Shown: piece after piece, positions 1-64,000 of the stretch
How the letters are laid out: every line of letters begins with the position of its first letter
Position numbering within the stretch: the first letter of the stretch is position 1
Source: an uncultured Rickettsiales bacterium
Lineage (GTDB): Bacteria; Pseudomonadota; Alphaproteobacteria; Rickettsiales; UBA1997
Length of the DNA: 64,000 nt
NCBI GenBank assembly: GCA_944391025.1
Contig: CALXSC010000110.1
Span: 74,627 to 138,626 of the forward strand
Direction of reading: 5' to 3'
Notes under the pieces: model-generated
Told to the model about the DNA's origin: nothing
What the model saw: the letters and a program-made list of their open reading frames with translations, nothing else
Databases searched by the model: none
Translations under genes and position numbers: made by a program

Positions 1-3000
1 ATGCATCTTGTGCTTCTTTAGATAGTTTACCTATATCTTTAAATGGTTTAATAGTTCCATCTACAGAAGTCTAAGCTTGTATTAAGTTTACTGGATCTAT
101 AATAGAATTATAAGTATTGTATATAATACTATTATTTATAATATGCTCTAATCTAGATTCAGAAACATTATCTAAATATAAATTATGATCATCTATAATT
201 TCCTTTAATTTAACAAAGATGTCATTAAATTGTTCTTCAGTCTAGATATTAATTCTAGAATCATTTGCCCATAAATACTTATTTAAATAACCTCTCCAAC
301 TTCTATTTTCAGGTTTTAATAATACTGTAGTTTCCTTTAACATTCTACCTAATAATCTTATATCTTCTGGACTATTAAGATTTAATGCAATTGAAACTTC
401 TCCAGTAGGTTCTAACGTTCTTAAATCTACTTCTGGACGTATTGTAAATAAACTACCATATTTTTCAAAAAATATAGCTGGATCAGTTCCATTAGATGAA
501 GCTTTAATTTCTACCTCTTTACCAGTAGGCATTGGTAATTCTTCAGATGCAGCTAACATTTCTGGAGAAGTTATATCTGCATATGGAGACCATAATTGAA
601 GTATACCATTTTCATCAATATCAAAAGGAGCAAGAGAAACGGTATCTATATCGAAATCGGACCCCTGAAGCAGAAGCTAATACGTAGAAACATACGCATT
701 ATTAACGTCAGGATTCTCAAATCCTACTACCTTCATGGGCATATAAGATTGCATACATTGAGCTGGAATACGAGCTGCAATAATATCCAATGATCTTAAG
801 AAGGAGGCATGTTTAGCTCTACCTTGTCTAATTATAGGATCAGTTTCTGGTAAACTTTGATAATTTTCTAAAGTAATATTGTGTAATTCATTACTTCTTT
901 CAATTATATCATTCGAGGTATTAGTTCCTTGTGTAAAATAATTATAATAATATTTTACCTTTCTACTTTTAGATTTTTTTAGTACATCTAATATACCATA
1001 AAGACCTGGTTTATCTGCTAATTGTGGAGATAATTTAATAGAATCAAAAGAGAACTATTTAATATAATAGTCAAGATCATCTGTAACTATCACTTCATTA
1101 TCCAATGCATCAAGATAAATTTCAGTACCTGGAGTAAGTTCATACATTATAGATTGATCTTCTCTTACTCTATATCTCTTACCATCTCGATCAATGTACA
1201 TTAAATTATTGATTTTTCTTAGATACTAAGTGTCTAGAAGATCACTAGGTAATAAATAATTATGATTTCCATTAGATGATTTTAATCCTATTGCATACGC
1301 TTCCGGTACAGGTTCATTTAAATTCTATAATCGTATATATTGCTTAATAAAGAAGTCTTTATCTTCTATAATCGAATTAACATCGTCTTCTTCTGTAAGC
1401 CCGAAAGATGTAGCAAACACTTTAGGCATTATAACTTCATAAGGTTGTATTTTAATAGATTCGTAATCTATGTCATAATAATCCCCGTTTATTTTAATTT
1501 TTCCTGCCTAATCAATAAGTCTTAATATCTTAGAAATTACCTCACTTTTATTAGTTTCATTGATTGTTATTTCATCTCCACCAGTTCTTAAAATAACACC
1601 ATCACCAGTACCAAATTTAACATTATACCATCTAATTAGAGATTCTAATATTACCTATTTCTCTTGTGGCGATGTAGTTTGATCATATAATTCTCTCTAT
1701 TTAGCATAAAATGTACTAAACTAGTCACGTATATTAACTCTAGTTTTAGAAAGATTCTATAAATCACTCTACAAACGTCTTCTAGTTAAAGTAATGGCAC
1801 GTTTTAAATAAATATTTTTATTAAGCTCAGATAACTCTTCTTTGGGAGTTATTTCTAAGAAATTATAAATAATATTATTAAGCTCCTCTAAACTTTTATC
1901 ATCCCATTTTTTCTATAATTTATCTAGTTTAAATAAATATTTAGCGGAATCTAAATCCCACAACTAGACATTTTTATTTTTTATATTTCCTGTATCCTAA
2001 TTAGTATAACTTACACTAAACCTAACATTGTATCCAGCTAAATTTCTACCATCAACTATACTTTCTGTAATTCTTACTATACTCTAATCATCTTGTAAAG
2101 CATAATAATCATCAGGCGTTTGTATATCTTTTATAGAAGTATATTGTACATACTAATCAGTATTTTCATCATATACTTCTCTAATAATAATATATTTTCT
2201 TCCTAATTCTACATTAGATATACTACTAGAAGTAGACATTCTACGAGCAGCTTCCTAATCAAGTCTATTTGCATAGTCTTCATTAGATTCATTTTCTAAT
2301 TTAGGATACACATCACTTAAAGTAGCTGCAAATAATTTTCTAGTAATATAATCATTAGTATTTTCCCCTGCTTGCTACGCCAAAAACTCTAGTACATTAG
2401 TGTTTATAGTTAAAGTATTACCATCATATAAAATACCAGATGTAGTTTCCTAACCTACAGGAGTTTCATCATAAATAATAGGAATACCATTAAAATTTAA
2501 AATACCTGGTATAAAAGAAGGTTTATCATCCCAATATACAGGTATCTACTCTCTTTGTAACTATTCTAACTATTTTTTTGGATCGGTATAAGATTCATAC
2601 TTTCTACCATTATATAATTTTAATAGTTCAAAAGAAGGAGTTAATACAGCTAATGTTCCTGGAATTTTCTACTTTATACCTGTATTTGTAAGAAATACAG
2701 AAATAGATGAAGTAACCTTAGCTGCAATAGTCGAATCAGAAAGAGGTAATAGCGCATCAGCAAACTTAATATCTTTACCATTTCTTGCCTATTTAATTAA
2801 ATTTCTAGCCATTATCTAAGCAAAATTTAACTAATTACTAGATTGATTCGCTAAAGTTTTAATAATAGATTTCATTACAACTTCTCTAAGTTTTTCTTCT
2901 GCTTTTGCTCTACTTTTTGGATCAGTTACTTTAAATATTTCTTCTAAAGCTTGAAAATATTCTTTAGATCTAATTTCAGTCTATTTTCTTAAAGCTTCAT

Positions 3001-6000
3001 ATAATTCCAAAGCCTAATCAAGGGTATATCCTCTTGCAGCTGCAGCAGACATAACCTGCGTCATTAACGACAATTCAGATTCATCTGCGTGATGTTCTTT
3101 ATCAAGCTGAATCCCAGCCTAATATAGATAAATTTCATAGAAATTTAATGGAATTTCATCATTTACATCATTATATATTTTAGCAGAATTTATGTTAGCT
3201 GCACCCTGTTTTACAGCTCCTTCGGTACATAAATAATGAACATCAGAATGTTTTAAAGGCTATATAACATCTTCCTAAGTCTATGGAACAGTTACACCTT
3301 TGTTTAAAATCATTACTCCGTTCATAGCTTTTACTAAATTTCTAATGGAAGATTCTGAAGGAACTAAATGATCATTTTTAAGTTCCATTGACCACTCTCC
3401 TCCAAAATATTTCCATAAGGCATAGTTAGAAACAATCTAAGTCTACTCTTCCTCTATTATTTCTTGACCTACCGGATTACCACGTTCATCAACTTCCTAT
3501 ATAGTTCTGCTATACCAATCATCTCCAAGATTTTGTATATTAATAACTTTATAATACTTACCATTTTGTTTATAGAAAATAGGTTCATATTCTATTTTCC
3601 CATTCCAAGATTGTGTAATGTCTAAAGTTTCAATTCCTTTATTTCTTTTAGCGTTATACCAACTAAAGTTTGTCATTTTCTTCATCAACCTCTGAAGTAA
3701 AGGAGAATTACGCATAAATTCATTAGTAATTGCGAATCCTGCTGTTTTAATAATACCTCCAGTACCAGTTCTTTCATCTTTAAAATGTACAAACTATTTT
3801 TTAGTCATTCCCGCTTTAGCTCCGCCAAGAGAATTATTTTCAAGATAAACTACCCCAGGGTGCACAAATGTACCACCATCAAAAGCCTTAATAGCAGAAG
3901 TCACTCCAGTGATAGTTCCTTGAAAGTCTTTAATATCCTCTATTACAGCAATATTATACCATCTGGGACATCCATTAAGTAAATTAAGAACAAATTCATG
4001 CATAGCAGCTGTCATAGATACATTTCTCTTATTCTAAGCATTCAATTGAAATGCTTCTTGTATGAGTACGTCCGAAGATCCACTTTTTTCTGGATGTGCT
4101 ACAAAGGAACCCACAGTGGTAAGCATAAATTCCTATGTAAACAAGTAATCCAAATCGTTAAATTGTTCTATTAGTGGATTTAATTGAATGTCATTTATAT
4201 TATCTAAAATCCAACTTTCATAATCAGTTTCTCCACTTTTTATAAAGTCTCTAGTAGATGTTATAGGTCTACCATTAATTTTAGCTAATATTAAGTTCCC
4301 AGAAGCATCAATCCAATTAAGGGCAGCTTCTTCACTACTATATTTACTTCTAATCCATGCTAATTCTGGCTACTTAGTATTGGTTGTATTTAATTTAAAA
4401 TTTTCTTTAAGTAAGTCAGTTAATACTTGTGCTTTCTTTTGTAACCAAAATGATTTACCAGAAGGAAAACTTTCTATTTCATCTGTAGTAAAATCAAACT
4501 CAGTACTTAAAACTTCAGGCTAAAATCTAGCAATCTAAGATAAGATTACTTGATTAAAATATAAATCACCTTTACCTGTTTTACGATAGTGTACCTAATC
4601 AATAAATCTTAAGGGTTTTAAATCTTCAGATGATTCATTTACCTTATTTATTAAATAATCCAAATACTCCTTAGGTGTTTCTATATATGATCCATAAGTC
4701 TACTATATAGTTTCTATATTAGCATGAACAAACTCATTAAATTCCTTCCATATTGTATTGATATTTTTATTAGTAAATGCAGGTAAAGGAATTTTTAAGG
4801 ATCTTGCAGACTAGAATAACTAATATACATCCTACATGACAGAATTAAGCATATTAGAATATACATTTCCTAATTCGTGTGCAATTAATGCTTTTCTCTC
4901 CTATGAATTTAAGTCTCGTATTTTCTTAGTTTGCTATACTCCATCTTCTATTACAGTTACTTCCTAATTTAAATCAAAAGGCTTTCTACTGACAGTATTT
5001 TTATCAGAATTTACAGAAGGCAAGAATAAAACCTTTCCATTTCCATTTATCGGATTTTTATCTGAATCTTTTTCCATTAATCCCCCGGCAAAATCATATA
5101 CTAACCCAGATGTAATCATTTCGTTAATACTCATTTTATTGGATTGTACTGATCCTGTGTCGGGATCATAATATTCTTTCAAGGTGTAAATTCCTTCAGA
5201 AAGTGCTGGATTAGTTAATATTAAAAGATCTTTAGTAGCAGAATCCTCATTGCGTTCCTAAAGTTCATATTGCTATTGATATGAACCTAATAGTCTACTT
5301 AATGTTTGTTGACTCTAAGTATTACCTTCGCCATCTTTAACTTGTGTAGAACTTGTCGTACCTAAATAATTAGCTCTTGCTGTAGCAAGACTACGTAATA
5401 CAGGAATATCGTTACTATGTACTAAACTATCCAGTGTTATATTATTAGCTTCTATCTATTTATTATAAATATAGGTGTTAAGCACTACTCTGGATGCAAA
5501 TTCTAATAACTATCTATAAGTACTACTAGATTGATTATTACCAAGTCGAGCATTTACTTCATCCCGAAATTCAGATTGATTAGATAAATTTAATTGTAAT
5601 ATATCATCAATAAAAGGAAGAACTACTTTATAATCTTTTGCAATACTAAAATTAGATGGAGAATTAATCGTAACTTGTCCAGTAGCTGTTACAGTTATTT
5701 GTAATTCTGTATCAGGTATATTAAATGATATACTAGTTACATTATTTCCTAATGCGTTTTCTCTAAGATTATACTAATTTTTAAAAGAATCCCATTTTCC
5801 TTTTGCAATAGCTTTATTTCTAGAATTAATGGTAAGTTCTATACCTCTACTATAATTATCAATTGAACTATCTAACATTGGTCTGACCGTAATATTACCA
5901 TCCCTTCCTTTATAGTATTGAGCTAACTTAACTTCAAAAATAGAATTTACAGTCTATACTATATTACTATAATAATCACGTTCTGAGTTCGGGTCGGATA

Positions 6001-7411
6001 ATTCTCTAATACTTTTAGGTCCATTAAATAATGCTAAATCCAGAGAATATAATTTATTTAATTCATCTCTTGTGAAATCCTTAAATAAATCAGTTTCTTT
6101 ATTTTGTATGGTTTTATTAGATAATATTTTAAATAATAGATGACTATATTTTCCAGAATTAACTACTAAATTACAGATAAGTTCTCGTAAAGTCATATCT
6201 TGAATTGTTGCTAATTCTTCTTTAGTGAATCCTTTGTTTTCTAAACCAAGTCGTTGAATATAATTACTATCAAATCTTATATTAGCGGTACTTCTATTAT
6301 TAGCAAGATCTTTAATTTTTCCGATAATGTGCTGAAAATCATTAAAATTAAGATACCTTCCAACCATTGGAGTATTTGCTTGATTTAAATATAAAGGTGA
6401 ATTATTTACAGCTTGTCTAGTTACAAAATCGGATTCAGAAGCTATATCAATATTTTCACTATTTCTCCATGTAGTAGCAATTTTAGTAGTTTTTGTATCA
6501 ATTTTATATTTATCTTCTGTCATTAAATTAAAATTCTTTATCTACATTATATTACCACAATAATTAAGTAAATAAGAATCAAAATTTCGTAAAATTACAG
6601 CAGAATTATAGGCATCTAGTTCTTCCTTAGCACTGTTTCTTTGAGAAGAATTAAGATTAGAATCAGTCATCATACTATACAATCTAATAAGATTATCAGG
6701 AGATTTATTAAGTATATTTCGTTCTATCATATCTGATAATCTTTCTAATATACTAGTATATTTTCCATCCTAATCATATAGTCTAGCAGTTCTTAATAAC
6801 TCTTTTAATTCTTCCGACGCATTTGTACCTCTTACTCTTTCTCGATTAAGATATGTTGTAATATTAGATAATAACTATTCCTAATAATTTCTAATATTAC
6901 TATTCATTTCAGAATTAGTATTTACAGTACCTGATTTAAAGTTATCAGAATATCTATTAACAAATAAGCAATCAAATAAATCGCTGTTTGTGACATGTTG
7001 TACATAATTCAATACAGATGTAGCAGTGCCGTAGGCTTCATAAAGAAACTCTTTAGAAGCCTAGGCATTTACCTCTCTATATTCAGGGTTAGATAACTAA
7101 TCTACACTAATATCATTATAATTAACCTACTAAATATTATCTTTTATCTACTTTAAGGAATCCTAAATAGTTGTTAAGGTAAAGACATTAGGAAATTGAG
7201 CTAGTATTCCCCATCTTTCCGCAGAATTTTTTATTATTTCTGCCATATCTTGATAATCATTATCTGTTATATAAGTATCCGTTAAAGTCCTATATAATGT
7301 AGATAACTATTTAAGAAATTCTCCAGGAGATAATTCATTATTTTTATAAATCCTGAATAAACCTCCTAATTGTTTCTATATTCCTCTAGAATCAATATTA
7401 CATTTATCCAT
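1..7411 (-). CDS. giant virion-type RNA polymerase-like protein (crAss-like vRNAP), C-terminus beyond window start; needs TAG read-through
   Basis: ATG is + strand cat 7409-7411, one nt after the upstream TAA. Track ORFs at 242, 3497, 3794, 4964, 5954 and 6542 share one frame and each stops at TAG (+ cta). Hand translation from 7411 to 242 met no TAA/TGA. It contains IIAARIPAQCMQSYMPMKVVGF...LLLQGSDFDIDTVS. Confidence 0.7.
644..658 (-). other. DFDID (DxDxD) putative catalytic metal-binding motif of the RNAP-like double-psi beta-barrel
   Basis: Minus strand reads tcc gat ttc gat ata gat acc (S-DFDID-T), 33 codons upstream of the Met at 559. It is preceded by an ARIPAQ...S..M segment analogous to the RxP...S..M element upstream of NADFDGD in cellular RNAPs. 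Confidence 0.55.
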
Positions 7412-7412
7412 A

Positions 7413-10400
7413 TTAAAATTTTATTGTTATCACATTAGCTAAAGAACAAGAATTTGTTGACTATTTTTGTAACTCATTATCATACTTCATTAGAGTTTGT
7501 ATAGCAGAACTTAATTCTTTTTTCAATTCTTCATTTAATATATCTTTTGGCTAACTTTCTATTTCGTTTTTAGCCTTCTCATAGCTACTTTCCATACTTC
7601 CTTCGATGTACTATCCATAATTATCTTTAAACTCTTGGTAATTAGCTGATGCATTTAAAAGATCTGCAAAATCAATGTCATTATTCATAACTTCATTTAC
7701 AATATCTATATTCTTTATTATAGTATTGAAAGCTTTAGCAAGTTCAACATCATCCTAAGTCGGCTAGACTATCTCTTCTAACTATAACTATTCATTATCA
7801 TAACTAGCATTGTATGTTTTTCCATCAATATCTACTCTAAAATAAGAAACTCCTTGAATAGCATCAGGAATTTGAGTTATAGCGTTGTTTTCGGTATCTA
7901 AAAGCATAATCTATCCGGATAGTGTATCATGTTTCTTGCTTATAACTAATTCACCTTTATTATTTATAAATGCTATTTTCTTATTATTCTTTTTGTTTAT
8001 TTCATTAACAGCATTCCTTAGCATTTCTTGAATAGTTACAGAAGTATCTAGTTCTATGCCGCTATTTTTCTTTACTCTATTTTTTAGAGTTAGTTTATCC
8101 ACATCTTCTTTAGATAAAATATTCTAATTTATACTAGAACGTCCCATAAAATAATTCTAATGGTCTTCTTTTGTACATTTATGGTTTTTATTTTTAGGAG
8201 TAGGTACTAAAGCATTTAGAAAATCTTTAACTAATCCATCAATACTTCCTTTAAATATAGGAGAATCCATTTTACCATTAATCTAATAAGGTTTTCCATC
8301 TATAGAATAAGTATTCTAAGGTGTAACAGCATAGAATGGACCCATAGTAGGACTTGCCTTTCTTGGAATCCATGCATCATATCTAACTCCATTATCTTTT
8401 CCTATAATTCTTTGAACTAGATTTACATTACCTTCATTAAGACCTATTACAGTAGAATTTCCTCTTAAATTATTTACATCATATAAAATATGATACATAG
8501 CCATATCAAGCATTCTAGCTAAAGTTATTCCGTTTTTAAATCCAACAGAAGACCAATCCTAAGAAGAATCAAATAATGCATTTTTAGCAGCTTCAAAGTT
8601 TCCAGAACTCATTAAATCTAGTATGGTTTTCCTCGCTTCATAAACTTTATCATATAAGCTTTTATTTCTATTTTGAAACATGTTATTAAATTCATTATTA
8701 TCCATTAACTGATTAAATAATAAAAAGGATGTAAACATGTTTCCTATATGCTTTTTACTGTCTCTATCAGTTTTATTAGAAGATAATGCAAGTCTAAGAT
8801 TTTCTGCATATTCTCTAATTGAAGCAGCTGGAGGATAAACGTACATCAATTTAACTCTAGGCTATACACTAGGATCAGATAACTGTTTTTCAAAATATTC
8901 ATATATTTCTACATCAGTAGTAAGAGTATTATCATAAGAAACTAAAACAAATGGATTACCTTGATTACATACCTTAACATCATTACCAGTAGCATCAGTT
9001 ATTTTACCATCTAAAGAAACATAAACATGATCAGTTACTCTTACACTAGGATTTTCTTTAAACTTATCAATAGTTGTCCATTCTTTCTATGGATTACTAT
9101 TAGAATCATAATCAAAGCCAGGAACAGATTGATATTTACCTCTTCTAGTAATAAATTGAGGACCTATACTTGTAAATCCATTAACTATAGTCCAATTATC
9201 ATCATGTATAAACTATATAGTTCTGTCAGTAAAATTAAACAACTTTAATAAATCAACTAAATTTTCATAGTATTTATTATTCTCAAATTTACTTATCAAT
9301 TCAACTACGGCTTCATGTACAGTTTTCTTATCTTCTTTAATTAATTTATCGTATAATACAGACATTTCTGAAAATACATAAGCTCCATTCTCATCCTACA
9401 TTTTTAATAATGTTAATGGAGAAGATGGAGCAAGTAATGGCAATTCCAATAAGTCTCCGTTTTCTTTAGTCCCTATAATCGCCACTAAAGCTCTATTATG
9501 CCATTCACTACTTCTTGCATCTGAAGATCCGTTAAATAAAGTACGTTCTTCCTTACTCTTATTAAATGGAGTTGGATCAGATTCTAAGAAGTTTAACTTA
9601 TTATCTTTATCATGTCTGGCATGATTTTTTAATCCAAATGTAACATAAACTCCTTGAAGATTTAATTGTCTTTCAATATCTTCTATTAATTTAGCTTTTT
9701 CTTTAATAGTAAAGAAACTATTTCTTAAATTGGCTAATATAGAAATAAAACTCTGTAATCCATTTTCAGATTTATGTACTTTTCTATCTTTAATACCATG
9801 CAAATCATCGATTCTTAATAACCCATTTACACTATCTTTTCTTGCACGCTGTCTTTTAATACTTTCTTCTGGATTATTAGGATCGTTACCAGTAGGAGCT
9901 TTAGGTAAATCAGTTTTTTCATCCACTAAGCATCCTAATTCAAAAGTATTAAAAGAATGAAGAAGCATATCTATCTAAGCAACTCCATTTTCAATAGCTG
10001 CACTAGAACGAGGCGGATTTTCAGATTCGTTAGAGTTATCAATAGCATCTTTATATTCTTCATTAGAAAGACCCTATGTTAAAACTGCAGGAGCTTTATT
10101 ATCAGAATATTCATCTTTTTCATCAGCTTCGTGATCTTCTGCACTATTGTCAGGAGGATTTAATTGCTTAACTACGCCTAAAATATCCTCTCTTTTTATA
10201 GTTTGATCATCAATTCCTTCGCTTTTAGATTTAGCAGATACTGCTACCTTATAATTACCAGAATTAATTTCTGTTATAACTCCAAATACTTCCTAATCTT
10301 TGAATTTAAATTTTATAATATCCCCTACATTTAGTTCACCATCTCTCTGGTTAATATTTATATTGTCGACAGATAGTTGACTTAACTAAGCTTTTTCATC

Positions 10401-13400
10401 ATCAGGAATACTGTTTTCATCTATCATCTAAAGATTTGAGCCAAAAGTTTTACTTGTAATAGCAGATACAACATCAGGCTAGTGCGTAATTCTAGAATAT
10501 TTCTATTCAGCTTCTTTTAAAATTTGATCCAACTCTTCTTTAGATTGACTATTATTGATTCTATTAATTAATTCTCCTTTATATTTCTTATATTCAGGAG
10601 TTTCGGTTATAGGAGTTGTATCAATTCCTTCTGACAAGGTATTATTATTAGAATTTGAAGGAACTGAAACTATGTTTTGATTTTTAGTTCTAGCAATAAA
10701 TTCAGTTTTTCCTCCTTCAGGAACAGCTTTATTTAATAAATCAATTCGTCTCTAAATGAAATCCTACAATGCTTTAGCACTAATAGTCTAATCTAATTTA
10801 TTATCGAATTTTTTAATATTAAAAGATTTATTAGCAAAATGTGTTATTAACAAACTGCCTTGTTTAGATCTAGAAATTCCAGTATATACATCATTATGCC
10901 ATCTAGGATTTAAAGCAACAGCTTCTTCTGATTCAGTTGCTTCTATAATATAATATTGAGATTCATCACCCTAAGCAGATGTACCTTTTCTAAACTCAAT
11001 ATATTTAGAATATTTTTCGGAAGAAAGTAATTTATATATTGGAGAATTTTCACTCTAATAAATATATCCTATTTTTTCTCCTGGTTTTAGAGTTTTAACT
11101 AATAAATCTATATCAGCAATTACTTTACTTAATACTTCTTCACTATTTTGATCAGTTATTATCGAAATATTTACTAAATGCTATTTAGTGCCATATATTC
11201 CAGTTTCATCCTAATAATATCCAAGTGGTACTTGTCCTTTCAGATTCTATAAATACTACTAATATGATTCTACATTTTGAGTCTAAATTGTATTATCAGA
11301 TCTCATAGAGACTCCTAATTTAGGAGTTCTAATCATATTAATCCTATTAAGTTCTACTTGATTATTATAATCTTTTCCATTAAGATTTACTACATGTTTT
11401 CCAACAACTTTAGTTTGATCAAAATCTCCCGCAGTTATTACAGTAATTCCATATTTCTAAGCATAATTCTAAATCTAATCAAGATCAAAAGTAGTAAACT
11501 TGGAAATTTCATCTATTATAATAAGACTGGGAGGAGTACTTGTTTCAGTAATACCTAAAATTGATCGGATTTCATTTTCAGTTGTAAAACTATAATCATT
11601 TTTTGGAATTATATAATTTCCTTGATCATCCTACTAATATTCTATATAAGAAGGGTTAACTTCTTTCATCCAGCCTATTCTATCATAAGCTTTAGAACGT
11701 TTTTCATTTAATTGTAAATTAGTTAATAGATTCTAAGCACTATCTTGACTAGCTCCGTGTACTATGGCTACTCTATCAAGTATTTCTGGATGAAATTTCT
11801 ACAACAGTTTAATAACCTAATTAAATACCCCATAAGATTTACCACTACCTGGTATTCCTTCTATAAATAAAATATTAGAATATCTTGGAACAGGTATAAA
11901 ACTAAAGACATAATCCACTAAATTATCATCAGCTTTTATCCTTAAGTCTAGCTTATTGATAATCTATTCTCTCTATTCTTGTGTTCTGTTTTTCCAATCA
12001 TCCTTTACTGCTTTTCTATAAGCTTTAGTAAACTATTCAAATATTCCTCCATTTAAAATCTAAGCATATGATAAATATACTCCTAATTCTTGTGTAGGAA
12101 TTGGGGCAACCAGATTTTCAGAGGACGGATCAAGTACCTATTTATATTCTCCATAAAAACTTGAAGCCTTTATAGCAGCTTTACTAGCAATCCACCATAT
12201 AATAGAGTTATCATCTATTGATTTAGAATTTTCAGTTAATAAATCATTTCCTTTAGTATATAAATTAAATCTACTTGCATTAATAAATTCTGTTAATTTA
12301 TCAATATCATTAATTTTATCCTAGTTTTTCTAAAAGAAATCATAAATTGCATCCTAAAATTTAATATTTTCCTATTCAAATTCAACTCTTTTTTCAGTTG
12401 GAATACTTTTCTCATTACTTTTCTCTAAATCTTCATGTAAAGATAGATTATATACTACTGCTTTTAACTCATCAAAACCTTCCCATTGTTTTAATTTATC
12501 ATCATCAGGAACAGTTACAATAGATTTAAACCTTTTATAAAGTAACATATCCTTATTAAAAGCAACATTATCCTACTTAGATAATATTCTACCCTAGTTT
12601 AATTCAAATAAGTTTAGATGAAACTGTAATTTATTCAAAACAGCATCAATATCAGATACCATAACATCCGCTAAACTGCTATTTATTTCAGCTAATGTAG
12701 GAAAATCTCCTTTCATCTTCTTAGCTAATTCGTTTAGAGTAACATTATAACCATAAATATTATCCACATTAACTGCATCAGTTCTTGCAGCTAATACAGC
12801 AGTACGATAAATTTGAAGAGTGTTTATTGCATTTAATAATTCCTAAGAATATTCAGTACTAAATTTAGAAACATCTCCTATTGTATTATTAAATACAGCA
12901 TTTGTTTGATTTAATAATTCCGTAATATTAATAGGATTTTCACCTATTGATATTAAGAATTCGTTATAGCTGTCTTCAAATGGAGTTTCTTTTAATTCCT
13001 ATATAGTCTTAATATATTCTTCTATTTTCTATTTATTAGATTGTATCTAAGCTATTGATTTCTAGATTTCATCTCTTTTATCAATTATTTCTTTTATTGC
13101 AGCATCCTTCTATTCCTAACTATCAAACATTTTCAATGAAATAGCCTCTTCGTCTGCAATAACATTATCGAATTCATTAGTTAATATGTTAAGATTATTG
13201 TTATATAATCCTAGAGTAGTTCCTAATAATTGAATTAAGGCATTTTTAGCCTCAGCATTTAAATATCCTCCTTTAAGAATTGGTGCTATTCTTTCTTCAA
13301 AGATATTATAAAATAAGGAAGCCCTTATTCCGTCTCTTTCCCACGATTTATTGGTTATTCTTATTTCCTTTACTTCTTCGTTAGAATCTTTAGAAATCTC

Positions 13401-16391
13401 TTGCATTTCTTTTTCAAGGGATTCTATATTTTCAATACTCTAAGAATCACCAAATTTTCTTATATAATCGTCTATAACACTAATAGCTGCATTACTTACT
13501 TGTGCCTAAATAACATCAACATCCTAAGCATTAGGAATTAATTTTTGTACTTGTTCATTTATTTCTTTAATGAGACCTCTATACTATTCGTACCATTTAC
13601 TGCCATTATTAATAGCAGTACTTCCAGATTCATTTGCCTTTCTAAATACAGCAGCTAAGTCCATCATTTTTTGTTTGCCTTCTACTTGTTTCCAATTAGA
13701 ATAAACTTGTCTAGCTGCTTCCTTTTCTACATCAGTTATATCTTGAAACTTTTTACCATATTTAGCTTCAGCAAATAATATAAAATTAGGAAATGTAAAT
13801 ACTTGACTTAACTCAGGAGTAAGTTCAAACAAAGCTGTACTAACAAACTCATAAGAACGATCTCCATTAACTAAAGCTTGAAGTTTATTTTTAGTTTCTT
13901 CAACTTTTGCTTTAGCTTTTTTTATATTTTCTTCTATTTCAGCATTTGCTTCTTCAGTTTCACTTCTAGATTCTCTATCAGTTGTTACACCATCACCATT
14001 AACATCTTTTTTATTAATCATTAAGGCATTTAATTCACCTAACTATTTAGTTAAGTCTGAACTTAATGTATTAAGTTCATTTAAATACCATCCAGCTGTC
14101 ATAGATCTATGTAAAGCAGAATATCTTAAATTGCCTAGTAATTCTGTCTATTTATTTAAGAATGAGCTATCCGATATTTTAGCTCCATTAGCCTTAAGAA
14201 TATCAGATAACGCTTTTATCTATCTCTTAATTCCATTCTTTATAAATAAGTCCTAATTATCAGTTTCAGTACCAGGTTTATAAAGATAAGTAATATTTCC
14301 TTTTTCGTCTGTCTATTCATCAAATTCAGTAGCAGATAAGTCTTTTCTACCTATTTCTGTATTATCAAGGTCTTTTATAAATTCATCAATTTCTCCATTT
14401 CTGATCATATAGACCATTTCTTGGATTGCTTGATCATAGGTCATATTATTATATGATTTCACCTAATTATAATTAGTTGCTATATTAGTAAGACCCCCAC
14501 CTACAAAACCACCAACAAGTGACATTCCATATCTATCTACTAAATTCTAGAAATCCCATTTTCCTTCTTTAAAATTATATCCAAACGCATCTGCTCTAGA
14601 TTCATCTCCTTGTAACCACTGAATTGTATTATTAATTCCTCTAAATACATCAGCAAGTACTTCTTCACTTACTTCTTCGATACCTTCAGCAACACCTGAA
14701 CCTAAAGTAGCTTTTAATGTTTTAGTACCATTAGAGTATTCAGCTCTAGCGGCTTTCTTTCCTATTTCAAACAACTTTTTAGCATATTCTTTTTTATTTT
14801 CTTTAGGAAATGCTTTAATGGCATCACCAAACTATTCACGAAGTTTTATAACATCCTCATTAATTTTAGTAGAAGCCCTTATAATAGCTTGATTTCTAAA
14901 TTTATTATTTTTTAATTCAGGTAAAATCCATCTACCTATTTCGGAGTTAATCAAAGCATATTCAGCAGCTGCATAGCCTAAAGTAGCTAACACAGATTCC
15001 CACTATTCTGCACCTGAAAGTTTTAGTTCACCATACATATCGCTGACAGTAATAGCCGTCATATAACCCATACTAGCTTTTCTGCCAAAATCCTAGTATT
15101 TCTTAACTAAATTTTCTAGCTAATTATTTATAGTGTATTCTTTCTATGCATTATAATTCTTAACGTACTATTCAATATTAACCTTTTTACCTTTTAATAG
15201 ATCTTCTAAATTTATTTTATTAAACTTATCATAAGCCTATTCTAATTCTTTCTATTTTAATGCTGTACTAGCTTTAGTAGATAAATCTGCCTTATAAATC
15301 GCTTGGGGAAGTTTATTAAATATAAATCTCTACTCCTTTAACTATCCCATAACGTCACCAATAAGATTTATAAAATTTTCCCAAGTCCATGTATTTTCCT
15401 ATGAATATTGAGTTTTCGCAGTCTATCTATTTACTGACTATGCCCAACCTTCCATTTCAGAAAATACATAATTATCACTATCAATAAGCATTTTACCTAA
15501 TGTACCAGTTAATCCAATTAACTATGTACCTATACTTAATCCAGCAATCCAAGGACCTACAACAGGTAAAAACATTGTACCTACTAGAGCTAGATTTTTC
15601 ATAACAGAACCAAATAGACTCTTCTGTTCTATATCATCCGAATCAAAAAAGTCAAATTTATTCCAGAAAGAATCATCAACTGTAAGTACATTCATTTTAT
15701 TTAAGACTCTTTTACCATATACATCTCTACCATCTAGATCTTCATAGTAAAAACGTCCATTTTCATCAAGTTTTAAATCTCCAGCATGATGTTCTACAGT
15801 TTGACCTGTAATAGGATCAATATGAGTTCCGTCTTCATCGTACTAAGCTAATACTAGTGTATCTAAAGAATATTTAAAGAAATGTCCATTAGGAGAATCT
15901 CCCCATTTTGCATTCTCTAAATTTTCTCCAGCTGTACGAGGATTTAATAATACCCTATTTTTTTGAGCTAATTCTTCATCAGATAAAGTAGGAGATTCTA
16001 CTCTACCTAATTGAATTAAATTATGTACTTGTTCTCTAGGGTTAGAAATTTTTATTTCTTTAAAATCAGGACCCTACCTTCTAGTTTCTTTAGGTGCTAA
16101 ATAATTATTTCTATGAAAATCCAGTAAATCATTTACAGAATCTTCATAAGTTTTACTACCTAATGCGTCATAATACATCAATGACAAGTCATAAGCTTTA
16201 TCAAAAGTATCATTATCAAACTATCCATTCTCATCTCTAAACTAATCCTAGATCCATTTATCTTTCTTATACTATTCTTTACTTAAGATATATGTGTTGT
16301 CTGGAGTTAATCCAGCTAATATCATTTGATCGAGATTACCTTGCTGATTATCTAGCATTTCAGCAAATAGATCGTGTCTTTCTTCAGCCAT
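7413..16391 (-). CDS. giant (~2,992 aa) multidomain virion/cargo-type protein with embedded SF1-helicase-like ATPase
   Basis: ATG 16389-16391, TAA 7413-7415. Track ORFs at 7911, 8316, 8559, 9396, 13116, 13584 and 14547 share this frame and all end in TAG. There is an N-terminal Gly-rich hydrophobic segment and long coiled coils. Continuity was hand-checked only for 16391-13600, 12100-10300 and both ends. Confidence 0.6.
10850..11900 (-). other. SF1 (RecD/Dda/Pif1-like) helicase-type P-loop NTPase core inside the 2,992-aa ORF
   Basis: Four motifs occur in frame and in order: Walker A FIEGIPGSGKSYG (~11835-11858), Walker B LIIIDEISKF (~11490), GITVITAGDFDQ (GDxxQ motif III) and DVYTGISRSKQGS (motif VI-like, ~10861-10892). 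Confidence 0.6.
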
Positions 16392-16393
16392 AG

Positions 16394-18232
16394 TTATTGT
16401 TGTGATTTTCTACCAGTTTTCCAAGTATCTTTAGTAAGTAACTATTGTTGTGCATCAAGTTGCTTTTGTTCAGCTTGTGTTAAGGAAGCTCCAGTTAAGG
16501 ACATTGTATAGTTTTCGTTAATAGGAACCCATATAGTACCTTCGAACATAAAATCTTTTCCCCACCAACCAGTAGAAAAAGATTCATCCCCCATAACCTT
16601 TAAAATTTGAGCTAGCTCTTCTTCACCCATATTAACTCTTTGGGTAAGCTAATTTCCATCAAAAGTATCATCTCCAATTATATTATCATTAACAATCCCA
16701 TTCATAACACCAAAGCTACGCCACTATTGCAATGGCTCTCCATTCTAATCATAAGCAGGAGGTAAGTCATGCTTTTCATATACTTCATTAATTTTCTAAT
16801 AGTTACTTTTAACACTTTGTGGGTTTCCTACTTGAATCCCTAATTTAGATAATTCTAAATCTGCATCTTCTTTCTTTCTTGCTGTTTCAGGAGATGTATC
16901 AGGTCTAATTTTATTAGTCTAAGTATAATATTCCATATCTATAGGATAATCTATATAGGATATTTTAGGATCTCCAATATAAATTCCGTTAAATGCACTA
17001 CTCCGAATAGGAACTCCACCGATAGTTACATTATTCCAATCTAATACTCCTGAATATCCACCATCCCTCACCTAACCTAGAGTTCCAGCGGGTAACTATT
17101 TATCTTGTTTATCAGTAAGAGGAAGAGTTCTAGCCTATACTAATCTAGCGTAAGAACTCCCTGGATTTAAAATAAGATTTTCTCTTTTTCCATATCCCAT
17201 TACAAAATTATTAGCCATAGTAGAAGGAATATCTCCTGCAGCACCACTACCTTTTCCTGATTTACCTTCATCCTTAGCTTTAAAATCTAATGTAAAGGAA
17301 TGCTCCTAATTATTACCCTGTAATAAGAACTACTATATTAAAGCAGAAGTTGCTTTATTCTTATCATCAATTCTCATTTTATAAGCAGCCCAAGTTTTAG
17401 CTCTATCTGGTAATGCAGCTGTTAAATATCTAGTTAAAGCATTTATTTGATTTAATTGTGTTTTATCGATTATTTTATATTTATAAAGACCCTCAGCAGT
17501 AATAGAACCCATAGCCTAAACTCTATCATCCTCACTAAGCCTTTGTATTAAAGCTAAACCCTATTGTGCTGCATCTGTATTGATTAATCCTTCTTTAGTA
17601 TAAGTATCAGATCCTAATGATCTCAACGATTTACTTATCAAATTCTAGAATCCTTCATATCCAATACCATTATTTATAATATCAATCGCACCTTGATTTT
17701 GTATCATAGCTGGGTCAAATTTTCTTAAATTAGCCAACTAAGATACACTAAGAGCATAATATTGATCTGCATTTTTTATATAGTCAGATAGTTCTACTTT
17801 CTAGATTTTTCCATCTGCATTTTGTACTACTAATTTACCATCTAATGTAATAGCAGGTTCAGCTAACGCTCCATTCGTTTGGGCATTTTTAAAGGCATTA
17901 TCAAAGTTTTCTTTATTCTAAGCTGCTACTTTAATTTGATATAAATTAGATAAGTATTTAGTAGCTAAACTTGTAGTAGACTATCCTGTCAGTTCTGTCA
18001 TTCTAAAGGTAGCTATTAAATTATCTGTTATGTATTTCATTTCATTTGGAAGACCCTCTATCTTACCTATCATATCAAATAGGTCTTTTTCAGTTAATTT
18101 TCCATCGTTACTAGGCTTAGAAGACTAAGTAGGCTACTGACTAGCCTACTGTTGTCCTCTCTATACTGGAGCATAATTAACAAAAAAGTCATTAAACGAG
18201 CCTCCCTACTGTTTCTTAGGAATAATTTTCAT
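16394..18232 (-). CDS. hypothetical virion/cargo protein (~612 aa)
   Basis: ATG 18230-18232 overlaps the end of the upstream gene by 17 nt. TAA is at 16394-16396, 15 codons after the TAG that ends track ORF 16442..16630. The N-terminus is Q-rich (MKIIPKKQQGGSF...). No recognisable catalytic motif. Confidence 0.6.
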
Positions 18233-20837
18233 ATACTTTATTTATTAATTTAATTACTTTCGGATTTATAATTCCTCCATTTTTAAATTTAACCTACTAT
18301 TGAATATAATCAAATCCCTTTCCTCTTAAGTCTTTATAAGGATTATTTATAAAATATCCTTGCTAGGCACCAAGCAAATTAGCTTGATAAATATTATTAG
18401 CTAATCTTATAGCTTGTACATACTACGGATTGCTCATTAATTCAGCATCTGTTTTTGTCCCATCAGGATTAAATTTAGAATTAATAGCAGCTAATTGTGA
18501 ATCATATTCATTTCTAACTCCAATTTGATTAGTTTGATCCTAAATAGCTTCATGTTCAGCTATTCTCTAATTAGCCTAATTAATTGTATGTTGAGCAAGT
18601 CTATCCCAATTATCATATTGTTTCTAAGCTAAACTAGCATCTAATTGAGCTTTTTGCATTCTAGCTTGATTGATACTATAGTTATTTCGATTCATTGCTT
18701 CATTACGAGCATGTGCGTTCTCATTCTAAGTCTATAAAGCGGCTGCTTTAGTTCTCTAAATTTCAGCATTATCCGCAAGAAATCCTTGCTGTTCTAACTA
18801 GTCTGCATATTTATTACCCTAAAACATTATACTAGCTTGTAAACTAGCATCAGAAGTCATAGGTCTATTAGCTTGTCTTAGTGCATCCGCAGCCTATTGA
18901 TTATACTACTACATTACTCCAAAATTACCTGTTATAGGAGCAGCAGTTTTCTACGGAGCTGTCATTAAATGAGGTTTAATAGACTTACGTAATATATCAT
19001 GTATTTTCTTATTAGCAGAATGAGCCATCATAGCTCTACCAGACTCCATAAGGGTATTAGATAAGTCTCCCCAAGGAACTTGTTGTAACCATTCTGGTTT
19101 TTTAGGTAAACCTGTACCTCCTACGTCTATACCTTTAGCTCTATTAATAGCTCTTTGACGTATTCCTTCAATATCCATATTTTTTAATCGTTCTTGTAAA
19201 CTTCCTGCCTATTTTACTGGATCTAAGGTTTTAGTAGTAAATGAAGGTAGAGGAGAAACAAGTTGTCCTTCTATCTATATAGGGCTATTAGTAGAAAGTC
19301 CATCCTAACCTTTCAAAACAGCATCATTTCTAGCAATCTAACAAGCTCTTTTTACTTTTTCAGATACTTTACCGCCCTCTTTACGGATTTGTACTCCTGC
19401 AATCGCGGCTCTATTCCTTTCGTTTTCATCGTATTTTCCATCATTATTGAGATCAAATTGCTAATAATTTTCATCTTCCTTTACCCATGACTCTACAATT
19501 TCAGGTATATTCCAGCCGCTAGTTACATTAAGCTATCCAGTTGTAGGATTAAACGTTAAATACTAATCGTCTTTTAAACCAAATCGGTTATTACCTTTTA
19601 CATAATATGTATTATCATCTACTTTTCCAAAAAAATTTGTATCATTTATTCTTGTATTAAAATACTCATACAAGTCATTTGATTTAGTCATATGTGTTTG
19701 AGTATCACCTCCCATCCTTATACCAATGATATTTCCTTTATCAAATGAAAAATCATCTCTAGATGTTAAATAAGACTCTCTGGCATTCTATTTCATACCT
19801 AAAAGACCAGCAATTTCATTATCCCACTTAACTGTAGGTTCTCTGTGTAGTTTCCATGACCTCTAAGGATTAACATCAAGTTTATCTGGATCTCTTTGTC
19901 TCCAATTAAGATCAATTTCATCCCACGCTTTAGGAGTAAGTGTTATTCCCTCGATGCTAGGATCAGTTCTAGCATGTCTAGCTAGTATTCTAGCCTATTG
20001 TTCACGTTTCTTTTCCTCATCCTCTTCTTTTTGTCTTGCGGATACTGCTTCTGGAGAGTTATATTCAGCTTCCTATTGTCTTCTTGCTTCTTCTGCTTCG
20101 GCTTCTACTTCAGCGTCAGCAGCTTCCTACTCTTCAGGATCTGCATACTAACTAGTTCCTAATAATCGTCTCCAGTCATATTCATCTCCTAAAATTCGAC
20201 CCAATCCTAGTAAATCATCATTACTAAAATTATAAGTAGTTTGTCCATCTGTAGTAGTTCCTACAGTTCCTAAAAACTCTTGAATTTTATCAGCCCAGTC
20301 TTTTTTAGATTTATCATCAGATTGAATATAAGAAGCAGCTAATTCTTCCAATCCTTTACCAAGAGCTTGACTTCTGTTAGTTAAAGTTCTAGCTTTAGTT
20401 TCTTCATCATAAGGATCTAGATCCCAAAAATTTTCATAATTTATTTTATCAGATCCCCACATATTCTGTACGAAATCCTTACCTACCTATTTATTAGTCC
20501 ATTCTTCAGGTTTTTCTGCTTCATAGGGGTTTAAACTTTGCATTTTATCATAAATGTATCTTGCAGCAAAACCTAAAGTGTCTCTTTTATCTTTTGGATT
20601 ATTAGTACGTCTACCTAAAGAATCATGGAACTAGCCATTACTATATGTAATACTTCCATCTAATAATCCATTCATTAAATATTTCACATCATCTTCAAAT
20701 TGTGGACCAAATTTTTTATGTCTTCTAAGCTAGTTAGAATATTCCTAAAGTCCAGGCAATACTAATTCAGCTAAATCTGTATAATTGTATTGCTTTCCAT
20801 TCATTGTAAATAATTGTGGAGTATTTTGTGTTGGCAT
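18216..20837 (-). CDS. hypothetical virion/cargo protein (~873 aa) with acidic and Q/N-rich coiled-coil regions
   Basis: ATG at 20837 lies 125 codons upstream of the Met of track ORF 20148..20462. ORFs at 18951 and 20148 share the frame and both end in TAG. TAA is at 18216-18218. It is the first gene after a terminator hairpin. Confidence 0.6.
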
Positions 20838-20847
20838 ATATTTATAA

Positions 20848-20887
20848 ATAAAAAAGAGGAGAGGAGTAGAACATCTCCTTTCCTCTT
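20848..20887 (-). terminator. rho-independent terminator
   Basis: Minus strand reads AGAGGAAAGGAG-atgttcta-CTCCTCTCCTCT (one mismatch) followed by TTTTTTATTT. It sits between stop 20904 and start 20837. Confidence 0.65.
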
Positions 20888-20903
20888 TTAGTTAAACATT
20901 CAA

Positions 20904-21188
20904 TTATTTCTTAATTCTTCTAACTAAGGTTCCACCTTTCTTAAATACAGGTTCACCCTAAGGTTCCTAAGGTGCTCCACCAGACATCTATTGTACAATT
21001 TCCATAAATAACTAGCAAACCTAAAGAGCAATCTGGCAATCTTGATTCTATAATGCCTAGGCAGACATTTCAGCCAACATCATAATAGGATCTTGTTCTA
21101 CTCCCTACTGCGGAGCAGGAGCTTCAGCAGGAGGAACTGCTCCTCCCTATTGAAATTTAACGGTTTTGTTTTTAATTGTTACATTCAT
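20904..21188 (-). CDS. small Gln/Pro-rich protein (94 aa), extremely TAG-dense
   Basis: ATG 21186-21188, TAA 20904-20906. Product is MNVTIKNKTVKFQQGGAVPPAEAPAPQQGVEQDP...GTLVRRIKK, with 10 in-frame TAG in 94 codons. Confidence 0.55.
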
Positions 21189-21274
21189 AAATACAGTATT
21201 TATTAGTTAATTATTTAACAAAGTTATTAAAATAAATTAATATTCCAAATATTTATATTATAAGTACTGTTGAA

Positions 21275-21844
21275 TTAACTTGGAGATTCAACATATTCAG
21301 GTTCTCTATTATCTTGTTTGTTAAATACTTTAAAAATATATCTTCCTAAAGCTTTATAATCAGAATCTGATTTACTAGCATCAGCTTTCTTAGCCTTTTT
21401 AATTATAATTTTAGTCTCTCGTCTAGAAATAATTCTCTCTCCTCCCCACAAATCCATTTGAGTACTTCCATCCTAAGCAAGAACTTTCATTACAGGTAGA
21501 TTATCTTCTTCTTCCTCTATATCAAGTTCATCACCTTCTTTAATTCCTGAATTTTGATTTACTTCTAAAACATAAGCTGTATTTGGCACTGTTATTTTAG
21601 ATTTAGAAAAAGGAGTACCTTTACCTACAAATATTACTTCTTCATCATCATTTATAAAGACAATATCTAATGGAATAGGTGTATTATGCATCCATATTGA
21701 GACATCCTAAGGAGGATCGTAGTAAAAGAGCATTCCTTCATCGTCGGGAAGTTCAGAAACATACTAAAGACCTTGAATTTTTTCTTCTTCTGTCTTAGCT
21801 TCTCTTACCTTATATTTCTTATTTCCTATTTCAATATTTATCAT
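21275..21844 (-). CDS. DUF192-like domain protein (189 aa)
   Basis: ATG 21842-21844, TAA 21275-21277. It joins track ORFs 21473 and 21275 across a TAG. WMHNTPIPLDIVFINDDEEVIFVGKG...AYVLEVN resembles the DUF192 (COG1430) signature. Confidence 0.55.
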
Positions 21845-21848
21845 AATA

Positions 21849-23099
21849 TTACTATACTTTTTTAAATTGATTAGGATTTCCACCAAAACGTCCAAAACGT
21901 CCATCTTCTTCTATATTATACAGCCCTGCAGCCTCTCCTAAGTGGTCAATTCCCCATAAACCTAGTCCAGCAGCTCCACCAATTTTAGCTACATCACCAA
22001 CTATCATCCAGTTTCTTCTTTTCTTAGGAAGTTCTGGATAAATCATACCATCAGCTTTTTCTTCGAGTCTAGCTAATTCAGCTAAAGCTGGTGACATATC
22101 TTTTGATGTGTATTTAGGACGTTTAGCACCACCCATTAATTTATCTAATTCCTTTAGATCACCCTTGTCTCTTGCAAGTTTTAACTACTTAGAGATATAA
22201 TCACTATTATGTTTAGATTTTATTTTATATTTTTCCTTAAATGCAGTTAACTTTTCAGAATCATCAAAAACACTATTAAACTCATCAATAATTTTCTATA
22301 CTTCTTCTTTAACTCTATCTTGAATCTGTTCGTAGTATTGTTTAGCCCATCTTTTTTCAACATGTTTTCTGCTCCAAGCTCTATTTAAACCCACTCTCTT
22401 TCCTTTGTATTCAGGTATTCCGCTAGGATTAACTTGTTGTACTGTTTCTTCTACTGCTTCTTCTACTGCTTTCTCAGTAGCTGGTTTTGTAGATTTTTTA
22501 ACTGCATTTGTTGTCTTAGCTACATCAGTGGTTTTATCTGCAGTTTTACCTGCAGTTCTAAAAGCTTTATATCCTGCTTTTAGTCCTTTTCCTATCCTAC
22601 CAACAAAGCCCATTCCAGCTAATGCTGTACTTGCGGCTAGATTGCCCCAATTTTCTTTAGTCATTTCTAAAGGTTCCTGTCCTAATAATACTCTAGCAGG
22701 AGTATTCTAAATTATATCAAGACCTGCTGTAGCAGCCATACCTATAGGAGTAAACGAAATTCCTGTAGTTACTACATTGCCAAATGTATTTCCAACCTAT
22801 TCGTATTTATCTCTTAGTTCCTAAGAAACATATTTATCATATATTCTTCTAGGGATTTTACCCTAAGTCCAATATTTATCTCTAGCTTCAGGTTTTAAAT
22901 GCCCTACTAAATAGTTCCATGTATCATCGCTAAGATACTATCTCTACTATTTAAAGTCATCGTCAAATACTCTAGTAGGATTAGCCAAAGCCCACTCATT
23001 TATACGGTCAATATATTCTTGTCTATCAGAAGATCCTCCAGACTTAAAATACCTAGGTTTAAAATGGGGAATTCCGTATTCGTCAATTAAATTATTCAT
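21849..23099 (-). CDS. hypothetical structural/ejection protein (416 aa) with Gly/Ala-rich hydrophobic segments
   Basis: ATG 23097-23099 overlaps the upstream TGA (ATGA). It ends ...KKV-TAG-TAA, with TAA at 21849-21851. It joins track ORFs 22296 and 21852. Confidence 0.6.
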
Positions 23100-25639
23100 A
23101 ATAATTCTTCTGTATTATCTTTAGTATTATATAATGTTTCCTAAACTAATAATTTTCCAGCATCTAAAGCAGCCTAGTCTTTCTCTTTTTGAGAGCTATC
23201 TTCATCATAGTATATTTTACACAACCTCTCGATCTCCTAGGTAACTTCTAACCTATAAATTATTTCTGATCGCTCTATCTCAGCTTGTTGTTCAATTTCT
23301 CCCTCTGGAGTTTCAGAAATTACTGGAATTCCTTTTTTAGTAATACCGTCCATTTCCATATTATGCTTCCTAGCATGTAATGCACCTTCTGGAATTACAT
23401 TAATAGAACCTCCTGCTTGAAATTTAGTAATAGTAGCATTAAACAACTTTACTAGATTATCATCATTGTACATATGCAAAAGATCTCTCATATTATAACC
23501 ATACTAATCTTCATTCTAGCGTAAATTCTAGAAAAATTCTTTAGTATAATTCTAACCCCTTGTCTAATATTTAGAAGCATTTAATCTTGCCTCAATTTCA
23601 GAAGGATCATAGAAATCTCCAGGATTACCAGTTCTTTTAACGAATTGTAAGTCTCCGCCTAATTCCTAAATCCTATCATCATTTAAATCTTTATAAAAGT
23701 ATTCTAATTCAGGATTAGGTTTATTCTAAGAGATCCAATGCCATAACTCGTGTACTATATCTTCATCCGTATTTACGTAAATTGTATCTCCTTCGGTTCT
23801 TGGATCTCCTTCTAAAACTACTACTGAATCTAGATTATAGTCTTTATAGAAATCCCTTATGCTATCAGGAATACTACCACCTTCCTTAAATATTTCTATA
23901 TCATCTACTGGAATAATCACGGATTCTTTAATGATAGTACCTCCATCTTGAAAGTAATCTATATCTTCAATAGGAGTAATTACAGTCTCCTTAACTATAG
24001 ATCCTCCATCCTAGAAGAAATCAATAATATCTACTGGAATAATCACGGATTCTTTAATGATAGTACCTCCATTTTTAAACTAAGGAGTTTCTTCATTTAT
24101 ATATTTAAGAGCTTTCTACCATTCTTTAGTATCTCTTAATTTATCTAATACTTCAGAAGGATAATTATATCGTTTAGATTCTCTTAATTCATCTTTAACT
24201 AATAAAGCACGAATAAGTCCATCAATACCATTTTTATATACCTCAGAATTTCTAAAATCTTTTAAAATGATTTCTTGATCTTCTGGATTTAAAGTACTAA
24301 ACTATTCGATAGTCATCTATCTATAAGGACTATTTTTTGGTAATAATTTAAAATATTGGTTTAAATATTCAGAATCATCTGCAATTACATTATACCATAC
24401 TTCATTATTATGTAAAGAAGGAAGAATAGTATCTCTCCAATAACTATCCTTTTCTCTCAGACCATGAGATAATAAATCTAAAGCGATATCTTCTGCATCA
24501 GCTTTATCATTATAAACTATTACTGATTTTCCTAAAGTATTCTTTTTATGATAAGGTACACTATCTAAGTCTGCTGGAATATAATCTAAATTATAACCAG
24601 GATTAAATTCTGGATCATATTCTAATACAATATCTAACTATTTAGTGATAGGAAATCTATTTTTAATATCGTCTATATTAAATTCTTTTTCTACTTTAGT
24701 TCCTTCTTTAGCAGATAAGATACGTTTAGTTCTATCAATAAGCTCAATACTCATGCCGAATTTACCACGCCTCATATTAGCTTGCTAAATTCCACCTTGT
24801 AACTACAATTGTCTACGATTTGCATTTATAGCTGAGCCAGACTATACTATCGCTTGTCTTTTCTTTTCTTCATCTGCAATATCAGACATTATATCCTATT
24901 GTCTATCTGCTTCATCAATCAAAGCATCAGCTTCTTTACGTTTTCCTGTAGAGAATAATCCATATTTCTTACCACTTTTAGATACAGCATCATCTACAGT
25001 AGCCCCAGTTCCACCATATGATGAACCAACAGTACCAAATGCTTCTTCATCTCTAGTTATAGTATCAGTAGTACTACCTCCTAAGCTATTTACTAATCCT
25101 ATTGGAGTTAATTTAAGCCAATTACTGCCTAAAATCGCATCAGCAGTCGTCATCCCACTGGTTCCAGTAGCTCCTCCCGTTATAGCATCTAATCCTGTAC
25201 CTAAAGCCTTAACTCCTTTCATAGCACCACCAACAATCATACCGATAGGACCCATTTTCATGGCAGCATCAGAAGCAGCATCATAAGCCTCATTAAGACC
25301 TTGCGTTATATGTCCTTTATCCCCTTCGTATTCAGCAGGAGAACCTAAAGTAGATTCTAACATATCATTAACAAAATTAGCTCCAGAAGAGATCAATCCT
25401 GCTCCTAATCCATTAGTAGCAGACTATAAAGCATCATATCCAGCTTGCATGGACTATCCTCTAAGAAGTTTATTTTCATCCTATAAATCAATAATTTCTT
25501 CATCGGATAAGTTTCCATCTGCAATAGACATTCGGTTTCTCTTACGCTAATCTCTAGCCGCCTATCGGAAGCCTACTCTACCTTGTCTAGTAGACTAATC
25601 ATAGTTTATTCCACCTAAAGTATATATATTATCAGGCAT
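23096..25639 (-). CDS. 847-aa protein with Gly-rich region, three GG[ST]I[IV]KE[ST]VI.P repeats and an HExxH (zincin-like) motif
   Basis: ATG 25637-25639 overlaps the upstream stop (ATGCCTGA). TGA is at 23096-23098. Track ORFs 24896, 23726 and 23237 share the frame and are joined by TAG. DIVHELWHWIS lies at ~23730-23760. Confidence 0.6.
23904..24072 (-). repeat. 43-bp perfect direct repeat (two copies ~126 bp apart) encoding the GGTIIKESVIIPVD peptide repeat
   Basis: + strand atctactggaataatcacggattctttaatgatagtacctccat occurs at ~23904 and again at ~24030. A diverged third copy lies between them. Confidence 0.7.
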
Positions 25640-28600
25640 AACTCAAAGAAAATAATGTTCTAACAGCAGAGATTATAGCTAATTTATCTCCAGTATATCT
25701 TATTCTAATTTTAATCCATTTATCTTTCACTTTTACTTCTTGATTTTGACTATCATTCCAATCCCAAGCTACTACGGCTCTATGTTTATCTGGTAGATCA
25801 TCTGTTGTAATAGTTTTTTGTTCACCTGTTATTTTATCTTCTGTAATAATATCGTCAGGAATTGGAGACTATCCTATTTCTATAGGAATTTTATTATCTA
25901 GTGTCTCACTTTCTAGTGTATCAGGTTCATTTCTTCCAAACAAATCTACACTATTCCAAGCAGGTTCATTTTTCTATACAACATTAATAGGATCTATCTA
26001 AACAACCCATTTATCTTCATTATACTACATATTACCTCTTAATCTACCTTGTTCTGCCGTCTAAACATTAACACCTTTAGCATGATTCCAGATTCTATAC
26101 TCGTCTAGATTTTTATAATAAACAATCTCTCCGCCTGCTAAAGCAGAATAGTCTTTAGAAGGAGCACTCATATTATGATAATAATCTTCAATTTCATTTA
26201 TAGTATCCTATCTAGAATAATACAAAGGTAATATTGTAGATTTATCAAATACTGTAGTATTATCATCAGGTTCTTTTCCATTAATATCTCTATGGACTTC
26301 AGTTAAATCTGTATAATCATGATCATATGTTATATCTGATCCATTATATTGATAGAACTCTTTAGTAGCTTCCTATCTAATATACATATTCTTTTTATCT
26401 TTTGCAAAATCATAACAATCACCTACTATTTCATAATGAAATGATTCTGGTTCTGCATTATTACTTATAATTTCCAGATTATCAAATATTTTATGGAAAG
26501 TCTATTGAGTGTTCACTACAAACTCAAATTCAAATGGATGCTATTTACCGTACCAATAAGTTGGATATACTTTATCAGCAATATCTATAATTCCTGCCTA
26601 TCCATGTTTCCAGAAATCAGTTGTTAAGAATTGCATATTATATTGAGGCATTACAGCTACAACCGATTCATAATAACCTGCATCAACTATAGTACCATTA
26701 GTAAATCCAGTTGTTAAAGCTTCACTTAAACTAGGCGTATTACTATTATCAATAGTTTTAAGATTAGCTTTAATATTAAGCAAAGTTACTAATTTATCTG
26801 GATTTATTTTCTTATCCTAATCAAGATTTCTTCTTCTACCTCTGTCATCTTTTAAAATAGAATACTTAGCACTCAATACACAATTGTTAATCCAATCCTT
26901 TTTAGATTCGGCACTGCCTGGATCAGTTAATTCTTCACCGTCTATTAAACCTCTAATAAACAATTCAGAACATAAATTAACTGCATCTGTTTTTAATTTT
27001 AACTAAGATTTAGTAGGAGGAAATTCTCCAATTACATTACTAATCTATTCTACATCGTAATTAGGAACATTATTTAGATCAACTGTTTCCTTAAATTTAT
27101 ATACATTCTTACCTTTATCATTAACTTCGTCAAAGTATATATCCCAATTTGGAAAAGCTTCTTTATTAATAGTAGTATATGTATTATTTTTCTAATTATC
27201 AGTTAACTCTACAATATTTACAATTTCAAAATTCTTATAATTCTAATAATTGTCTCGTTCTAATTCATAAGTAACTACAACATCAATACCATCTCCAGTA
27301 GGTAAATCTCTACTAACTAAATTTAAAGTCCCAACAATAGAATCTTTTTTCGCATCATTAGGAATTATATTTTCATTTAATACAACTCCATCAGCAAAAT
27401 CATTACCATCATGACTAGTTCCTAATTTAGCTATCCATTTAGAAGTATTTCTATCAAAACTAAAATAAGAATTGTAAATATTCTCAGAATAACTAGGAAC
27501 CCAACTATAAAATGTAACCCATCTGTCTGTTAATTCATTCCAACATATATTCCATACTTTCTCTTCAAATCCATATAAATTATCATAGAAAGTAAACATT
27601 AAGTCCTGTTTATATTCATTAAAATGAGATTTAACATTTCTAATACCTATAATTGGATCTAATTCTCTTTCCGTTAAAGATATATTATTATTTAAAAACT
27701 CCCCAATTTTAAAATCAGAGATACACATGAAATCTTGACCATTAGTTCTCCATATCTTTTTCGCAACAGTATCTACTCCGTATATTGCTTTTTTAGTCTT
27801 TATAATAGATTCTTTCCATTGACTACCATAAAGTGTACTAAGCATTAAAGGATTCTAAGGAAGTACATTAGAAGTATTGATAAATACATTACCTCCTGCA
27901 CCTTCCCCAGCTACAGCTCTTTCATTGACTGGAATTAAGGCAACTCCATGTTCGAATACACAAAGTAAACTACCATTCCATTCAATTAGTTTAGTAATCT
28001 ATCCATATGCTTTAGGATAATCTCTATAATGATTACTCTAGAATGTTCTAAATCCATTTTTAAAAGCATCGTTAACATGAATATCAGAATATGCTATTCT
28101 AGTATTAAAATTACTTTTAAAAGCAGGAACATTAGGTAATTCAAAATTATATCTTTCAGAAAGTGATTTATCAAATCCTGAATTATAACATAATGCTTCT
28201 GGAGTTTTATGAGTTCCGTCAGCTGTTAGTCCATAATAAGGATAGAATCCTCTAGGATGTCCATTAGAAGCTATTTCATCAGGTATAGAATCATCTAATG
28301 AACGGATATTTAAATTAGTAGAAGATACTAAAGTAAATGTTATCCATGTACCTATTTTAACTGCATTTAAGTCTCCTAGATTAACGTTAGCAAAATCTTC
28401 CATATTTACTACTTCATCTTCTACATTATAATTGTCTTTCCAGCAATTTGGATCAACAATTTTATCATTTGTTGGAGCTGAAGGATCTTGGAAGTTTCTA
28501 TTTAATCTATGAGTAAAAGTACATATATAAGTATCTCCTCTATATAATACTGGATTATTAAAGGATGCTTGAATATCAAATCTATCTGATATAGCATAAT

Positions 28601-30878
28601 AAGCAGATTTATCATTTATTCTAAGCTAGAATAATTCATCTGAAGACATAGACTAATAATCCTATAAATATATATTTATTAAAGTTCCTGCTTGTGTATA
28701 GCTAGATAAACCTATATAAGGACCAAAAGATTCTCTAATTATGTTAGTGGCTTCAGAAACTTTATTTTCAAACTATATATATTCGTACCTATGTCCTTCT
28801 TCTGCTTCCCCAGCTCTAGCTGAAAACAATTTTCCACCAGTTTCAACTAATTTTACATTATCTTCAATTCCAATAACATTAGATAAATTAATATTAGTCT
28901 ATGGAGGGCGTGTGTATTCATTAGGATCAGCATACCAATTTCTTTCGGTAAACGTATCCTATTTTAATTTTATCTATGGGGAAGCTTGTTCTATAACATA
29001 CTATTCTCCACAGAATAAAGAATTATAATAAGGATAATTTACATCATATTCAGGGCAAATCGCTCCGTAATTGGAAACTGAATTTATTAATTGTATTCTA
29101 GAATCATACTAATGAGTAATAACTCTATCATTATTAAAAAATCTTTCATATAAAAATCCAGAATCTTCTTTATCAACATAAGGCATAGGAATGTGAGATA
29201 ACTAATCAATCCCTACAGTAAAAGCCTAGCATAATCTTAAAGGCATTCTTTTCTATCTTACAAAGAAGTATCCTTTAATATCATATTTCTGTAATTCTTC
29301 AAATAATTTACTATCCTAATAATCTAATTCAATTCTTATTCCTATAACTTGATTAATTTCCTAATCTTCTCCTGATTCAATTCTAACTACTCCAAATACA
29401 TTTTCTAAACTTATAGTAGAATTTATTTTTGAAGTATCAGACTCTTCCTAAGACTAGTCTTGATATATTATACCAGTATTTTCATTATATGTAATATAAT
29501 TTCTATCATTATCTTTATAAATTTCAAACTTACTATAATTATCATTAATAGAATTAAAATATCCCCCACGAATATTAAATACTGGAGATAACTATCCATT
29601 AGACATTAAATACACAACTCCAAATCTATAAATTTCATGGTTCTAATATCCTGTATAATTATAAATAAATCTAGGATCTGCATATGTATTGGAAACAGAT
29701 GTAGAATAATTATAATTAGTAGGACTATACCCTTTAGATACATCAGGTTTAGCTACAAATCTTAGTGATAAATCGGCTAACTCTTCATAATCTAAATTAT
29801 AATCAGTAATGTTGCCAAAAAACAACATATTCTAAACCTATTCCTGTGTTTTAACATTTTTAGCAATATAATAAGATAAATTTAAGAAATCTAAGGAATA
29901 AGAAATAGTAGGTTCATTACCTGTAATTTGTATAGAACATACTAAAGAATTATTTACAAGAAATTTCTAATCAATTTTATATGCTGTTGTTACTGGATTT
30001 TGATTTATATCTGAAGAACTTTTTGTATAATAAACTACTATATACTAATATGCAGGGTCTACATTTTCAATTATAAACTTTACTTGTTTCTAAGAATTTT
30101 CTTCTCTAAAGCCTGAAGATATATTACCAAATGTAGAACCTTTAAATACAGAAACTAATCCAGATTCTCCAACGAAATCAGTCTCATTCCCATCAGCATC
30201 CATATATTTAAAGTAGAAATGATAATTTCCTACTGGTAAACTTCCTCCATAATAAGTATTAATAAAACTTATTCTAGGAATTCCACTATATGATTTATAT
30301 AATGACGTATCTGTCTAAAATTGATTTCCTGCATCGTATATATTTGTATCATTATCTCCACGTCTATCTACTATCTCATATTTCTATTTTCCGAGAGCAC
30401 TAAATCTCGAATTTATTAATTTTGGTGGATTTAATCCATCATTTAAAATTAAGTTTACTGAACCATCATAAGAGTATTGGGGAAGAACATCTACAGGATG
30501 ATTTAAACTAAAGGATAATTCATCAGTATCAAAATCAACTAGCTATCCAGCATCATAAAATACGGGATCATCTTCATATGATTGAATACCGTTTTTAGGA
30601 GCTATTTTATTCTCATCTTCTTTTGGAACTCTAGCCCAATCCCAATTTTTCTAAGTCTCTAACACATCCATCCAGTGTTCTTCATTTTCTTCATTAGTTA
30701 ATTCGGCTATTAATTCACTTTTACTAAAGAATTTATTCCTAAAATAATATTTTGATTCAGTTAACCTATAATTTCTAAATGGATTATATTCCCATGCCAT
30801 GTTTCCTTTGGTCTAATATACTTCTGACATGAGACCTAATTGCATATCTGTATTTAATGGATAATCAAAAATTATCAT
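25632..30878 (-). CDS. large tail/baseplate-type structural protein (~1,748 aa)
   Basis: ATG 30876-30878, TGA 25632-25634. Track ORFs 26598, 27243, 28038 and 29643 share the frame and end in TAG. A line-by-line check of 30878-29821 found no TAA/TGA. The tail assignment is by size and position only. Confidence 0.55.
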
Positions 30879-30898
30879 AAAATTAGGAAATATTAAGT

Positions 30899-33800
30899 TT
30901 ATAAAACTCTAGCATCATGACCAGAAGGCTCTGTATCTGATGTAGCATACGGAATATTAATAACACTTTTTCCATCTCTCATTAAGTAATTTGAACTAAA
31001 GCCCATTAAATAAGCTCTTTTCTTTTCATTACATTCACTATTTACAGGCTGTGCATTAATAAAATTCTAAGTTCTTTCAAACCCTGTATTATCCTTTAGA
31101 TAAATTTTATCCCCATTATATCCAAATTTAGATAAGTTAGAATTAAAATTTAATATTCCTGTATTAGAACTACTTCTATTTAAGTTTTCATCAAAAGTAA
31201 ATCTATTATAAGATATATTACCGATTGATTCGTTATATATAATAGCATTATTAGTATTCCTTAAATATACTTGATTTGTATCTGGTTCTGGATGTTCTAA
31301 ATTCACTAAAGTACTTCCATCATAATCATATGTAAAATAAGAATCCTAAAAAATTAAGTAATTAAGATCATTTGATGAAACAGTAAAGTTTTCGGTAATA
31401 ATATATTCATTAGTACTATTCTGAGAAATCGTAGATGTTACCCTAATATTATTAGTACTAATTATATGATTTTTAAATATATAGTTACTGTTTATTTTCT
31501 AAACTGTCTCTTCTATATAATTTGTAAGAGATTTTCCGCAAAAACAAATATAATTTCCATTAATTTCATTAGTATAATATGTTACTGTATAAGGTATTGT
31601 AAGTTTAGTACTAGCACTAGTAGTATATATAAAATCATAGTATTCATAATAGTCAGATCTATTTTCTGTTGAATATATATAGAAACTATTACATAAAGAA
31701 AGATACGAATTTATAAATTCTTTAATAGCATCATTATCCCAAGAATCAGTATTATAATAAATCTAGCTATTATTCTAGTCTGGCCAAACACACACACAAT
31801 CATCAAGTATCACAGTCTAGTTTCCATAATTTATAGCTAACATAATAAGTATTCCGTGATACACTTTATGTAATTTTGCTCCTATAAGTACTTGCATACC
31901 AGTACTACAATCTTTTTGAATAAGAGTAGTACACTCTTTACTTGAAGTTACTGGAGCGAAAGATAAAAAGAAAAAACCATCTATAGGAGCATTACCCCCA
32001 TAATAAGTAATTGGCAACGAATCCATTTTAAATCGAATACTATCTGAATAAGTACAATCATATTTTTCTCCATCTATATTTCCTGTAGCTGTTTTTATAT
32101 TAACATAGGAGAACTTACCACCTATCCAATTTATCTATTCATCTCCAGTCGTATACCTAATAGATGAATTTTTAACTCCTCCGTCTGCTAGAGAATGATG
32201 TACATTAAATCCCTTTACTCTTTTAGGATATATTACCTTAGGAGAAGATGAAGTTAGTTGCACTATATCTACTTCCTTCAAACGAGTATCTTTATCATAG
32301 GCATATGGTCTAAAATATTTAAATGTTCCTCCAGCGGTTCCAATTGGAATAGCCTACATATTTACATATTCGTTAACTTGATACTTTTTATATAAGCTAT
32401 TATTAATATTATCCTGATCTGAACCTACAGCAATAAAATATCCATAATTTTCTTTATAAGTAACAAAGTCATACCCTAAAGTAGAATTTGTTTTAAATTT
32501 ATCTACATAGTCATTAACGTCTGTACCATTTAAAGCGACATAACTAAATGTAATATTACCTCTCCAAGGATTATCTAGTACTTCTCCTGAACTTGGAGTA
32601 AAAGTCCCTACCTCTAAATTAGTTCCTAAACTATCTAAATCAAATTCTAACTTTTCGGAAAGTCTTTTATTATTATTTATAAGTTTAGGATATACGTCTA
32701 AATCTAGTTCTAAATCTCTACATTTGTGTATTTGGTAAATCTATTTATTATTATCAATATATTCATCAAGACTGTTAGCTAAAGGATTAACTACATTAGA
32801 TATAAGCTTTGAATTCTCAGTGCTATTTTCTTTAAGCCAATTTGCCTTTAATGTATGTCCAAAGTCTATAGGCAATTCTTCATTATTAAAATCTAATACA
32901 TCCGTTTTAACATAAATATCATTAAATACAGGAATAGTAAACAACATTTTACCTATTATTATCTACTCTCCATCAGAGATATTAATTACTATATGAACAC
33001 AATAGATATTATCATAAGATAACTATCCATCTTTATCATCAAGACTTATTACTTCTGTATAACTTCCAAAATAATTATCTTTATACTCTATATTATAAAC
33101 ATAAGTACTTACTTCATATTTATCTTCATTAGTACTTTCCTAATTTTCAGCTAAGCAACTAAAATTAAAAGATATATCATTAATTTTTTGATTATTCTTT
33201 AAATAGCTTTCAATAGCCCAGTCTAATGTTAATTGCTTGCTAGATTCACTTACATAATATTTCCACGTAGTTATAGTAACCTCTCCAGTTCCTAATTTAT
33301 CAAGTTCAACTGAAATATATTTAGTCATACTGTCTAAATAACCCCAATTCATATAAGGAGTTATTGTAACGTTAAATATATAATTCTTATTTCGAGTTTG
33401 GGTAAAATAAGTATCTATTTTATTAAATATTGCCTATAATCCTTGATTAACAAGAGAATTAGTATCAACATTAATAGAATATGTTTTGAAGTCCCCAGTT
33501 GTTTCATGTATTTCATTATCTAAATTTATCTAAATATCATCAGAATCTAGAGTATCAGTAGTATTTTTAAAGAAATTAACATAAAATGTTACTGATTCAA
33601 GTTCTTCTGAATTAGAATCTAAACTGATAGTAAATTTAACGCCTTTTGGAATAAAATAAGAATCTCCAGTTAGACCAAGTTGAAATTTAGGTCTATATAA
33701 ATTAGATCCATTAGAGTCTATAATATCGTTACTAATTGAAACATCAAAATCATTAAACTGTACAAGTTCAGCTATTAATACTATATTACCTGAAATTTTA

Positions 33801-36568
33801 GAATCAAATATATTATAAGGAGAAGATGTTAACGTTCTAAGTTGATCAACACTATCTAAAATACCCTATTCTTCACCAGAATACTAAAATATCTAAAATT
33901 TATCTCCAGATGATGTAACTTTATAAGAATTTAACTTATCTAATATAGTAATTTTTCCATCTTTAGTTAGACATCCTATGTTTAATTTTATTGTATGATC
34001 TTTTACTTTAGATATATCTAAAGTTTCCGCTTTTTGAATGCTGTCAATACTATCTTTAAAATCAAGTAATAGTTTATCTTCTGGTTGTATAGAAGTACTT
34101 GCTTCAGCAATTTGTGCTTCAAGAGTTGTATTACTCTATAATAAATACTATTTTCTATTTTCGTTACTATCCTTAATTGTAGTTAAACTATCATTAGATA
34201 AAACTGTCTCATTTATTAAATTCTGATATTGAGTTTTTAAATTTTCAGGTTCTTCTAATTTAGCATATTCTAAATCATAATTATGCTATGCCTGAGAAAC
34301 TAGATTCTATTTAGAAGTTAATTCATTTTGAAACTCATATAATTTTCCATATTCAATAGATATTTTATCTTCTTGATTAGAAAGATTTTCTCTAATGGTT
34401 TGTAATTCCTAGGTATATTGAGTAGATAAATTTAAATATTGTAGCTATTCTTCGTTTTTAGTTTGAAAAGACTATTGTATAGTTTCTAATTTTTTCTAAG
34501 ACATTTCTAACTCATCTGAAATAATAACCTATTCACTAAGACTATCCTTATATTCATTCTATAAATTAAGTTTATTTGTCTCTTGAATTAATATATTATT
34601 TTGTATTTCATTTCGTCCATTATTTGTAGAAGATAATTCATTCTAATAAGAAGCTGAAGTAACTTGATTAGAATCTAAATAACTTTTAGCTTCCTCTAGA
34701 TCAGAAGTTAAATCAGAAAGAGTACTTTCTATAGAACTTATCTATTCCTTATATGCAGTTAACTAATTTTCAAGTGTACTTACTTCTGCTTTAGTATCTT
34801 CGACTTCCTATTTAATCTATTCAAACTAAACAGCATCAAAACCTTCTGGTAACTTCTATAATAAATTAGATATTGCAATTGAATTTTCTTGAAATTCGGT
34901 ATTATATTTATTAAACTATTCTTGGTCTACTATTTCTACAATATCATAATCTAGTCCAGGTCTTATCTCTTCTACAATACCTGGAGCCATAGTTACTCCT
35001 GGAGTACTTAGTAAAGAGATACTATTAGTTTGAGGATTCTAATAGGCATTTATTACTTCGCTTATTGATTCATTTCTGTTAACTAGCCATGTATATGCTT
35101 CATAATTGTCTATAGTGTTCTAAGAAGACTCTATCTAATTATTAAGATTAGTAATGTTAGAACTAACCTACTAAATAGAAGTATTTATATTTTCTTTATT
35201 AAGAGTTGCGTCTTCAATTTTTTTATTTAAATCCTCAATCTATACTTTATAGTCTGATATAGTGGTGTTAGTACTATTAATAAGCTCATTTAATTCAGAA
35301 ACCCTAGTACTATTATCATTATTATAATTAGTTAGATCAGTCTCTAATTTAGCAATTTCATCATCTATTGCCTTTAAATTAGAATCATAATTATTAATTA
35401 TTTCTGTTACCTAAGTAAGTCTATCCTATTTGCTTTTTACTAATTCTTCCTAAGCAGTCTACTATAATTGTATATTATCTAATTCAGCTTGTAATGAAGC
35501 TATTAATTCTTCATTATCTGCTTTTTCCTAAGTTTTGCTTAATAAATCAATTTCTATACCATTTTTCTGCGCAGTTAATTCAGATATTATACTATTCTAA
35601 TCATTTACTTGTTTTTCAGCTTCAATCTATTTATTTTTTGCTTCTTCAATTGCTGTAAGTAAAGTAGGAAAATTACTTTTAATACTAGTTATTTGCGCAT
35701 CTAATTTATCGATTTCAGGCTGATAAATAGTGTCAATATAATTCTAATTAATTTGTATCTAATTACTTGCTTGAACATTTTTACTTTCTAGTACAGCTAT
35801 TTCATTATTATTTAGTAATAACTAGTTATTATAAGATCTTATATTCTACTAAGCTATTGTACTAAGTTCTTTATTATTAAAATAATCAGATATAGATGTC
35901 TAAATTTGATTAGTTATATTATTAGAAATAGAAAAATTTGGAAATTTTTTTAATAATTCATATAATTCTACTTTAGTCGCATCTATATTGACCTAATACA
36001 GATTATTAAACTCTTTAGAAGGCATCTATTCCTAAATTATCTAAATATTTGATAAATATTGTGCTCTCTAAGTTCCTAAAGTATTTAATAATTCATCATA
36101 CTACGATTCCTAATAAAACTTTGGATAATTATCAGTAACATTAGGACTGTATACAATAAATTTATCTCCAGGATAAAATATAAGATCAGAGTTTATTATT
36201 TTTTTAATATAATATTTTGTAGCCCCCTAAGTATTAGGATTGTCATTACTTACTGTTACACCAAAATCATTATTAGTCAATATTGTATTTAAATCACTAA
36301 CTTCACTTGAAGATATATTTCTTTCAGGAGATGGAAAAGATCCTATCTAACTTTTATTAGTTAATGGATTATATGAAACTACATAGATAATACCACCAAA
36401 TGAAGTTGAGCCTAAAGGAATGTATCCTTCAGGCAAATACGCAGTCTCAACTCTACCATTTCCCATATCATTCTAAAGTACATTTTCATTACCATTCATT
36501 GTCATTAATGTAGCATTTAACGCCGTTGTCATGGTATTATCAGGCATGATTAAAGGATTCAGGTCCAT
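30899..36568 (-). CDS. large tail protein (~1,889 aa) with ~2-kb Q-rich coiled-coil stalk
   Basis: ATG 36566-36568 is preceded by AGGAGGGG. TAA is at 30899-30901. Track ORFs 31067, 31817, 32741 and 33140 share the frame. The frame is free of TAA/TGA over 36.5-33.3 kb. The N-terminus reads ...GNGRVETAYLPEGYIPLGSTSFGGIIYVVSYNP. Confidence 0.6.
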
Positions 36569-36609
36569 TAAAATCCCCTCCTAAAATGTATTTGTCTAAT
36601 CAGCTTTTC

Positions 36610-37707
36610 TCATAAAAATTCATATTCATTATTCCAAACTAATATATCTTTAAATTTTAAAGGATCTCTTATATCTACAAGCTCTATATTGTATGCATCA
36701 AAATCAGGCATAAATATTTTTAATTTTTTATTCCGCTTAAAAGGCATTTTAAATATATACCTTTTTCCACATTCTTTTATTCTACATTCATCCTAAATTT
36801 GATACAATATTATATTCTTAAATTTAAAATGAGTTCTAGGTCTTCCCATTTTATTTTTCTAACTTAGATATTCTTGATACTGCTATTCAGTTAAAGCAAA
36901 ATAATAATATCCATCCCAAGGAATTTTTCTCTTTCTGTATAATACTCTTAATCTTATACATAGTTTTCTTATATAATAAAAGAAATGATCCAAGGGATGT
37001 ATTCTAAGATTACCAATATAAAGCCATAATTCTTTATCGGAGATTAAAGTATCACCTCCATAGCTATTATGTAAATATAAAGATTTCCAAGAAAAATTCA
37101 AAATCTTATTTATATCCTGTTTTGATATACTAGGAAACATTTTATATATCTGTTGATAATAATCTTTTATGTACTTATCATTTTTTCCATCTCCATAAGA
37201 CATTCCATTATTTGTATTATTAGTAATTAAATCTCTATAGTATTTATTTAAGTATACAGATTTCATTCTAGGAGTTCTGTTTCCTAACATATAAAGAGTT
37301 AATTGATAACCAGTAAAATTTGATTTTAAAATATCAATATCTAACATTTTTCCAGCTCTTCTCTTTCTTTTAAAATTCTCTCCATCAATTCTCCTCATAT
37401 GTAAATTACATTTTTTTCCTCCAGTTAAAGGAAGCCAAAAAGTTATATTATTGTTTACTATATCGGATATTACTAATTTTACACTTTCCTTAAAAATTTT
37501 ATAAACTAATAAATTCCTATGTCTGTCACCAATTAATTCTTCCGCATCTTTACAAGTAAAATGTAACTTTTTATAAGGAAAGTTTTCTAATACTTCATCT
37601 AAAGTAAAAGCACACCCAAGTGCGTAATTATTCATACATTTTAAAGGATTTACTATGTTGCTTTCTATTCCAGCTACTCTTTGCTTCAAGTACCTGATTC
37701 CATTCAT
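36610..37707 (-). CDS. hypothetical basic protein: 274 TAG-free codons, then TAG (36883-36885), then a 91-codon in-frame extension to TGA
   Basis: This is track ORF 36883..37707, whose stop is TAG. The frame continues ...ALTE-Q-QYQEYLSQKNKMGRPRTHFKF...NEYEFL to TGA at 36610-36612. Two products are possible: 274 aa in the standard code, 365 aa with read-through. Confidence 0.5.
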
Positions 37708-38311
37708 TCTAAGACATGTAATGGTCAGTTCTAGCCTAGTCTGCTCTAATTAACCACTACTATCTAAGTACTTCAGCCATCTATATTAGACCTCCATTAT
37801 TAGTCATCATTCCTTCTCTAAACTTAATAACGTATGCACAATAAGTAGCTATTGCTAAAGCTTCTTTTTCAGTAATTTCTGGAAGTCCGTCATCATCTAA
37901 TACTAATCCTCTGTATAGAATATTTACTGTACCGTAAGGTCTATCAAAATATAACATATTTCCTACTCTTTCGTAGTTAATGAACTTTCCTCTGGCGTAT
38001 AAAGGATCTCTAAAAGCTTTTCGGTGTTCTATATATGATTCAACAAACGCTGAATATAAATTACCATTAGGTGTATCATTAGTAGAAAAATCCCAATCTT
38101 CCCAATCTGTAGTAACCGCTTCTATAGTATGTACATTACAGGGCAATTCAACTCCCTCTTTTGTAGCTTCAGTTTGGTATCTATATATCTTAGTACGTTT
38201 ATTTCCTATTAAATTCCAACCAACAGATGCGATTTCTTCAAACTAATCTTCCTAAATAGATAATCCAAAAAGAGTTTCTAACAAACTCATTGCGTAATGA
38301 AAGTTTTCCAT
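37628..38311 (-). CDS. hypothetical head/tail-completion protein (176 aa to the TAG at 37781; 227 aa if read through)
   Basis: ATG at 38311 lies 55 codons upstream of track ORF 37781..38146. That ORF ends in TAG. The first TAA in frame is at 37628-37630, which overlaps the next ORF by 80 nt. Confidence 0.5.
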
Positions 38312-38313
38312 AA

Positions 38314-38994
38314 TTAACCAGCAGTATAGGATTGATCATTTGACATAATTGGAGCAGCTAATTGACGATAATATTGTAATTTCTTTTGAGTAAGTCTTTT
38401 TATAACTTCATTATCAATGAATGATAAATTATCGTCATCAGTACAACATCCATAATTATCTAACTATCTCGGATCTTTAAATATAGCAGTTATAGAAAGA
38501 GTATCTAATAAAGGAGCTTTAAATATAAATCCATCATACATATTATTAGCATTAGGAGTAGTATCTATCCAAACATACGGTCTATTCTTACCTCTCTTTC
38601 TATATTTATGGTATCTAAATCCAGTTGATGATGTATAAAATATAAAAGGAAGCTATCTATCAGTAGATCCTATATAATCAATAGCTAAATTTCCATAATC
38701 ATTAACGATCTAAGGAACTTCAAAGTGAGCAATAGGTGGTTCTAGACAATCTATCTATTCATTACATCTACATCTATCAATACTCTAGCAATCTACAGGA
38801 ATACAATTGATAGATAAATATAAATCCTTTGTAGGAAGAATTCCTTTAAGAGAATATTCTTTCATTACCTATAATCTTTCAAGAACAATTTCATCTTCTA
38901 ATTGTTCCATAGACATACTAGGATTTGAATGATAACCTCTTAATCCAGATACAACATCATTCCGTACAGCCGATGCAAGTTTATTTATTTTCAT
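38314..38994 (-). CDS. Cys-rich structural protein (226 aa)
   Basis: ATG 38992-38994 follows a terminator. TAA is at 38314-38316. Product is MKINKLASAVRNDVVSGLRGYHSNP...CIPVDCQSIDRCRCNEQIDCLEPP..., with four in-frame TAG. Confidence 0.55.
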
Positions 38995-39004
38995 ACATTA
39001 AAAT

Positions 39005-39039
39005 AAAAAAGGCGAAGGCGAAATAAACGCCTCCGCCTA
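39005..39039 (-). terminator. strong rho-independent terminator
   Basis: Minus strand reads AGGCGGAGGCG-tttattt-CGCCTTCGCCT (11 bp, one G.U) followed by TTTTTTATTTT, 20 nt after the TAA at 39059. Confidence 0.75.
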
Positions 39040-39058
39040 ATATTAAACTTCAGTAAAT

Positions 39059-40171
39059 TTACTCAGTTACTTTAAGACCAGCAGCACTCTTTGTAAGACT
39101 ATCTCCATCAAGTTTTACTGTTACTGAATTACCACTAATTTCAATACCATCACCCTAAGTTAAAGTGTCTTGCTTAGAAGAACTTAATTGAGTAATCTGC
39201 TATTGCAGCGATTCAAGATCAGCAGCTTCTACACCAAGACCAGGTGTATTAGGACCAGTTACTTCAATAACTTCCTTACCTACTTTCTGCAAAGTTTCTG
39301 TTATTGCCGATTCAAACTGAGCAGAAATGTCAGTCTTTACATAGAATACATGAGTAGTCATCGACTTAACTACATCACCAACAGCATTATCACCAAGAAT
39401 ACCTCTATTCTTGCAGTAATACAAAGTATATTGATCATACTTAGCACCTACAACAGGAGTTTCATCTTGATTAAGAGCTTCCCAGCGATTTCTAGCATAA
39501 GTCGGGAGTCTCAGGTTATGCATCAAGTACGGATAAGTACCGAAGCCTTCTTTACCAGGGAAGAATCCTTCAGCTGTAGCAGTAACTTCAGCATTAGTGC
39601 TTTTTTCTGAAAGATCCTTAAAGGTTCTAACAGGTTTATATTCACCCATACCATGATAAGCAGCACTATCAAATTCTTCAATACTGAATTTCACAAATCT
39701 TTGATATTCATCAGTACCTTCAACAGTGAGATAATTACCACTATGTGAAACATTCAGAAGTCTCTTATTGTATACCATAGTTTCGTACTTCTTAATTACT
39801 TTACATAACTGTTCAACAGTAGCAGAAGCACTATCACCCCATACAAAATCTATACTAAGAGGTTTACCCTTATATTGAAGATCGTTAGCATACAACGAGC
39901 TTTGAGACGAAGGAGTCAAACCTAAATAAATAAACAATCTATATACCTTACCAGCAGAAGCACTAGTAATCTAAGAAAAGTCAACAGTAGCTTTTACAAA
40001 TTCAGGATCTTGTGCAGGGGCTTTATAAACTGCAAGTATATTTGCAGGTAAGAACTTATTAACTCTCTTTACAAAGAAACTTTTATCAGTTGTCCCTACT
40101 GACCACAATGCTTTACCAGTGGTATAATCAACGTTTGAATTAATTACGTTAGTTGTTGTAAATTGAAACAT
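39059..40171 (-). CDS. abundant virion protein (370 aa), possibly a capsid decoration or head-fibre protein
   Basis: Joins track ORFs 39971 and 39200 across TAG, then continues 46 codons to TAA at 39059-39061. It has few TAG, relatively GC-rich codons and its own strong terminator. The C-terminus LESLQQQITQLSSSKQDTLTQGDGIEISGNSVTVKLDG is fibre-like. Confidence 0.55.
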
Positions 40172-40206
40172 AATTTAAATAAATTTTAATACTCTAATGA
40201 GTTAAA

Positions 40207-41229
40207 TTATTGTGTCTATTGCTGAACTGGACTTGCAATAGACTATGAAACTGCAGTTACTGACTATAATCTTGGGTCAGCATTATTTTCCATTACTAAC
40301 CGCACCAGTTCATTGATAATCTCTTGACATGCATAATCTGGAAATTCTATAATCTAAGATGTATCTTCGGTTAAATTAAGCTATTCTTGTGTAAGTATTA
40401 CAGTCTATGGTGTTTTTAAATAATCAATAAATACTTTTTTTAATGTAAACGAAGGATCATTACCGCATCTAATTTCCATACGAACATTGGACGGATTTCC
40501 ATATCTCATTCCAATTTCTTTATTTACAGTACTAATAGTATCAATTCCATCACTAGTTATAGGATGTCCTAATTTGATAGTCCTTTTAAAATTAGATTTC
40601 TTTTTATTTTTGGTATCATCAACTCCGCCTCCTAATCCAGTTGGAGATTCTGAAGGAACTACTCCATATAATTTGGATATATCAGTTCCTTTCTATAAAC
40701 CTGTACTTTCTACAATATCTTCTCCTACAGGATTTGTAGGTAAAGTAGTATTCTAGTTTACATTATGTATATAATAATAAGGTTTCTAAGGTTTCGGTCG
40801 ATTATAGTAATCATTGAGAATCATGGGCCAAGCATCCGCTGTAATTTTAATCGCGGGATACTGCACTGTGTCTCCTTTTTTGTAACATTTATAATTCTTA
40901 TTAACCTCATATACGCATATACAATTTAATAAATGAAGGTAATCAGCAGGTAATGATACCTCATAGAATCCTTCAAATATATCTCCTATATTTAAATCTT
41001 TATAAGGAGAAGATTCAGTAACTTTAACTGCATCTAAAAAAGCTGTAGTTTTAAGTACTCTTAAATCATCAGTAGTCTATTGATTTACATCATAAATACT
41101 ATACCTTCTGTTAATGTACTAATTAAGAGCTTTATTAAAGAAATAATTAAAGTCCTAAAGCAACATGCTAGGTGCTTTTACTTTACTCAATTCTGTTAAC
41201 AGCCCCTCATAGCACTAGCGAATTGTCAT
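40207..41229 (-). CDS. head-completion/adaptor-type structural protein (340 aa)
   Basis: ATG 41227-41229, TAA 40207-40209 (35 nt before the next ATG). Product is MTIRQCYEGLLTELSKVKAPSMLLQDFNYFFNKALNQYINRRY...ENNADPRLQSV.... Function is inferred from position only. Confidence 0.5.
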
Positions 41230-41244
41230 TTATATTAAATTTAA

Positions 41245-42108
41245 TTATTCTGTTGTGGTGTAATATTCAGGATATGTATCTCGTTTAATCAGTTCTACTA
41301 CTTTCTGATTTTTTGGATCTTTCATCCATGCAAGGACTGCATCATCAGTAGCTCCTAAAACAATATTATCCCCATATAAATACACCTTATTCTTAATATA
41401 GATAACTTTCTTTTCTTTAGCGTCAATGAATAATAGACGTAAGGAAATATCATTACCTGTATAAAGGTCTATAATTTTCTGAGGTTCTTTCTCAGCTATT
41501 CTAGTTAAATAATCAATAACATCTGCAATAGGTTGATTTCTCATATCTTTGCCCAAGATTCTAGCCATATTCAATTGCCCGTCTGCTCCACGTGGATCAT
41601 CATAAATAAAGGATTCAGCCTTATGAATAAGTTGTTTCTTAGATACTCTTCTTTGTGTATCCAAACCAGGTTTATCCACATATAATTCTGCAACTCCATT
41701 TCGAGTAGGATGTTGTGGAGTAGATATAGGACCATCAATAATAAGATTACCACTAGCATCACGGGCATCTCTACTTTTAGCAATTAAAGGACAGTTCTGA
41801 ATAGCTTCCCATTCAGCCCTTTCCCACAAATCATCAAGATGATATGTCTTTCCACTCTATATTTCAAAAATATGATTTTCAGGAAAGAAAGCGGCAGTTC
41901 CTTCAGAAAATGCGTTTCTTTCAGCTTCACTCATAATCATATCTCCAGATGAATTAACTTTCTTTATACAGCTAGGAAGTTTACCATACTTGTCTTTACA
42001 AGGCTGTATATAATACTTAATGTTTGATTTATCATATACACTTTTTAAAATAATAATATTGTCATCAAATACAATATCAGTTTTAGTTACTTTCTTTTTA
42101 TTATCCAT
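41245..42108 (-). CDS. hypothetical capsid-module protein (287 aa)
   Basis: Track ORFs 41857..42108 and 41245..41829 share a frame and are joined by one TAG. TAA is at 41245-41247. It is the first gene after the capsid-gene terminator. Confidence 0.6.
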
Positions 42109-42126
42109 ATTATTTCATATAACACT

Positions 42127-42166
42127 AAAAAAAATTGTGGAGGGAGGGTTTTACGGCTCCCTCCAC
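42127..42166 (-). terminator. rho-independent terminator after the capsid gene
   Basis: Minus strand reads GTGGAGGGAG-ccgtaaaacc-CTCCCTCCAC followed by AATTTTTTTT, 25 nt after the TAA at 42192. Confidence 0.75.
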
Positions 42167-42191
42167 GTTATCTATATTATTCTTAATTATT

Positions 42192-42321
42192 TTAAGCTTC
42201 TCTTAAAATAGCTGATCTATGAGGAGTGAAAACGGCCACCCCTGAATATTGCATCATTACTAATTTGCTGCCAGCAACGTTGCTAGCGACTTCACCTGAC
42301 GTTTTACCGTCATAACCACCT
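42192..42321 (-). CDS. MCP exon 9 (43 codons, GGYDGKTSGEVASNVAGSKLVMMQYSGVAVFTPHRSAILREA*)
   Basis: Starts after ...GAUAUAGUCUAAAUUUG| (omega G at 42322). TAA at 42192-42194 is anchored by plus ORF 42020..42211. A terminator follows. Confidence 0.6.
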
Positions 42322-45300
42322 CAAATTTAGACTATATCTTTAACTTATTCTAAGTATTTAAATGTATAATTATGACAATGCTTAGCTTGTCCTCTTAATA
42401 CTTTAGAAACATTGGGAAATTCTTTTCTACATTCCCTTAAAGTATTAAAAACTTTTACTAATTGTCCATCCATTGTATATTGTCCTATTTTTCTTCTTTT
42501 ATTTACAGTTTGTTCTTTATCCATCTGTTTTATAAAAGATAAATTATATGTATTTATCTATTCAGTAAATTGATTAATAATAAAATTCTAAAAATTAATT
42601 GCCCTTTCGTAAGTATCATATATAGCTAAAGTAAATCTTCTAAACGCACTATATCCATACTTTTTAATATCTTTATGAAAAGGAATTTTGGGATGCTTTA
42701 ATTCTGGGTTACTCTAAAAAATATTAATAGAGTTTCCAATATATCCATCAAATACTGTAGGATCTTCTGTTTCGTGAACTCCTACATAAATTTTATTATT
42801 TATTAAATTAGTAGTTAAATATACAATATATTTCATAATTTATACTTTTATTAAGTTATTTACCATTTCCACTATAAAATAGTGTACCTCTATCCAGAGT
42901 AGTCGTTGAACTTTACTGTGAGCTGATTTATAATCTTGCCTATTCACAGTCTTAGCTGCTGATTGTTCTAAAAAGAAGTTCCCAGCAATTAGATAAATTT
43001 ATTATTCAAAAGAGTCACCTCTTAAGCGGCGCAAGTGGTGTAGTTTACGCCTACTATCTTATTGGTAATAATATCCTTACCAGCCAGCATGAATTTACCA
43101 ATGGCAGGCATTCCTGAAGTCTTATCGGCGGTAAGGTCGATGCATACGCCATAGCCTTTATCGGGATATTCTCTAGTTAAAGCACGGTCTACTACGAAAG
43201 ACAATTGATTACCAGCGTAAACATAGGTATCAAACGTAGCTCCTACTTTAATATATCCACCTTGTCCTTTATTAGCAGACTTAGAATACATATAAGTACC
43301 CATTGTCTTATAATTAGCAAGATATTCACCAAGGACTGTGTTAATATCCTACCATAACTTACGGTTTAAAACAAATACCCCAATTGTGTTATTCTAAAGA
43401 TTGGGAATCTTTAACTCTTATATTTTCATATAAGTTCAGACTATATCTTTATCCCGAAGGACATCTCCCATTTCCATCTAAAAAAAAAGATGTATGCCAT
43501 TTCTGGACTTACTAGTCGTTGAGCCTTACCTAAAAATTAGGTCTTGGTTGCTGATCATCCTCGACTTTACGTTAGGATTTTCCAGCAGTTAGAGAGATTT
43601 ATTTTTGCAGCTCTTTCAAGCTACCCAAGCTAGGTTTGTTAACTTGTTACCCTGATCTTCTTGTGCTTTGTCAGCCATTGCGTTCATAATTATATTAAAC
43701 AGCTGCAGATTAGGTTTACCAGCGTAAACAAACTTGTCTGCAAACTCTTCAATTTGAGGAATGGCTCCTTGTCCTATATATCATAACGTTTTATCCATTA
43801 TTGCTAATGGTATCGGACTATATCTTCAACTTAATCTCTTTATTAAGTTGCCTCCCTTTTCCACTTATAAAAGTGTACTCTCTTTCGAGATAGTCTCTGA
43901 ACTTTACCCTAAATGGGTCTTAGCTGCTGATTGTCCCAGTAGGATTTCCAGCAATTAAAGAGGATTATTATTGTAATTATCACTAATTACCCCTACATAT
44001 ACTTTAGGACTTAAGTATTTTATAGGCCTAGCAGTATCAGGATCTACGATTGTTGCTTTCAATTATGTTACCCTAATAGCTCTTTATCTATTAGTTCTAT
44101 TACTTTACCATCGTAATAGTTCAGACTATATCTTCATCCTATAAAGGATGCTTTGCACTCGTGGAGCTTATAAAGCTCTAGTCGTTGAACCTTCCTTAAT
44201 AAGGCTTGGCTGCTGATTATCCTAATATTATTGGAGGATTTCCAGCAATTCACAAAGTTTTCAATAATAAATTACTTTATTATGCGGCAAAACGCTTACC
44301 GTTGACATCCACATTGCCTTTGTTGAGTAATACATTACTATTAACTTTATATTTCTATAAAGATTAGACTATATCTTTACTTTATATCCTATTATCGTTT
44401 ATAAAGTACCTCCCTTTTCCACAATTGTGTACTCTACTTGTTTATTCGTATAAGTATTTCTCTTATACTATACGTTCGATAGTCGTTGAACGTTTCTCCT
44501 TGGAGACTTCGCTGCTAGTTATCTTAATAAGATTTTCCAGCAATTAAAGAGGTTTATACAGAGCTATTACTTAAGCAGTTTTAACCCTGTGTTGGTAGCG
44601 TACATAAAGGTTTCAAGAAGCTCTTTTTCCTTTTTAAGCATTTTATATACACCTTCACCCTTGGCTATATTCTTATCGTCGGCAATCTTCATGAATACGT
44701 CTTCCTAGAGAGCGTATAAGCTAGACCAGCTAGCGTCTGCTCTAAACGTAGTCATAAAATTTCTGTGAAGCTCTACTTGCGACTAGAACTTGCTATAGCC
44801 CTCCTCCGTTGGGCCTAATATTTCTACTAGAACTGACTATATCATTAACTTTTTAATCTAAATACTTATACACGTAACCTTTTTGGGTTTTATTTGTACC
44901 ATTAAGTACTTTCCATACTGAAGTGCCATTCTCCTTTTCAGCAGCTGTAGCAGAATCATAAATTTGGACTAAGTTACCTTCTAAGTCATATTTGCCTACC
45001 TTTCTTTTTGTTTTTGGCTTTTTGGCAGCATACTTAGGTAATTCTTCTAAGCTCCATAAAAATCCACCTTTACATTTTTCTTTTTGTTTTAAAGCTCTTG
45101 ATATATTAGAGGTAGGATTATCTTGTTCTGCTTCTAATTGTGAATTATATTTCTTAATAAATTCACCAGTCTCTCCATCGTATTTACATACCATTCTTCC
45201 TTCTACATATCTTAGTCTAGCTTTAGAATAATTTTCATCTTTAACTTCACAAAAATAATATTTATTTTTATAAGAGATTCCAAATATTCTACAATTCTTA

Positions 45301-48300
45301 AGACAAGATGAAGAAATATTTAAATTTTTAGAAGCTTGTACTTGATTAGGAAATTCATATAAAAGATTACCTTCTATAGAATAAACAAATAAAGGAATTT
45401 GATGATTTTCTCCTAAATTATAAGTGGAAATATCAAGTTTATCTACTTTAGTATTTGTCCATAGAAAACCTTTCCCTTTAATTTTTAAAGTAATAGCGTG
45501 TCCTATTAAAGAGTCATCACATCCCATTTCTATAGAAGCAGCTCTAATACTCTCATATTCTCTTATATAATTTCCTTCTAAATCATATTGATAACACGGA
45601 ACAATTATATAGAAATTATCATCAACTCCTCCAAGAATCATATTGTACACATCATCCCTTGCAAGAAACTTTTCATTTACTAATTCTCTCTCTAAATTAG
45701 AAGCTTCTTCTAATGTATCAAATACTGCTAATGTTTTCCTTCTAAAATTCTTAGGACCATACTTTTTTACTGCAAATTGAAAATGTGTTTTAGGATGATT
45801 ATATGTGTTAGGTTGAGTTGCTAGTACTCCACATCCTATATATCCATCAAATATATCAGGATTTACTGTTTTATGAACTCCAATATAAATTTTATTATTC
45901 ACCAAATTGGTTGTTTCGTATACTATATATTTCATATTATTTAAAATTTTAAAGTTATTTACTATTTCCATTATCTAATAATGTACGTCTTGCGACTAGT
46001 CGATGAACTCCTATAAAGTACCGTCTAAATTAGACTAGTTACTAAATAAAAGCTGCTGATTACCATATATTTCTACTTAGGCTTCCAGCAATTAAGTAAA
46101 TTTTTTCTTAATAAATCACTTTATTAAGGTCCGAATTATTTCAGACAATTCAGGTACGGCTACAGATTGGAATGTCGTTAACATGCCAGCCTAGCACCCA
46201 TCTACATCGAGTGTAGTGTCAAAATCGTTATCGATTAAGCGAACTTGCACTTCCCAGAAATTCATTTATAGACTATATCATTTACTATATTTAAATATAT
46301 AATTATCAAAGTATCTATCTCCTTGTTGAATATGTTTTAACTTAGAAGAAGGAACATTATATTTTTCTCTTACTTCTTTTAAAGATTTTAAAGTTTCAAT
46401 GTAATTACCAAATTTGTCATATATTTCTACACAAATTCCATTTCCTTTTCTTTTTACAGGAATTTTATCTATTTTTTCTAAAGATATATAAAAATCCTTA
46501 TACCAATTTCTATTATGTGTAAAAATGTGTCCTATATAATCCCAGGAATGTAATCCTATAACATTCATTAATTGTTTACCTTTATACTCTCCTATAAAAT
46601 TATTATTAACATCATAAACATAGAACATTTTATCTATATAATTTTTTCTAGAACTAGGTTTAAATTCATCAACTACAGTATTAGAAACATAATATTGTTT
46701 TTTTATAAGAGTTTGGTATTTTATAGCTCTACTAAGTTCTCCTCTATCGTATTTAATATAATTTGCACATTCAGTTTGTGAAGAAAACTCCATAAGCATC
46801 TTTCCGTCTTTGTTATAGAGATATGTTATAGAGGTAATAGGTTTATTAGAGTATTCACTAATATCCATAATAGGACTAGTTGACCAAAATGAATCTAAAA
46901 AAACACATTTATTTTTTTTAGGACTACTCCATCTAGAAATAGGGTACCCATAAAATTCACTGGCATCTATAGATTTTTCCCAAATCTTTACTAATTTTCC
47001 AGTTAAATCATATTGATATAATGGTTTAAATCTTTCCTCATATGCACCTCCTAAAGCAACATTATATACATGTGATTGTTTAATGAAATCTTCGGTTACT
47101 ATTTCATGTTCTTTGTTATAAGCATCTTTCCAATTATCATATACATACAAAATTTGTCTTTTAAAAGCGTCTACTCCATATTTTTTTACTGCATATTGAA
47201 AAGGAGTTTTAGGATATTTATATGTGCTTGGTTGATTTGTATTTATTCCGCATCCTATATACCACGGATCCATTGTTATTTCATTTTTTATTCCATGTAC
47301 TCCTACATAGATTCTATTTAAACCATTAATTTGAGATTTAATATTTGTTGTTAAGTAAACTATATATTTCATAAGTAATTCAGTTTTTCAATTATTAAAA
47401 ATAATAATTTATGGATCTCTCCTAGTCGTTGAACTCTCTTGTCGTTACAAGCAAGCTGCTGATTGTTCTATTATAAGAAGTTCCCAGCAATTTAAAGAAT
47501 TTATTTTCATAATAAATATTTTATTTATTAACAGCGGGACAATTACTGGTTATCCCGCTTACGAATGGGTCTGCTAACCACTTGACATTGCTGTTTCGTT
47601 GCGTCAATTCTGAAAATATCATACTTTTGATAGTAATTTTCAGTAAACGCCATAGTGATTTCCGAACCATTATCACCTGTGTCGGTAGGCTATTCGGCAA
47701 ATGCAATCTTTTTAATATTATTGGTTTCCACTTGCCATTCAAATACCATTGAAGATGACGAAACGTCAAAGTTACTGGGTTTTTCGTCTTTATAAAAGAC
47801 GTTTCTCAAACCATCCGTAATAAAATTCAAGGTATTTTGTGTGTACATACGGGCTACAACACCCAAACGATAGGGTTTAGCACCAAGGTACTTACTCCAG
47901 TCTTCGTAGGTCTTCGTGTCCAAAAGTGTTAACTTATAGGCTCTTTATCCTATAATTCATACAATTTACCATCTTGTATGATCAGACTATATTATTGCTA
48001 TCCTGCGCTCGTGTCTGGATTATATTCTAATAAAGTTCTTTTAACTATAGGATTAGGATCTATACCTGCATATATCTATGCTTCTTTTAAAGAACTAAAT
48101 ACAGCATCACAAGATATTGTAATACCTCCAGATAGAATAACTGCTGTACAAGTATACCATTTACAAGGTATCAATCCGAAAAATATTCTATTAGATTCTA
48201 CTCTATACTGAATAGTTCCATCTTTTAATTCTTCTTTTATAATCCTTTTCATATTAGTTTCACCAGGTAGTCGTTGAACTTTTTAAAGTTGTTAACCTTT

Positions 48301-48423
48301 AACTTAGCTGCTGATTACCCCATAAGTATATGTAATGGAGGGTTTCCAGCAATTCACAGGATTTTTTATGGGCAACACTTTACCCATATTAGGAATCTTA
48401 CTTGTAAAACTTGCAACTAACAT
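42192..48423 (-). CDS. major capsid protein gene, nine exons interrupted by eight group I introns (spliced CDS 1,494 nt, 497 aa)
   Basis: Exons are 48423-48382, 47932-47552, 46262-46143, 44806-44584, 44344-44298, 44059-43989, 43772-43627, 43380-43047 and 42321-42192. They join in frame, which I verified by counting. The gene lies directly after a scaffold-like gene and is followed by a terminator. Length and the C-terminal ...REYPDKGYGVCIDLTADKTSG... are plausible for an MCP. The MCP call itself is positional. Confidence 0.7.
42322..43046 (-). mobile_element. group I intron 8 (725 nt) carrying a short GIY-YIG ORF
   Basis: P1 GGCGU|AA...UUGCGCC, P TAATTGCTGGGAAC, Q CAATCAGCAGCT, R AGTTCAACGACTAC (+ tagtcgttgaac ~42900), ORF 42836-42345, S AAAGATATAGTCTA (+ gac at 42330), omega G at 42322. 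Confidence 0.8.
42345..42836 (-). CDS. short GIY-YIG homing-endonuclease-like ORF (163 aa) in intron 8, with three in-frame TAG
   Basis: Product is MKYIVYLTTNLINNKIYVGVHETEDP...KYGYSAFRRFTL... plus one YTMDGQLVKVFNTLRECRKEF...GQAKHCHNYTFKY DNA-binding-type module. TAA at 42345-42347 lies 9 nt before the S element. Confidence 0.6.
43047..43380 (-). CDS. MCP exon 8 (~111 codons)
   Basis: Starts after ...AACACAAUUG| (omega G at 43381). It includes track ORF 43022..43303 down to ...NKIVG, and ends GGCGU| in the P1 helix GGCGU|AA-ACUACACCAC-UUGCGCC. The track tail VNYTTCAA* is intronic read-through. Confidence 0.65.
43381..43626 (-). mobile_element. group I intron 7 (246 nt, ORF-less)
   Basis: P variant TAACTGCTGGAAAATCC, Q GATGATCAGCAACC, R GGCTCAACGACTAG (~43513), S AAAGATATAGTCTG (+ gac at 43439), 3' hairpins CTTATAT-GAAA-ATATAAG and AAAGATT-CCCA-ATCTTT. 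Confidence 0.7.
43627..43772 (-). CDS. MCP exon 7 (~48 codons, QGAIPQIEEFADKFVYAGKPNLQLFNIIMNAMADKAQEDQGNKLTNLA)
   Basis: Ends AGCUU| paired with GAGCU (U.G). The acceptor could be at 43772 or 43781; both keep the frame. Confidence 0.45.
43773..43988 (-). mobile_element. group I intron 6 (~216 nt, ORF-less; both ends +/-15 nt)
   Basis: P TAATTGCTGGAAATCC, Q CAATCAGCAGCT, R variant AGTTCAGAGACTAT (+ tagtctctgaac ~43891), S GAAGATATAGTCCG (+ gac at 43816), 3' hairpin CCATTA-GCAA-TAATGG. Confidence 0.65.
43989..44059 (-). CDS. MCP exon 6 (71-nt micro-exon, KATIVDPDTARPIKYLSPKVYVG; 3' boundary uncertain)
   Basis: Starts after ...AACAUAAUUG| (omega G at 44060). The 5' splice site of intron 6 was placed after GGGGU by analogy and phase. 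I could not find a convincing U.G P1 pair for it. Confidence 0.4.
44060..44297 (-). mobile_element. group I intron 5 (238 nt, ORF-less)
   Basis: P GAATTGCTGGAAATCC, Q TAATCAGCAGCC, R GGTTCAACGACTAG (~44179), S GAAGATATAGTCTG (+ gac at 44124). The 3' hairpin CTATTAC-GATGGTAAA-GTAATAG has the same loop as intron 1. Confidence 0.75.
44298..44344 (-). CDS. MCP exon 5 (47-nt micro-exon, ..NSNVLLNKGNVDVNG)
   Basis: Flanked by complete intron cores. It ends CGGU| in the P1 helix CGGU|AAGCGUUUU-GCCG. The phase is consistent with exon 4 (+1) and exon 6 (0). Confidence 0.5.
44345..44583 (-). mobile_element. group I intron 4 (239 nt, ORF-less)
   Basis: P TAATTGCTGGAAAATC, Q variant TAACTAGCAGCG, R CGTTCAACGACTAT (+ tagtcgttgaac ~44480), S AAAGATATAGTCTA (+ gac at 44367). 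I counted the length base by base between exons 4 and 5. Confidence 0.75.
44584..44806 (-). CDS. MCP exon 4 (~74 codons; 5' boundary uncertain, 44770-44826)
   Basis: Open frame EEGYSKFQSQVELHRNFMTTFRADASW...ETFMYATNTG. The 3' end is CAGGGU| in the P1 helix CAGGGUU...AGCUCUG. Several G-preceded in-frame acceptor positions are possible. Confidence 0.45.
44807..46142 (-). mobile_element. group I intron 3 (~1,336 nt; 3' end uncertain) carrying a GIY-YIG homing endonuclease ORF
   Basis: P1 GUCU|GAA...UUCGGAC, P2 CTTAATAAA-GTGA-TTTATTAAG, P TAATTGCTGGAAGCC, Q TAATCAGCAGCT, R variant GTTCATCGACTAG (~46008), ORF 45971-44853, S AATGATATAGTCAG (+ gac at 44835). Confidence 0.7.
44853..45971 (-). CDS. 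GIY-YIG homing endonuclease (I-TevI/Seg-like) in intron 3, TAG-free
   Basis: This is the 372-aa track ORF. The conserved start is probably the Met at 45935 (MKYIVYETTNLVNNKIYIGVHKT). It has four repeats of the YDLEGN.I..Y.S...A......S.I......K..GF.W type (NUMOD/IENR-like). The stop is TAA. Confidence 0.8.
   Translation of the reverse strand: MEIVNNFKILNNMKYIVYETTNLVNNKIYIGVHKTVNPDIFDGYIGCGVLATQPNTYNHPKTHFQFAVKKYGPKNFRRKTLAVFDTLEEASNLERELVNEKFLARDDVYNMILGGVDDNFYIIVPCYQYDLEGNYIREYESIRAASIEMGCDDSLIGHAITLKIKGKGFLWTNTKVDKLDISTYNLGENHQIPLFVYSIEGNLLYEFPNQVQASKNLNISSSCLKNCRIFGISYKNKYYFCEVKDENYSKARLRYVEGRMVCKYDGETGEFIKKYNSQLEAEQDNPTSNISRALKQKEKCKGGFLWSLEELPKYAAKKPKTKRKVGKYDLEGNLVQIYDSATAAEKENGTSVWKVLNGTNKTQKGYVYKYLD
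46143..46262 (-). CDS. MCP exon 3 (40 codons, NFWEVQVRLIDNDF...VAVPELS)
   Basis: Starts after ...GAUAUAGUCUAUAAAUG| (omega G at 46263). It ends GUCU| in the P1 helix GUCU|GAA-AUAA-UUCGGAC. It contains one in-frame TAG. Confidence 0.6.
46263..47551 (-). mobile_element. group I intron 2 (1,289 nt) carrying a GIY-YIG homing endonuclease ORF
   Basis: P AAATTGCTGGGAAC, Q CAATCAGCAGCT, R AGTTCAACGACTAG (+ tagtcgttgaac ~47424), ORF 47372-46278 in the R-S interval, S AATGATATAGTCTA (+ gac at 46271). The P1 has 10 bp with a U.G pair. Confidence 0.8.
46278..47372 (-). CDS. GIY-YIG homing endonuclease in intron 2, TAG-free
   Basis: This is the 364-aa track ORF: MKYIVYLTTNIKSQINGLNRIYVGVHG..., KYGVDAFKRQIL, and repeated YDLTGKLVKIWEKSIDASEFYG-type modules. 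TGA at 46278-46280 abuts the S element. Confidence 0.8.
   Translation of the reverse strand: MKYIVYLTTNIKSQINGLNRIYVGVHGIKNEITMDPWYIGCGINTNQPSTYKYPKTPFQYAVKKYGVDAFKRQILYVYDNWKDAYNKEHEIVTEDFIKQSHVYNVALGGAYEERFKPLYQYDLTGKLVKIWEKSIDASEFYGYPISRWSSPKKNKCVFLDSFWSTSPIMDISEYSNKPITSITYLYNKDGKMLMEFSSQTECANYIKYDRGELSRAIKYQTLIKKQYYVSNTVVDEFKPSSRKNYIDKMFYVYDVNNNFIGEYKGKQLMNVIGLHSWDYIGHIFTHNRNWYKDFYISLEKIDKIPVKRKGNGICVEIYDKFGNYIETLKSLKEVREKYNVPSSKLKHIQQGDRYFDNYIFKYSK
47552..47932 (-). CDS. MCP exon 2 (127 codons)
   Basis: Begins after G 47933. Its first nucleotides AACACUU are complementary to the intron 1 guide AAGUGUU (P10). It covers track ORF 47690..47923 plus 46 codons beyond its TAG, and ends ...RPIRKRD at the U.G pair of the intron 2 P1. 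Confidence 0.65.
47933..48381 (-). mobile_element. group I intron 1 (449 nt) with a small non-GIY ORF
   Basis: On the minus strand: P GAATTGCTGGAAACC, Q TAATCAGCAGCT, R AGTTCAACGACTAC, an ORF, S AATAATATAGTCTG (+ gac at 47985). Two 3' hairpins follow (ATACAA-GATGGTAAA-TTGTAT and TTATAGG-ATAAAGA-GCCTATAA). Confidence 0.75.
47992..48252 (-). CDS. 86-aa ORF of unknown function in intron 1 (two in-frame TAG)
   Basis: ATG 48250-48252, TAA 47992-47994, overlapping the S element. Product is MKRIIKEELKDGTIQYRVESNRIFFGLIPCKWYTCTAVILSGG.... It occupies the same R-S position as the GIY-YIG ORFs but has no GIY-YIG motif. Confidence 0.35.
48382..48423 (-). CDS. MCP exon 1 (MLVASFTSKIPNMG; the start could be the second ATG at 48387)
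   Basis: ATG 48421-48423 lies 17 nt after the scaffold TAA. The exon ends ATGGGU, paired in the P1 helix ATGGGU|AA-AGUG-UUGCCCAU with a U.G at the splice site. Confidence 0.55.
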
Positions 48424-48440
48424 ATACTTATAAAAATTAA

Positions 48441-49487
48441 TTAAAAATTATCCAAATCATCATATACACGGGACTTCTTTTCTTTATTTGCATAAACTAC
48501 AGAATTCCCGCCTTTTCTAGCATCTTCTAATCCTTTCTAATAACTATCTTTTCTTACTTGCTTTATTTCATTTTGGAAATAACTAGTAATGTCGTCAACC
48601 ATCTATTTGCCGTTTAGTGCAAACCATGCTGTCTAAACTAAAATTTTAGGATCTGATAAAGCTTTTGCAAAGTAATTATTACCTGCTCCATCTTGACCTG
48701 TAATGAAGTCATATAAATCATCTTTATCTTCATCTGTTAGATTTAAATCATACCCAGAGAATTCATTAAAGTCATCTATATAACTTACAATTTGATTAGC
48801 AAATTGATGATACCTCTCTTTAGCTTGCTCTTCCTATTCGTACTAAGCCTATTTAATGTTTTCGTCTTCAAGTGCTTTATATTCTCTACGAATGGCAGCT
48901 ACCTACTTATTAAATAAAGTCTCATTAGATTTAGCTCTTTCAAGAGCTTCCTGAGCTTCTTCGTCAGTAATATCTCCCATTCTACTAATAAGATCGAAAA
49001 CAAACAACTCATCATCACTATATTGATCTATTTGATAACTTGGTTGCTGCATATTTTTAATATAATTATCAAGTGTAGTTCTCTACACATGATTAATATA
49101 TTCAGCAGGAGTTAAACCACTTTCTCTGATAGCATTAATAAGTCTGGCTTCAGAGTCATCTAAATCTGTATCAGGATCACTATTAGAAGATTCTAGAATG
49201 TTAAGTCTTTCTTCATTACTCAATTCATTCCAATTAACCTCACTAATTTCTCCATTTTCATCTTCAAATTTAATCTTAGTCGGATCTTCAATTCCTTTAC
49301 TCTTTAATAATGTTGTTATGAAATCATCTTCTGGTTGTTCTTCTGGAATTATCTATTCCTCAAATTCCTATTCAATAGGATTAGGAATAGTATTATTCTC
49401 AGGTTCTGAAGTATCGAGTTCAGCCTCAGGTTGGGTGAAATCTTCTACTTCATCGTAAAATTCATCATCATTAATTCCTATTTCCAT
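48441..49487 (-). CDS. scaffolding-like protein (348 aa; acidic N-terminus, coiled coil)
   Basis: ATG at 49487 lies 21 nt after the upstream TAA. TAA is at 48441-48443, 17 nt before the capsid ATG. Product is MEIGINDDEFYDEVEDFTQPEAELDTSEPENN.... It has ten in-frame TAG. The scaffold call rests on composition and position. Confidence 0.55.
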
Positions 49488-49508
49488 ATTATACTATTTT
49501 AATTTAGG

Positions 49509-50075
49509 TTATTCTATAACTTTTATTATATAATATAGCTTATAATAACTTATAGCAGTTTCAGAATCATTCTATATTCCAATAATTCCTTCAGTATTTA
49601 AATCAGACTCATTTGCACCTATAATAAATCTATCAATTAAATTTGGAACTACTATATCATAATCCTTACTATCTCCGTTACAAAGAGTCCATCCTTCAGG
49701 AATAGTATCTCCAGAGAACATTACAATAGTTCCTTTAGGAATCGTATTAGAAGATCCTCCAGCTAGATTTATTTGAGTACTTTTTGAAACCAATGTAACT
49801 TGATTATCATTAGTTACATAAATTCCGTCTTTCTTACCTACTTTATCTGTATTATAAATAAATTTATTCTCTACTGCTAATTTTCCGTCTTTAATTAATG
49901 GAATATATTTATTACCCCACTATATTTTAATATCTCCTTTTGTTCTTAAAACTAAATCTGAAAATCTATTACCTACTGTAGCAAATACTTTACCAAATAA
50001 AGGAACTTTCGGCAAATCATCATCTCCCTTTTCAAGTTTACTAACTCTCTTTTCTAAATCTTCAAGTGTTGCCAT
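49509..50075 (-). CDS. tail-collar-domain protein (188 aa)
   Basis: ATG 50073-50075 overlaps the amidase end by 14 nt. It extends track ORF 49572..49793 by 20 codons past its TAG to TAA at 49509. IPKGTIVMFSGDTIPEGWTLCNG...VPNLIDRFIIGA matches the phage tail collar (PF07484-type) pattern. Confidence 0.6.
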
Positions 50076-50634
50076 AATTTAATATCCCCTTAACATGTAA
50101 ATTAACTATTTTTTGCTTACCTTCTTTAGATAATAAGAAATCTACATCTTCTTTATTATCTTGAAATAAATTTTCAGTTAATACAGAAGGACATTTTGTG
50201 TCTCTACAAATAGCTAATGATTGTACCCAATAAGACTTATCAGCATATTGCCGTCTTATTTTTAATCCAGTAGCTTCTTTGGCAATAGAATCTGCTAATC
50301 TAATAGAATCTTTAGAAGCATTCTGAGCTACAAAAACACTCCACCCATTTGCTTGATGCCAATTATTGTCATTAGCAGAAGCATTACAGTGTACTGATAT
50401 TAAAATAGCATCTTTTCTTTCTTCGTATATTTTATTAGCTCTTTTTACTCTATCATTTAATGGAATATCTATTTCTTCTGGAACTAGATTGATACATTCT
50501 ATATTATGCTTTTTTAATTCATTTTCTATTTCATGTATAATCTCTCTAGCATAAGAATATTCCTGAAGTCTATTGTCAGGACTGCGTTTTCCTGGAGTAT
50601 TTACTCCGTGACCTGGATCTAAGATAACAATCAT
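50062..50634 (-). CDS. N-acetylmuramoyl-L-alanine amidase (Amidase_3-type endolysin), TAG-free
   Basis: This is the 190-aa track ORF: MIVILDPGHGVNTPGK..., ILISVHCNA..., TENLFQDN, which are typical Amidase_3 zinc-ligand regions. The stop is TGA. Confidence 0.8.
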   Translation of the reverse strand: MIVILDPGHGVNTPGKRSPDNRLQEYSYAREIIHEIENELKKHNIECINLVPEEIDIPLNDRVKRANKIYEERKDAILISVHCNASANDNNWHQANGWSVFVAQNASKDSIRLADSIAKEATGLKIRRQYADKSYWVQSLAICRDTKCPSVLTENLFQDNKEDVDFLLSKEGKQKIVNLHVKGILNYGNT

Positions 50635-50705
50635 AAATTTAAATTTAATATATTATATAATTTTTACATCTACATTCTCATATTATTCTATGGACAAATC
50701 TATAA

Positions 50706-50744
50706 TAAAAAAGTCCATACACCAAATAAATTTGATGTTGGACT
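50706..50744 (-). terminator. rho-independent terminator
   Basis: Minus strand has an imperfect hairpin AGTCCAACATC...GGTGTATGGACT followed by TTTTTTATTA, just after the TAA at 50759. Confidence 0.55.
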
Positions 50745-50758
50745 ACTTAAATTATAGA

Positions 50759-51136
50759 TTATATCATATCTTCCCATTCTATAGGTATTCCTAATTTAGC
50801 AGTATCTGCATACCAGCGATTAAAAATAAGATCTGATTCTTTTTCAAATATGTCTTTTATAAACAACATGAAATGCTTTTCGTCAGCTATGCTTGATCCA
50901 TAAAAAATAGATTTGCACCAATTAGCTACATAAACTCCATCATATAACTTAGCATCTTTTAATTCTATATTATGTAATTTTAAAAGATTATCTAATTGAT
51001 CTTTTGTTACATCATTTTTAGATAAATTTTTAATAGCAAATTCACATAACTTCTTATTAAAATGAGGACCATAGTATCTTAAATAGTTAAGAAATCCTTC
51101 AGGTTTTATATCATATTCAGTATAGTCTTCTTTCAT
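50759..51136 (-). CDS. hypothetical protein (125 aa from ATG; 140 aa if the TTG at 51181 is used), TAG-free
   Basis: Track ORF 50759..51181 begins at a TTG three codons after the upstream in-frame TAA. The first ATG is at 51136 (MKEDYTEYDIKPEGF...). The stop is TAA. Confidence 0.55.
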   Translation of the reverse strand: MKEDYTEYDIKPEGFLNYLRYYGPHFNKKLCEFAIKNLSKNDVTKDQLDNLLKLHNIELKDAKLYDGVYVANWCKSIFYGSSIADEKHFMLFIKDIFEKESDLIFNRWYADTAKLGIPIEWEDMI

Positions 51137-51187
51137 ATTATAAACTAAAAAGGCAGAGGTACTAATGAGTACATCTGCCAATAATAA

Positions 51188-51352
51188 TTAATATCCGTAT
51201 CTACCTCTTGTTCTACTATCTCTCTCTTCATCCTCATCATAATGTTCTTCGGATAAAGCTTTCATTATTTTACAGGCGAGCTGCTTAATTTTATGGAGAT
51301 GTTCCAACGAATCTTCATAAGAACTTTCTCTAACTTCAATGAATCCTTTCAT
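51188..51352 (-). CDS. small acidic protein (54 aa)
   Basis: ATG at 51352, TAA 51188-51190. Product is MKGFIEVRESSYEDSLEHLHKIKQLACKIMKALSEEHYDEDEERDSRTRGRYGY. Confidence 0.45.
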   Translation of the reverse strand: MKGFIEVRESSYEDSLEHLHKIKQLACKIMKALSEEHYDEDEERDSRTRGRYGY

Positions 51353-51360
51353 AATAAATA

Positions 51361-51834
51361 TTATTTAGTTTCAACCAATAGGGTAAGTATCTTATCCATT
51401 TTAGTCTCAATACCTCCAATTTTAGTTTTAAGATTACTAATATCATCATCTCTCTCCTTTTCTTTAGCATATCTAGGATTTAGGTCCTTTAATATTTCTT
51501 CACAAGAAGAGATAACTTTATTATGATAAGGAATACTATTTATTATACTTTTACTGTTCTACAACATGTTATCTACCTCAATAGACATTAGTTCTTTAGT
51601 TTCTGAAATTATAGCATTGTTGTATGTAGCAACTGATAAATTACTAGGAACATTTTTAAAGTCCATAGTCTATTCTCCAGCCCTAACACTAATATCTACT
51701 GTAGATCCATTCATTAAAAAATTATTATTATAATTAGGCTAAGTGATTCCAGTTATCTAACCTACTTTGAGAGTGGGATTATCTCCCTTTTCTAAAACGT
51801 ATACTATACTACCCTATTGTAATGCTGAAAACAT
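51361..51834 (-). CDS. hypothetical protein (157 aa)
   Basis: ATG at 51834, TAA 51361-51363. Length was verified by residue count. It has seven in-frame TAG and a C-terminal coiled coil. Confidence 0.5.
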
Positions 51835-51851
51835 ATTTTAATTATTAAATA

Positions 51852-52193
51852 TTATAAACTAGTAACTAACTGCAATGTATTTGTAGAACTTTCAAACCAC
51901 ACTAAATAAATTCCAGTTCCTTTTATATCTGCTACTGTAACTGTTGTACCATCGTATCCAGTTAATGTTATTGCATTAGCTCCAGAAGAAGTAAATACTA
52001 TAGGTAAAGTTGCTGTAGTTCCAGAAGGAATCTACTATGCTAGATTAACTACAATCAATCCTCTAAAAGGAGCACCAATATTAGGATGATTATTAAAATC
52101 AAACTAAACTTCTGTAGAAGTAACATTAACTGATAATGACCTAACTGCGGGAATTCCGCTTCGATTTACATTTATATAAGAAGGTAATATCAT
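51852..52193 (-). CDS. hypothetical beta-rich protein (113 aa)
   Basis: ATG at 52193 is preceded by AAGGAGG. TAA is at 51852-51854. Product is MILPSYINVNRSGIPAVRSLSVNVTSTEVQFDF.... Confidence 0.5.
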
Positions 52194-52207
52194 ATTTACC
52201 TCCTTTC

Positions 52208-53164
52208 TTAACCCCAAAGTGAGTTATTGCAACTCCAAGTACCATAACCTAAGCCATATGTATTGGCAAGGCAAGTAGGAACGGCTGTTAAATTAGGCCA
52301 TTGTACACTTACTGTTTCAGGAAGCTTACATTTAATTCCATTAACATCACCCTATAAATTAGCAACAGCACTAGCAATAGGAGCAGTAGCAGACTGAATC
52401 ATTTGATTAAATACTGCAGTTTGCTGCCCGTTATTAATAATCACATCTTTCTAAGAATTAGCTTCTCTCAAAGCGTCAATCTTATTCTACATTTCTCTCA
52501 TTTCAGCATCCCTCTGACCAGCTAAAATCTGATCAGTAGCAGATCTTATACTATCTCTCAAATCACATGTTTGCCTTTGTGTTTCATAGGCAATACTAGC
52601 GAAACCTCTTTCCTATCCAACATTCACACCATTTATAGCAGTTTGTAATGTATTAGTCTATTGACAAATAGCTAATTGATTATCGCAGCAGCATTTAGCA
52701 AGCTGAGAAGCAATCTAGCAATTACCAGCCTAAATAGCATTAATAATCTGTTGAGAAGACATACCTACTTGATTACCTACTCCCTGAACTTGTGACATAA
52801 CAGAGCTTAGAGCAGATTTAATACTATTAACATCACAATTAAGAGTTGCAGCAAGCTAACTAATAGCACTACCATTTCCCTAAATTGCAGACATTAACAA
52901 TTCTCTACCTGCATCATTATTGATGAGGTTTCCAAGATAAGCATCTCCAGCTCCTCTGTTTACACCGAAACCTCCCATTAAAGCAAATAAGAAGATAATC
53001 CACATAAACCAACCACCTTCACCACCAAATCCATAATTATTTCTATTCATTAATAATAGATTTGGATCTAACCCTCTCTGGGATAACAATGGAGCTAAAA
53101 GAGATACTAATTCTCCACTACTTGTTCCCGTTTCAGGAAACATAAATACTTTACTTTCAGACAT
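52208..53164 (-). CDS. membrane-anchored Cys/Gln-rich coiled-coil protein (318 aa), possible lysis or ejection accessory
   Basis: Track ORF 52880..53164 continues through TAG to TAA at 52208-52210. It has a predicted TM segment GGWFMWIIFLFALMGGFGV, then QLAKCCCDNQLAICQQ..., and about 14 in-frame TAG. Confidence 0.55.
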
Positions 53165-53259
53165 AAATAACTTTTTAGCTTAGATAATAATTGCACATCT
53201 TTTAAAAAACAAAAATTTAGATTCTGTGAGATCTCAAATGTAAAAAAATATAATCTGCA

Positions 53260-53275
53260 ATAATTCCGGAATTAT
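53260..53275. promoter_or_regulatory. perfect 16-bp palindrome ATAATTCCGGAATTAT in an intergenic gap
   Basis: Read directly. It lies between the candidate promoter and the ATG at 53164. Confidence 0.4.
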
Positions 53276-53341
53276 AATTAAATTTTCTAATCAAAGATAC
53301 ATAAGTACTTAGATAGAAAATTTTAATTATTTTTTACAAAG

Positions 53342-53372
53342 CAAAGTTATATTCTTTTGAGATATTCACAAA
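53342..53372 (-). promoter_or_regulatory. candidate Bacteroidetes-type promoter (TTTG ... TAnnTTTG)
   Basis: Minus strand reads TTTG-tgaatatctcaaaagaata-TAACTTTG inside the only sizeable non-coding gap (53165-53453), about 170 nt upstream of the ATG at 53164. Confidence 0.3.
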
Positions 53373-53453
53373 ATCTAGATTTTTATACTAAGCTAAAAAT
53401 AAATATTTATTAAAGAGTAAAGTTTAAAATTTTAAAACAAATTAAAGAAAATT

Positions 53454-53840
53454 TTATTGTATATCGTTTTCTTTAATATCAGGAGCATCTATTTCAAAAT
53501 CTAATATTGCTAATAAGTCTTCTATTTCTTTATCTGTATATGGACATCTATTTTTACAAGATTCCACAGTACAAATTTTTCCAATCATTCTTATAACAAC
53601 ATTTTTTAATCGAATAAGATCTCCTTTGTTTTTATCAATAATTTTACCGTAGATATCAAGTTTTCTTCCTAGATCTTTAACCATCTTTTGATACACTTCC
53701 ATAGAAGCTTTGATATTCTCTATAGTAGTAGTATCTACCTCAGCATTATACTTTCTTTTAGTAAATAACCAAGTTCCCAAAGAAGAAAAAAATGTAGTAA
53801 GAATACCTATAGCCCCAGTAATTATTACACCGAAATCCAT
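53454..53840 (-). CDS. small N-terminally membrane-anchored protein (128 aa), holin/spanin-like, TAG-free
   Basis: Track ORF with a TAA stop. MDFGVIITGAIGILTTFFSSLGTWLF forms one TM segment, followed by a charged coiled coil. Confidence 0.5.
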   Translation of the reverse strand: MDFGVIITGAIGILTTFFSSLGTWLFTKRKYNAEVDTTTIENIKASMEVYQKMVKDLGRKLDIYGKIIDKNKGDLIRLKNVVIRMIGKICTVESCKNRCPYTDKEIEDLLAILDFEIDAPDIKENDIQ

Positions 53841-53864
53841 TTTATATCAGAAAGTAAAGTTTTA

Positions 53865-55592
53865 TTAAAGGTTTCCATTAGCTAATATATTGCTATGAGC
53901 TAAAGTAATATATTTAATTGATCCATCTACACCGTCAGTTTTAAATCTAACTTTACAGAATAGTTTTCTAGGAAGGTTAGCTGACAAAGGATCTGTAACA
54001 TCCATATCATCAGTTATCGTACTCCATCCCTCAACTTCACTAGTATAGTCTGGAACTTCACAAGTTATTTCAGCTAAAAATATTTTTCTATTACTATCAT
54101 CTACATTTATCACAATATCACCTGCTTCTGCATTCGCATGACCATCCTATATATAGGCATCCAGATTAGCCCAGAATCTTTTAATTGTTATAGTTAGAGA
54201 CGGATAATTAAATTCATATATAACATCTCCAGCATCATTTGTAATTATACTCTATAGATAAGTAGATAAGTACTATTGAATGGAGTCAGTAGTACCATTA
54301 TAACCATCTCCAATAAGGGTAAATGTAACAGTATCGTTATATAATACTGTATCAGAAGTACTTTCAGATACTAACTAATTATGCATCTATACTAATACTT
54401 CGCTACCTACATCATCTATATTAACAAGATTAGACTAATGTGTAGGATACATTACTCTATTAAGAACGTGTATACCCATTTCTTCTGGAGTATAAGACTA
54501 TTCTTTACAAATTTCAGAAGTAAGAACTCCAAAATCTACATTTAAGTGATTAGATGAATTAACTAATGAATTTAGTTTAATTTTATCCTAAGAACTCATT
54601 AATCCATTCTAAGTAGTGGTAGCTACGTCAGTACTTGCTTTACCAGCTAATGCATCTGTCACCGTTTTCTAACTCATTATATTAGAAGTAGAAGAACCAG
54701 TAGATTGTACAATCTAAGTTTGCTTTACATAATCGGAGAGATCAATTCCAGAACCAGCAGCAATATCATCAACAGTAGCTACTTCTTTACCATTATAAGT
54801 AAAAGAAGAGCTATTTATTGTAATACTTTGACTATCTATCATAATATCTTGGCCACCTAATGAAATATTGTTACTTCCATATAAACTTAACTATCCGCTT
54901 TCAAAAGTAATAGGACCTCCATATAAACCATTTGTAGTAATTTGTTCTATATCAATCTATAAATGTCCTAAACTATCGTATTTAAACAGTTTATCATTAG
55001 CAGTTATATTAAAACTAACTTCATCATCTCCTGATTTAGACAAACTAAACGAAATAGATTCATTAGTATTTAACTTAGCATAATTACTTAAATCACCTAT
55101 TGTGGCTATTTCATTATTTTCTGAATCTGCAGTTTTATAATATACTTTATTGTTTAGAATAGATAACATTCTAGTACTAGGCGGTAAGTCAAAAAATATA
55201 GAAGGAGCAAGAAATTTTAAATGATTTCCATAAGTTTGTATTTCTACAGCATCTCTAGCACTATATATAGTTAACTTATCTACAGAACATAGAGTTAAAT
55301 AATCATTACTTCCTAACGTTAACTAAGAATTAGCTGCACTACCTTTCTTTACATATCCACTTAAATCTACTCCAGAACCTTCTACTGTACTCCATTTTAA
55401 TAAAGTGCCGTCAGTACTTAATACCTATCCATCAGTTCCGCCATCTGGAACGGCTCTATAATATTTATTTTTAGCCCATATTTCATTAGTATCTTCTATA
55501 AATGCAATAGAAGAATCGTTTATTTCACCACCTTCTAGGGCTGTCGTAAAATTATCTTTAGTTTTTACTTGAATGAATTGTCCATCAATCAT
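53865..55592 (-). CDS. tail fibre protein (575 aa)
   Basis: ATG 55590-55592, TAA 53865-53867. Track ORFs 54957 and 53865 share the frame. It contains the fibre motifs IMSQKTVTDALAGKA and GLMSSQDKIKLNSL. Confidence 0.7.
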
Positions 55593-55610
55593 AATTGTAT
55601 TTTAAATATA

Positions 55611-55746
55611 TTAAAAATTACCTCCAGCATAAATCTCATTTTTCTTGCTTAATAAAAGCAATTAAATCTTCTAAACTTGTATCTTGAATTAAAGCTTCTT
55701 CAAATTTAGCTTGGGTAGGAACCTATACAAACTATATCCCATTTTT
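55611..55746 (-). pseudogene. decayed copy of the tail-fibre N-terminal module (no start codon, frame broken at A-runs)
   Basis: Lies in the 170-nt spacer. ..FVQVPTQAKFEEALIQDTSLEDLIAFIKQEK*, then NEIYAGGNF* in another frame, parallels MKFVQAITKANFQEQLVSDPSLQDCIAFIEDTSEIYARGKYY of gene 55763..56293. Confidence 0.45.
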
Positions 55747-55762
55747 TTACTGTTGCCGTATA

Positions 55763-56293
55763 TTATTCTATTATTGCCCATTTATTAGTAGTACCTCCTG
55801 AACCGATTTCGATCCAATCTGTTCTCCATGATCCTGCTTCCCAGTATCTAATATACATCTTACATGTATCTCCTGCAAATAATACTTGGTGTACAACTGC
55901 ACTTCCAGATCTATAAATAGATAATGTAAAATTATCTACACCTTCAGGTTTACCTGTTATGTGATTACCTCCGTAAGCATAATATAAACCTGCATCAGTT
56001 ATATTATATAAATCATCGAGATTCTAGTTAGTGAGTTGTTTTTCCTGACCAAATATTTTTCCTGTTAATTTATTATTTGTATTTGTTATTTCTGTACCAA
56101 TAGCATTAATATAAACTGCTATTGCTTCTCCTAACGAATTAAATAGCTCCTAAGTAACAAAACAAGAATAATACTTTCCTCTAGCATAAATTTCAGAAGT
56201 ATCTTCAATAAACGCTATGCAGTCTTGCAAGGAAGGATCGGATACTAGTTGTTCCTAAAAATTAGCTTTAGTTATCGCCTATACAAATTTCAT
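55763..56293 (-). CDS. short tail-fibre/receptor-binding-type protein (176 aa)
   Basis: ATG at 56293, TAA 55763-55765 (residue count verified). It shares the N-terminal module with the 575-aa fibre. Confidence 0.55.
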
Positions 56294-56295
56294 AA

Positions 56296-56898
56296 TTATA
56301 CTATCTATACATATATATTTACTAACTCATCTAAATTATTATATACTGGGATACCTGTATCCCTAGTACACAAATACACTACATTGTTCTATATATAATA
56401 TTTATCTTTATTCAATTCCATATTTCCATTATAAGGAATTGGATCAGATAAAGTACCTTCATGTTCTACTTCAACTATTTTCCAAAGAGAAGATGTTTCT
56501 ATCCTAGGTTTCCAATTATCCTAAGTTGTATGAGACTAAATACATTCATATAATGTATCTTCACACAAATATCTTTCTCCTTGATTTACTTGTAAATTAC
56601 TTTTCCAGACTGGAAAGTACTATTTAACTGATAGAGATTCCTTAGCAGTTAAATTAAATGTATTTATACTTTTATCTATATTTTTAGTAAAGAATAAATC
56701 TCTTACTTTAGTTTCAACATCTTTTCTGTAGTAATACTGTTCTTCTGTTTCTTCTATGGGTAAAGTATTTAACTCTTCAAACATTTCTTCTGACATAGTA
56801 CTATTTATGCGGCATCTTTTAAAATAAGATGTAGTATTTTTCAATCTTATATATTTACCATCAGTACTATATATTTCATTATTTTCAATCTTTAACAT
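56296..56898 (-). CDS. 200-aa protein with a CBM5/12-like (chitin-binding-type) carbohydrate-binding motif
   Basis: Track ORF 56620..56898 continues through TAG to TAA at 56296-56298. WKSNLQVNQGERYLCEDTLYECIQSHTTQDNWKP...SLW resembles the W..G..Y..G..V.Y.G..Y.C...HTSQ..W.P pattern. Confidence 0.45.
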
Positions 56899-57881
56899 TA
56901 TGCTTTAGCTAATAACATTTTAGTATGATTTTCTAATTGCTATAGAACATCAGGATCTTGTATAGCTCTATTATAAGCTGATTCATGCAAAGTAATTGTA
57001 ACAGGATTAGTTAATTCTGCATCACTTAATCCGTTATATAACATTTTATATACACTCTACGCAGTTAAACTAGGACAATCCGCAAAAGATATATCAATTT
57101 TTATTTTTCTAATATCACAATCTTCTAAGGATGTACATCCTTTAAATATCTAATGCATATTATCTGCCGTAGTTACATTTGATAAATCAATATATCCTAT
57201 AATTCTCCTTAATTTAGATGAATTACCAAAAGCATTTCTTGCATTACTTGTTTTTATTCCATCTCCTTTATTAGGAATATACAAGACTTCAAACTAGGTA
57301 TTTGCGCAAAAATTATACATAGAAGTTTGGCCATAATCTACATCCCAGCATTGTCTTGGAAATAAATTTGCTCTTGCTGGATTATTAGCATACATAAATG
57401 CCATATTAGAGGGGTGTCCATAATCGTATACAGCATTAGCTATCATTACTGCCATCTATTCCGAAGTTATATCCATCAATCCTGAATACTAAAAATACCC
57501 TGTATCTTCATTGTAGCTTACTCCATAATAAGAAGTTGCTAGTAATTTTAAAGTTTCTATATTAGGTTCATTAGCTATTGCTAAGGATTTAATAATATCC
57601 TAAGCATTTTGTGTAGCAGAAATAGCATTGTTTGTAGCCTATACTGCTTCCTAAGTCTTTTTTTCTAAATCAGCTATGGTTACATCGGGCATAGTACGCC
57701 AAGCTATATCAGAATTATTATGTGCAGATAATACTTGTAAACTAGAAGTTTCATTAGCAGTTACCTCAGGTAGATTTGAGAATATTACTGGGGCTTTAGT
57801 TATCCAGTCCAAAGTATCTGTAAATACAGGAGTTCCATTACTTTGCGTATTAAAAACATGATCAACAGTAAGTAATTCCAT
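56898..57881 (-). CDS. 327-aa tail-associated protein, possibly BspA-type leucine-rich repeats
   Basis: Track ORF 57651..57881 continues through TAG to TAA at 56898-56900 (TAATG overlap with the next start). It contains segments such as FKGCTSLEDCDIRKIKIDISFADCPSLT. Confidence 0.4.
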
Positions 57882-57889
57882 ATTTTATA

Positions 57890-57931
57890 AATTAAAATAG
57901 AGAGAACTCTCTCAAATAAAGAGAGTTCTCA
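57890..57931 (-). terminator. rho-independent terminator
   Basis: Minus strand reads GAGAACTCTCT-ttatttg-AGAGAGTTCTC followed by TCTATTTTAATTT, after the TAA at 57944. Confidence 0.7.
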
Positions 57932-57943
57932 CTAAAATATATA

Positions 57944-59431
57944 TTATTCAATAGTTTGCCATTCTAATTGACTTACAGAAGAATCTACCTTAGCTTCCAA
58001 TTTACCTAAAGCAGAGTTGATTGTATCTGTAGCAACAATGGCAGCACTAGTACCCTTAGCATACCCAGTAAGTACACCTTGTGAACCAGCAGTGGTCTTT
58101 GTTAACAAATTAGCTACTACAATAGAATCAAGTTTAGCTTTATCTTCTTTAAGCATGTAACCATCTGCAGAAGACGATACTGCAGGAATGGTTACTACAC
58201 CAGCAGAAGGATTAATTGCAGCATTAGAACCTAACTTAACCTATTTAACTGCAGCAGAAACAGCATTAGTGGCATCCTTCACTTCCTGATACAATTCACT
58301 GGTCATATAACCATCAGTAGCATCAGTAACAGCGGGAATAGTTACTACTCCATCAGCAGCTTCAATAGTTTCAGTACCTAACTTAATTTCTGTAATCTAA
58401 CCATCAGATAAATCATTTATCATCGATAATAGATTCTAGGTAGCCTAAGTTAAATTACTTGCACTACCAGGAAGACTAGTTCCAGTACCAACGATAGTTT
58501 CTAATGAAGTAACTTTACCATCTGTTGTAGGTTTCCAGGCAACTAACTGATCCAAATTAACTTTATCGGTCTTAGACATAACACCAGCGAATCCGTCAGT
58601 AGCAGCAGCAATTTGGAATGTTGCACCTAATACAGGTTCACCGTATTTGTTATCGTCACCCTTTGCAACAGCTCCTAATTGAATAGTTACCTGAGTATCA
58701 TTAGCAGTAGCCCCAGCACCGTGTGATCCTGTGATAATCTAATCAGGAAGAGAATCAAGAGCTTCTCTATTAAGTTTACCCTTATCACCTGCGTAAGCTG
58801 TACTAGAAGTTTCTCCTAAAGTAATAGAAGCAGAAATTTCTACATAAGCTGAACCACTCCAACGATAAGTCTTGCCTGTATCAATAGTTACATAAATCTT
58901 ACCAGTTTGCTTAGCATTTCCAGTTTCATCAGACTATAATGCAGCAAGATTTTCATATTCAAGAACATCATCAACGTAACTAGGTAAATAAGTAGCTTCA
59001 ATCTTAGAATCTGCACCAAGTCCTACAAAACCATTAGGTTGATTCTTCTGAGAAGCTAATACATATCTAGATTCATCAAATTCTAAATCTTCTAAAGTTA
59101 AATCTAAAGATGTACCAGAAAGAGCATGTCCGTTTAACTAGAAAGTTTTATCTACTTTTTTCTCTAATTCTGTACCTACATTACCAGAAATATCAGAACC
59201 TACTTTTACCCAAGATCCTTCCTGAGTAATATTTTCAGGATCATTAAGAATATAGATGGCTTGTTCATCTGTAACTACCACAGCCATACCTAAATAGTAG
59301 TTCTTATCTGCATAAGTACTGGCGGTAGTTAAATCAGCTTTTGACTAAACTACAAGCCTAGCATCCAACGGGGCCTACCCAGTCGGTTCAAAGTTTACCG
59401 CGAAAATAGCTGTACCTTTACTTCTTGCCAT
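57944..59431 (-). CDS. tail fibre protein (495 aa)
   Basis: ATG at 59431 lies 19 nt after the upstream TAA and is preceded by TAGGAGGA. TAA is at 57944-57946. Product begins MARSKGTAIFAVNFEPTGQAPLDARLVV...YYLGMAVVVTDEQAIYIL.... It also has repeated GFAGVMSKTDKVNLD, DGYMTSELY and DGYMLKEDKAKLD motifs. Confidence 0.7.
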
Positions 59432-59450
59432 AATTTAAATCCTCCTATAA

Positions 59451-60578
59451 TTAAACGTTAGCAACTGTGAAACGTAATTGTAATGCCCCACTAAGTGCAC
59501 CTGTAGTAGTCAACTTAGTATAAGCTACCTGAGCATCTTGAATAGTCTTATTTCCAGCAGCAGATGTGGTATACCCACTAAAGCCTTCCCATTTACCTGA
59601 TACTGTATTCATAAATTCTACTTTTGTTACTTTCTTTGTAGAGGGGAATTCAAATACCAATCTAGTTCCAGTAGCAGCTTCAGAAGCAAACTTAGCTCCA
59701 ACTAAGGTGTCAGTCCATTTCTACAACGGAAGTTTAGTATTTGCAGTTACTGCCGAAGGAAGACTACCATCTTGATTCTAACTTGAAGCAGTAGCTCCAT
59801 TGCAGAAGTAAGGATAAGTACCATAAATAGTTACAGCTCCAGAATTAATAGTACCTGCAGTAAGGGGATTAGGGGATATACTAGCCTTATTGCCCTTAGA
59901 AGTTACAAGAAGATCACCCTATTCATAGGCAGCTTGATAATTATACTGCATAGGTCCTAATACGATCTTTTCCGGCAATGTTTTATTAGTGGTAGCACCT
60001 CCATAATAAATAAAGCTTTCTCCAGCTTTCAGAGCACCAGCTCTATTCTGATTAGGCTTACCAGGGCACGTTACAGTACCTCTATTAAAGCCAGTTGTAA
60101 AGTTAGTAGCTGCAGCAGGAGCAACAGCACCTACTTCATAAATACCATTTGCAGAGAATCCACTCTTTAAAGAAATAGAAGCAGAAGGATTCCCTACAGT
60201 AGGCTATACTTCAGGGAAAAGTAAATCATCCAATACCTAAGAAACAGTCTTAGCTTTAAGAGATTCGGCAGTAGTACCCTTAGCAATACCACCAATAGCA
60301 TTCGGAACTGTCAAGTCATCAGGCATAGCGGATTCATATTTTTTTAATTGATTTAAATCGTGAATAACTTCTTCCGTATCATCAGAATACTGAACAGTTA
60401 ACTGTCCATTTGAATACGTTACATCTTTTACTAATTTGTAAAGAGATTCATTAAAACCATAGACCTAATCTTCTACGATAATAACTCCTTCATCTGTCGC
60501 AAAATAAATAATACCTACTTTAGAATCAAGAGTATCGTATTTTTCTCTTAGACCCTTATAAAATTGCACTTTCGCCAT
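59451..60578 (-). CDS. tail fibre/receptor-binding protein (375 aa)
   Basis: ATG 60576-60578. TAA at 59451-59453 is the stop of track ORF 59451..59660. The N-terminus is MAKVQFYKGLREKYDTLDSKVGIIYFATDEGVIIVEDQVY. Confidence 0.55.
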
Positions 60579-60579
60579 A

Positions 60580-61494
60580 TTAAACGTTTATCCAATTTAA
60601 TGATTGATTAAATTCATCTAAACTAACTGAAGAAATAATCTCATTATTTCTATTCTTCAAATCTAAAAAAGAGTCCCTAATCTCAATAGAAAAACCAGCT
60701 TTATCTACTTCATCAATAACCTATTCTAAAGTAGAACCTGAACCATATCTATTTCCGTTAAAGTAAATATAAGGCTAATTAGTAATAATATAAAGTGTAC
60801 TAGGTTCTGGTTCTTGTAACAGCTAATACTATTCATAGGAAATAGAATCGATCTTTAAATACTTGCCAGTGTTTCCAATAGGAATTCTACCCGCTAACTA
60901 ATCTCCTTCTCTAATGATCTGTACTCCAGAATTAGTTGTTGAAGAAAGTTTAATTTCAGCATAGATTCCATTTCTAGTAGTCTTTAATTGTACAGGAGAT
61001 AGATAATTATTAGAACTATCTATTTTAACACTAGCCTAGATAATATTATCTATAATATTAGTTTCAATAGTATCAGAATCAATAGCAGATAAAATTATAT
61101 TTCTTAAATCTACTACAAATTCTTCCCCTGTATTTAATATTAAAGACAGTACTTGTGTTCCTAAAGGATAAGGAGAACCCTATTCTATATCCTCCTAAGT
61201 AATAGTTCTATAAGTAAAAGATTCAATATTAACTGATTTAGGAATTTGTACAGAGGTTAATACAGAACCTGTATTACTATATCCTACAAGTTCATACATA
61301 CTCTAATCAGCAGGATCGTCTCTTAACTATAAAGAACTAATACCAGGAGCAGTGTTTATAAAGTTAGTTAGAGCTTTTTCTGTTAGAATAACATCATCCT
61401 ACGGAGTAGTTGAAGGCGTTTCAGATACCCTATAATTTCCGTAATTTATCCATAAGTAGTCTAACTAACTCATGCCAGAAGGACGGTTACTCAT
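60580..61494 (-). CDS. hypothetical tail protein (304 aa)
   Basis: ATG 61492-61494 overlaps the upstream TGA (ATGA). TAA is at 60580-60582, one nt before the next ATG. It has about 14 in-frame TAG. Confidence 0.5.
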
Positions 61495-62315
61495 TCAATT
61501 GTACTCCAACTAATTAAAGCTGACACATCTGGGAGTTGTTCCTTAGGAACTTTACCCTCCACGAGATCAGCTTTATTTTGTAAAACTGTATTAAGAGCTT
61601 GCCCGTTATGAGTAATCTTTTCAGAAGTGCCTTTTACGATCAAAGCGTTACCAGATTCTTCAAGAATGTTTGTAGAATCTTCAGCAATATTCACATTACC
61701 TTTAATTGCATATCCGTTCTAAACTTGAGATATAGCAAAATTAACTGTACCTGAATTATTAGCTTCAATTGTAACTCCTAATATTAAATCCTATAAAGCA
61801 TTAGCCATTTCTGTAAGGCTAGAATAAGGTAAAGTTTTTAAATAAGAAACAATATCATCCTAATCAGTACCTACTATTGCTTTTAAATCAGATTCATTTT
61901 TAGCATGAAGATCTTTAATATCTTCAACCTCATTAGCTAAATCATAAAGGCTGTTTAAATCGGAAGGAATCACATCATAATCGGAAGTCCCTATAATAAT
62001 CTAATTCCAATTCTATCTATCTTGTATTTCCTAATTGACTTTCTCTATTAATTCATCTAAAGTATCTATAGAAGAATCTTGTAATAATTTTACAAATTCT
62101 AATTTACCTTCATTTTGAACAACCCAATATAGTGCCTATTTACCATCACCTCCATTTTCTACTACCTTAAGTAAACCTTGGTGAAGGGTAGTAGCATTAA
62201 TTGGGTCATTATAAAATTGCGTTAGGTCTTCTACAGTCGGAAAGATATAATCCGATTCTATCGGATAATTTCCTAACCTTTTAAAAGAACCTATTATTTC
62301 ACTATATTGACTCAT
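61491..62315 (-). CDS. hypothetical tail protein (274 aa)
   Basis: ATG at 62315 lies 207 codons upstream of the start of track ORF 61491..61694. TGA is at 61491-61493. Product begins MSQYSEIIGSFKRLGNYPIESDYIFPTVEDL.... Confidence 0.55.
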
Positions 62316-64000
62316 TCTTTATTAAAATTAAATGTAATTTCTTGATTTAAACTCGATAAAGCCTATCTATAAATATAAATAGTAAATATTACACCATTCT
62401 CAATTCCTTCTACCTAAAGCGGGATCTGATCAATTACTTCAAAAGCATCTATCCCAAAACTCTAAGTTTGTGTAGTCATAGAATATAAAGCAGGATAAGT
62501 CTAAGGAACTACAACAAAAGGTTGTCTTAATTCTGGATCTTCAAACTAATATTTAAATGTAATAGTAGTTAAATTATCTCCATACTTTAAGAATCGATTC
62601 TACGTACCATTAACATCTTCTATTTCCAATTCTTTGAGATAATCCATTGTAATTGTAGCTCCAGGTTTCCATTTAGGTAATAATCCTACAAATACTGGAA
62701 GATAACATTTAACTGTAGAAGAAACCTAATGTGTAGCATCATTAGTGTAATAAACTTTAAAAATAAATTCGGTATCTTCAGAAATAGGTAAACTATCTAT
62801 AGTAACACATCCATCTTCAAAGTTATCTTTTTCTAATACTTCTATTACTTCTCCATTCTAATATAATTCGGCATAATTTAATAAAGCAAGGGAACCATGA
62901 ATACATAAAGTAACAGGCAATGTATTACCTATCGTTACATAATCTGGATGAGTAATACTGATAGTTTTACCATAAAATATAGAATCACAAACTTCTTGGA
63001 AAGTCATAGTTTCAGGAACTTCTGAATTATCTTCCATATGTCCTACTGTAGATTCAATAGGACCTGAAGTGTGCCATACTAAATTAGCTTCTGATGTATC
63101 AGTGGCATTTAATAATTGTCTATATGTAACTAACTAATCTTCTGAAATAGCATCTATCCCAGAAATAGGAGCTTCAAAAGCAACTGTACCATCAGCTTTT
63201 ACATAATTAGATCTTTCAATAGTATCTAAAGTATTATTAATAGGATCAATGTAATCATGAATATTACTATCAATAGAACTATTTACTAGATTATTTACTA
63301 CTGAATCTACCTAAGATCTAGAATAAGTTTGTGATTTAGTATAAGTATCGTCTTTCTTAGCATAAGAAGAAAGTCTAGAATCTAAGATACTTATAAAATT
63401 ATGAGGATCAGGTTCAAGTAAGTGAACCTCTAATAAATTATCTGCATATCTCTTAGTCACTAAATGACTGCTAGTAGTAGGATCTACACCAAGCTGAGGT
63501 TTAGTAAAAGGAACTGAACCATCAGACTTAACGTAATTTTTAAGATTAGAATTAATTTCTGCTTTAGTATATAATTGTGATTTTAAATAAGTATCACTTA
63601 ATTTCATATACTAATTGAATTTATTATCTATATCTACTAAACTCTACTCTAATGCAGTATCCTTTTGATTTAGTGAAGTAATCTAGCCATCTACATATTT
63701 TTTAGTAGCTAGATCGTTATCTTCTGTAGGGATCTAGCCTTTCTATCTAGCAATAAACGGAGTAGAACCGTCAGTCTTTACGTAATCGTTTAAGATAGCA
63801 GTTAGCTATGCTCTGAGTGCAGCTGTATTTTTAGCTAGTTCTACTGCAACTGTACTTGAAATTTGACTTTGAGTTTCAGCTTTAGTATAATAATCATTAA
63901 GAAGAGTATCTAACTCTTCGTTACCTACAGCATCTAGATTATACCTAGCTTGCTATTTACTTAATTCATCATCAAATTCACTTAAACGATTAGCTGCTCT
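62312..64000 (-). CDS. large tail fibre protein, N-terminus beyond window end
   Basis: The frame is open from 64000 to TGA at 62312-62314 (ATGA overlap) and includes track ORF 63311..63607. It has repeated ..Y[VY]K.DGS.PF......L[AV]TK[KR]Y[VA]D fibre-type motifs. Confidence 0.6.

What the first reader, a model, noticed from the sequence alone, without database searches (positions are those of the whole stretch)
1..64000. TAG is a sense codon across the whole late-gene block (table-15-like recoding)
All minus-strand track ORFs that I checked inside the large genes end in TAG, and the same frame simply continues. With TAG read through, frames stay free of TAA/TGA for 7.4, 9.0, 5.7 and 5.2 kb. 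That is implausible by chance in such AT-rich DNA, where TAA would otherwise be frequent.

Genes defined this way end in TAA or TGA. They abut the next start with ATGA, TAATG or ATGNNTGA overlaps. Recognisable motifs lie downstream of TAGs in the same frame, for example DFDID at 644-658, Walker A/B at 11.5-11.9 kb and the fibre motifs.

TAG often sits next to CAA or CAG. It makes up 10 of 94 codons in 20904-21188. This fits the Gln reassignment reported for crAss-like and other gut phages, but the amino acid identity cannot be proven from this window.
Basis: partly seen in the sequence, partly recalled or inferred. Interest (0 to 1): 0.8.

Follow-up and report, generated by a model that had tools for sequence, protein, structure and literature searches.

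The report
Amber codon read as glutamine
This stretch of a large crAss-like gut phage reads the stop codon TAG as glutamine throughout its structural genes, which is a known habit of such phages, but the suppressor tRNA gene that should make this possible is itself split by a 1-kb mobile intron that ordinary tRNA finders miss.

Summary
With TAG as a stop, minus-strand ORFs of 80 aa or more cover 18.5% of the window. With TAG as sense they cover 94.1%, with frames of 9015, 7420, 5718 and 5280 nt. Random sequence gave at most 570 nt.

Codon-level alignments to five related contigs show that TAG exchanges mainly with TAG, CAA and CAG. A likelihood test picks glutamine in all five comparisons (combined delta logL 137).

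Portal and terminase similarity, a roughly 160-kb contig, dense introns and a DFDID RNA polymerase place the phage near the Zeta-type crAss-like phages. Late-gene TAG or TGA recoding is already published for that group, so the finding itself is ordinary.

The new part lies about 16 kb beyond the window on the same contig. It is a tRNA(CUA) gene split between U35 and A36 by a 1012-nt insert that carries an HNH endonuclease ORF and a group-I-like core.
- Default ARAGORN and Rfam miss it.
- Eight relatives have an uninterrupted tRNA(CUA) at the same locus.
- Seven other contigs carry the homologous insert at the same anticodon position in different tRNA bodies.
- The halves covary across the insert: 14 of 21 pairs have compensatory changes.

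Splicing has not been shown.

The parts
1..64000 (-). Continuous block of minus-strand virion, tail and lysis genes in which TAG is a sense codon. There are 537 in-frame TAG, and every complete gene stops at TAA or TGA.
   Evidence: ORF coverage is 18.5% under table 11 and 94.1% with TAG as sense.
2..7411 (-). Giant virion RNA-polymerase-like protein. At least 2470 codons lie in the window, with 70 TAG, and the gene runs off the left end. The DFDID catalytic-type motif is at 644-658 and is uninterrupted here.
   Evidence: There are 110 homologues of 2.1-2.4 kaa.
7413..16391 (-). Protein of 2992 aa with 92 TAG. Walker A is at 11835-11858 and Walker B at 11502-11522. The orthologue in relatives carries a weak AAA_30 hit.
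   Evidence: Used together with the polymerase for the TAG-to-codon tables.
25632..36613 (-). Two large structural proteins of 1748 aa (46 TAG) and 1904 aa (67 TAG).
20904..21188 (-). Small gene with the highest TAG density, 9 of 94 sense codons.
43025..47935 (-). Major head protein gene in seven exons: 47935-47549, 46262-46140, 44809-44582, 44342-44295, about 44101-44016, 43777-43643 and 43378-43025. Six introns separate them. TAG is sparse, with about 5 in the mapped exons.
   Evidence: Rfam Intron_gpI hits at 45987-46148, 44345-44617, 44102-44307, 43794-44015 and 43417-43650. Exons were mapped with intact homologues P0372 and P0367. Those homologues hit phrog_11589, major head protein, at E 3e-13.
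44853..45971 (-). Intron-borne GIY-YIG/NUMOD homing endonuclease ORF of 372 aa. It has 0 TAG among 11 Gln codons.
   Evidence: binomial p 4e-4; NUMOD1 E 1.5e-20; SegE_GIY-YIG weak.
46278..47372 (-). Second intron-borne endonuclease ORF of 364 aa. It has 0 TAG among 12 Gln codons.
   Evidence: p 2e-4; NUMOD1 E 1.8e-10.
50062..50634 (-). N-acetylmuramoyl-L-alanine amidase (lysis enzyme). It has 0 TAG among 7 Gln codons, so it can be read in the standard code.
   Evidence: p 0.007; Amidase_3 E 1.6e-29.
53865..64000 (-). Run of tail-fibre-like genes, all with in-frame TAG (4-17 each). The last gene runs off the right end and continues in L008.

Best explanation
The window is the core of the late (virion, tail, lysis) gene block of a crAss-like gut phage of about 160 kb. 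In this phage UAG is decoded as glutamine.

Shown:
- TAG is a sense codon in almost every gene of the block.
- It supplies about half of all glutamine positions.
- It is evolutionarily interchangeable with CAA and CAG.
- TAA and TGA are the only terminators.

Inferred mechanism: an amber-suppressor tRNA(CUA) encoded by the phage is charged with Gln by the host enzyme and competes with host release factor 1. Long TAG-rich late proteins are then made only once the suppressor is present.

A tRNA(CUA) gene lies about 16 kb beyond the right edge of the window on the same contig, at the end of a divergently transcribed operon that is also rich in TAG. It is split between anticodon bases U35 and A36 by a 1012-nt insert. 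The insert carries an HNH homing-endonuclease ORF and a group-I-like ribozyme core.

Inferred: the insert is spliced out of the RNA, so production of the suppressor depends on splicing.

Genes that must work without the suppressor stay free of TAG. These are the intron-borne endonucleases, the amidase, the first genes of the block and the genes next to the tRNA.
For: TAG as a sense codon: ORF restoration is specific to TAG and far beyond chance. There are 537 TAG, which is 51% of TAG+CAA+CAG. Total Gln becomes 5.23% with TAG counted.

Conservation and exchange: against the 91%-identical relative L001, the window's TAG codons align to 124 TAG, 12 CAG, 5 CAA and 15 other codons. In the reverse direction, of the 16 L001 TAG codons that are not TAG in the window, 9 align to CAA/CAG and 7 to other codons. 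Against L004, whose gene fragments hold no internal TAG, 15 of 34 window TAG sites align to CAA/CAG.

Likelihood: empirical-matrix likelihoods rank Gln first in all five comparisons, with a combined delta logL of 137 over the next amino acid.

Same genome: L008 and L013 match the window and each other with 0 mismatches over 2375 and 10652 nt.

The split tRNA:
- ARAGORN in intron mode finds tRNA(cta) at L013 c[2951,4035] with a 1012-nt insert at position 36.
- The in-silico spliced sequence is 81% identical to the CUA suppressor of the Prevotella Lak megaphages, E 3e-10.
- Eight relatives have an uninterrupted tRNA(CUA) at the syntenic spot.
- Seven further contigs carry a homologous insert at the same anticodon position in two other tRNA(CUA) bodies.
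- The cloverleaf on the spliced sequences is 99.2% paired. 14 of 21 pairs have compensatory changes, 10 of them in the two stems that bridge the insert. None of 500 shuffles reached this.

The insert:
- The base before the 5' splice site (position -1) is U and the last base of the insert (omega) is G.
- HNH scores 25 bits against a Pfam cut-off of 21.4.
- Core helices P3, P4, P6, P7, P8 and P9 are 97.9% paired with 3 compensatory pairs. Slid controls reach at most 51%.

Literature: TAG=Gln in late genes of crAss-like phages is reported in PMC7886860 and 10.1101/2021.08.26.457843, and was confirmed by metaproteomics in PMC9523058.
Against: - No RNA or protein data exist for this phage, so Gln identity and splicing are both inferred.
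- The Rfam group I model scores the insert at only 14.6 bits against a gathering score of 50 (E 0.19 in a 301-nt search). It found nothing in the 10-kb search.
- A sequence profile built from the window's own introns does not find the insert.
- Only a 3-bp P1 pairing (UCU with GGA) is visible.
- ARAGORN's intron mode produces false calls elsewhere. It reads the MT835539-type copies as tRNA-Lys(ctt) under another splice choice.
- Only about 84 kb of the roughly 160-kb genome could be read. A second, intact suppressor or a release-factor gene elsewhere cannot be excluded.
- The tRNA sits downstream of TAG-containing genes, which does not fit a simple 'suppressor first' order.
Confidence: 0.85

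Rival explanations
1. TAG is a sense codon but encodes an amino acid other than glutamine, for example Glu, Lys, Tyr, Trp, Ser, Leu or pyrrolysine.
For: ARAGORN labels every CUA tRNA 'tRNA-Pyl' by convention. Glu, Lys, Ser and Asn are also seen opposite TAG in the distant comparisons. By plain similarity the tRNA also resembles tRNAs annotated Asn, Trp and Asp.
Against: Gln has the best likelihood in all five comparisons, and the next candidates trail by 137 or more log units combined. CAA, which is two mutations away from TAG, is a frequent partner. Counting TAG as Gln brings Gln from 2.6% to a normal 5.2%. No pyl genes were seen.
Confidence: 0.04
2. The split tRNA(CUA) gene is a dead copy destroyed by an invading HNH endonuclease gene. 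Suppression in this phage would then come from another tRNA, either elsewhere in the unread half of the genome or in the host.
For: The insert fails the Rfam group I threshold. Only about 84 kb of roughly 160 kb was read. Zeta-type phages usually carry 17-29 tRNA genes in a block elsewhere in the genome (PMC12386605). Splicing has not been observed.
Against: Three different tRNA bodies that carry the insert all keep perfect acceptor and anticodon stems across it, with many compensatory changes. The insert core keeps its helices, with compensatory changes in P3 and P9. Only one of the possible splice choices gives both U at -1 and G at omega, and that choice yields CUA in all copies. The copies persist in at least 8 contigs from different samples whose flanks are TAG-recoded.
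Confidence: 0.2
3. The TAG codons are real stops. The block would then be decayed pseudogenes, an assembly artefact, or genes expressed by occasional context-dependent read-through rather than by reassignment.
For: None beyond the bare fact that TAG is a stop in the standard code. No tRNA is found in the window itself.
Against: Identical sequence occurs in independent assemblies from ENA and Logan. 124 TAG positions are conserved in frame in a relative, while TAA and TGA never appear inside the frames. With 537 sites, up to 92 per gene, leaky read-through could not yield full-length protein. The neighbouring codons checked (CAA/CAG or TAG next to TAG) show no enrichment.
Confidence: 0.01

Closest known systems
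TAG-to-Gln ('code 15') recoding of late genes in crAss-like and other gut phages (Yutin et al. 2021, PMC7886860; Borges et al., 10.1101/2021.08.26.457843; Peters et al. 2022, PMC9523058)
   Same: In-frame TAG is concentrated in structural and lysis genes. The termination codons are TAA and TGA. The phage encodes a tRNA(CUA). Glutamine is the inferred residue. The genome is AT-rich.
   Different: Here the suppressor gene is interrupted in the anticodon by an insert that carries an endonuclease ORF. The amidase is TAG-free, whereas those papers report lysis genes as preferentially recoded. No close relative is present in GenBank phage records.
Zeta group of crAss-like phages (Yutin et al. 2021; PMC12386605)
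   Same: Contigs of 145-190 kb, about 30% GC and many group I introns. The capsid gene is split by introns, and the RNA polymerase is disrupted at the DxDxD motif in relatives. A PDDEXK nuclease lies in the structural block. TAG or TGA recoding varies between close lineages. Both papers note recoded genomes in which no suppressor tRNA can be detected.
   Different: Placement in the Zeta clade was not tested by phylogeny. I showed only 25% TerL identity to classified Crassvirales and a portal match to crAss001 gp20. Neither paper describes intron-split suppressor tRNAs.
Suppressor tRNA(CUA) of the Prevotella Lak megaphages
   Same: It is the best database match to the spliced tRNA: 81% identity over 70 nt, the same UGGGG acceptor start and the same anticodon loop CUCUAAA.
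   Different: The Lak genes are uninterrupted, and the phages are unrelated megaphages of about 540 kb.
Bacterial group I introns in tRNA anticodon loops, such as cyanobacterial tRNA-Leu(UAA) and Azoarcus tRNA-Ile (Williams preprint 10.1101/2020.01.27.920355; Hausner et al. 2014, PMC3984707)
   Same: The insertion lies inside the anticodon loop, with U before the 5' splice site and G as the last intron base. P1 is short. A homing-endonuclease ORF is present, and intron-less alleles exist at the same site.
   Different: The host gene is a phage amber suppressor, and the site is between bases 35 and 36. The 2014 review states that all phage group I introns then known were in protein-coding genes. 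The Rfam model does not reach threshold here.
E. coli supE (glnV44) amber suppressor (from my own knowledge)
   Same: It is a tRNA-Gln derivative with a CUA anticodon that inserts Gln at UAG in competition with RF1. The phage tRNA shares U1, G2-C71, G3-C70, G10 and U35 with E. coli tRNA-Gln.
   Different: The phage tRNA has G72 and A73 instead of A72 and G73. Its charging enzyme is unknown.

Membership tests
Stop-codon-recoded phage, TAG = Gln (code 15 type) | Conserved genes are broken by in-frame TAG and are restored only when TAG is read as sense. | tested here: met
   coverage rises from 18.5% to 94.1% with TAG as sense. TGA and TAA give no gain.
Stop-codon-recoded phage, TAG = Gln (code 15 type) | TAG positions align with glutamine, or with CAA/CAG codons, in homologues. 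| tested here: met
   The test was done on DNA, because the database proteins had already been translated with TAG=Q.
Stop-codon-recoded phage, TAG = Gln (code 15 type) | The phage encodes a suppressor tRNA with a CUA anticodon. | tested here: met
   None in the window. One lies on the same contig at L013 c[2951,4035], split by a 1012-nt insert. Eight relatives have uninterrupted copies.
Stop-codon-recoded phage, TAG = Gln (code 15 type) | Early and replication genes are in the standard code, giving a code switch during infection. | tested here: inconclusive
   The genes around the tRNA and the first genes of the block lack TAG. The replication module of this genome could not be read.
Stop-codon-recoded phage, TAG = Gln (code 15 type) | Peptides carry Gln at TAG positions. 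| not testable with these tools
   Shown for other crAss-like phages in PMC9523058.
crAss-like phages (Crassvirales), Zeta group | TerL, portal and capsid proteins are homologous to those of crAss-like phages. | tested here: met
   The portal matches crAss001 gp20 (PDB 7QOG) at E 7e-12. The TerL C-terminal part matches annotated Crassvirales terminases at about 25% identity, E down to 1e-8. Homologues of the capsid gene hit a major-head-protein PHROG.
crAss-like phages (Crassvirales), Zeta group | The phage falls inside the Zeta clade in a TerL or other marker tree. | not tested
   No tree was built, and reference Zeta sequences were not on hand.
crAss-like phages (Crassvirales), Zeta group | [quoted passage not shown] | tested here: met
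   The longest contig carrying the window's proteins is 160,799 bp. There are six introns in the capsid gene and two endonuclease inserts in TerL. DFDID is present.
Group I self-splicing intron (the insert in the tRNA) | The catalytic core is recognised by the Rfam Intron_gpI covariance model. | tested here: not met
   14.6 bits against a gathering score of 50, and no hit in the 10-kb search. I therefore call the insert group-I-like and do not file it as a member.
Group I self-splicing intron (the insert in the tRNA) | Helices P3-P9, including the P3/P7 pseudoknot, are conserved and supported by covariation. | tested here: inconclusive
   The hand-drawn helices are 97.9% paired with 3 compensatory pairs in 5 sequences. 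Depth is low, and the structure was drawn from these same sequences.
Group I self-splicing intron (the insert in the tRNA) | U precedes the 5' splice site, G is the last intron base, and splicing restores a functional exon. | tested here: met
   The spliced exons give a covarying cloverleaf.
Group I self-splicing intron (the insert in the tRNA) | A mobile element with a homing-endonuclease ORF, and intron-less alleles at the same site. | tested here: met
   HNH passes the Pfam cut-off. There are 8 intron-less alleles. The same insert occurs in 3 tRNA bodies.
Group I self-splicing intron (the insert in the tRNA) | Self-splicing activity. | not testable with these tools
   This needs an in-vitro transcript or RNA-seq.

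The most novel reading that the evidence does not exclude
The amber-suppressor tRNA of this phage lineage is made only after a mobile, HNH-encoding group-I-type intron splices itself out of the anticodon. That would be a group I intron in a phage tRNA gene, a class the 2014 review says had not been seen. It would also mean that intron-split suppressors invisible to standard tRNA finders account for part of the 'missing' suppressor tRNAs: by published count, about 60% of TAG-recoded phage genomes have no detectable TAG suppressor. Splicing could then add a timing step to the switch of genetic code.
Probability: 0.55. Interest if true: 0.7.

Novelty: new variant of a known kind. Interest (0 to 1): 0.55.

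Why it matters
The recoding itself matters mainly for annotation. Under the standard code this 64-kb block looks almost empty of genes, and public protein sets translate it in different ways.

The intron-split suppressor matters more. Two surveys and a family-level study all report recoded phage genomes with no detectable suppressor tRNA, and they attribute this to divergent tRNAs or to host factors. Here is a concrete and checkable cause: a roughly 1-kb endonuclease-bearing insert inside the anticodon. It is present in at least eight gut-phage contigs, and its two tRNA halves covary.

If the insert splices, tRNA searches in recoded phages need an exon-aware step. The homing endonuclease would also be targeting the one sequence that every amber suppressor must keep, the CUCUAAA anticodon loop. 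In addition, expression of the whole late proteome would hang on a ribozyme.

Tried and rejected
- PHROGs on ten window proteins and Pfam on eight more gave no hits.
- A peptide-pattern search of IMG/VR with the polymerase segment found no close relative. Megablast of 24 kb against GenBank phages found only a 35-nt match.
- My first Gln tally used database protein sequences (Q enriched 5.8-fold at TAG columns). I set it aside when the look-ups showed that those proteins had been translated with TAG=Q. I redid the test on DNA.
- L004 first looked like a standard-code relative. Its gene fragments end in TAG and continue in frame, so it also uses TAG sparsely. It is still valid as a source of true CAA/CAG codons.
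- Default ARAGORN and Rfam (E up to 1) on the 10 kb that holds the tRNA found nothing.
- nhmmer with a profile of the window's five introns did not find the tRNA insert.
- ARAGORN's intron mode is unreliable on its own: it gave spurious tRNA-Thr and tRNA-Ser calls in Lak-like loci. The case for the split tRNA therefore rests on homology and covariation.
- The polymerase segment and my concatenated capsid exons had no PDB sequence match. The capsid identity came from intact homologues instead.
- Similarity of the tRNA to annotated phage tRNAs does not discriminate the isotype.
Full report
**Observation.** The window is 29.8% G+C, and every credible gene lies on the minus strand.
- Under table 11 the longest stop-to-stop frame is 1119 nt.
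- If TAG alone is read as sense, frames of 9015, 7420, 5718 and 5280 nt appear. Making TGA or TAA sense gives nothing comparable.
- One hundred first-order Markov simulations of the same strand gave a longest TAA/TGA-free frame of 360 nt on average and 570 nt at most.
- Minus-strand ORFs of 80 aa or more cover 18.5% of the window under table 11 and 94.1% with TAG as sense.
- The 39 genes called this way hold 537 in-frame TAG in 20,082 codons. The complete genes stop at TAA (31) or TGA (7).
- The genes abut through ATGA, TAATG and ATGCCTGA overlaps or gaps of 1-2 nt.
- Two small points fail. The gene at 20904-21188 has 9 TAG, not 10. TAG is not enriched next to CAA/CAG, with 33 neighbours against 26.6 expected.

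**Which amino acid.** The C-terminal 1368 aa of the DFDID protein found 110 homologues of 2.1-2.4 kaa, on contigs of up to 178 kb.

A first tally on these proteins showed Q enriched 5.8-fold at TAG columns. The contig look-ups then showed that most of those database proteins do not translate under table 11. They had been called with TAG=Q, so that tally is circular.

I therefore worked on the DNA of five loci, L001 to L005.
- In L001 (91% amino-acid identity), the window's TAG codons align to TAG 124 times, CAG 12 times, CAA 5 times and other codons 15 times. Of the 16 L001 TAG codons that are not TAG in the window, 9 align to CAA/CAG and 7 to other codons.
- In L004, whose called fragments hold no internal TAG, 15 of 34 well-aligned window TAG sites face CAA or CAG.
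- I built substitution tables from the same alignments. The likelihood of the residues seen opposite TAG is highest for Gln in all five comparisons. Combined, Gln leads the next candidate by 137 log units.
- TAG makes up 51% of TAG+CAA+CAG, and counting it as Gln gives 5.23% Gln overall.

This agrees with the published reading for crAss-like phages (PMC7886860) and with metaproteomic proof in two of them (PMC9523058).

**What phage this is.**
- PHROGs and Pfam name almost none of the window's proteins.
- GenBank phage records hold only distant relatives, with under 30% identity for the polymerase segment.
- The portal, found on the extension of the same contig, matches crAss001 gp20 (PDB 7QOG) at E 7e-12.
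- The terminase C-terminal part matches annotated Crassvirales terminases at about 25% identity.
- Proteins of this genome occur on a contig of 160,799 bp.
- The genome is full of introns.
- Relatives carry a PDDEXK nuclease in the structural block.

These are the traits Yutin et al. give for their Zeta group. I did not build a tree, so that placement is a lead and not a result.

**Extent and unevenness of the recoding.**

Reading beyond the window. I extended the window on its own contig through proteins P0111 and P0351. L008 and L013 match the window and each other without a mismatch. A position x in L013 corresponds to window coordinate 84021 - x.

Upstream of the window lie, in order:
- the portal, with 29 TAG;
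- a terminase gene split by two inserts that carry LAGLIDADG endonuclease ORFs;
- a GroES-like gene and a 302-aa PDDEXK nuclease, which open the block and have no TAG.

A divergently transcribed operon (L013 8480 to 4587) is also recoded. Its 190-aa lysozyme-like gene has 13 TAG.

Inside the window, TAG is avoided in several genes:
- the two intron-borne endonuclease ORFs (0 of 11 and 0 of 12 Gln codons; p 4e-4 and 2e-4);
- the amidase (0 of 7; p 0.007);
- TAG is also scarce in 39059-40171, 41245-42108 and the capsid exons.

The LAGLIDADG ORFs that interrupt the polymerase gene in relatives are likewise TAG-free. One of the terminase-insert ORFs has 5 TAG, so avoidance is a tendency and not a rule.

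**The suppressor tRNA.**

Where it is.
- The window has no tRNA, and neither do the first loci fetched.
- In relatives L009 and L011, ARAGORN finds a tRNA with anticodon CUA about 8 kb upstream of the GroES-like gene, after a 144-149-aa gene.
- On the window's own contig, default ARAGORN and Rfam find nothing there.
- The sequence after the orthologous 140-aa gene nevertheless reads as the 5' half of a tRNA ending in GGTCTCT. A 272-aa ORF follows, then 175 nt, then AAAACCGT and a T-arm and acceptor strand.
- ARAGORN in intron mode calls tRNA(cta) at L013 c[2951,4035] with a 1012-nt insert at position 36.
- In window terms this is about 79,986-81,070, on the plus strand.

Why the two halves are one gene. 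Intron mode alone is weak evidence, since it produced spurious calls in other loci. The case rests on the following.
- The spliced sequence is 81% identical over 70 nt to the CUA suppressor of the Prevotella Lak megaphages.
- Eight relatives that cover the locus all have an uninterrupted tRNA(CUA) at the syntenic place. Six of them (L023-L026, L029, L030) share the window phage's anticodon-arm sequence GCGGTCTCTAAAACCG.
- A homologous insert occurs in seven other contigs, with an HNH ORF of 272 aa and a 169-nt core that is 80% identical. The contigs are GenBank MT835539.1, three IMG/VR contigs of 94-108 kb, a 173-kb ENA contig and two more.
- In those contigs the insert sits at exactly the same place, CTCT|...G|AAA, but inside two other tRNA bodies with different acceptor and anticodon stems.
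- On the in-silico spliced tRNAs plus two Lak tRNAs, the cloverleaf is 99.2% paired. Fourteen of 21 pairs show compensatory changes, ten of them in the two stems that join the halves across the insert. None of 500 shuffles reaches these values.
- The flanks of those loci gain ORF coverage only when TAG is sense, and default ARAGORN finds no tRNA in any of them.

**What the insert is.**

In favour of a group I intron:
- The ORF passes the Pfam HNH threshold and has a weak NUMOD1 match.
- The base before the 5' junction is U and the last base of the insert is G. Of the possible junction choices, only this one satisfies both rules, and it yields CUA in every copy.
- In the alignment to the family consensus, P3 (CUUCUUU/AAAGAAG), P7 (GACUA/UAGUC) and P8 are visible.
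- On five sequences, the helices I drew (P3, P4, P6, P7 as a pseudoknot, P8, P9) are 97.9% paired. P3 has two compensatory pairs and P9 has one. Slid controls reach at most 51%.

Against:
- The Rfam group I model gives only 14.6 bits on the 3' part, far below its gathering score of 50.

The structure was drawn from these same sequences and the depth is low. I therefore call the insert group-I-like and rate splicing as likely but unproven.

Bacterial tRNA genes are known to hold group I introns at several anticodon-loop positions, with the same U/G rule (10.1101/2020.01.27.920355). A 2014 review states that all phage group I introns then known were in protein-coding genes (PMC3984707). My literature searches found no report of an intron in a phage suppressor tRNA. 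The library searched is partial.

**How it most likely works.**

Shown:
- TAG is sense and behaves as Gln.
- TAA and TGA terminate.
- The genome holds a tRNA(CUA) gene whose halves are under selection to pair.

Inferred:
- The primary transcript loses the insert by self-splicing.
- The mature tRNA is charged with Gln. It shares U1, G2-C71, G3-C70, G10 and U35 with E. coli tRNA-Gln (from my own knowledge), but differs at positions 72 and 73.
- The charged tRNA then competes with host RF1. Proteins with dozens of TAG codons are completed only once it has accumulated.
- The TAG-free genes can be made at any time.

This is the code-switch model of Borges et al., with splicing as an added step.

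Two facts fit that model poorly. The tRNA lies downstream of TAG-rich genes in its own operon. The amidase is TAG-free, although that study found lysis genes to be preferentially recoded.

**Verdict.** The intron-split amber-suppressor tRNA does not appear in the papers I could read. Those papers do record that suppressors go undetected in many recoded genomes: only 40% of TAG-recoded genomes have one, and similar remarks appear.

Noticed in passing
window 43025-47935 (minus): The major head protein gene is cut into seven exons by six introns. Five have significant Rfam group I hits, and four are compact (about 190-265 nt) and sit back to back with exons as short as about 48 nt.
   Followed up: yes
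window 644-658; L001 16730-18129; L002 16769-19557: In most homologues the giant RNA-polymerase-like gene stops exactly at QGSD|(F/Y)DID, inside the catalytic-type motif. It resumes after an insert that carries a TAG-free LAGLIDADG ORF. The window's copy is uninterrupted at this site.
   Followed up: partly
window 42345-42836 (minus): A third GIY-YIG-like ORF of 163 aa lies just downstream of the capsid gene and holds 3 in-frame TAG, unlike the two intron-borne endonuclease ORFs with none. It may be free-standing or decaying.
   Followed up: no
window 50062-50634; L013 6420-6992: The Amidase_3 lysis enzyme in the window has no TAG. The lysozyme-like gene in the divergent operon outside the window is among the most heavily recoded, with 13 TAG in 190 codons. 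Published work reports lysis genes as preferentially recoded.
   Followed up: partly
L013 12103-16623 (same contig, upstream of the window): The large terminase gene is split into two coding parts by about 2.6 kb that holds two LAGLIDADG-type ORFs, one with 5 TAG and one with 1. Relatives L009, L011 and L023 have an unsplit terminase, and L025 has one insert.
   Followed up: partly
L009 1672-1760; L011 1807-1883; L023-L030; alignment A2: Suppressor tRNA(CUA) genes at the same locus in phages whose neighbouring GroES-like proteins are 83-90% or more identical have quite different acceptor stems (UGGGG, UGCCC, UGUCC). L009 has an extra 16 nt in the variable region. The suppressor seems to be replaced or to evolve much faster than its neighbours.
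   Followed up: partly
alignment A3, columns 9 and 39 (tRNA insert core): Two positions in the insert core vary together as T/T, C/C and A/A (and once C/T) across copies. This is not Watson-Crick pairing, and I have no explanation for it.
   Followed up: no
window 44123-44157: A 35-nt stretch inside one capsid-gene intron is identical to a stretch of uncultured crAss-like phage cr118_1 (MT774379.1). This was the only megablast match of 24 kb of the window to GenBank phages.
   Followed up: no
L004 10001-19558: A 178-kb relative that the database called in the standard code uses TAG only sparsely. Its long genes appear as fragments that end in TAG and continue in the same frame. This may be an early or reduced stage of recoding.
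   Followed up: partly
L013 10001-10591: A GroES-like (Cpn10) co-chaperonin gene sits near the start of the late block and is TAG-free. It has more than 1000 homologues in the protein collection.
   Followed up: no

What the first reader, a model, noticed from the sequence alone, without database searches (positions are those of the whole stretch)
10850..11900. SF1 helicase-like ATPase core embedded in a ~3,000-aa protein of the virion-cargo gene block
The 2,992-codon ORF lies immediately upstream of the RNAP-like giant gene. It contains Walker A (GIPGSGKS), Walker B (IIIDEIS), GDFDQ and TGISRSKQGS, in the order and spacing of RecD/Dda/Pif1-type SF1 helicases. These are flanked by Gly-rich hydrophobic and coiled-coil regions typical of ejected internal proteins.

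Helicases in these phages are normally found in the replication module. A helicase or translocase fused into a late, presumably packaged giant protein next to the virion RNAP could act in genome ejection or early transcription. I do not recognise this arrangement as described.
Basis: partly seen in the sequence, partly recalled or inferred. Interest (0 to 1): 0.7.

Follow-up and report, generated by a model that had tools for sequence, protein, structure and literature searches.

The report
SF1B helicase inside crAss cargo giant
A roughly 3,000-residue protein encoded next to the virion RNA polymerase gene of a Zeta-group crAss-like gut phage contains an apparently active SF1B helicase motor that database pipelines already label "RecD-like"; nobody has studied it, and it may supply the single-stranded DNA template that this polymerase is known to need.

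Summary
With TAG read as glutamine, window 7413..16391 (-) is one 2,992-aa ORF. It lies 1 nt upstream of a giant gene carrying the crAss virion-RNAP motif GSDFDIDT. Residues ~1396-1870 form an SF1B helicase core. Evidence: Pfam AAA_30 above its cutoff; an AlphaFold model (pLDDT 85) whose PDB matches are all SF1B helicases (nsp13, Dna2, Upf1, RecD2, Dda); and the motif I, II, III, IV, V and VI key residues conserved at >=90% in 126 divergent full-length homologues.

The architecture and gene order (muzzle protein ... ~620 aa, this giant, RNAP) are conserved in over 130 protein clusters from human and pig gut. They match the published Zeta crAss-like phage Lera, whose orthologue is listed as "RecD-like protein" in a supplementary table but is never discussed.

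The module is extra: relatives keep a separate canonical Dda-like replication helicase.

Packaging is inferred, not shown. The best functional guess is a co-ejected motor that opens incoming dsDNA for the ssDNA-dependent virion RNAP.

Verdict: real, an unstudied variant of a known kind, with the domain call itself already in database annotations. Interest is moderate.

The parts
7413..16391 (-). Giant gene: 2,992 codons, 92 in-frame TAG (=Gln), TAA stop. Orthologue of the 'RecD-like protein' of Zeta crAss-like phage Lera.
   Evidence: Family of >130 clusters of 2,300-3,600-aa proteins. Lera gene table.
10782..12206 (-). SF1B helicase-like module (aa ~1396-1870): an N-terminal helical bundle followed by two RecA-like domains.
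   Evidence: Pfam AAA_30/AAA_19. AF2 model of a family member, pLDDT 85.1. Foldseek top hits all SF1B helicases.
12087..12107 (-). APIPTQE: candidate Q-motif. Q1434 is >=90% conserved. It lies unusually far (~78 aa) upstream of motif I.
   Evidence: Its role is inferred only.
11835..11858 (-). Motif I / Walker A, GIPGSGKS (K1518, S1519).
   Evidence: G..G.GK is invariant or nearly invariant in the family.
11502..11522 (-). Motif II / Walker B, IIIDEIS (D1627, E1628).
   Evidence: DE is invariant.
11415..11429 (-). Motif III, GDFDQ.
   Evidence: G, D and Q are invariant.
11301..11324 (-). PKLGVSMR: family signature at the motif IV position. R1697 is a candidate gamma-phosphate-contacting arginine.
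   Evidence: K, G, R and the following N are >=90% conserved.
10962..10982 (-). Motif V, TSAQGDE. The Gln codon is TAG; it aligns with Q in standard-code homologues.
10854..10889 (-). Motif VI, VYTGISRSKQGS (Y1836, T1837, R1841).
   Evidence: Y, T and R are invariant in A6.
13842..16391 (-). N-terminal region (aa 1-850): the most conserved part of the protein. No known domain.
   Evidence: Conservation profile. No Pfam or PHROG hit. Weak, unproven similarity of aa ~252-342 to phiCrAss001 gp47 aa 97-183.
15507..15617 (-). Gly-rich hydrophobic, transmembrane-like segment (aa 259-295).
   Evidence: Hydropathy scan. Conserved in the family consensus.
8052..9989 (-). Conserved C-terminal region (aa ~2135-2780). 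Confidently predicted alpha/beta fold with no known relative.
   Evidence: AF2 pLDDT 80.7. No PDB match, best E = 0.9.
2..7411 (-). Downstream giant gene (>=2,470 aa, runs off the window): crAss-type virion RNAP with GSDFDIDT at 641-664. Its ATG lies 1 nt after the giant's stop codon.
16394..18232 (-). Upstream 612-aa gene, a conserved neighbour (600-650 aa in every relative). Its stop is 2 nt before the giant's ATG.
25632..30878 (-). 1,748-aa crAss muzzle-type protein. It anchors the block as the virion/ejection module.
   Evidence: Weak BLAST to phiCrAss001 gp44. phrog_28748 virion structural protein. Pfam crAss_MUZ on the orthologous gene in L005/L006.

Best explanation
What it is (shown). 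This is an SF1B (RecD/Dda/Pif1- and Upf1/nsp13-like) helicase/translocase module with a complete NTP-hydrolysis site. It is fixed in the middle of a ~3,000-aa protein conserved across Zeta-group crAss-like phages. That protein is encoded in one tightly packed operon between the muzzle/ejection genes and the virion RNA polymerase gene. The module is additional to the lineage's ordinary Dda-like replication helicase.

How it most likely works (inferred). The giant protein is made late and packaged in the capsid cargo zone with the vRNAP, like the RNAP-neighbouring giants of phiCrAss001 and phi14:2. It is then ejected ahead of or together with the DNA, possibly helped by its hydrophobic N-terminal part. 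In the cell, the ATP-driven 5'-3' motor loads on the entering genome end and unwinds it, or keeps it unwound. This gives the vRNAP a template: in vitro that polymerase transcribes single-stranded or denatured DNA efficiently but barely touches duplex DNA. The same motor activity could help pull DNA in, or strip RNA from the template.

My confidence that it is an intact SF1B NTPase module in a conserved crassvirus giant protein is about 0.9. The figure below is for the full packaged, RNAP-assisting mechanism.
For: Identity:
- Pfam AAA_30 above cutoff on the window sequence. It hits 14 of 15 full-length members, with AAA_19, Viral_helicase1, UvrD_C_2 and AAA_12 in some.
- AF2 model pLDDT 85.1, pTM 0.86.
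- Foldseek PDB hits are exclusively SF1B helicases at probability 1.0, E down to 2e-10.
- Key residues of motifs I, II, III, IV, V and VI are >=90% conserved in 126 members sharing only ~25-40% identity. That indicates purifying selection on catalysis.

Context:
- 1-nt and 2-nt gene spacers.
- Identical synteny (muzzle ... ~620 aa, giant, DFDxD giant) in five independent contigs and in phage Lera.
- Relatives carry a separate canonical SF1 helicase elsewhere.

Packaging precedent:
- gp47, gp49 and gp50 are detected in phiCrAss001 virions (PMC10172136).
- gp65 and gp67, flanking the vRNAP gene, are detected in phi14:2 virions (10.1101/2020.03.07.982082).

Need for a helicase:
- phi14:2 vRNAP does not transcribe ds M13 DNA, is weak on native genomic DNA and efficient on ss or denatured DNA.
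- Its structural relative QDE-1 requires the helicase QDE-3 plus RPA.

Independent link: in the crassvirus cr118_1 a canonical Dda-like helicase is fused to the C-terminus of the same polypeptide that carries DFDID.
Against: - There is no proteomic or structural evidence that this protein is in virions.
- Homology to the packaged phiCrAss001 gp47 is not established: hhalign probability 29%, HMMER not significant.
- phiCrAss001's RNAP-associated giants (gp47, gp49, gp50) have no Walker A motif and do not match the family's helicase-domain profile. So a packaged helicase is not a general requirement for crAss vRNAP function.
- The RNAP-helicase fusion is seen in only one catalogued genome and could be an assembly or annotation artefact.
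- A ~340-kDa protein must unfold to pass through the tail and then refold into an active two-domain motor.
- Polarity, substrate (DNA or RNA) and activity are all untested.
- The other ~2,500 residues have no recognisable function, so the protein's main role may lie elsewhere.
Confidence: 0.45

Rival explanations
1. Injected counter-defence ('polyvalent') protein. The giant protein enters with the DNA, like P1 DarB. Its motor translocates along the incoming genome to displace or outrun restriction enzymes and other host nucleases, independently of transcription.
For: Iyer et al. 2017 (PMC5512222) define giant multidomain proteins delivered with phage or plasmid DNA, in which helicase modules are common. 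DarB is a head component that protects DNA in cis. The size, the late-operon position and the hydrophobic N-terminal segment fit that class.
Against: - Helicases in polyvalent proteins are SWI2/SNF2 (SF2) modules paired with a methylase. No methylase, peptidase, nuclease or other conflict-type domain is detectable anywhere in 15 full-length members.
- Architecture and order are rigidly conserved, whereas polyvalent proteins are typically shuffled.
- The strict adjacency to the vRNAP is not explained.
Confidence: 0.15
2. Transcript-release or R-loop-resolving helicase. It acts on RNA:DNA hybrids or RNA, as Sen1, Upf1 and nsp13 do, to free early transcripts made by the vRNAP on single-stranded template or to terminate them. 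It does not open the duplex.
For: The best structural matches are Upf1-like SF1B enzymes that work on RNA or hybrids: nsp13, Upf1, Sen1, Ighmbp2. Pfam Viral_helicase1 and AAA_12 hit some members. A polymerase copying ssDNA would leave hybrids.
Against: The Foldseek scores for RecD2, RecD, Dda and Dna2 (DNA enzymes) are nearly as good. The strongest Pfam family is the RecD-type AAA_30. There is no RNA-binding accessory domain. Sequence cannot distinguish DNA from RNA substrates.
Confidence: 0.12
3. Not a virion protein. It is an intracellular late-expressed factor acting in replication, recombination, DNA packaging or cargo loading that merely shares an operon with structural genes.
For: Packaging is untested. 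SF1B helicases in phages are normally replication or recombination enzymes (1,354 phage records match the Dda-like query). Homology to gp47 is unproven.
Against: - The lineage already has a canonical Dda-like helicase in another genome region.
- The gene lies between the muzzle/ejection genes and the vRNAP with 1-2-nt spacers.
- The neighbouring giants are virion components in the two crassviruses that have been examined.
- A ~3,000-aa carrier with a hydrophobic N-terminus is atypical for a replication helicase.
Confidence: 0.13
4. Catalytically dead relic: the P-loop fold is kept only as a structural or DNA-binding scaffold.
For: The module is strongly diverged from canonical SF1B. AAA_30 scores only ~21-31 bits against 94.5 bits for cr118_1. 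There is no tblastn match to any phage helicase outside the lineage.
Against: Every residue needed for NTP binding and hydrolysis is >=90% conserved across 126 members at 25-40% overall identity: Walker A Gly, Lys and Ser/Thr, Walker B Asp-Glu, motif III Gln, and the motif IV and VI arginines. Dead domains lose these first.
Confidence: 0.05

Closest known systems
'RecD-like protein' of the Zeta crAss-like phage Lera (PV725988; Table S1 of PMC12386605), with UniProt/BFVD entries A0A8S5RTY8 'RecD-like protein' and A0A8S5TKT5 'Helicase' from gut phage MAGs
   Same: Lera has the same gene order (muzzle, ~518 aa, DUF192, small gene, ~931 aa, ~628 aa, 2,781-aa RecD-like protein, RNAP pieces) and the same size class. 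The BFVD entries are the best structural matches (TMq 0.69 and 0.55) and are middle pieces of long proteins.
   Different: Lera recodes TGA whereas the window recodes TAG. I could not fetch the Lera sequence, so orthology rests on synteny, size and label. In all these sources the label is an automated annotation without analysis.
SF1B helicases: RecD2, RecD, T4 Dda, Pif1 (Pfam AAA_30) and Upf1/nsp13/Sen1/Dna2
   Same: Two-RecA-domain fold. Order and chemistry of motifs I, II, III, IV, V and VI.
   Different: - Very low sequence similarity (11-14% identity in structural alignments; AAA_30 only just above cutoff).
- A family-specific PKLGVSMR..N signature.
- The candidate Q-motif lies ~78 residues upstream of motif I, behind a long helix.
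- Global TM-score is only 0.33-0.40.
- It is embedded in a 3,000-aa protein rather than being a 400-700-aa enzyme.
4,946-aa 'DNA helicase' / 'exonuclease V' of the crassvirus cr118_1 (Suoliviridae; QOR58373.1, MT774379.1)
   Same: An SF1B helicase physically joined to the virion-RNAP block of a crassvirus, directly after the muzzle-type gene and two ~650-aa genes.
   Different: - There the helicase is C-terminal in the same polypeptide as DFDID.
- It is a canonical Dda-like domain (AAA_30 94.5 bits) whose nearest relatives are the stand-alone crAss replication helicases.
- Here the module is in the middle of the preceding protein and is highly derived.
- These are probably independent acquisitions.
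- The fusion is seen in one catalogued genome only.
phiCrAss001 gp47 / phi14:2 gp65 and gp67: virion-packaged 'RNAP-associated' giant proteins
   Same: Giant proteins encoded beside the vRNAP after the muzzle, C1 and C2 genes. gp47 occupies the equivalent position.
   Different: gp47, gp49 and gp50 have no P-loop and no similarity to the helicase module. Only a weak N-terminal resemblance was found.
Phage P1 DarB and other 'polyvalent proteins' (Iyer et al. 2017)
   Same: A large protein, packaged in the head and injected with the DNA, that contains a helicase-type motor acting on the incoming genome.
   Different: DarB carries an SF2 SWI2/SNF2 ATPase coupled to an adenine methylase and acts in anti-restriction. 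Here the motor is SF1B, has no methylase and sits next to a virion RNAP.
QDE-1 / QDE-3 / RPA (Neurospora), and the N4 virion RNAP with its single-stranded hairpin promoters
   Same: A polymerase of the same structural class (QDE-1), or a virion RNAP (N4), that needs single-stranded template provided by a helicase or by DNA-opening factors (the N4 part is from my own knowledge).
   Different: QDE-3 is a RecQ (SF2) helicase and a separate cellular protein. N4 uses host gyrase and SSB. Neither case involves a phage-borne SF1B motor.

Membership tests
SF1 helicases, SF1B subgroup (RecD/Dda/Pif1 and Upf1-like) | Two tandem RecA-like alpha/beta domains forming the NTP site at their interface | tested here: met
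   AF2 model of a family member (pLDDT 85.1, pTM 0.86). Foldseek probability 1.0 to nsp13, Dna2, Upf1, RecD2, RecD and Dda over 420-590 columns.
SF1 helicases, SF1B subgroup (RecD/Dda/Pif1 and Upf1-like) | Motifs I (GxxGxGKS/T), II (DE), III (GDxxQ), V (QGxE) and VI (YTxxxR), in order | tested here: met
   Present in the window. Key residues >=90% conserved in 126 members and invariant in a 15-sequence diverse set.
SF1 helicases, SF1B subgroup (RecD/Dda/Pif1 and Upf1-like) | Q-motif, motif Ia and motif IV | tested here: inconclusive
   A conserved Arg in PKLGVSMR sits at the motif IV position. A conserved Gln (APIPTQE) is ~78 aa upstream of motif I, which is atypical spacing. Motif Ia was not identifiable by sequence.
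SF1 helicases, SF1B subgroup (RecD/Dda/Pif1 and Upf1-like) | Significant match to curated family profiles | tested here: met
   AAA_30 30.8 bits against a 27-bit cutoff on the window and 14 of 15 members at E <= 0.01 (best 3e-9). Caveats: some members fall below the gathering score, and a family profile against PDB sequences reached only E = 0.027 (nsp13).
SF1 helicases, SF1B subgroup (RecD/Dda/Pif1 and Upf1-like) | SF1B accessory elements (1B pin hairpin, 2B/SH3-like insertion) | tested here: inconclusive
   The model shows beta-hairpins inserted before motif II and after motifs III and IV. I could not superpose coordinates to assign them.
SF1 helicases, SF1B subgroup (RecD/Dda/Pif1 and Upf1-like) | Nucleic-acid-dependent ATPase with 5'-3' translocation or unwinding | not testable with these tools
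   Needs biochemistry.
Crassvirales (Zeta group) virion/ejection-RNAP gene block | crAss muzzle protein upstream and a DFDxD giant RNAP downstream, on the same strand | tested here: met
   The gene order is identical to Lera.
Virion cargo (ejected) proteins of crassviruses | Physical presence in purified virions | not testable with these tools
   Shown only for non-homologous or unproven-homologous neighbours in phiCrAss001 and phi14:2.
Virion cargo (ejected) proteins of crassviruses | Homology to a known cargo protein (phiCrAss001 gp47) | tested here: inconclusive
   hhalign E = 6e-4 but probability 29% over 82 columns. HMMER aligns the same region without significance.
Polyvalent proteins (DarB type) | SWI2/SNF2 helicase coupled to an adenine methylase, and/or several conflict-type effector domains | tested here: not met
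   No methylase, peptidase, nuclease or SF2 domain in 15 full-length members. The helicase is SF1B.

The most novel reading that the evidence does not exclude
Zeta-group crassviruses package their own helicase with the virion RNA polymerase. The two giant proteins would form an ejected, self-sufficient 'unwind-and-transcribe' machine. This would explain how a polymerase that reads only single-stranded DNA starts on a duplex genome. The motor might also power genome internalisation. If so, it would be the first phage-borne SF1B helicase shown to be a virion component with a role in early transcription.
Probability: 0.3. Interest if true: 0.75.

Novelty: new variant of a known kind. Interest (0 to 1): 0.5.

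Why it matters
CrAss-like phages are the most abundant viruses of the human gut. How their unusual virion RNA polymerase starts transcription on double-stranded DNA is unresolved, because the purified enzyme works only on single-stranded or denatured templates.

A conserved, apparently active helicase motor encoded beside the polymerase gene in one large and abundant lineage is a concrete candidate for the missing DNA-opening factor. A single 90%-identity cluster of this protein has 1,393 members. The candidate can be tested directly by virion proteomics and by in vitro transcription with and without the module.

It would also extend the list of enzyme activities that phages deliver pre-made into cells. 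More practically, the result shows that the 'RecD-like protein' label on these ~3,000-aa genes describes only about 15% of the protein. The rest includes two large conserved regions with no known fold relatives.

Tried and rejected
1. Standard-code ORF calling gives only short ORFs. TGA or TAA recoding does not restore them; only TAG recoding does.

2. PHROGs on the giant protein and ten neighbours gave nothing useful.

3. Single-sequence and profile searches of PDB sequences were weak: only nsp13 at E = 0.027. Fold comparison was needed.

4. The word-indexed protein database returned only fragments in all three searches. A pattern-based scan of viral contigs found nothing. The family emerged only from the exhaustive HMMER search.

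I therefore used TAG-free window fragments and database homologues. As a result, the modelled sequence is a homologue (P0011, 43% identical to the window over a shared fragment), not the window protein itself.

6. Homology of the giant protein to phiCrAss001 gp47, gp49 or gp50: no P-loop, no HMM hit, only a weak N-terminal hint. I collected gp47 homologue hits but did not build a gp47 profile.

7. The C-terminal conserved region gave a confident AF2 model but no PDB fold match. There is no HExxH in the giant protein.

8. I rejected the idea that the module is the relocated replication helicase, because relatives keep a separate canonical copy.

9. I looked for a second helicase downstream of the RNAP, as in Lera's 'exonuclease V'. 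It is not visible in the part of L001 that I hold, and the window ends before that point.

10. tRNA, promoter and terminator scans gave nothing above chance.

11. The Lera record could not be fetched. The Yutin 2018 paper is not held, so I could not check whether it shows a helicase box in its transcription-block figure.
Full report

Yes. Under the bacterial code the window has almost no ORFs longer than 300 codons. Reading TAG as a sense codon restores about 17,100 codons of long ORFs, all on the minus strand. TGA or TAA recoding does not.

The ORF at 7413..16391 (-) is 2,992 codons from its first ATG. It has 92 in-frame TAG codons and no TAA or TGA before the terminal TAA.

TAG is glutamine here. 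In the family alignment, window TAG positions are occupied by Q in 19.4% of homologue cells, against a 4.7% background, and Q is the commonest residue there. Conserved Q positions such as YA-Q-KYG, YY-Q-DE and SA-Q-GDE are TAG in the window and Q in standard-code relatives. TAG is in fact the commonest Gln codon in this gene: 92 TAG, 58 CAA, 9 CAG.

The gene starts 2 nt after the stop of a 612-aa gene. It ends 1 nt before the ATG of a gene of at least 2,470 aa that carries GSDFDIDT, the DFDxD catalytic motif of crAss-type virion RNAPs. phiCrAss001 has this motif in gp50.

**2. What is the domain?**

Profile evidence:
- On the window's own sequence Pfam gives AAA_30 (the RecD/Dda-type P-loop family) at E = 3e-7, 30.8 bits against a 27-bit cutoff. 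AAA_19 is weaker.
- Among 15 divergent full-length relatives, AAA_30 hits 14. AAA_19 hits 7, Viral_helicase1 hits 2, UvrD_C_2 hits 2 and AAA_12 hits 1.
- Nothing else in Pfam hits anywhere in the ~3,000 residues.

Fold evidence:
- An AlphaFold2 model of the module from a family member, built with a 15-sequence alignment, is confident (pLDDT 85.1, pTM 0.86).
- It shows an N-terminal helical bundle followed by two alpha/beta domains.
- Foldseek against the PDB returns only SF1B helicases at probability 1.0: coronavirus nsp13 (E = 2e-10), Dna2, Upf1, RecD2, RecD of RecBCD, T4 Dda, Sen1, Ighmbp2, and the tomato mosaic virus and arterivirus helicases.
- Global TM-scores are modest (0.33-0.40) and identities are 11-14%, so this is a strongly derived member of the fold class.

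Motif evidence:
Besides I (GIPGSGKS), II (IIIDEIS) and III (GDFDQ), there is PKLGVSMR at the motif IV position. TSAQGDE is motif V and VYTGISRSKQG is motif VI.
- The weak PDB profile hit to MERS nsp13 aligns exactly these last two motifs.
- An upstream APIPTQE may be a displaced Q-motif.

**3. Is it a family, and is it under selection?**

An exhaustive HMMER search of 1.84 billion cluster representatives found 324 proteins at E <= 1e-3 and 136 at E <= 1e-30. Nearly all are 2,300-3,600 aa long, with the module at residues ~1,300-1,900.

In 126 full-length members the following are >=90% conserved although overall identity is only ~25-40%:
- Walker A Gly, Lys and Ser/Thr
- Walker B Asp-Glu
- motif III Gly, Asp and Gln
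- the PK.G..R..N signature
- motif V Gly and Glu
- motif VI Tyr, Thr and Arg

That pattern indicates a working NTPase rather than a relic.

Along the whole protein:
- The N-terminal 850 residues are the best conserved. They include a Gly-rich hydrophobic segment at aa 259-295.
- A variable linker follows.
- The conserved 1200-1870 block holds the module.
- A second variable linker spans aa 1900-2100.
- A moderately conserved C-terminal region spans aa ~2135-2780.

The C-terminal region folds confidently (pLDDT 80.7) but resembles nothing in the PDB (best E = 0.9).

**4. Which phage, and what context?**

On their own contigs (88-162 kb, human and pig gut, some TAG-recoded and some standard code) family members always lie in the same order: crAss muzzle protein (Pfam crAss_MUZ), ~400-550 aa, DUF192, a small gene, 900-1,800 aa, ~600-650 aa, the helicase-bearing giant, then a 2,500-3,900-aa giant.

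In three of five loci, as in the window, that last giant shows QGSD[FY]D[IV]D. In the other two it appears split near the motif.

This is exactly the order in the published Zeta crAss-like phage Lera. There the 2,781-aa gene is listed as 'RecD-like protein', followed by a 2,106-aa gene, a homing endonuclease and the 'DNA-dependent RNA polymerase'. The window is therefore a Zeta-group crassvirus that recodes TAG.

The lineage is abundant: one 90%-identity cluster has 1,393 members on contigs up to ~190 kb. Where members are named at all they are 'hypothetical protein'. The lineage is nearly absent from annotated phage records, with only two unannotated GenBank entries matching.

**5. Is the module the replication helicase?**

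No. The two GenBank relatives carry a separate, canonical Dda-like SF1 helicase elsewhere in the genome. It is about 30% identical to the stand-alone 'SF1 helicase' of other crassviruses. The giant's module, by contrast, finds no phage helicase outside its own lineage by tblastn. The window's 64 kb of late genes has no other genuine P-loop.

**6. How does it probably work?**

Shown elsewhere:
- In phiCrAss001 the giant proteins encoded around the vRNAP gene (gp47, gp49, gp50) are in virions and are assigned to the capsid cargo zone (PMC10172136).
- In phi14:2 the vRNAP and both neighbouring gene products are in particles.
- The purified vRNAP does not transcribe double-stranded M13 DNA, is weak on native genomic DNA and is efficient on single-stranded or denatured DNA.
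- Its structural relative QDE-1 needs the helicase QDE-3 and RPA (10.1101/2020.03.07.982082).

Inferred: the Zeta-group giant is co-packaged and co-ejected, and its SF1B motor opens the incoming duplex for the polymerase. It may also aid DNA entry or transcript release.

An independent hint at a helicase-vRNAP partnership comes from cr118_1 (Suoliviridae). There a 4,946-aa protein carries DFDID at aa 3209 and a canonical Dda-like helicase at aa 4471-4922 (AAA_30 94.5 bits). However, that fusion occurs in only one catalogued genome.

Against the model:
- Packaging is untested.
- Homology to gp47 is unproven.
- phiCrAss001's RNAP-associated giants carry no P-loop, so a packaged helicase cannot be a universal requirement.

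Rivals are a DarB-like counter-defence protein (the 'polyvalent protein' class of PMC5512222, though the defining SF2-methylase pairing is absent), an RNA:DNA-hybrid helicase, a non-packaged intracellular enzyme, and a dead scaffold.

**7. Novelty and verdict**

The fold and the enzyme class are ordinary. The domain call has already been made by automated annotation:
- 'RecD-like protein' in Lera's gene table
- 'RecD-like protein' and 'Helicase' for gut-phage MAG proteins that are the best BFVD structural matches
- 'DNA helicase' / 'exonuclease V' for cr118_1

I found no paper that analyses or even mentions it in running text.

What is new here:
- The module is intact and under selection across a very large family.
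- It is additional to the replication helicase.
- It is locked in synteny with the virion RNAP.
- This gives a testable answer to the polymerase's single-stranded-template problem.

I rate it a new variant of a known kind, with moderate interest (0.5). The main uncertainty is whether the protein is in the virion.

Noticed in passing
whole window, e.g. 7413-16391: The whole 64-kb window is TAG-recoded (TAG = Gln) and all genes are on the minus strand. In the giant gene TAG is the commonest Gln codon (92 TAG, 58 CAA, 9 CAG). No tRNA gene, and hence no suppressor tRNA, lies in the window.
   Followed up: partly
window 23096-25639 (-), HELWH at 23738-23752: The 847-aa protein just downstream of the muzzle gene has an HExxH (zincin-like) motif. 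It also has repeated 'GG(S/T)I(I/V)KE(S/T)VI(I/T)P(V/I)(D/E)' units. phi14:2 gp65, a virion protein next to the vRNAP, is reported to carry a zincin-like protease domain. No profile hit was obtained here.
   Followed up: partly
window 8052-9989 (-), giant protein aa ~2135-2780: This conserved C-terminal region is predicted with confidence (pLDDT 80.7) as an alpha/beta fold with no detectable relative in the PDB. It is possibly a new fold or an RNAP-docking domain.
   Followed up: yes
L001 31261-32298 (MT835470.1); L007: In two relatives the downstream RNAP gene is interrupted close to where the DFDxD motif should be. The window's residues just after the motif align to the start of the next ORF. 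In Lera a homing endonuclease sits at that spot. This fits the intron/intein disruption of RNAP genes reported for Zeta phages.
   Followed up: partly
L002 ~9780-10000 (ENA ERZ1740188 contig): A tandem duplication of about 100 nt spans the Walker A segment (…VAPRFARVAFIEGIPGSGKT… occurs twice, in different frames). It splits the orthologous giant gene in two. This is probably an assembly artefact, but it could be a real frameshifting duplication.
   Followed up: no
L010 16381-31221 (cr118_1, MT774379.1): A 4,946-aa crassvirus protein combines the vRNAP catalytic motif (aa 3209) with a canonical Dda-like helicase at its C-terminus (aa 4471-4922). GenBank calls it 'DNA helicase' and RefSeq calls it 'exonuclease V', so the RNAP part goes unlabelled.
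   Followed up: partly
Lera PV725988 86,744-91,357 (Table S1 of PMC12386605): Lera lists a second RecD-type label ('exonuclease V', 1,537 aa) at the distal end of the RNAP block. The equivalent position lies beyond the start of this window, so the Zeta RNAP block may contain two SF1-type modules.
   Followed up: partly
P0159 (ENA, 2,140-nt contig): A 479-aa predicted protein matches the helicase module at 69% identity over 35% of the query. It also carries elongation factor P Pfam domains (PF01132, PF08207). This is probably a chimeric contig or a gene-calling artefact.
   Followed up: no
window 30899-36613 (-): A 1,904-aa protein lies upstream of the muzzle gene. It has a very long, low-complexity, Gln/Asn/Glu-rich coiled-coil-like central region. 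Lera has an unannotated 1,104-aa gene at the corresponding position.
   Followed up: no

What the first reader, a model, noticed from the sequence alone, without database searches (positions are those of the whole stretch)
42192..48423. Capsid gene split into nine exons by eight related group I introns (about 76% of the locus is intron)
The four classical group I core elements occur eight times on the minus strand, always in the canonical order.
- P: AATTGCTGGAAA (+ strand ttccagcaatt).
- Q: AATCAGCAGC (+ strand gctgctgatt).
- R: GTTCAACGACTA (+ strand tagtcgttgaac, near 42900, 43513, 43891, 44179, 44480, 46008, 47424 and 48268).
- S: AAGATATAGTC (+ strand gactatatctt, at 42330, 43439, 43816, 44124, 44367, 44835, 46271 and 47985).

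The short, GC-richer segments between the cores make a protein only when joined. I placed the junctions using P1 helices with the U.G pair (ATGGGU|AA-AGUG-UUGCCCAU; AGCGGGAU|AA...UUGUCCCGCU; GGCGU|AA...UUGCGCC) and a G before each acceptor. Exons of 42, 381, 120, 223, 47, 71, 146, 334 and 130 nt then join in frame to a 497-aa product. The gene sits directly after a scaffold-like gene and ends at a terminator.

Known phage group I introns are usually single, with a few cases of two or three per gene. I am not aware of a described phage structural gene needing eight self-splicing events. Capsid production would depend on all eight ribozymes folding.
Basis: partly seen in the sequence, partly recalled or inferred. 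Interest (0 to 1): 0.95.

Follow-up and report, generated by a model that had tools for sequence, protein, structure and literature searches.

The report
Phage capsid gene with eight introns
The major capsid protein gene of this crAss-like gut phage really is split into nine pieces by eight self-splicing group I introns and also needs the stop codon TAG read as glutamine, but intron-riddled capsid genes were already described for this phage group, so this is an extreme example, not a new kind of thing.

Summary
Eight group I intron cores lie on the minus strand between 42322 and 48381. Rfam RF00028 finds seven (four full-length, 78-110 bits). A leave-one-out covariance model finds the eighth (63 bits) and nothing else in the 64 kb.

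Uninterrupted ~475-aa homologues fix all junctions. Each has one placement that keeps colinearity, has U before the 5' splice site and G before the 3' splice site, and forms a P1 helix ending in U.G. The corrected exons are 42/369/120/223/35/38/140/334/130 nt and give 476 aa.

The product is 83% identical to an intact homologue with no indel at any junction. It matches Pfam Crass_capsid and is under purifying selection.

The whole window uses TAG as a sense codon, most likely Gln.

Three introns carry homing-endonuclease ORFs.

It is not a new kind. Yutin et al. 2021 reported Zeta crAss-like phages with up to 14 introns per genome and an MCP gene in five fragments. I found IMG/VR capsid genes with four, five and six introns. 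Eight is the highest count I saw.

The parts
48382..48423 (-). Exon 1 (42 nt; MLVASFTSKIPNMG)
   Evidence: ATG at 48423. Matches residues 1-14 of the homologues. L007 has the same exon 1 followed by an orthologous intron.
47921..48381 (-). Intron 1 (461 nt), group I, with a 58-aa ORF of unknown function (48076-48252) inserted 3' of P7
   Evidence: RF00028 half-hit at 48242-48363, 33.9 bits. R1 model 76.7 bits, but it was a training member. P1 UAUGGGU/GCCCAUA with U.G, and a terminal G. An ORF-less orthologue sits at the same site in L007. P8 is not evident.
47552..47920 (-). Exon 2 (369 nt; residues 15-137; one in-frame TAG at residue 91)
46263..47551 (-). Intron 2 (1289 nt), group I, with a 364-aa homing-endonuclease ORF (46278-47372) between the P3' strand and the S element (P8 region)
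   Evidence: Not hit by Rfam. A leave-one-out model built from the other seven introns hits 47423-47502 at 63.1 bits, E 1.2e-12. 8-bp P1 AGCGGGAU/GUCCCGCU with U.G, and a terminal G. ORF: NUMOD1 and phrog_314 homing endonuclease.
46143..46262 (-). Exon 3 (120 nt; residues 138-177; TAG at 161 aligns with Gln)
44807..46142 (-). Intron 3 (1336 nt), group I, with a 372-aa GIY-YIG/NUMOD1 homing-endonuclease ORF (44853-45971) in the P8 loop
   Evidence: RF00028 hit at 45987-46148, 50.8 bits. P1 and terminal G. ORF: NUMOD1 x2, SegE-like GIY-YIG (below cut-off), phrog_314 E 1e-28.
44584..44806 (-). Exon 4 (223 nt; residues 178-251 plus 1 nt; TAG at 185 and 211 align with Gln)
44333..44583 (-). Intron 4 (251 nt), ORF-less group I intron
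   Evidence: RF00028 full-length hit, 80.9 bits, E 5.5e-19. P1 ACAGGGU/GCUCUGU with U.G, and a terminal G. L153 has an intron at or next to this site.
44298..44332 (-). Exon 5 (35 nt micro-exon; LLLNKGNVDVNG)
44060..44297 (-). Intron 5 (238 nt), ORF-less group I intron
   Evidence: RF00028 full-length hit, 110.1 bits, E 1e-27. P1 CGGU/GCCG with U.G, and a terminal G. Its 3' part has a 35-bp exact match in the split MCP gene of cr118_1.
44022..44059 (-). Exon 6 (38 nt micro-exon; KATIVDPDTARPI)
43782..44021 (-). Intron 6 (240 nt), ORF-less group I intron
   Evidence: RF00028 full-length hit, 97.7 bits, E 5.2e-24. P1 CCUAU/GUAGG with U.G, and a terminal G. An orthologous intron with near-identical guide sequence and 3' tail sits at the same RPI|YIG site in L153.
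43642..43781 (-). Exon 7 (140 nt; residues 276-322)
43381..43641 (-). Intron 7 (261 nt), ORF-less group I intron
   Evidence: RF00028 full-length hit, 78.1 bits, E 3.7e-18. There is a unique junction: K|W restored as AAG T|GG. P1 CAAGU/GCUUG with U.G.
43047..43380 (-). Exon 8 (334 nt; residues 323-434; TAG at 333 aligns with Gln)
42322..43046 (-). Intron 8 (725 nt), group I, with a short (163-aa) homing-endonuclease ORF (42345-42836) in the P8 loop that is open only if its three TAGs are read as sense
   Evidence: RF00028 half-hit at 42858-43052, 34.2 bits. P1 GGCGU/GCGCC with U.G, and a terminal G. ORF: phrog_314 E 1e-14. An I8-like intron, 74-86% identical, sits at the same site (434/435) in L007.
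42192..42321 (-). Exon 9 (130 nt including the TAA stop at 42192-42194; residues 434-476)
42127..42166 (-). Intrinsic terminator after the gene (10-bp GC-rich stem, 10-nt loop, U8 tail)
   Evidence: Fold energy -20 kcal/mol, z = -3.6. The consensus scanner missed it because the loop exceeds 8 nt.
48441..49487 (-). Upstream gene: acidic 348-aa protein (11 TAG codons), syntenic with a 357-aa gene in relatives. 'Scaffold-like' is plausible but untested.
   Evidence: No Pfam or PHROG family hit.

Best explanation
This is the single major capsid protein (MCP) gene of a TAG-recoded crAss-like phage, probably of the large-genome 'Zeta' group. A family of mobile group I introns of the phage IA type has colonised it at eight sites.

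Proposed mechanism:
1. The 6.2-kb locus is transcribed as one pre-mRNA that ends at the terminator at 42166-42127.
2. Each intron folds into the P3-P9 ribozyme core. It pairs its 5' guide sequence with the last 4-8 exon bases (P1, ending in U.G) and excises itself by the standard two-step guanosine-initiated transesterification, ending at its terminal G.
3. Eight such events join nine exons into a 1431-nt mRNA.
4. Ribosomes that enter unspliced RNA stop at a TAA or TGA codon 3-26 codons into each intron.
5. Translating the spliced mRNA needs a phage-supplied amber-suppressor tRNA (not in this window) to read five TAG codons, most likely as Gln. The result is a 476-aa HK97-fold capsid protein.
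6. Introns 2, 3 and 8 carry GIY-YIG/NUMOD-type homing endonucleases. These spread the introns into intron-less capsid alleles during co-infection. The four ORF-less introns (4-7) lie 35-140 nt apart and would travel by co-conversion.

Shown: the ribozyme cores, the junctions, colinearity, recoding, the endonuclease domains, purifying selection, and shared sites in relatives.
Inferred: actual self-splicing, the order and efficiency of the eight events, homing, and the identity of the suppressor tRNA.
For: - **Ribozyme cores.** RF00028 hits for seven introns. The eighth was found by a leave-one-out model at 63 bits, with no other hit in the window above 15 bits.
- **Shared fold.** De novo RNAalifold on the eight ORF-deleted introns recovers P4, P5, P6 and P7. 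P5 and P6 show compensatory changes. P4 and P7 are kept in all eight.
- **Junctions.** At each of the eight, exactly one of the homology-equivalent placements has U before the 5' splice site and G before the 3' splice site. All eight have P1 with U.G.
- **Colinearity.** The spliced product is 393/476 identical to uninterrupted P0001, with one gap column and none at a junction. Ligated exon DNA aligns without gaps to contiguous DNA in L001 and L002 at every junction. tblastn finds nine colinear pieces and no second copy in the window.
- **Selection.** dN is 0.11-0.17 with dS saturated.
- **Protein family.** Pfam Crass_capsid scores 41 bits against a cut-off of 27. A model of the homologue P0001 hits the phicrAss001 MCP (7QOF) at E 5e-17.
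- **Synteny.** The order amidase / 357-aa gene / MCP / 290-aa gene is conserved in relatives.
- **Recoding.** With TAG as sense, minus-strand ORFs of at least 150 aa rise from 2963 to 17205 aa. Four of the five MCP TAGs align with Gln.
- **Early stops.** Every intron has an in-frame TAA or TGA early on.
- **Endonucleases.** Homing-endonuclease domains in the ORFs of introns 2, 3 and 8.
- **Shared introns in relatives.** Orthologous introns sit at the same sites in L007 (sites 1 and 8) and L153 (site 6).
- **Assembly.** A contig from a separate assembly pipeline is 99.99% identical across the whole locus.
Against: - There are no RNA data, so splicing is not observed.
- Intron 1 shows no clear P8, and only its 5' half matches RF00028.
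- Introns 2 and 8 have only 8 nt after the S element, so no P9 hairpin. Their 3' halves are not matched by Rfam because of the ORF insertions.
- My P3 helix test did not beat shuffled controls in this AU-rich RNA.
- No suppressor tRNA is present in the 64-kb window.
- Zeta-group membership rests on genome sizes of relatives and on code usage, not on a phylogeny.
- The structure model was of the homologue P0001, not the spliced product, and was low-confidence (pLDDT 59).
Confidence: 0.88

Rival explanations
1. The locus is a decaying, non-functional capsid pseudogene overrun by selfish elements. The phage is defective or uses another MCP copy outside the window.
For: - 77% of the locus is insertion.
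- Some ribozymes look incomplete: intron 1 lacks an obvious P8, and introns 2 and 8 lack P9.
- The intron-8 endonuclease is truncated (163 aa).
- Only 64 kb of a probably ~170-kb genome is visible.
Against: - All nine exons are intact, with no frameshift or TAA/TGA stop.
- The product is 83% identical to intact homologues, with one gap column.
- dN is 0.11-0.17 with dS saturated, which indicates strong purifying selection.
- The gene sits at the conserved syntenic MCP position, and the window holds no second copy.
- Orthologous introns 1, 6 and 8 persist in capsid genes only 57-70% identical. That is expected only if they splice.
Confidence: 0.04
2. The eight introns are real, but some are not autonomous ribozymes. 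They need a protein cofactor (a maturase-like activity of an intron ORF, or a host or phage chaperone), or they depend on each other's folding. Capsid expression would then be regulated and not constitutive.
For: - The cores of introns 1, 2 and 8 depart from the Rfam consensus in their 3' halves.
- The micro-exons of 35 and 38 nt put neighbouring ribozymes very close together.
- The two full-length endonuclease ORFs avoid TAG completely. They could therefore be made without the suppressor, that is, before late genes are translated.
Against: - The four ORF-less introns match the full RF00028 model at 78-110 bits.
- P1, the terminal G, P4, P6 and P7 are intact in all eight.
- Known phage IA introns self-splice in vitro (established knowledge).
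- No maturase-type domain was detected.
Confidence: 0.07
3. The arrangement is a metagenomic mis-assembly that stacks repeated intron copies from several genomes into one locus.
For: The eight introns share conserved cores of 10-12 nt, and short repeats like these can confuse assemblers.
Against: - The shared exact stretches are far shorter than sequencing reads. The introns are otherwise only ~65-85% alike.
- A Logan assembly of run ERR4096604 gives the same 10.2 kb at 99.99% identity.
- The exon order is perfectly colinear with homologues.
Confidence: 0.01

Closest known systems
Intron-rich MCP gene of Zeta-group crAss-like cMAG OLRF01000054 (Yutin et al. 2021, Nat Commun 12:1044, PMC7886860, Fig. 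7a)
   Same: A crAss-like phage with a genome of about 165-190 kb. Its MCP gene is fragmented by several group I introns, some with endonuclease ORFs. [quoted passage not shown]
   Different: That gene is in five fragments (four interruptions, three recognised as introns through endonuclease domains). It comes from a TGA-recoded lineage and has no recoded codons in the MCP. Here there are nine exons and eight introns, four of them ORF-less and so invisible to a domain-based search. TAG recoding also operates inside the same gene.
Multi-intron capsid genes in public viral contigs: L137 (IMGVR_UViG_3300045988_138716), L153 (IMGVR_UViG_3300045988_073527), L097 (IMGVR_UViG_3300025087_000044)
   Same: L137 is a crAss-type MCP with six RF00028 hits. 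L153 is a crAss-type MCP with four, including an orthologue of intron 6 at the identical site. L097 is an HK97-type MCP of an unrelated phage with five.
   Different: They have fewer introns. As far as I could find they are not described in the literature. L097 carries HNH-type ORFs and not GIY-YIG ORFs.
Split MCP of uncultured phage cr118_1 (MT774379; Besingivirus coli, Suoliviridae, Crassvirales)
   Same: The MCP is annotated as two CDSs with a 477-nt gap between them. The gap contains a 35-bp exact match to the 3' part of intron 5, so it is the same intron family in a capsid gene.
   Different: One intron only, and it is not annotated as an intron. The genome is 92.6 kb.
Classical phage group I introns (T4 td, nrdB and nrdD; SPO1 DNA polymerase; three introns in Staphylococcus phage Twort orf142): established knowledge, not re-tested here
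   Same: The same conserved core motifs (GUUCAACGACUA and AAGAUAUAGUC type), P7.1/P7.2 hairpins between P7 and P3', GIY-YIG or HNH homing endonucleases in peripheral loops, and early in-frame stops inside the intron.
   Different: Those genes carry one to three introns, and mostly encode nucleotide-metabolism or replication proteins under the standard genetic code.
Jug (jumbo gut) phages (Sci Adv 2026, PMC12880540)
   Same: Gut phages predicted to infect Bacteroides or Phocaeicola, with about 18.5 group I introns per genome. Essential genes such as terL are split into two or three fragments. Splicing was confirmed by metatranscriptome reads for 37 of 76 predicted introns.
   Different: They use no alternative genetic code. 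At most two or three fragments per gene were reported. It is a different phage lineage.

Membership tests
Group I catalytic intron (Rfam RF00028) | Covariance-model score at or above the gathering threshold (50 bits) | tested here: met
   Introns 4, 5, 6 and 7 are full-length hits at 78-110 bits. Intron 3 scores 50.8 bits for its 5' half. Introns 1 and 8 are below threshold at 34 bits, and intron 2 gets no Rfam hit. For these three the ORF insertion splits the model. Intron 2 was recovered by a leave-one-out family model at 63 bits.
Group I catalytic intron (Rfam RF00028) | P1 helix formed by an internal guide sequence, with a U.G wobble at the 5' splice site | tested here: met
   8 of 8 introns, with 4-8 exon-side pairs. 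The guide sequence lies within the first ~30 intron nt. The junctions were fixed independently by protein homology.
Group I catalytic intron (Rfam RF00028) | Terminal G (omega-G) as the last intron base | tested here: met
   8 of 8. It is the only homology-compatible placement that also has U at the donor.
Group I catalytic intron (Rfam RF00028) | Conserved core helices P3-P8, including the P7 guanosine-binding helix | tested here: inconclusive
   P4, P5, P6 and P7 were recovered de novo in all eight, with compensatory changes in P5 and P6. P3 is modelled by cmscan in seven introns, but my shuffle test of P3 was not discriminating. P8 is not evident in intron 1. There is no P9 hairpin in introns 2 and 8.
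Group I catalytic intron (Rfam RF00028) | Self-splicing with exogenous guanosine and Mg2+ | not testable with these tools
   No RNA or biochemical data are available.
Crassvirales major capsid protein (Pfam PF23898 Crass_capsid; HK97 fold) | Profile match above the curated cut-off | tested here: met
   The spliced product scores 41.2 bits against a cut-off of 27, E 9e-11. It also matches PHROG 11589, major head protein.
Crassvirales major capsid protein (Pfam PF23898 Crass_capsid; HK97 fold) | Fold similarity to the solved phicrAss001 capsid protein | tested here: met
The top seven Foldseek hits are 7QOF, 7QOH and 7QOI, E 5e-17 to 1e-15, with ~460 aligned columns. Caveats: model pLDDT 59 and TM-score ~0.34.
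Zeta-group crAss-like phages (Yutin et al. 2021) | Genome of 145-192 kb and placement in the Zeta clade of TerL/MCP/portal trees | not tested
   Only 64 kb is visible. Close relatives sit on contigs of 150-190 kb. Zeta subgroups 4-6 use TAG as Gln. No tree was built and no accession link was found.
TAG-to-Gln recoded phage (genetic code 15) | ORFs restored genome-wide when TAG is read as sense, and TAG aligned with Gln in homologues | tested here: met
   ORFs of at least 150 aa rise from 2963 to 17205 aa on the coding strand. Making TGA sense has no effect. Four of the five MCP TAGs align with Gln. TAG makes up 53% of Gln-type codons.
TAG-to-Gln recoded phage (genetic code 15) | Phage-encoded suppressor tRNA (anticodon CTA) | tested here: not met
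   ARAGORN finds no tRNA in the 64-kb window. In related genomes the tRNA block lies elsewhere, so this does not argue against recoding.
GIY-YIG homing endonuclease | GIY-YIG catalytic domain plus NUMOD-type DNA-binding modules | tested here: inconclusive
   NUMOD1 is above its cut-off in the ORFs of introns 2 and 3. SegE_GIY-YIG scores 20 bits in the intron-3 ORF, below the 25-bit cut-off. All three ORFs match PHROG 314, homing endonuclease, at E 1e-12 to 1e-28. They begin with the motif MKYIVY...IYVGV (read directly from the sequence).

The most novel reading that the evidence does not exclude
This may be the most intron-dense protein-coding gene so far seen in a bacterial virus: eight group I introns, 77% of the locus, and two micro-exons of 35 and 38 nt. 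It also needs amber-codon reassignment, so making the most abundant virion protein depends on eight ribozyme reactions plus a suppressor tRNA.

The two full-length intron endonuclease genes are written entirely without TAG, in a genome where TAG is the commonest Gln-type codon. That suggests these selfish genes stay translatable under the standard code. They could then be expressed before the code switch, or move between phages that use different codes.
Probability: 0.35. Interest if true: 0.55.

Novelty: new member of a known kind. Interest (0 to 1): 0.42.

Why it matters
- **Natural test case.** It shows how much selfish-element load an essential, very highly expressed phage gene can carry. 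If each intron spliced at 90%, only about 43% of transcripts would be fully spliced.
- **Annotation.** Standard gene callers see only fragments here. Rfam's gathering threshold misses three of the eight introns. Domain-based searches miss the four ORF-less ones. Published intron counts for crAss-like phages are therefore probably underestimates, and capsid genes in such genomes get mis-annotated, as with the two 'major capsid protein' CDSs in cr118_1.
- **Testable lead.** The absence of TAG from the endonuclease genes is a lead on how mobile elements cope with hosts that use different genetic codes.

Tried and rejected
- A brute-force search over all junctions at once timed out twice. I replaced it with local-context searches.
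- A 'best complementary helix' test for P3 against shuffled controls was not discriminating in this AU-rich RNA: 29-231 of 500 shuffles did as well. I discarded it.
- Insertion sites are not more conserved than random sites in the MCP alignment (0.869 against 0.857, p = 0.30). This is uninformative because the whole protein is highly conserved in the set.
- phmmer against PDB sequences gave only spurious hits.
- The consensus terminator scanner missed the real terminator because its loop is 10 nt.
- RF00028 at gathering threshold found nothing in the singly interrupted relatives L007, L008, L062, L066 and L074. blastn showed that their insertions are homologous ORF-bearing introns.
- Matching the contig lengths of relatives to Yutin's table, to prove Zeta membership, found nothing.
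- An exact P-motif match at 28448 (minus strand) lies inside a continuous 1760-aa ORF, has no Q, R or S nearby, and gets no hit from the family model. I treat it as chance.
- I considered inteins and rejected them. Every insertion has in-frame TAA or TGA stops and a ribozyme core.

Full report

Yes. A motif scan finds the four classical core elements eight times on the minus strand, always in the order P, Q, R, S, between 42.3 and 48.4 kb. R (at most 2 mismatches) occurs eight times in the locus and twice in the other ~120 kb of both strands. Q occurs as an exact match six times in the locus and nowhere else.

Rfam's RF00028 model gives four full-length hits: introns 5, 6, 4 and 7 at 110, 98, 81 and 78 bits, E 1e-27 to 4e-18. 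It also gives three half-hits that cover only P3-P7, for introns 3, 8 and 1. In those three a protein-coding ORF is inserted downstream of P7, which splits the model.

Rfam does not flag the eighth intron (intron 2). I built a covariance model of the P3-P7 core from the other seven introns only. It finds intron 2 at 47423-47502 with 63 bits (E about 1e-12, full-length match). Nothing else in the 64 kb scores above 15 bits. The window therefore holds exactly eight members of this intron family, all in one gene.

RNAalifold was run with no group I prior on the eight ORF-deleted introns. It recovers P4, P5, P6 and P7. P5 and P6 show compensatory changes, and P4 and P7 (GACUA/UAGUC) are kept in all eight.

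**2. Gene model**

A rough concatenation of the coding pieces retrieves hundreds of uninterrupted proteins of about 475 aa at 76-79% identity and 100% coverage. I used four of them to place each junction by local alignment.

At every one of the eight junctions, exactly one of the equally scoring placements has U as the last exon base and G as the last intron base. Each of those placements also gives a P1 helix of 4-8 exon-side pairs ending in the U.G wobble, with the guide sequence in the first ~30 nt of the intron. Protein colinearity, the U...G rule and P1 are three independent criteria, and they agree.

| Piece | Coordinates (minus strand) | Length (nt) |
|---|---|---|
| Exon 1 | 48423-48382 | 42 |
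| Intron 1 | 48381-47921 | 461 |
| Exon 2 | 47920-47552 | 369 |
| Intron 2 | 47551-46263 | 1289 |
| Exon 3 | 46262-46143 | 120 |
| Intron 3 | 46142-44807 | 1336 |
| Exon 4 | 44806-44584 | 223 |
| Intron 4 | 44583-44333 | 251 |
| Exon 5 | 44332-44298 | 35 |
| Intron 5 | 44297-44060 | 238 |
| Exon 6 | 44059-44022 | 38 |
| Intron 6 | 44021-43782 | 240 |
| Exon 7 | 43781-43642 | 140 |
| Intron 7 | 43641-43381 | 261 |
| Exon 8 | 43380-43047 | 334 |
| Intron 8 | 43046-42322 | 725 |
| Exon 9 | 42321-42192 | 130 |

The exons sum to 1431 nt and encode 476 aa. The introns sum to 4801 nt, which is 77% of the locus.

- The product is 393/476 identical to uninterrupted P0001, with a single gap column that is not at a junction.
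- At the DNA level, the ligated exons align without a gap to the contiguous genes of L001 and L002 at all eight junctions.
- tblastn with P0001 finds nine colinear pieces at these coordinates and no other copy in the window.
They would add 21 residues that every homologue lacks.

**3.

The spliced reading frame contains five TAG codons. Four of them align with Gln in homologues.

Across the window, reading TAG as sense raises the total of minus-strand ORFs of at least 150 aa from 2963 to 17205 aa, about 81% of the window. Making TGA sense changes nothing. TAG supplies 53% of Gln-type codons in the phage's genes.

No tRNA gene lies in the window, so the suppressor must be encoded elsewhere in the genome.

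**4. What the protein and its neighbours are**

- The product matches Pfam Crass_capsid (41 bits against a cut-off of 27) and a PHROG major head protein family.
The model is low-confidence (pLDDT 59). Even so, its top seven PDB matches are all the phicrAss001 capsid protein (E 5e-17 to 1e-15), followed by other HK97-fold capsids.
- In relatives the syntenic order is Amidase_3, a 357-aa gene, an intact 474-aa MCP, a 290-aa gene and a 379-aa gene. Here the 6.2-kb split locus sits exactly where they have a 1.4-kb gene.
- The upstream 348-aa protein is very acidic and has no family match. 'Scaffold-like' is plausible but untested.
- The gene ends at a real intrinsic terminator: a 10-bp GC-rich stem plus U8, -20 kcal/mol, z = -3.6.

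**5. Is the gene alive?**

- Against intact relatives, dN is 0.11-0.17 while dS is saturated or 2.7, so dN/dS is about 0.06 or less.
- No exon carries a frameshift or a TAA/TGA stop.
- A contig from a separate assembly pipeline (Logan, run ERR4096604) is 99.99% identical over 10.2 kb spanning the whole locus. That argues against mis-assembly.

**6. Intron anatomy and mobility**

After R (the 5' strand of P7), most of the introns have one or two small hairpins (P7.1/P7.2), then P3', P8 and S (the 3' strand of P7). This layout is typical of phage subgroup IA introns. That is my direct reading and was not tested with subgroup models.

Intron ORFs:
- Introns 2 and 3 carry ORFs of 364 and 372 aa, and intron 8 carries one of 163 aa. 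In introns 3 and 8 the ORF sits in the P8 loop. In intron 2 it sits between P3' and S.
- These ORFs have NUMOD1 domains, a weak SegE-type GIY-YIG match, and PHROG 314 homing-endonuclease matches.
- Intron 1 carries a 58-aa ORF of unknown function. The orthologous 233-nt intron in L007 lacks it.
- Introns 4-7 have no ORF and lie only 35-140 nt apart.

Every intron has an in-frame TAA or TGA 3-26 codons after its 5' splice site, and never relies on TAG. Ribosomes on unspliced RNA would therefore stop early.

The introns are related but not recent copies of each other. Pairwise blastn gives 68-95% identity over patches of 22-180 nt.

**7. Relatives**

Of 80 IMG/VR loci with a related MCP, 65 are uninterrupted and 15 show one visible break. 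The insertions are homologous introns.

- L007 has orthologues of introns 1 and 8 at identical sites.
- L074 is interrupted at residue 180/181, close to site 3.
- L153 has an orthologue of intron 6 at the identical RPI|YIG site, with nearly the same guide sequence, although the two proteins are only about 57% identical. It also has an intron at or next to site 4.
- Other relatives use further sites, near residues 378 and 417.

This is a mobile intron family that has sampled many sites in crAss-type capsid genes.

**8. Comparison with what is known**

- Yutin et al. 2021 (PMC7886860) reported that crAss-like phages of the Delta group, and especially the Zeta group (145-192 kb), have an 'unprecedented' density of group I introns and inteins. 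[quoted passage not shown] They illustrated an MCP gene split into five fragments, and other genes that combine introns or inteins with TAG or TGA recoding.
- Their Supplementary Data 1 lists Zeta subgroups of 167-192 kb that use TAG as Gln. This fits the present phage, whose close relatives lie on contigs of 150-190 kb. I could not prove Zeta membership.
- A 2025 paper on Zeta phages repeats the point about numerous introns.
- Jug phages have about 18.5 group I introns per genome, and their splicing was confirmed by metatranscriptomics.
Among the hits were a crAss-type MCP with six RF00028 hits (L137), one with four (L153), and an HK97-type MCP of an unrelated phage with five (L097).
- In the named species *Besingivirus coli* (cr118_1) the MCP is deposited as two CDSs. 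An unannotated intron of this family lies between them.

**9. Verdict**

Four junctions and the product length were wrong, and the amber reassignment the gene depends on was missed.

It is not a new kind of system. It is the most extreme example I could find (0, 1, 2, 4, 5, 6 and now 8 introns) of a phenomenon already described for crAss-like phages. Splicing, homing and the suppressor tRNA are inferred, not shown.

The most interesting by-product concerns the two full-length intron endonuclease genes. They contain no TAG at all, where about ten each would be expected (P about 4e-5 and 3e-5).

Noticed in passing
window 46278-47372 and 44853-45971 (minus strand): The two full-length intron-encoded homing-endonuclease genes contain no TAG codon, although TAG makes up 53% of Gln-type codons in the phage's own genes. 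About 10 TAGs would be expected in each (P ~4e-5 and 3e-5). They use CAA only for Gln. The short endonuclease ORF in intron 8 (42345-42836) does contain three TAGs.
   Followed up: partly
window 50062-50652, 50759-51187, 53454-53846 (minus strand): Three phage genes are completely free of TAG in an otherwise heavily recoded late-gene block. One is the Amidase_3 (lysis-type) gene. They may be translatable before or without the suppressor tRNA.
   Followed up: no
window 48076-48252 (minus strand, inside intron 1): A 58-aa ORF with no family match ends at a TAG, so it would read on under the phage's code. The orthologous 233-nt intron of L007 (about 872-1104) lacks it. Intron 1 also shows no obvious P8 helix.
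   Followed up: partly
window 7413-16430, 30899-36619, 25632-30914 (minus strand): Giant ORFs of 3005, 1906 and 1760 aa appear only when TAG is read as sense (93, 67 and 47 TAGs). They are probably the large virion or transcription proteins typical of crAss-like phages. They were not characterised.
   Followed up: no
L137 2812-8763 (IMGVR_UViG_3300045988_138716): A distant crAss-type MCP homologue (32-51% identity) is interrupted by six RF00028 hits, two of them back to back at 6169-6444 and 6458-6741.
   Followed up: partly
L097 2660-8000 (IMGVR_UViG_3300025087_000044): An HK97-type capsid gene in an unrelated phage, downstream of a protease/scaffold region, carries five RF00028 hits and several HNH-type ORFs. 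Multi-intron capsid genes are therefore not confined to crAss-like phages.
   Followed up: partly
L205 (MT774379.1, cr118_1, record 81638-83464): The deposited annotation has two adjacent 'major capsid protein' CDSs separated by 477 nt. The gap contains a 35-bp exact match to the 3' part of intron 5, so it is an unannotated group I intron in a named ICTV species.
   Followed up: partly
L007, L008, L062, L066, L074: Introns carrying ORFs in relatives are missed entirely by RF00028 at the gathering threshold, although blastn shows they are homologous to introns 1, 3 and 8. Intron counts based on cmscan at default thresholds will be underestimates.
   Followed up: yes
window 28437-28448 (minus strand): There is an exact 12-nt match to the P element (AATTGCTGGAAA) inside a continuous 1760-aa ORF. 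No Q, R or S lies nearby and the family model gives no hit. I judge it a chance match.
   Followed up: yes

What the first reader, a model, noticed from the sequence alone, without database searches (positions are those of the whole stretch)
42345..48252. Intron ORFs differ in their relation to the recoded codon: two long GIY-YIG genes are TAG-free, the short copy and a non-GIY ORF are not
Three introns carry paralogous GIY-YIG ORFs. All begin MKYIVY.TTN...NKIY[IV]GVH. Each lies between the R and S elements, and each stop is within about 20 nt of S. The 372- and 364-codon ORFs have 3-4 NUMOD/IENR-like repeats and contain no TAG at all, although the host gene and its neighbours use TAG freely.

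The 163-codon copy in intron 8 has three in-frame TAG and only one DNA-binding module. Intron 1 holds an unrelated 86-codon ORF with two TAG.

One reading is that the full-length endonucleases are code-neutral, so they can be translated both before and after the switch to TAG suppression. The short copy would then be either adapted to the recoded state or decaying.
Basis: partly seen in the sequence, partly recalled or inferred. Interest (0 to 1): 0.7.

Follow-up and report, generated by a model that had tools for sequence, protein, structure and literature searches.

The report
TAG-free intron endonucleases, recoded crAss-phage
In a gut phage that reads the stop codon TAG as glutamine, two selfish endonuclease genes inside capsid-gene introns avoid TAG far more than chance allows, and a third uses it; related phages show the same two habits, but endonuclease length does not decide which.

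Summary
The window is a TAG→Gln recoded crAss-like phage. Its 472-aa major capsid gene (42192-48423, minus strand) is split by eight group I introns, and four carry ORFs in the P8 loop.

The two long GIY-YIG/NUMOD endonuclease ORFs (364 and 360/372 codons) have 0 in-frame TAG among 12 and 11 Gln-type codons. Host genes use TAG for 52% of such codons (P about 1e-4 each). Out-of-frame TAGs are plentiful, so the avoidance concerns translation.

The pattern generalises. Of 65 homologous endonuclease ORFs in TAG-recoded contigs, 41 are TAG-free (5 expected).

It is bimodal, not a rule. Intact full-length relatives, including an 80%-identical orthologue at the same capsid site, carry 5-10 TAGs, mostly at Gln positions. 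In TGA-recoded phages the same family uses TGA for 79% of Trp codons.

The 163-codon copy belongs to a conserved short-form lineage whose members all read through 3-4 TAGs. This copy has TAG at the catalytic Glu and is probably nuclease-dead.

Best reading: some endonuclease lineages are selected to avoid TAG, others have adopted the recoded code. These are known elements showing a new codon-usage pattern; interest is moderate.

The parts
42192..48423 (-). Major capsid protein gene (472 aa when spliced; 5 TAG, 14 CAA, 3 CAG). Exons: 48423-48382, 47920-47552, 46262-46143, 44806-44608, 44344-44298, 44059-44022, 43781-43642, 43380-43047, 42321-42192 (includes stop TAA).
   Evidence: tblastn against the intron-less 475-aa MCP of MT835470.1 and in-silico splicing. 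Pfam PF23898 Crass_capsid, 36.2 bits against a cutoff of 27.
47921..48381 (-). Group I intron 1 (461 nt), holding an 86-codon orphan ORF.
   Evidence: Partial RF00028 hit at 48363-48242. R at 48278-48268 and S at 47992-47985. Exon ends in U, intron ends in G.
47992..48252 (-). Intron-1 ORF: 86 codons, 2 in-frame TAG, stop overlapping S. Coding status unproven.
   Evidence: No Pfam, PHROG or NCBIfam hit. No homologue in any related locus fetched. Called as a gene on the Logan contig.
46263..47551 (-). Group I intron 2 (1289 nt), at MCP residue 137/138.
   Evidence: R at 47433-47423 and S at 46278-46271. Splice junctions.
46278..47372 (-). GIY-YIG/NUMOD homing endonuclease ORF: 364 codons, 0 TAG, 12 CAA, 0 CAG, stop TGA overlapping S.
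   Evidence: NUMOD1 E 1.8e-10, PHROG 314 E 1e-12, TIGR01453 E 4e-10. The 68% orthologue L082_3098 has 5 TAG.
44807..46142 (-). Group I intron 3 (1336 nt), at MCP residue about 178.
   Evidence: RF00028 hit at 46148-45987, 50.8 bits. R at 46007-45997 and S at 44842-44835. Splice junctions.
44853..45971 (-). GIY-YIG/NUMOD homing endonuclease ORF: 372 codons from the first ATG, or 360 from MKY at 45935. 0 TAG, 11 CAA, 0 CAG.
   Evidence: NUMOD1 E 1.3e-20, PHROG 314 E 1e-27. AF2 model with pLDDT 87, best PDB match the I-TevI catalytic domain. 1989 homologues.
44345..44607 (-). Group I intron 4 (263 nt, no ORF).
   Evidence: RF00028, 80.9 bits. P1 pairing with a U·G at the splice site read from the sequence.
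44060..44297 (-). Group I intron 5 (238 nt, no ORF).
   Evidence: RF00028, 110.1 bits..
43782..44021 (-). Group I intron 6 (240 nt, no ORF).
   Evidence: RF00028, 97.7 bits..
43381..43641 (-). Group I intron 7 (261 nt, no ORF).
   Evidence: RF00028, 78.1 bits..
42322..43046 (-). Group I intron 8 (725 nt), at MCP residue 430/431.
   Evidence: Partial RF00028 hit at 43052-42858. R at 42910-42900 and S at 42337-42330..
42345..42836 (-). Short-form GIY-YIG ORF: 163 codons, 3 TAG, 5 CAA, 1 CAG. It has a nuclease domain plus one NUMOD-like module. TAG replaces the conserved catalytic Glu and a conserved Arg.
   Evidence: Orthologues of 160-172 aa. L095 and L096 orthologues have 3-4 TAG; dN/dS is 0.26 overall and 0.15 downstream of the TAGs. 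0 of 200,000 shuffles keep the frame open.

Best explanation
The region is the major capsid gene of a large-genome crAss-like phage (Crassvirales) in which TAG encodes glutamine. Eight group I introns interrupt it.

Three introns carry I-TevI-type homing endonuclease genes in their P8 loops. Each has an N-terminal GIY-YIG nuclease domain. It is followed by four NUMOD/IENR-like DNA-binding repeats in the long forms, or one in the short form.

These selfish genes fall into lineages with two heritable codon habits.

The two long ORFs belong to lineages kept free or nearly free of in-frame TAG. Purifying selection is the likely cause (inferred). Their protein can therefore be made whether or not TAG is being suppressed, and without the losses that suppression may cause.

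The short ORF belongs to a different, conserved short-form lineage. That lineage has adopted the phage's code and uses TAG as an ordinary Gln codon at host-like frequency. In this genome the short copy has TAG (Gln) in place of the catalytic Glu, so it is probably no longer an active nuclease (inferred).

Shown:
- the anatomy;
- TAG = Gln;
- frame-specific TAG avoidance;
- the bimodal pattern across relatives;
- read-through in the TAG-bearing copies.

Inferred: that selection rather than recent arrival keeps the long copies TAG-free. The selective reason is also unresolved. Candidates are efficiency, movement between phages with different codes, or timing.
For: (1) TAG-free status is improbable at host usage: P = 1.4e-4 and 3.0e-4. 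It is also frame-specific.

(2) Class-wide pattern.
- 65 homologous ORFs in TAG-recoded contigs hold 91 TAG, against 195 expected at host rates.
- 41 are TAG-free, against 5.2 expected; 0 of 20,000 simulations reach 41.
- A single reduced rate does not fit either: 15.8 TAG-free and 0.9 with at least 5 TAG expected, against 41 and 9 observed.

(3) The intron-3 lineage occupies the same capsid site (about residue 178) in nine related genomes. Their TAG counts are 0, 0, 0, 0, 0, 1, 1, 1 and 6.
- Its dS is 0.86-1.3 and dN/dS 0.11-0.2.
- Over comparable divergence (host dS 0.6 to above 2), about 40-50% of shared Gln columns in two typical TAG-rich host genes flip between TAG and CAA/CAG.
- Lack of time alone therefore does not explain the missing TAGs.

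(4) TAG-rich copies are functional-looking.
- They are full length, with no TAA or TGA.
- 15 of 19 keep the catalytic Glu; several keep 21 of 21 conserved residues.
- Their TAGs fall mostly on Gln columns.

(5) TAG decoding seems to carry a cost. The capsid gene and two neighbouring genes are persistently TAG-poor in all relatives.

(6) Some endonuclease sublineages are neutral in all three codes and occur in TAG-recoded, TGA-recoded and standard-code contigs. A standard-code relative with an intron-less capsid gene exists, MT835470.1.

(7) Short form: conserved architecture, 3-4 TAG in each orthologue, and strong constraint downstream of the TAGs.
Against: - No expression, proteomic or activity data exist.
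- TAG avoidance is not obligatory: close full-length orthologues carry 5-10 TAGs.
- In TGA-recoded phages the family uses TGA freely: 48 TGA against 13 TGG, 18 of them at conserved Trp columns. So the family shows no general avoidance of a host's recoded codon.
- The two window ORFs use CAA only. CAA to TAG needs two substitutions through rare CAG, so part of the deficit could be mutational lag.
- dS values are near saturation and come from a simple Nei-Gojobori estimate.
- Loci were retrieved with patterns from one lineage.
- Code calls for contigs are heuristic.
- Orthologues are not phylogenetically independent.
- Re-invasion of the same site from TAG-free sources cannot be excluded.
Confidence: 0.5

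Rival explanations
1. Temporal code-neutrality. The long endonucleases are kept TAG-free so that they can be translated early, before the phage's TAG suppressor acts, as well as late.
For: - They are translatable in either state.
- The published model for recoded phages has standard-code-compatible genes expressed first and recoded genes later.
- TAG avoidance appears selected.
Against: - The ORFs lie inside introns of a late structural gene on the same strand, so they would normally be transcribed when suppression is already on. No independent promoter could be identified.
- The only published case goes the other way: an intron endonuclease in an early gene of TGA-recoded Agate phages is enriched in TGA and is proposed to be delayed.
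- Sister endonucleases in the same gene tolerate 5-10 TAGs.
Confidence: 0.15
2. Amelioration lag without selection. The TAG-free ORFs are recent immigrants from genomes or lineages that do not use TAG as sense. They have not yet drifted to host usage. TAG-rich copies are simply older residents.
For: - Homing endonucleases are mobile, and intron content differs between close relatives (also for other Zeta-group phages).
- The family spans standard, TAG-recoded and TGA-recoded contigs.
- The window ORFs use only CAA, which needs two steps to reach TAG.
- Their GC (25-27.5%) is a little below host genes.
Against: - The intron-3 lineage sits at the same capsid site in nine genomes, with dS about 1, similar to host genes. 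It is nevertheless TAG-free or nearly so in eight of them.
- TAG-free copies hold 65 CAG codons, each one transition from TAG, and none has converted.
- The distribution is bimodal rather than graded.
- No near-identical copy was found in a standard-code genome; the closest cross-code pairs have dS of about 0.8-1.
Confidence: 0.22
3. Chance or composition: too few Gln codons, or a general lack of the trinucleotide TAG in intron sequence.
For: Small genes with 1-7 Gln-type codons in the window are also TAG-free.
Against: - There are 12 and 11 Gln-type codons, giving P of about 1e-4 each. Even at the lowest host-gene rate (0.18) the joint P is 0.01.
- Out-of-frame TAGs are abundant in both ORFs.
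- The pattern recurs in 41 of 65 homologues.
Confidence: 0.03
4. The short intron-8 ORF is a pseudogene that ends at its first TAG (40 codons); the rest is untranslated debris.
For: - TAG replaces the catalytic Glu and a conserved Arg.
- 5 of 21 conserved nuclease positions are lost.
Against: - There is no TAA or TGA in 163 codons at 23% GC; 13 are expected, and 0 of 200,000 shuffles stay open.
- Orthologues at 68-80% identity keep the same 160-165-aa frame, with 3-4 TAGs at mostly different positions.
- The C-terminal module downstream of the TAGs has dN 0.05 and dS 0.34.
- The internal Met of the window copy is itself TAG in L095, so separate initiation is unlikely.
Confidence: 0.1

Closest known systems
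I-TevI and relatives (GIY-YIG endonucleases encoded in phage group I introns, e.g. the T4 td intron)
   Same: - An N-terminal GIY-YIG catalytic domain. The AF2 model's best PDB matches are 1MK0 and 1LN0, with TM 0.60-0.67 on the target; TIGR01453 gives E about 5e-10.
- C-terminal modular DNA-binding region.
- The ORF is looped out of a self-splicing group I intron in an essential phage gene.
   Different: - The ORF sits in the P8 loop, with its stop abutting P7'.
- The proteins are 360-364 aa with four NUMOD1/IENR-like repeats.
- Pfam and NCBIfam scores are below the curated cutoffs, and no PDB match is found by sequence.
- The host uses TAG as Gln.
Group I intron endonuclease family of TGA-recoded 'Agate' phages (Borges et al., bioRxiv 10.1101/2021.08.26.457843)
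   Same: An intron-encoded homing endonuclease in a stop-codon-recoded gut phage, whose use of the recoded codon differs from the genome average. My TGA-recoded loci agree: 79% TGA in endonucleases against 58% in host genes.
   Different: The bias is opposite. There the endonuclease is enriched in the recoded codon, lies in an early gene and is proposed to be delayed. Here two endonucleases in a late gene avoid the recoded codon entirely.
Intron-rich MCP genes of Zeta/Delta-group crAss-like phages (Yutin et al. 2021, PMC7886860)
   Same: A crAss-like phage of 145-192 kb class (the identical endonuclease lies on a 160.8 kb contig), with its MCP split by several group I introns and with stop-codon recoding in late genes.
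   Different: - The published example has four interruptions and no alternative coding in that gene.
- Here there are eight introns, and TAG is used in the exons.
- That paper notes intron or intein ORFs containing recoded codons. It does not compare their usage with host genes or report TAG-free endonucleases.

Membership tests
GIY-YIG homing endonucleases (I-TevI type) | GIY-YIG catalytic domain: the GIY and YIG motifs, the catalytic Glu and the conserved Asn. | tested here: met
   - Motifs KYIVY / KIYIG, E82 and N98 are invariant in 20 homologues.
- PHROG 314 'homing endonuclease' E 1e-27; TIGR01453 E 5e-10.
- The AF2 model (pLDDT 87) best matches the I-TevI catalytic domain, prob 1.0, TM 0.60-0.67.
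- Caveat: Pfam PF01541 scores only 14.8 bits against a cutoff of 22.6, and TIGR01453 is below its cutoff.
- The short copy lacks the Glu.
GIY-YIG homing endonucleases (I-TevI type) | Separate DNA-binding modules (NUMOD/IENR-type) after the nuclease domain. | tested here: met
   - NUMOD1 E 1.3e-20 (two stretches) plus I-HmuI_NUMOD-like in the intron-3 ORF.
- NUMOD1 E 1.8e-10 in the intron-2 ORF.
- Weak hits in the short ORF.
- Four repeat units are visible in each long sequence and in the model.
GIY-YIG homing endonucleases (I-TevI type) | Site-specific cleavage of the intron-less allele, and homing. | not testable with these tools
   Indirect only. Introns and endonucleases are present or absent at the same capsid sites among related genomes. 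Intron-less alleles exist.
Group I self-splicing introns | Conserved core (P3-P8, with the R/S elements of P7) recognised by a covariance model. | tested here: met
   - RF00028: introns 4-7 score 78-110 bits over the full model.
- Intron 3 gives a 5' half at 50.8 bits. Introns 1 and 8 give partial hits at 34 bits, E about 6e-6.
- Intron 2 is supported only by its R and S elements and splice junctions.
Group I self-splicing introns | Exon ends in U (U·G in P1), intron ends in G, and removal restores the reading frame. | tested here: met
   All eight junctions obey U|...G|. The spliced ORF is 472 aa and colinear with intron-less homologues.
Group I self-splicing introns | Self-splicing activity. 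| not testable with these tools
   Needs in vitro transcription and splicing, or RNA-seq junction reads.
TAG→Gln (code 15) recoded Crassvirales phage | In-frame TAG throughout conserved genes, aligned to Gln in standard-code relatives. | tested here: met
   - ORF coverage is 9.4 kb under the standard code and 60 kb with TAG read through.
- 4 of 5 capsid TAGs align to Gln in MT835470.1.
- TAGs in endonuclease orthologues fall mostly on Gln columns.
- Crass_capsid and CrAss_Ring_1 score above cutoff.
TAG→Gln (code 15) recoded Crassvirales phage | Phage-encoded suppressor tRNA(CUA). | tested here: not met
   No tRNA gene lies in the 64 kb window. The rest of the roughly 161 kb genome was not available, so this says nothing about the genome as a whole.

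The most novel reading that the evidence does not exclude
Homing endonuclease lineages in recoded Crassvirales follow two stable strategies.

'Code-independent' lineages are held free of the reassigned stop codon by selection. They work before the code switch, or after homing into standard-code or differently recoded relatives, or without suppression losses.

'Code-committed' lineages depend on the phage's suppressor.

The same capsid gene can host both. This would make it a natural experiment on how a genetic-code switch gates selfish-element expression and spread.
Probability: 0.35. Interest if true: 0.6.

Novelty: new member of a known kind. Interest (0 to 1): 0.45.

Why it matters
Stop-codon recoding in gut phages is thought to act as a translational timer and as a barrier between genomes. 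Selfish endonucleases that move between phage genomes are sensitive reporters of both roles.

If TAG avoidance in many endonuclease lineages is selected, recoding shapes which mobile elements can spread and where. Intron endonucleases would also give built-in controls: TAG-free and TAG-rich paralogues in one late gene. These could be used to measure suppression timing and efficiency in crAss-like phages.

If it is only amelioration lag, TAG content becomes a rough clock for how long an endonuclease has resided in a recoded genome.

There is a practical point too. Gene callers that pick one code per contig will truncate one class or the other.

Tried and rejected
- Megablast of the region against 50,697 phage records found only a 35-nt match. 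Relatives had to be found by protein search.
- Single-protein locus searches found 1 and 0 loci. An alignment query was needed.
- A profile search of PDB sequences found nothing. Fold search was needed.
- My first pass at counting TAGs stopped ORFs at TGA and misread the TGA-recoded loci. I redid it code-aware.
- A regex detector missed some endonucleases and was replaced by an HMM.
- The idea that TAG-rich copies are decaying was rejected. They keep the conserved nuclease residues about as often as TAG-free copies: mean 18.6 against 19.3 of 21, with the catalytic Glu kept in 15 of 19 against 39 of 43.
- The idea of recent cross-code transfer was tested on two sublineages. dS is about 0.8-1 or more, so no recent transfer was shown.
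- The intron-1 ORF was checked as a remnant of the LAGLIDADG genes seen in relatives' first introns. No similarity was found.
- A possible ninth intron at 6142-6258 (R/S-like motifs) has no Rfam support.
- I inspected the sequence upstream of the endonuclease ORFs by eye for Bacteroidota-type promoter motifs and saw nothing convincing. The promoter scan tool was not used, because crAss-like late promoters are not sigma-70 type.

Full report
WHAT IS THERE

All genes in the window lie on the minus strand, and TAG is a sense codon. ORFs of at least 150 aa cover 9.4 kb under the standard code and 60.0 kb when TAG is read through. Typical genes carry 2.5-3.9 TAG per 100 codons.

The finding's interval is a single gene. 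Rfam finds group I introns at 44617-44345, 44307-44102, 44015-43794 and 43650-43417 (78-110 bits). It also finds 5' halves at 46148-45987, 43052-42858 and 48363-48242. Exactly eight R-like and eight S-like core elements lie in the interval, one pair per intron.

I used as guides the intron-less 475-aa capsid proteins of two unannotated gut phage records. MT835470.1 uses the standard code and MT835492.1 is TAG-recoded. With these I placed nine exons. Every exon ends in U and every intron in G. The spliced product is a continuous 472-aa protein that hits Pfam Crass_capsid above cutoff. Neighbouring genes hit CrAss_Ring_1 (above its cutoff) and CrAss_Ring_2 (24.7 bits, just below its cutoff of 27).

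Four of the five TAGs in the capsid gene align with Gln in the standard-code relative, so TAG = Gln. The identical endonuclease protein lies on a 160.8 kb public contig. This fits the large, intron-rich Zeta-type crAss-like phages described by Yutin et al..

THE INTRON ORFs

Each ORF sits between R and S, that is in the P8 loop, and each stop lies 0-10 nt from S.

- **Family assignment.** The two long ORFs and the short one match PHROG 314 'homing endonuclease' (E 1e-12 to 1e-27) and TIGR01453 'group I intron endonuclease' (E 4e-10 to 6e-7, below the curated cutoff). NUMOD1 is strong. Pfam GIY-YIG itself is sub-threshold.
- **Structure.** An AlphaFold model of the intron-3 protein (pLDDT 87) best matches the I-TevI catalytic domain and the NUMOD-like region of I-HmuI.
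- **Intron-1 ORF.** It has no family hit and no homologue in any related locus. Its coding status is open.

IS TAG-FREE UNUSUAL?

Across 34 host genes (19,369 codons) TAG makes up 52% of Gln-type codons: 536 TAG, 408 CAA, 82 CAG. With 12 and 11 such codons, all CAA, the long ORFs have P(0 TAG) of 1.4e-4 and 3.0e-4. None of the 20 host genes of at least 300 codons is below 0.18. TAG is common in the other two frames of both ORFs, so the avoidance is about translation, not RNA sequence. The refutation criterion 'not unusual genome-wide' is not met.

Two qualifications apply.
- The capsid gene itself and two neighbours are TAG-poor.
- A small lysis-type cassette is TAG-free.

DOES IT GENERALISE?

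The intron-3 protein has about 2000 homologues. I fetched 79 IMG/VR loci with an alignment query and eight long contigs from close relatives. I classed each locus by ORF coverage under the three codes and found endonuclease ORFs with an HMM under the locus's own code.

*TAG-recoded loci.*
- 65 endonuclease ORFs hold 91 TAG, where 195 are expected at host rates.
- 41 are TAG-free, against 5.2 expected. No simulation in 20,000 reaches that number.
- A single lower rate does not fit either, because 9 ORFs have at least 5 TAG where 0.9 are expected. The distribution is bimodal.
- The TAG-rich class (73 TAG, 67 CAA, 11 CAG) looks like host genes.
- The TAG-rich class is not decayed. Its members are full length, without TAA or TGA. 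They keep the conserved nuclease residues about as often as TAG-free copies do.

*TGA-recoded loci.* The same family uses TGA for 48 of 61 Trp codons (host 58%), largely at conserved Trp columns. This agrees with the TGA-enriched intron endonuclease reported for Agate phages.

CLOSE RELATIVES OVERTURN THE LONG/SHORT DICHOTOMY

Sister phages have the same capsid gene with different sets of introns.

- **Intron-3 lineage.** It sits at residue about 178 in nine related genomes besides the window's own, with TAG counts 0, 0, 0, 0, 0, 1, 1, 1 and 6. The copy with 6 TAGs is 80% identical to the window's, has 21 of 21 conserved residues, and four of its TAGs replace CAA at conserved Gln columns.
- **Intron-2 lineage.** The 68% orthologue of the intron-2 ORF has 5 TAGs.
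- **Other full-length copies.** Several in the same gene have 6 or 10 TAGs.

Full length therefore does not imply TAG-free.

SELECTION OR LAG?

Within the intron-3 lineage, dN/dS is 0.11-0.2 and dS is 0.86-1.3. In two typical TAG-rich host genes from the same genome pairs, dS is 0.6 to above 2, and about 40-50% of shared Gln columns differ between TAG and CAA/CAG. The phage background therefore turns Gln codons over on the timescale on which this endonuclease lineage stayed almost TAG-free.

TAG-free copies as a class hold 65 CAG codons, each one transition from TAG, and none has converted. This favours selection against TAG, or repeated re-entry from TAG-free sources, over simple lag.

Some sublineages are neutral in all three codes and occur in contigs of all three codes. 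One 238-aa lineage has neither Trp nor TAG in nine copies. However, the cross-code pairs are old (dS about 0.8-1 or more), so recent transfer is not shown.

The reason for selection is unresolved. Three candidates remain:
- efficiency, since highly expressed structural genes also avoid TAG persistently;
- movement between phages with different codes;
- early translation.

I found nothing for or against it beyond the fact that the ORFs lie in a late gene.

THE SHORT COPY

It is not a one-off remnant. Orthologues of 160-172 aa at 60-82% identity exist, and one cluster has 111 members.

The two orthologues I could read at DNA level have 3 and 4 TAGs at mostly different positions. dN/dS against the closest is 0.26, and 0.15 in the module downstream of the TAGs. 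The window copy's internal Met is TAG in that orthologue. The frame cannot have stayed open by chance. So TAG is read through in this lineage, and its TAG share (about half of Gln-type codons) is host-like.

In the window copy, TAG replaces the catalytic Glu (GAA in the closest orthologue) and a conserved Arg. Five of 21 conserved nuclease positions are lost. It is probably a translated but nuclease-dead protein.

COMPARISON WITH THE LITERATURE

The following are already published:
- intron-rich capsid genes and recoding in crAss-like phages;
- intron or intein ORFs containing recoded codons;
- a TGA-enriched intron endonuclease in an early gene.

I found no report of TAG avoidance by intron endonucleases in TAG-recoded phages, nor of a bimodal pattern, in the searchable library. 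That library is incomplete.

VERDICT

The elements are ordinary members of known kinds. The codon-usage pattern is a real and apparently undescribed feature of moderate interest.

Noticed in passing
window 53840-53454, 51136-50759, 50634-50062 (minus strand): A lysis-type cassette is entirely TAG-free in a genome where TAG is 52% of Gln-type codons. It comprises a 128-aa protein with an N-terminal hydrophobic helix, a DUF7841 protein and an Amidase_3 endolysin. The DUF7841 orthologue in a sister phage (L085 4257-4634) has 6 TAG and 0 CAA. This runs against the published idea that lysis genes are preferentially recoded.
   Followed up: partly
window 42192-48423 (MCP), 42108-41245, 40171-39059: The capsid gene and two downstream structural genes are persistently TAG-poor in this phage and in all relatives examined; for example, gene 42108-41245 has 0-1 TAG everywhere. 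This suggests a gene-specific cost of TAG decoding, possibly linked to expression level.
   Followed up: partly
L082 (GCA_964513435.1 contig, locus 1135-13247): A sister phage's capsid gene is even more fragmented. It has at least ten interruptions, with six GIY-YIG endonuclease ORFs (TAG counts 5, 0, 0, 6, 0, 3), one LAGLIDADG ORF and one HTH_36/DnaD_N-like ORF.
   Followed up: partly
L082 12336-13040, L085 12789-13535, L088 6903-7661: A non-nuclease-looking intron ORF of 234-252 aa, with HTH_36/DnaD_N-like hits, has 0 TAG in the two copies counted (L082, L085; 10-12 CAA each). In L082 and L085 it sits between capsid residues 431 and 432; the L088 copy lies further upstream in the gene and its TAG content was not counted. 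It shares the residue 430-432 region used by the window's short endonuclease. Its function is unknown.
   Followed up: no
L008 1791-2507, L041 10001-10714, L033 3391-4107, L014 4993-5706, L028 2357-3073, L017 9014-9733, L037 323-1039: A 238-aa endonuclease sublineage contains no Trp codon at all and no TAG in nine copies. These are spread over TAG-recoded, TGA-recoded and standard-code contigs (dN/dS 0.1-0.25). It is readable under all three codes.
   Followed up: partly
window 47992-48252 (minus strand): The 86-codon intron-1 ORF is an orphan. It has no family hit and no homologue in relatives, whose first introns instead carry LAGLIDADG genes. It may be spurious or very young.
   Followed up: partly
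window 1-64000: No tRNA gene, and so no suppressor, lies in this 64 kb of TAG-rich genes. The suppressor must be encoded elsewhere in the roughly 161 kb genome.
   Followed up: no
window 6142-6258 (minus strand): R-like and S-like group I motifs lie 100 nt apart inside the giant ORF 1-7420. No Rfam match appears even at E = 1, so this is treated as chance.
   Followed up: yes
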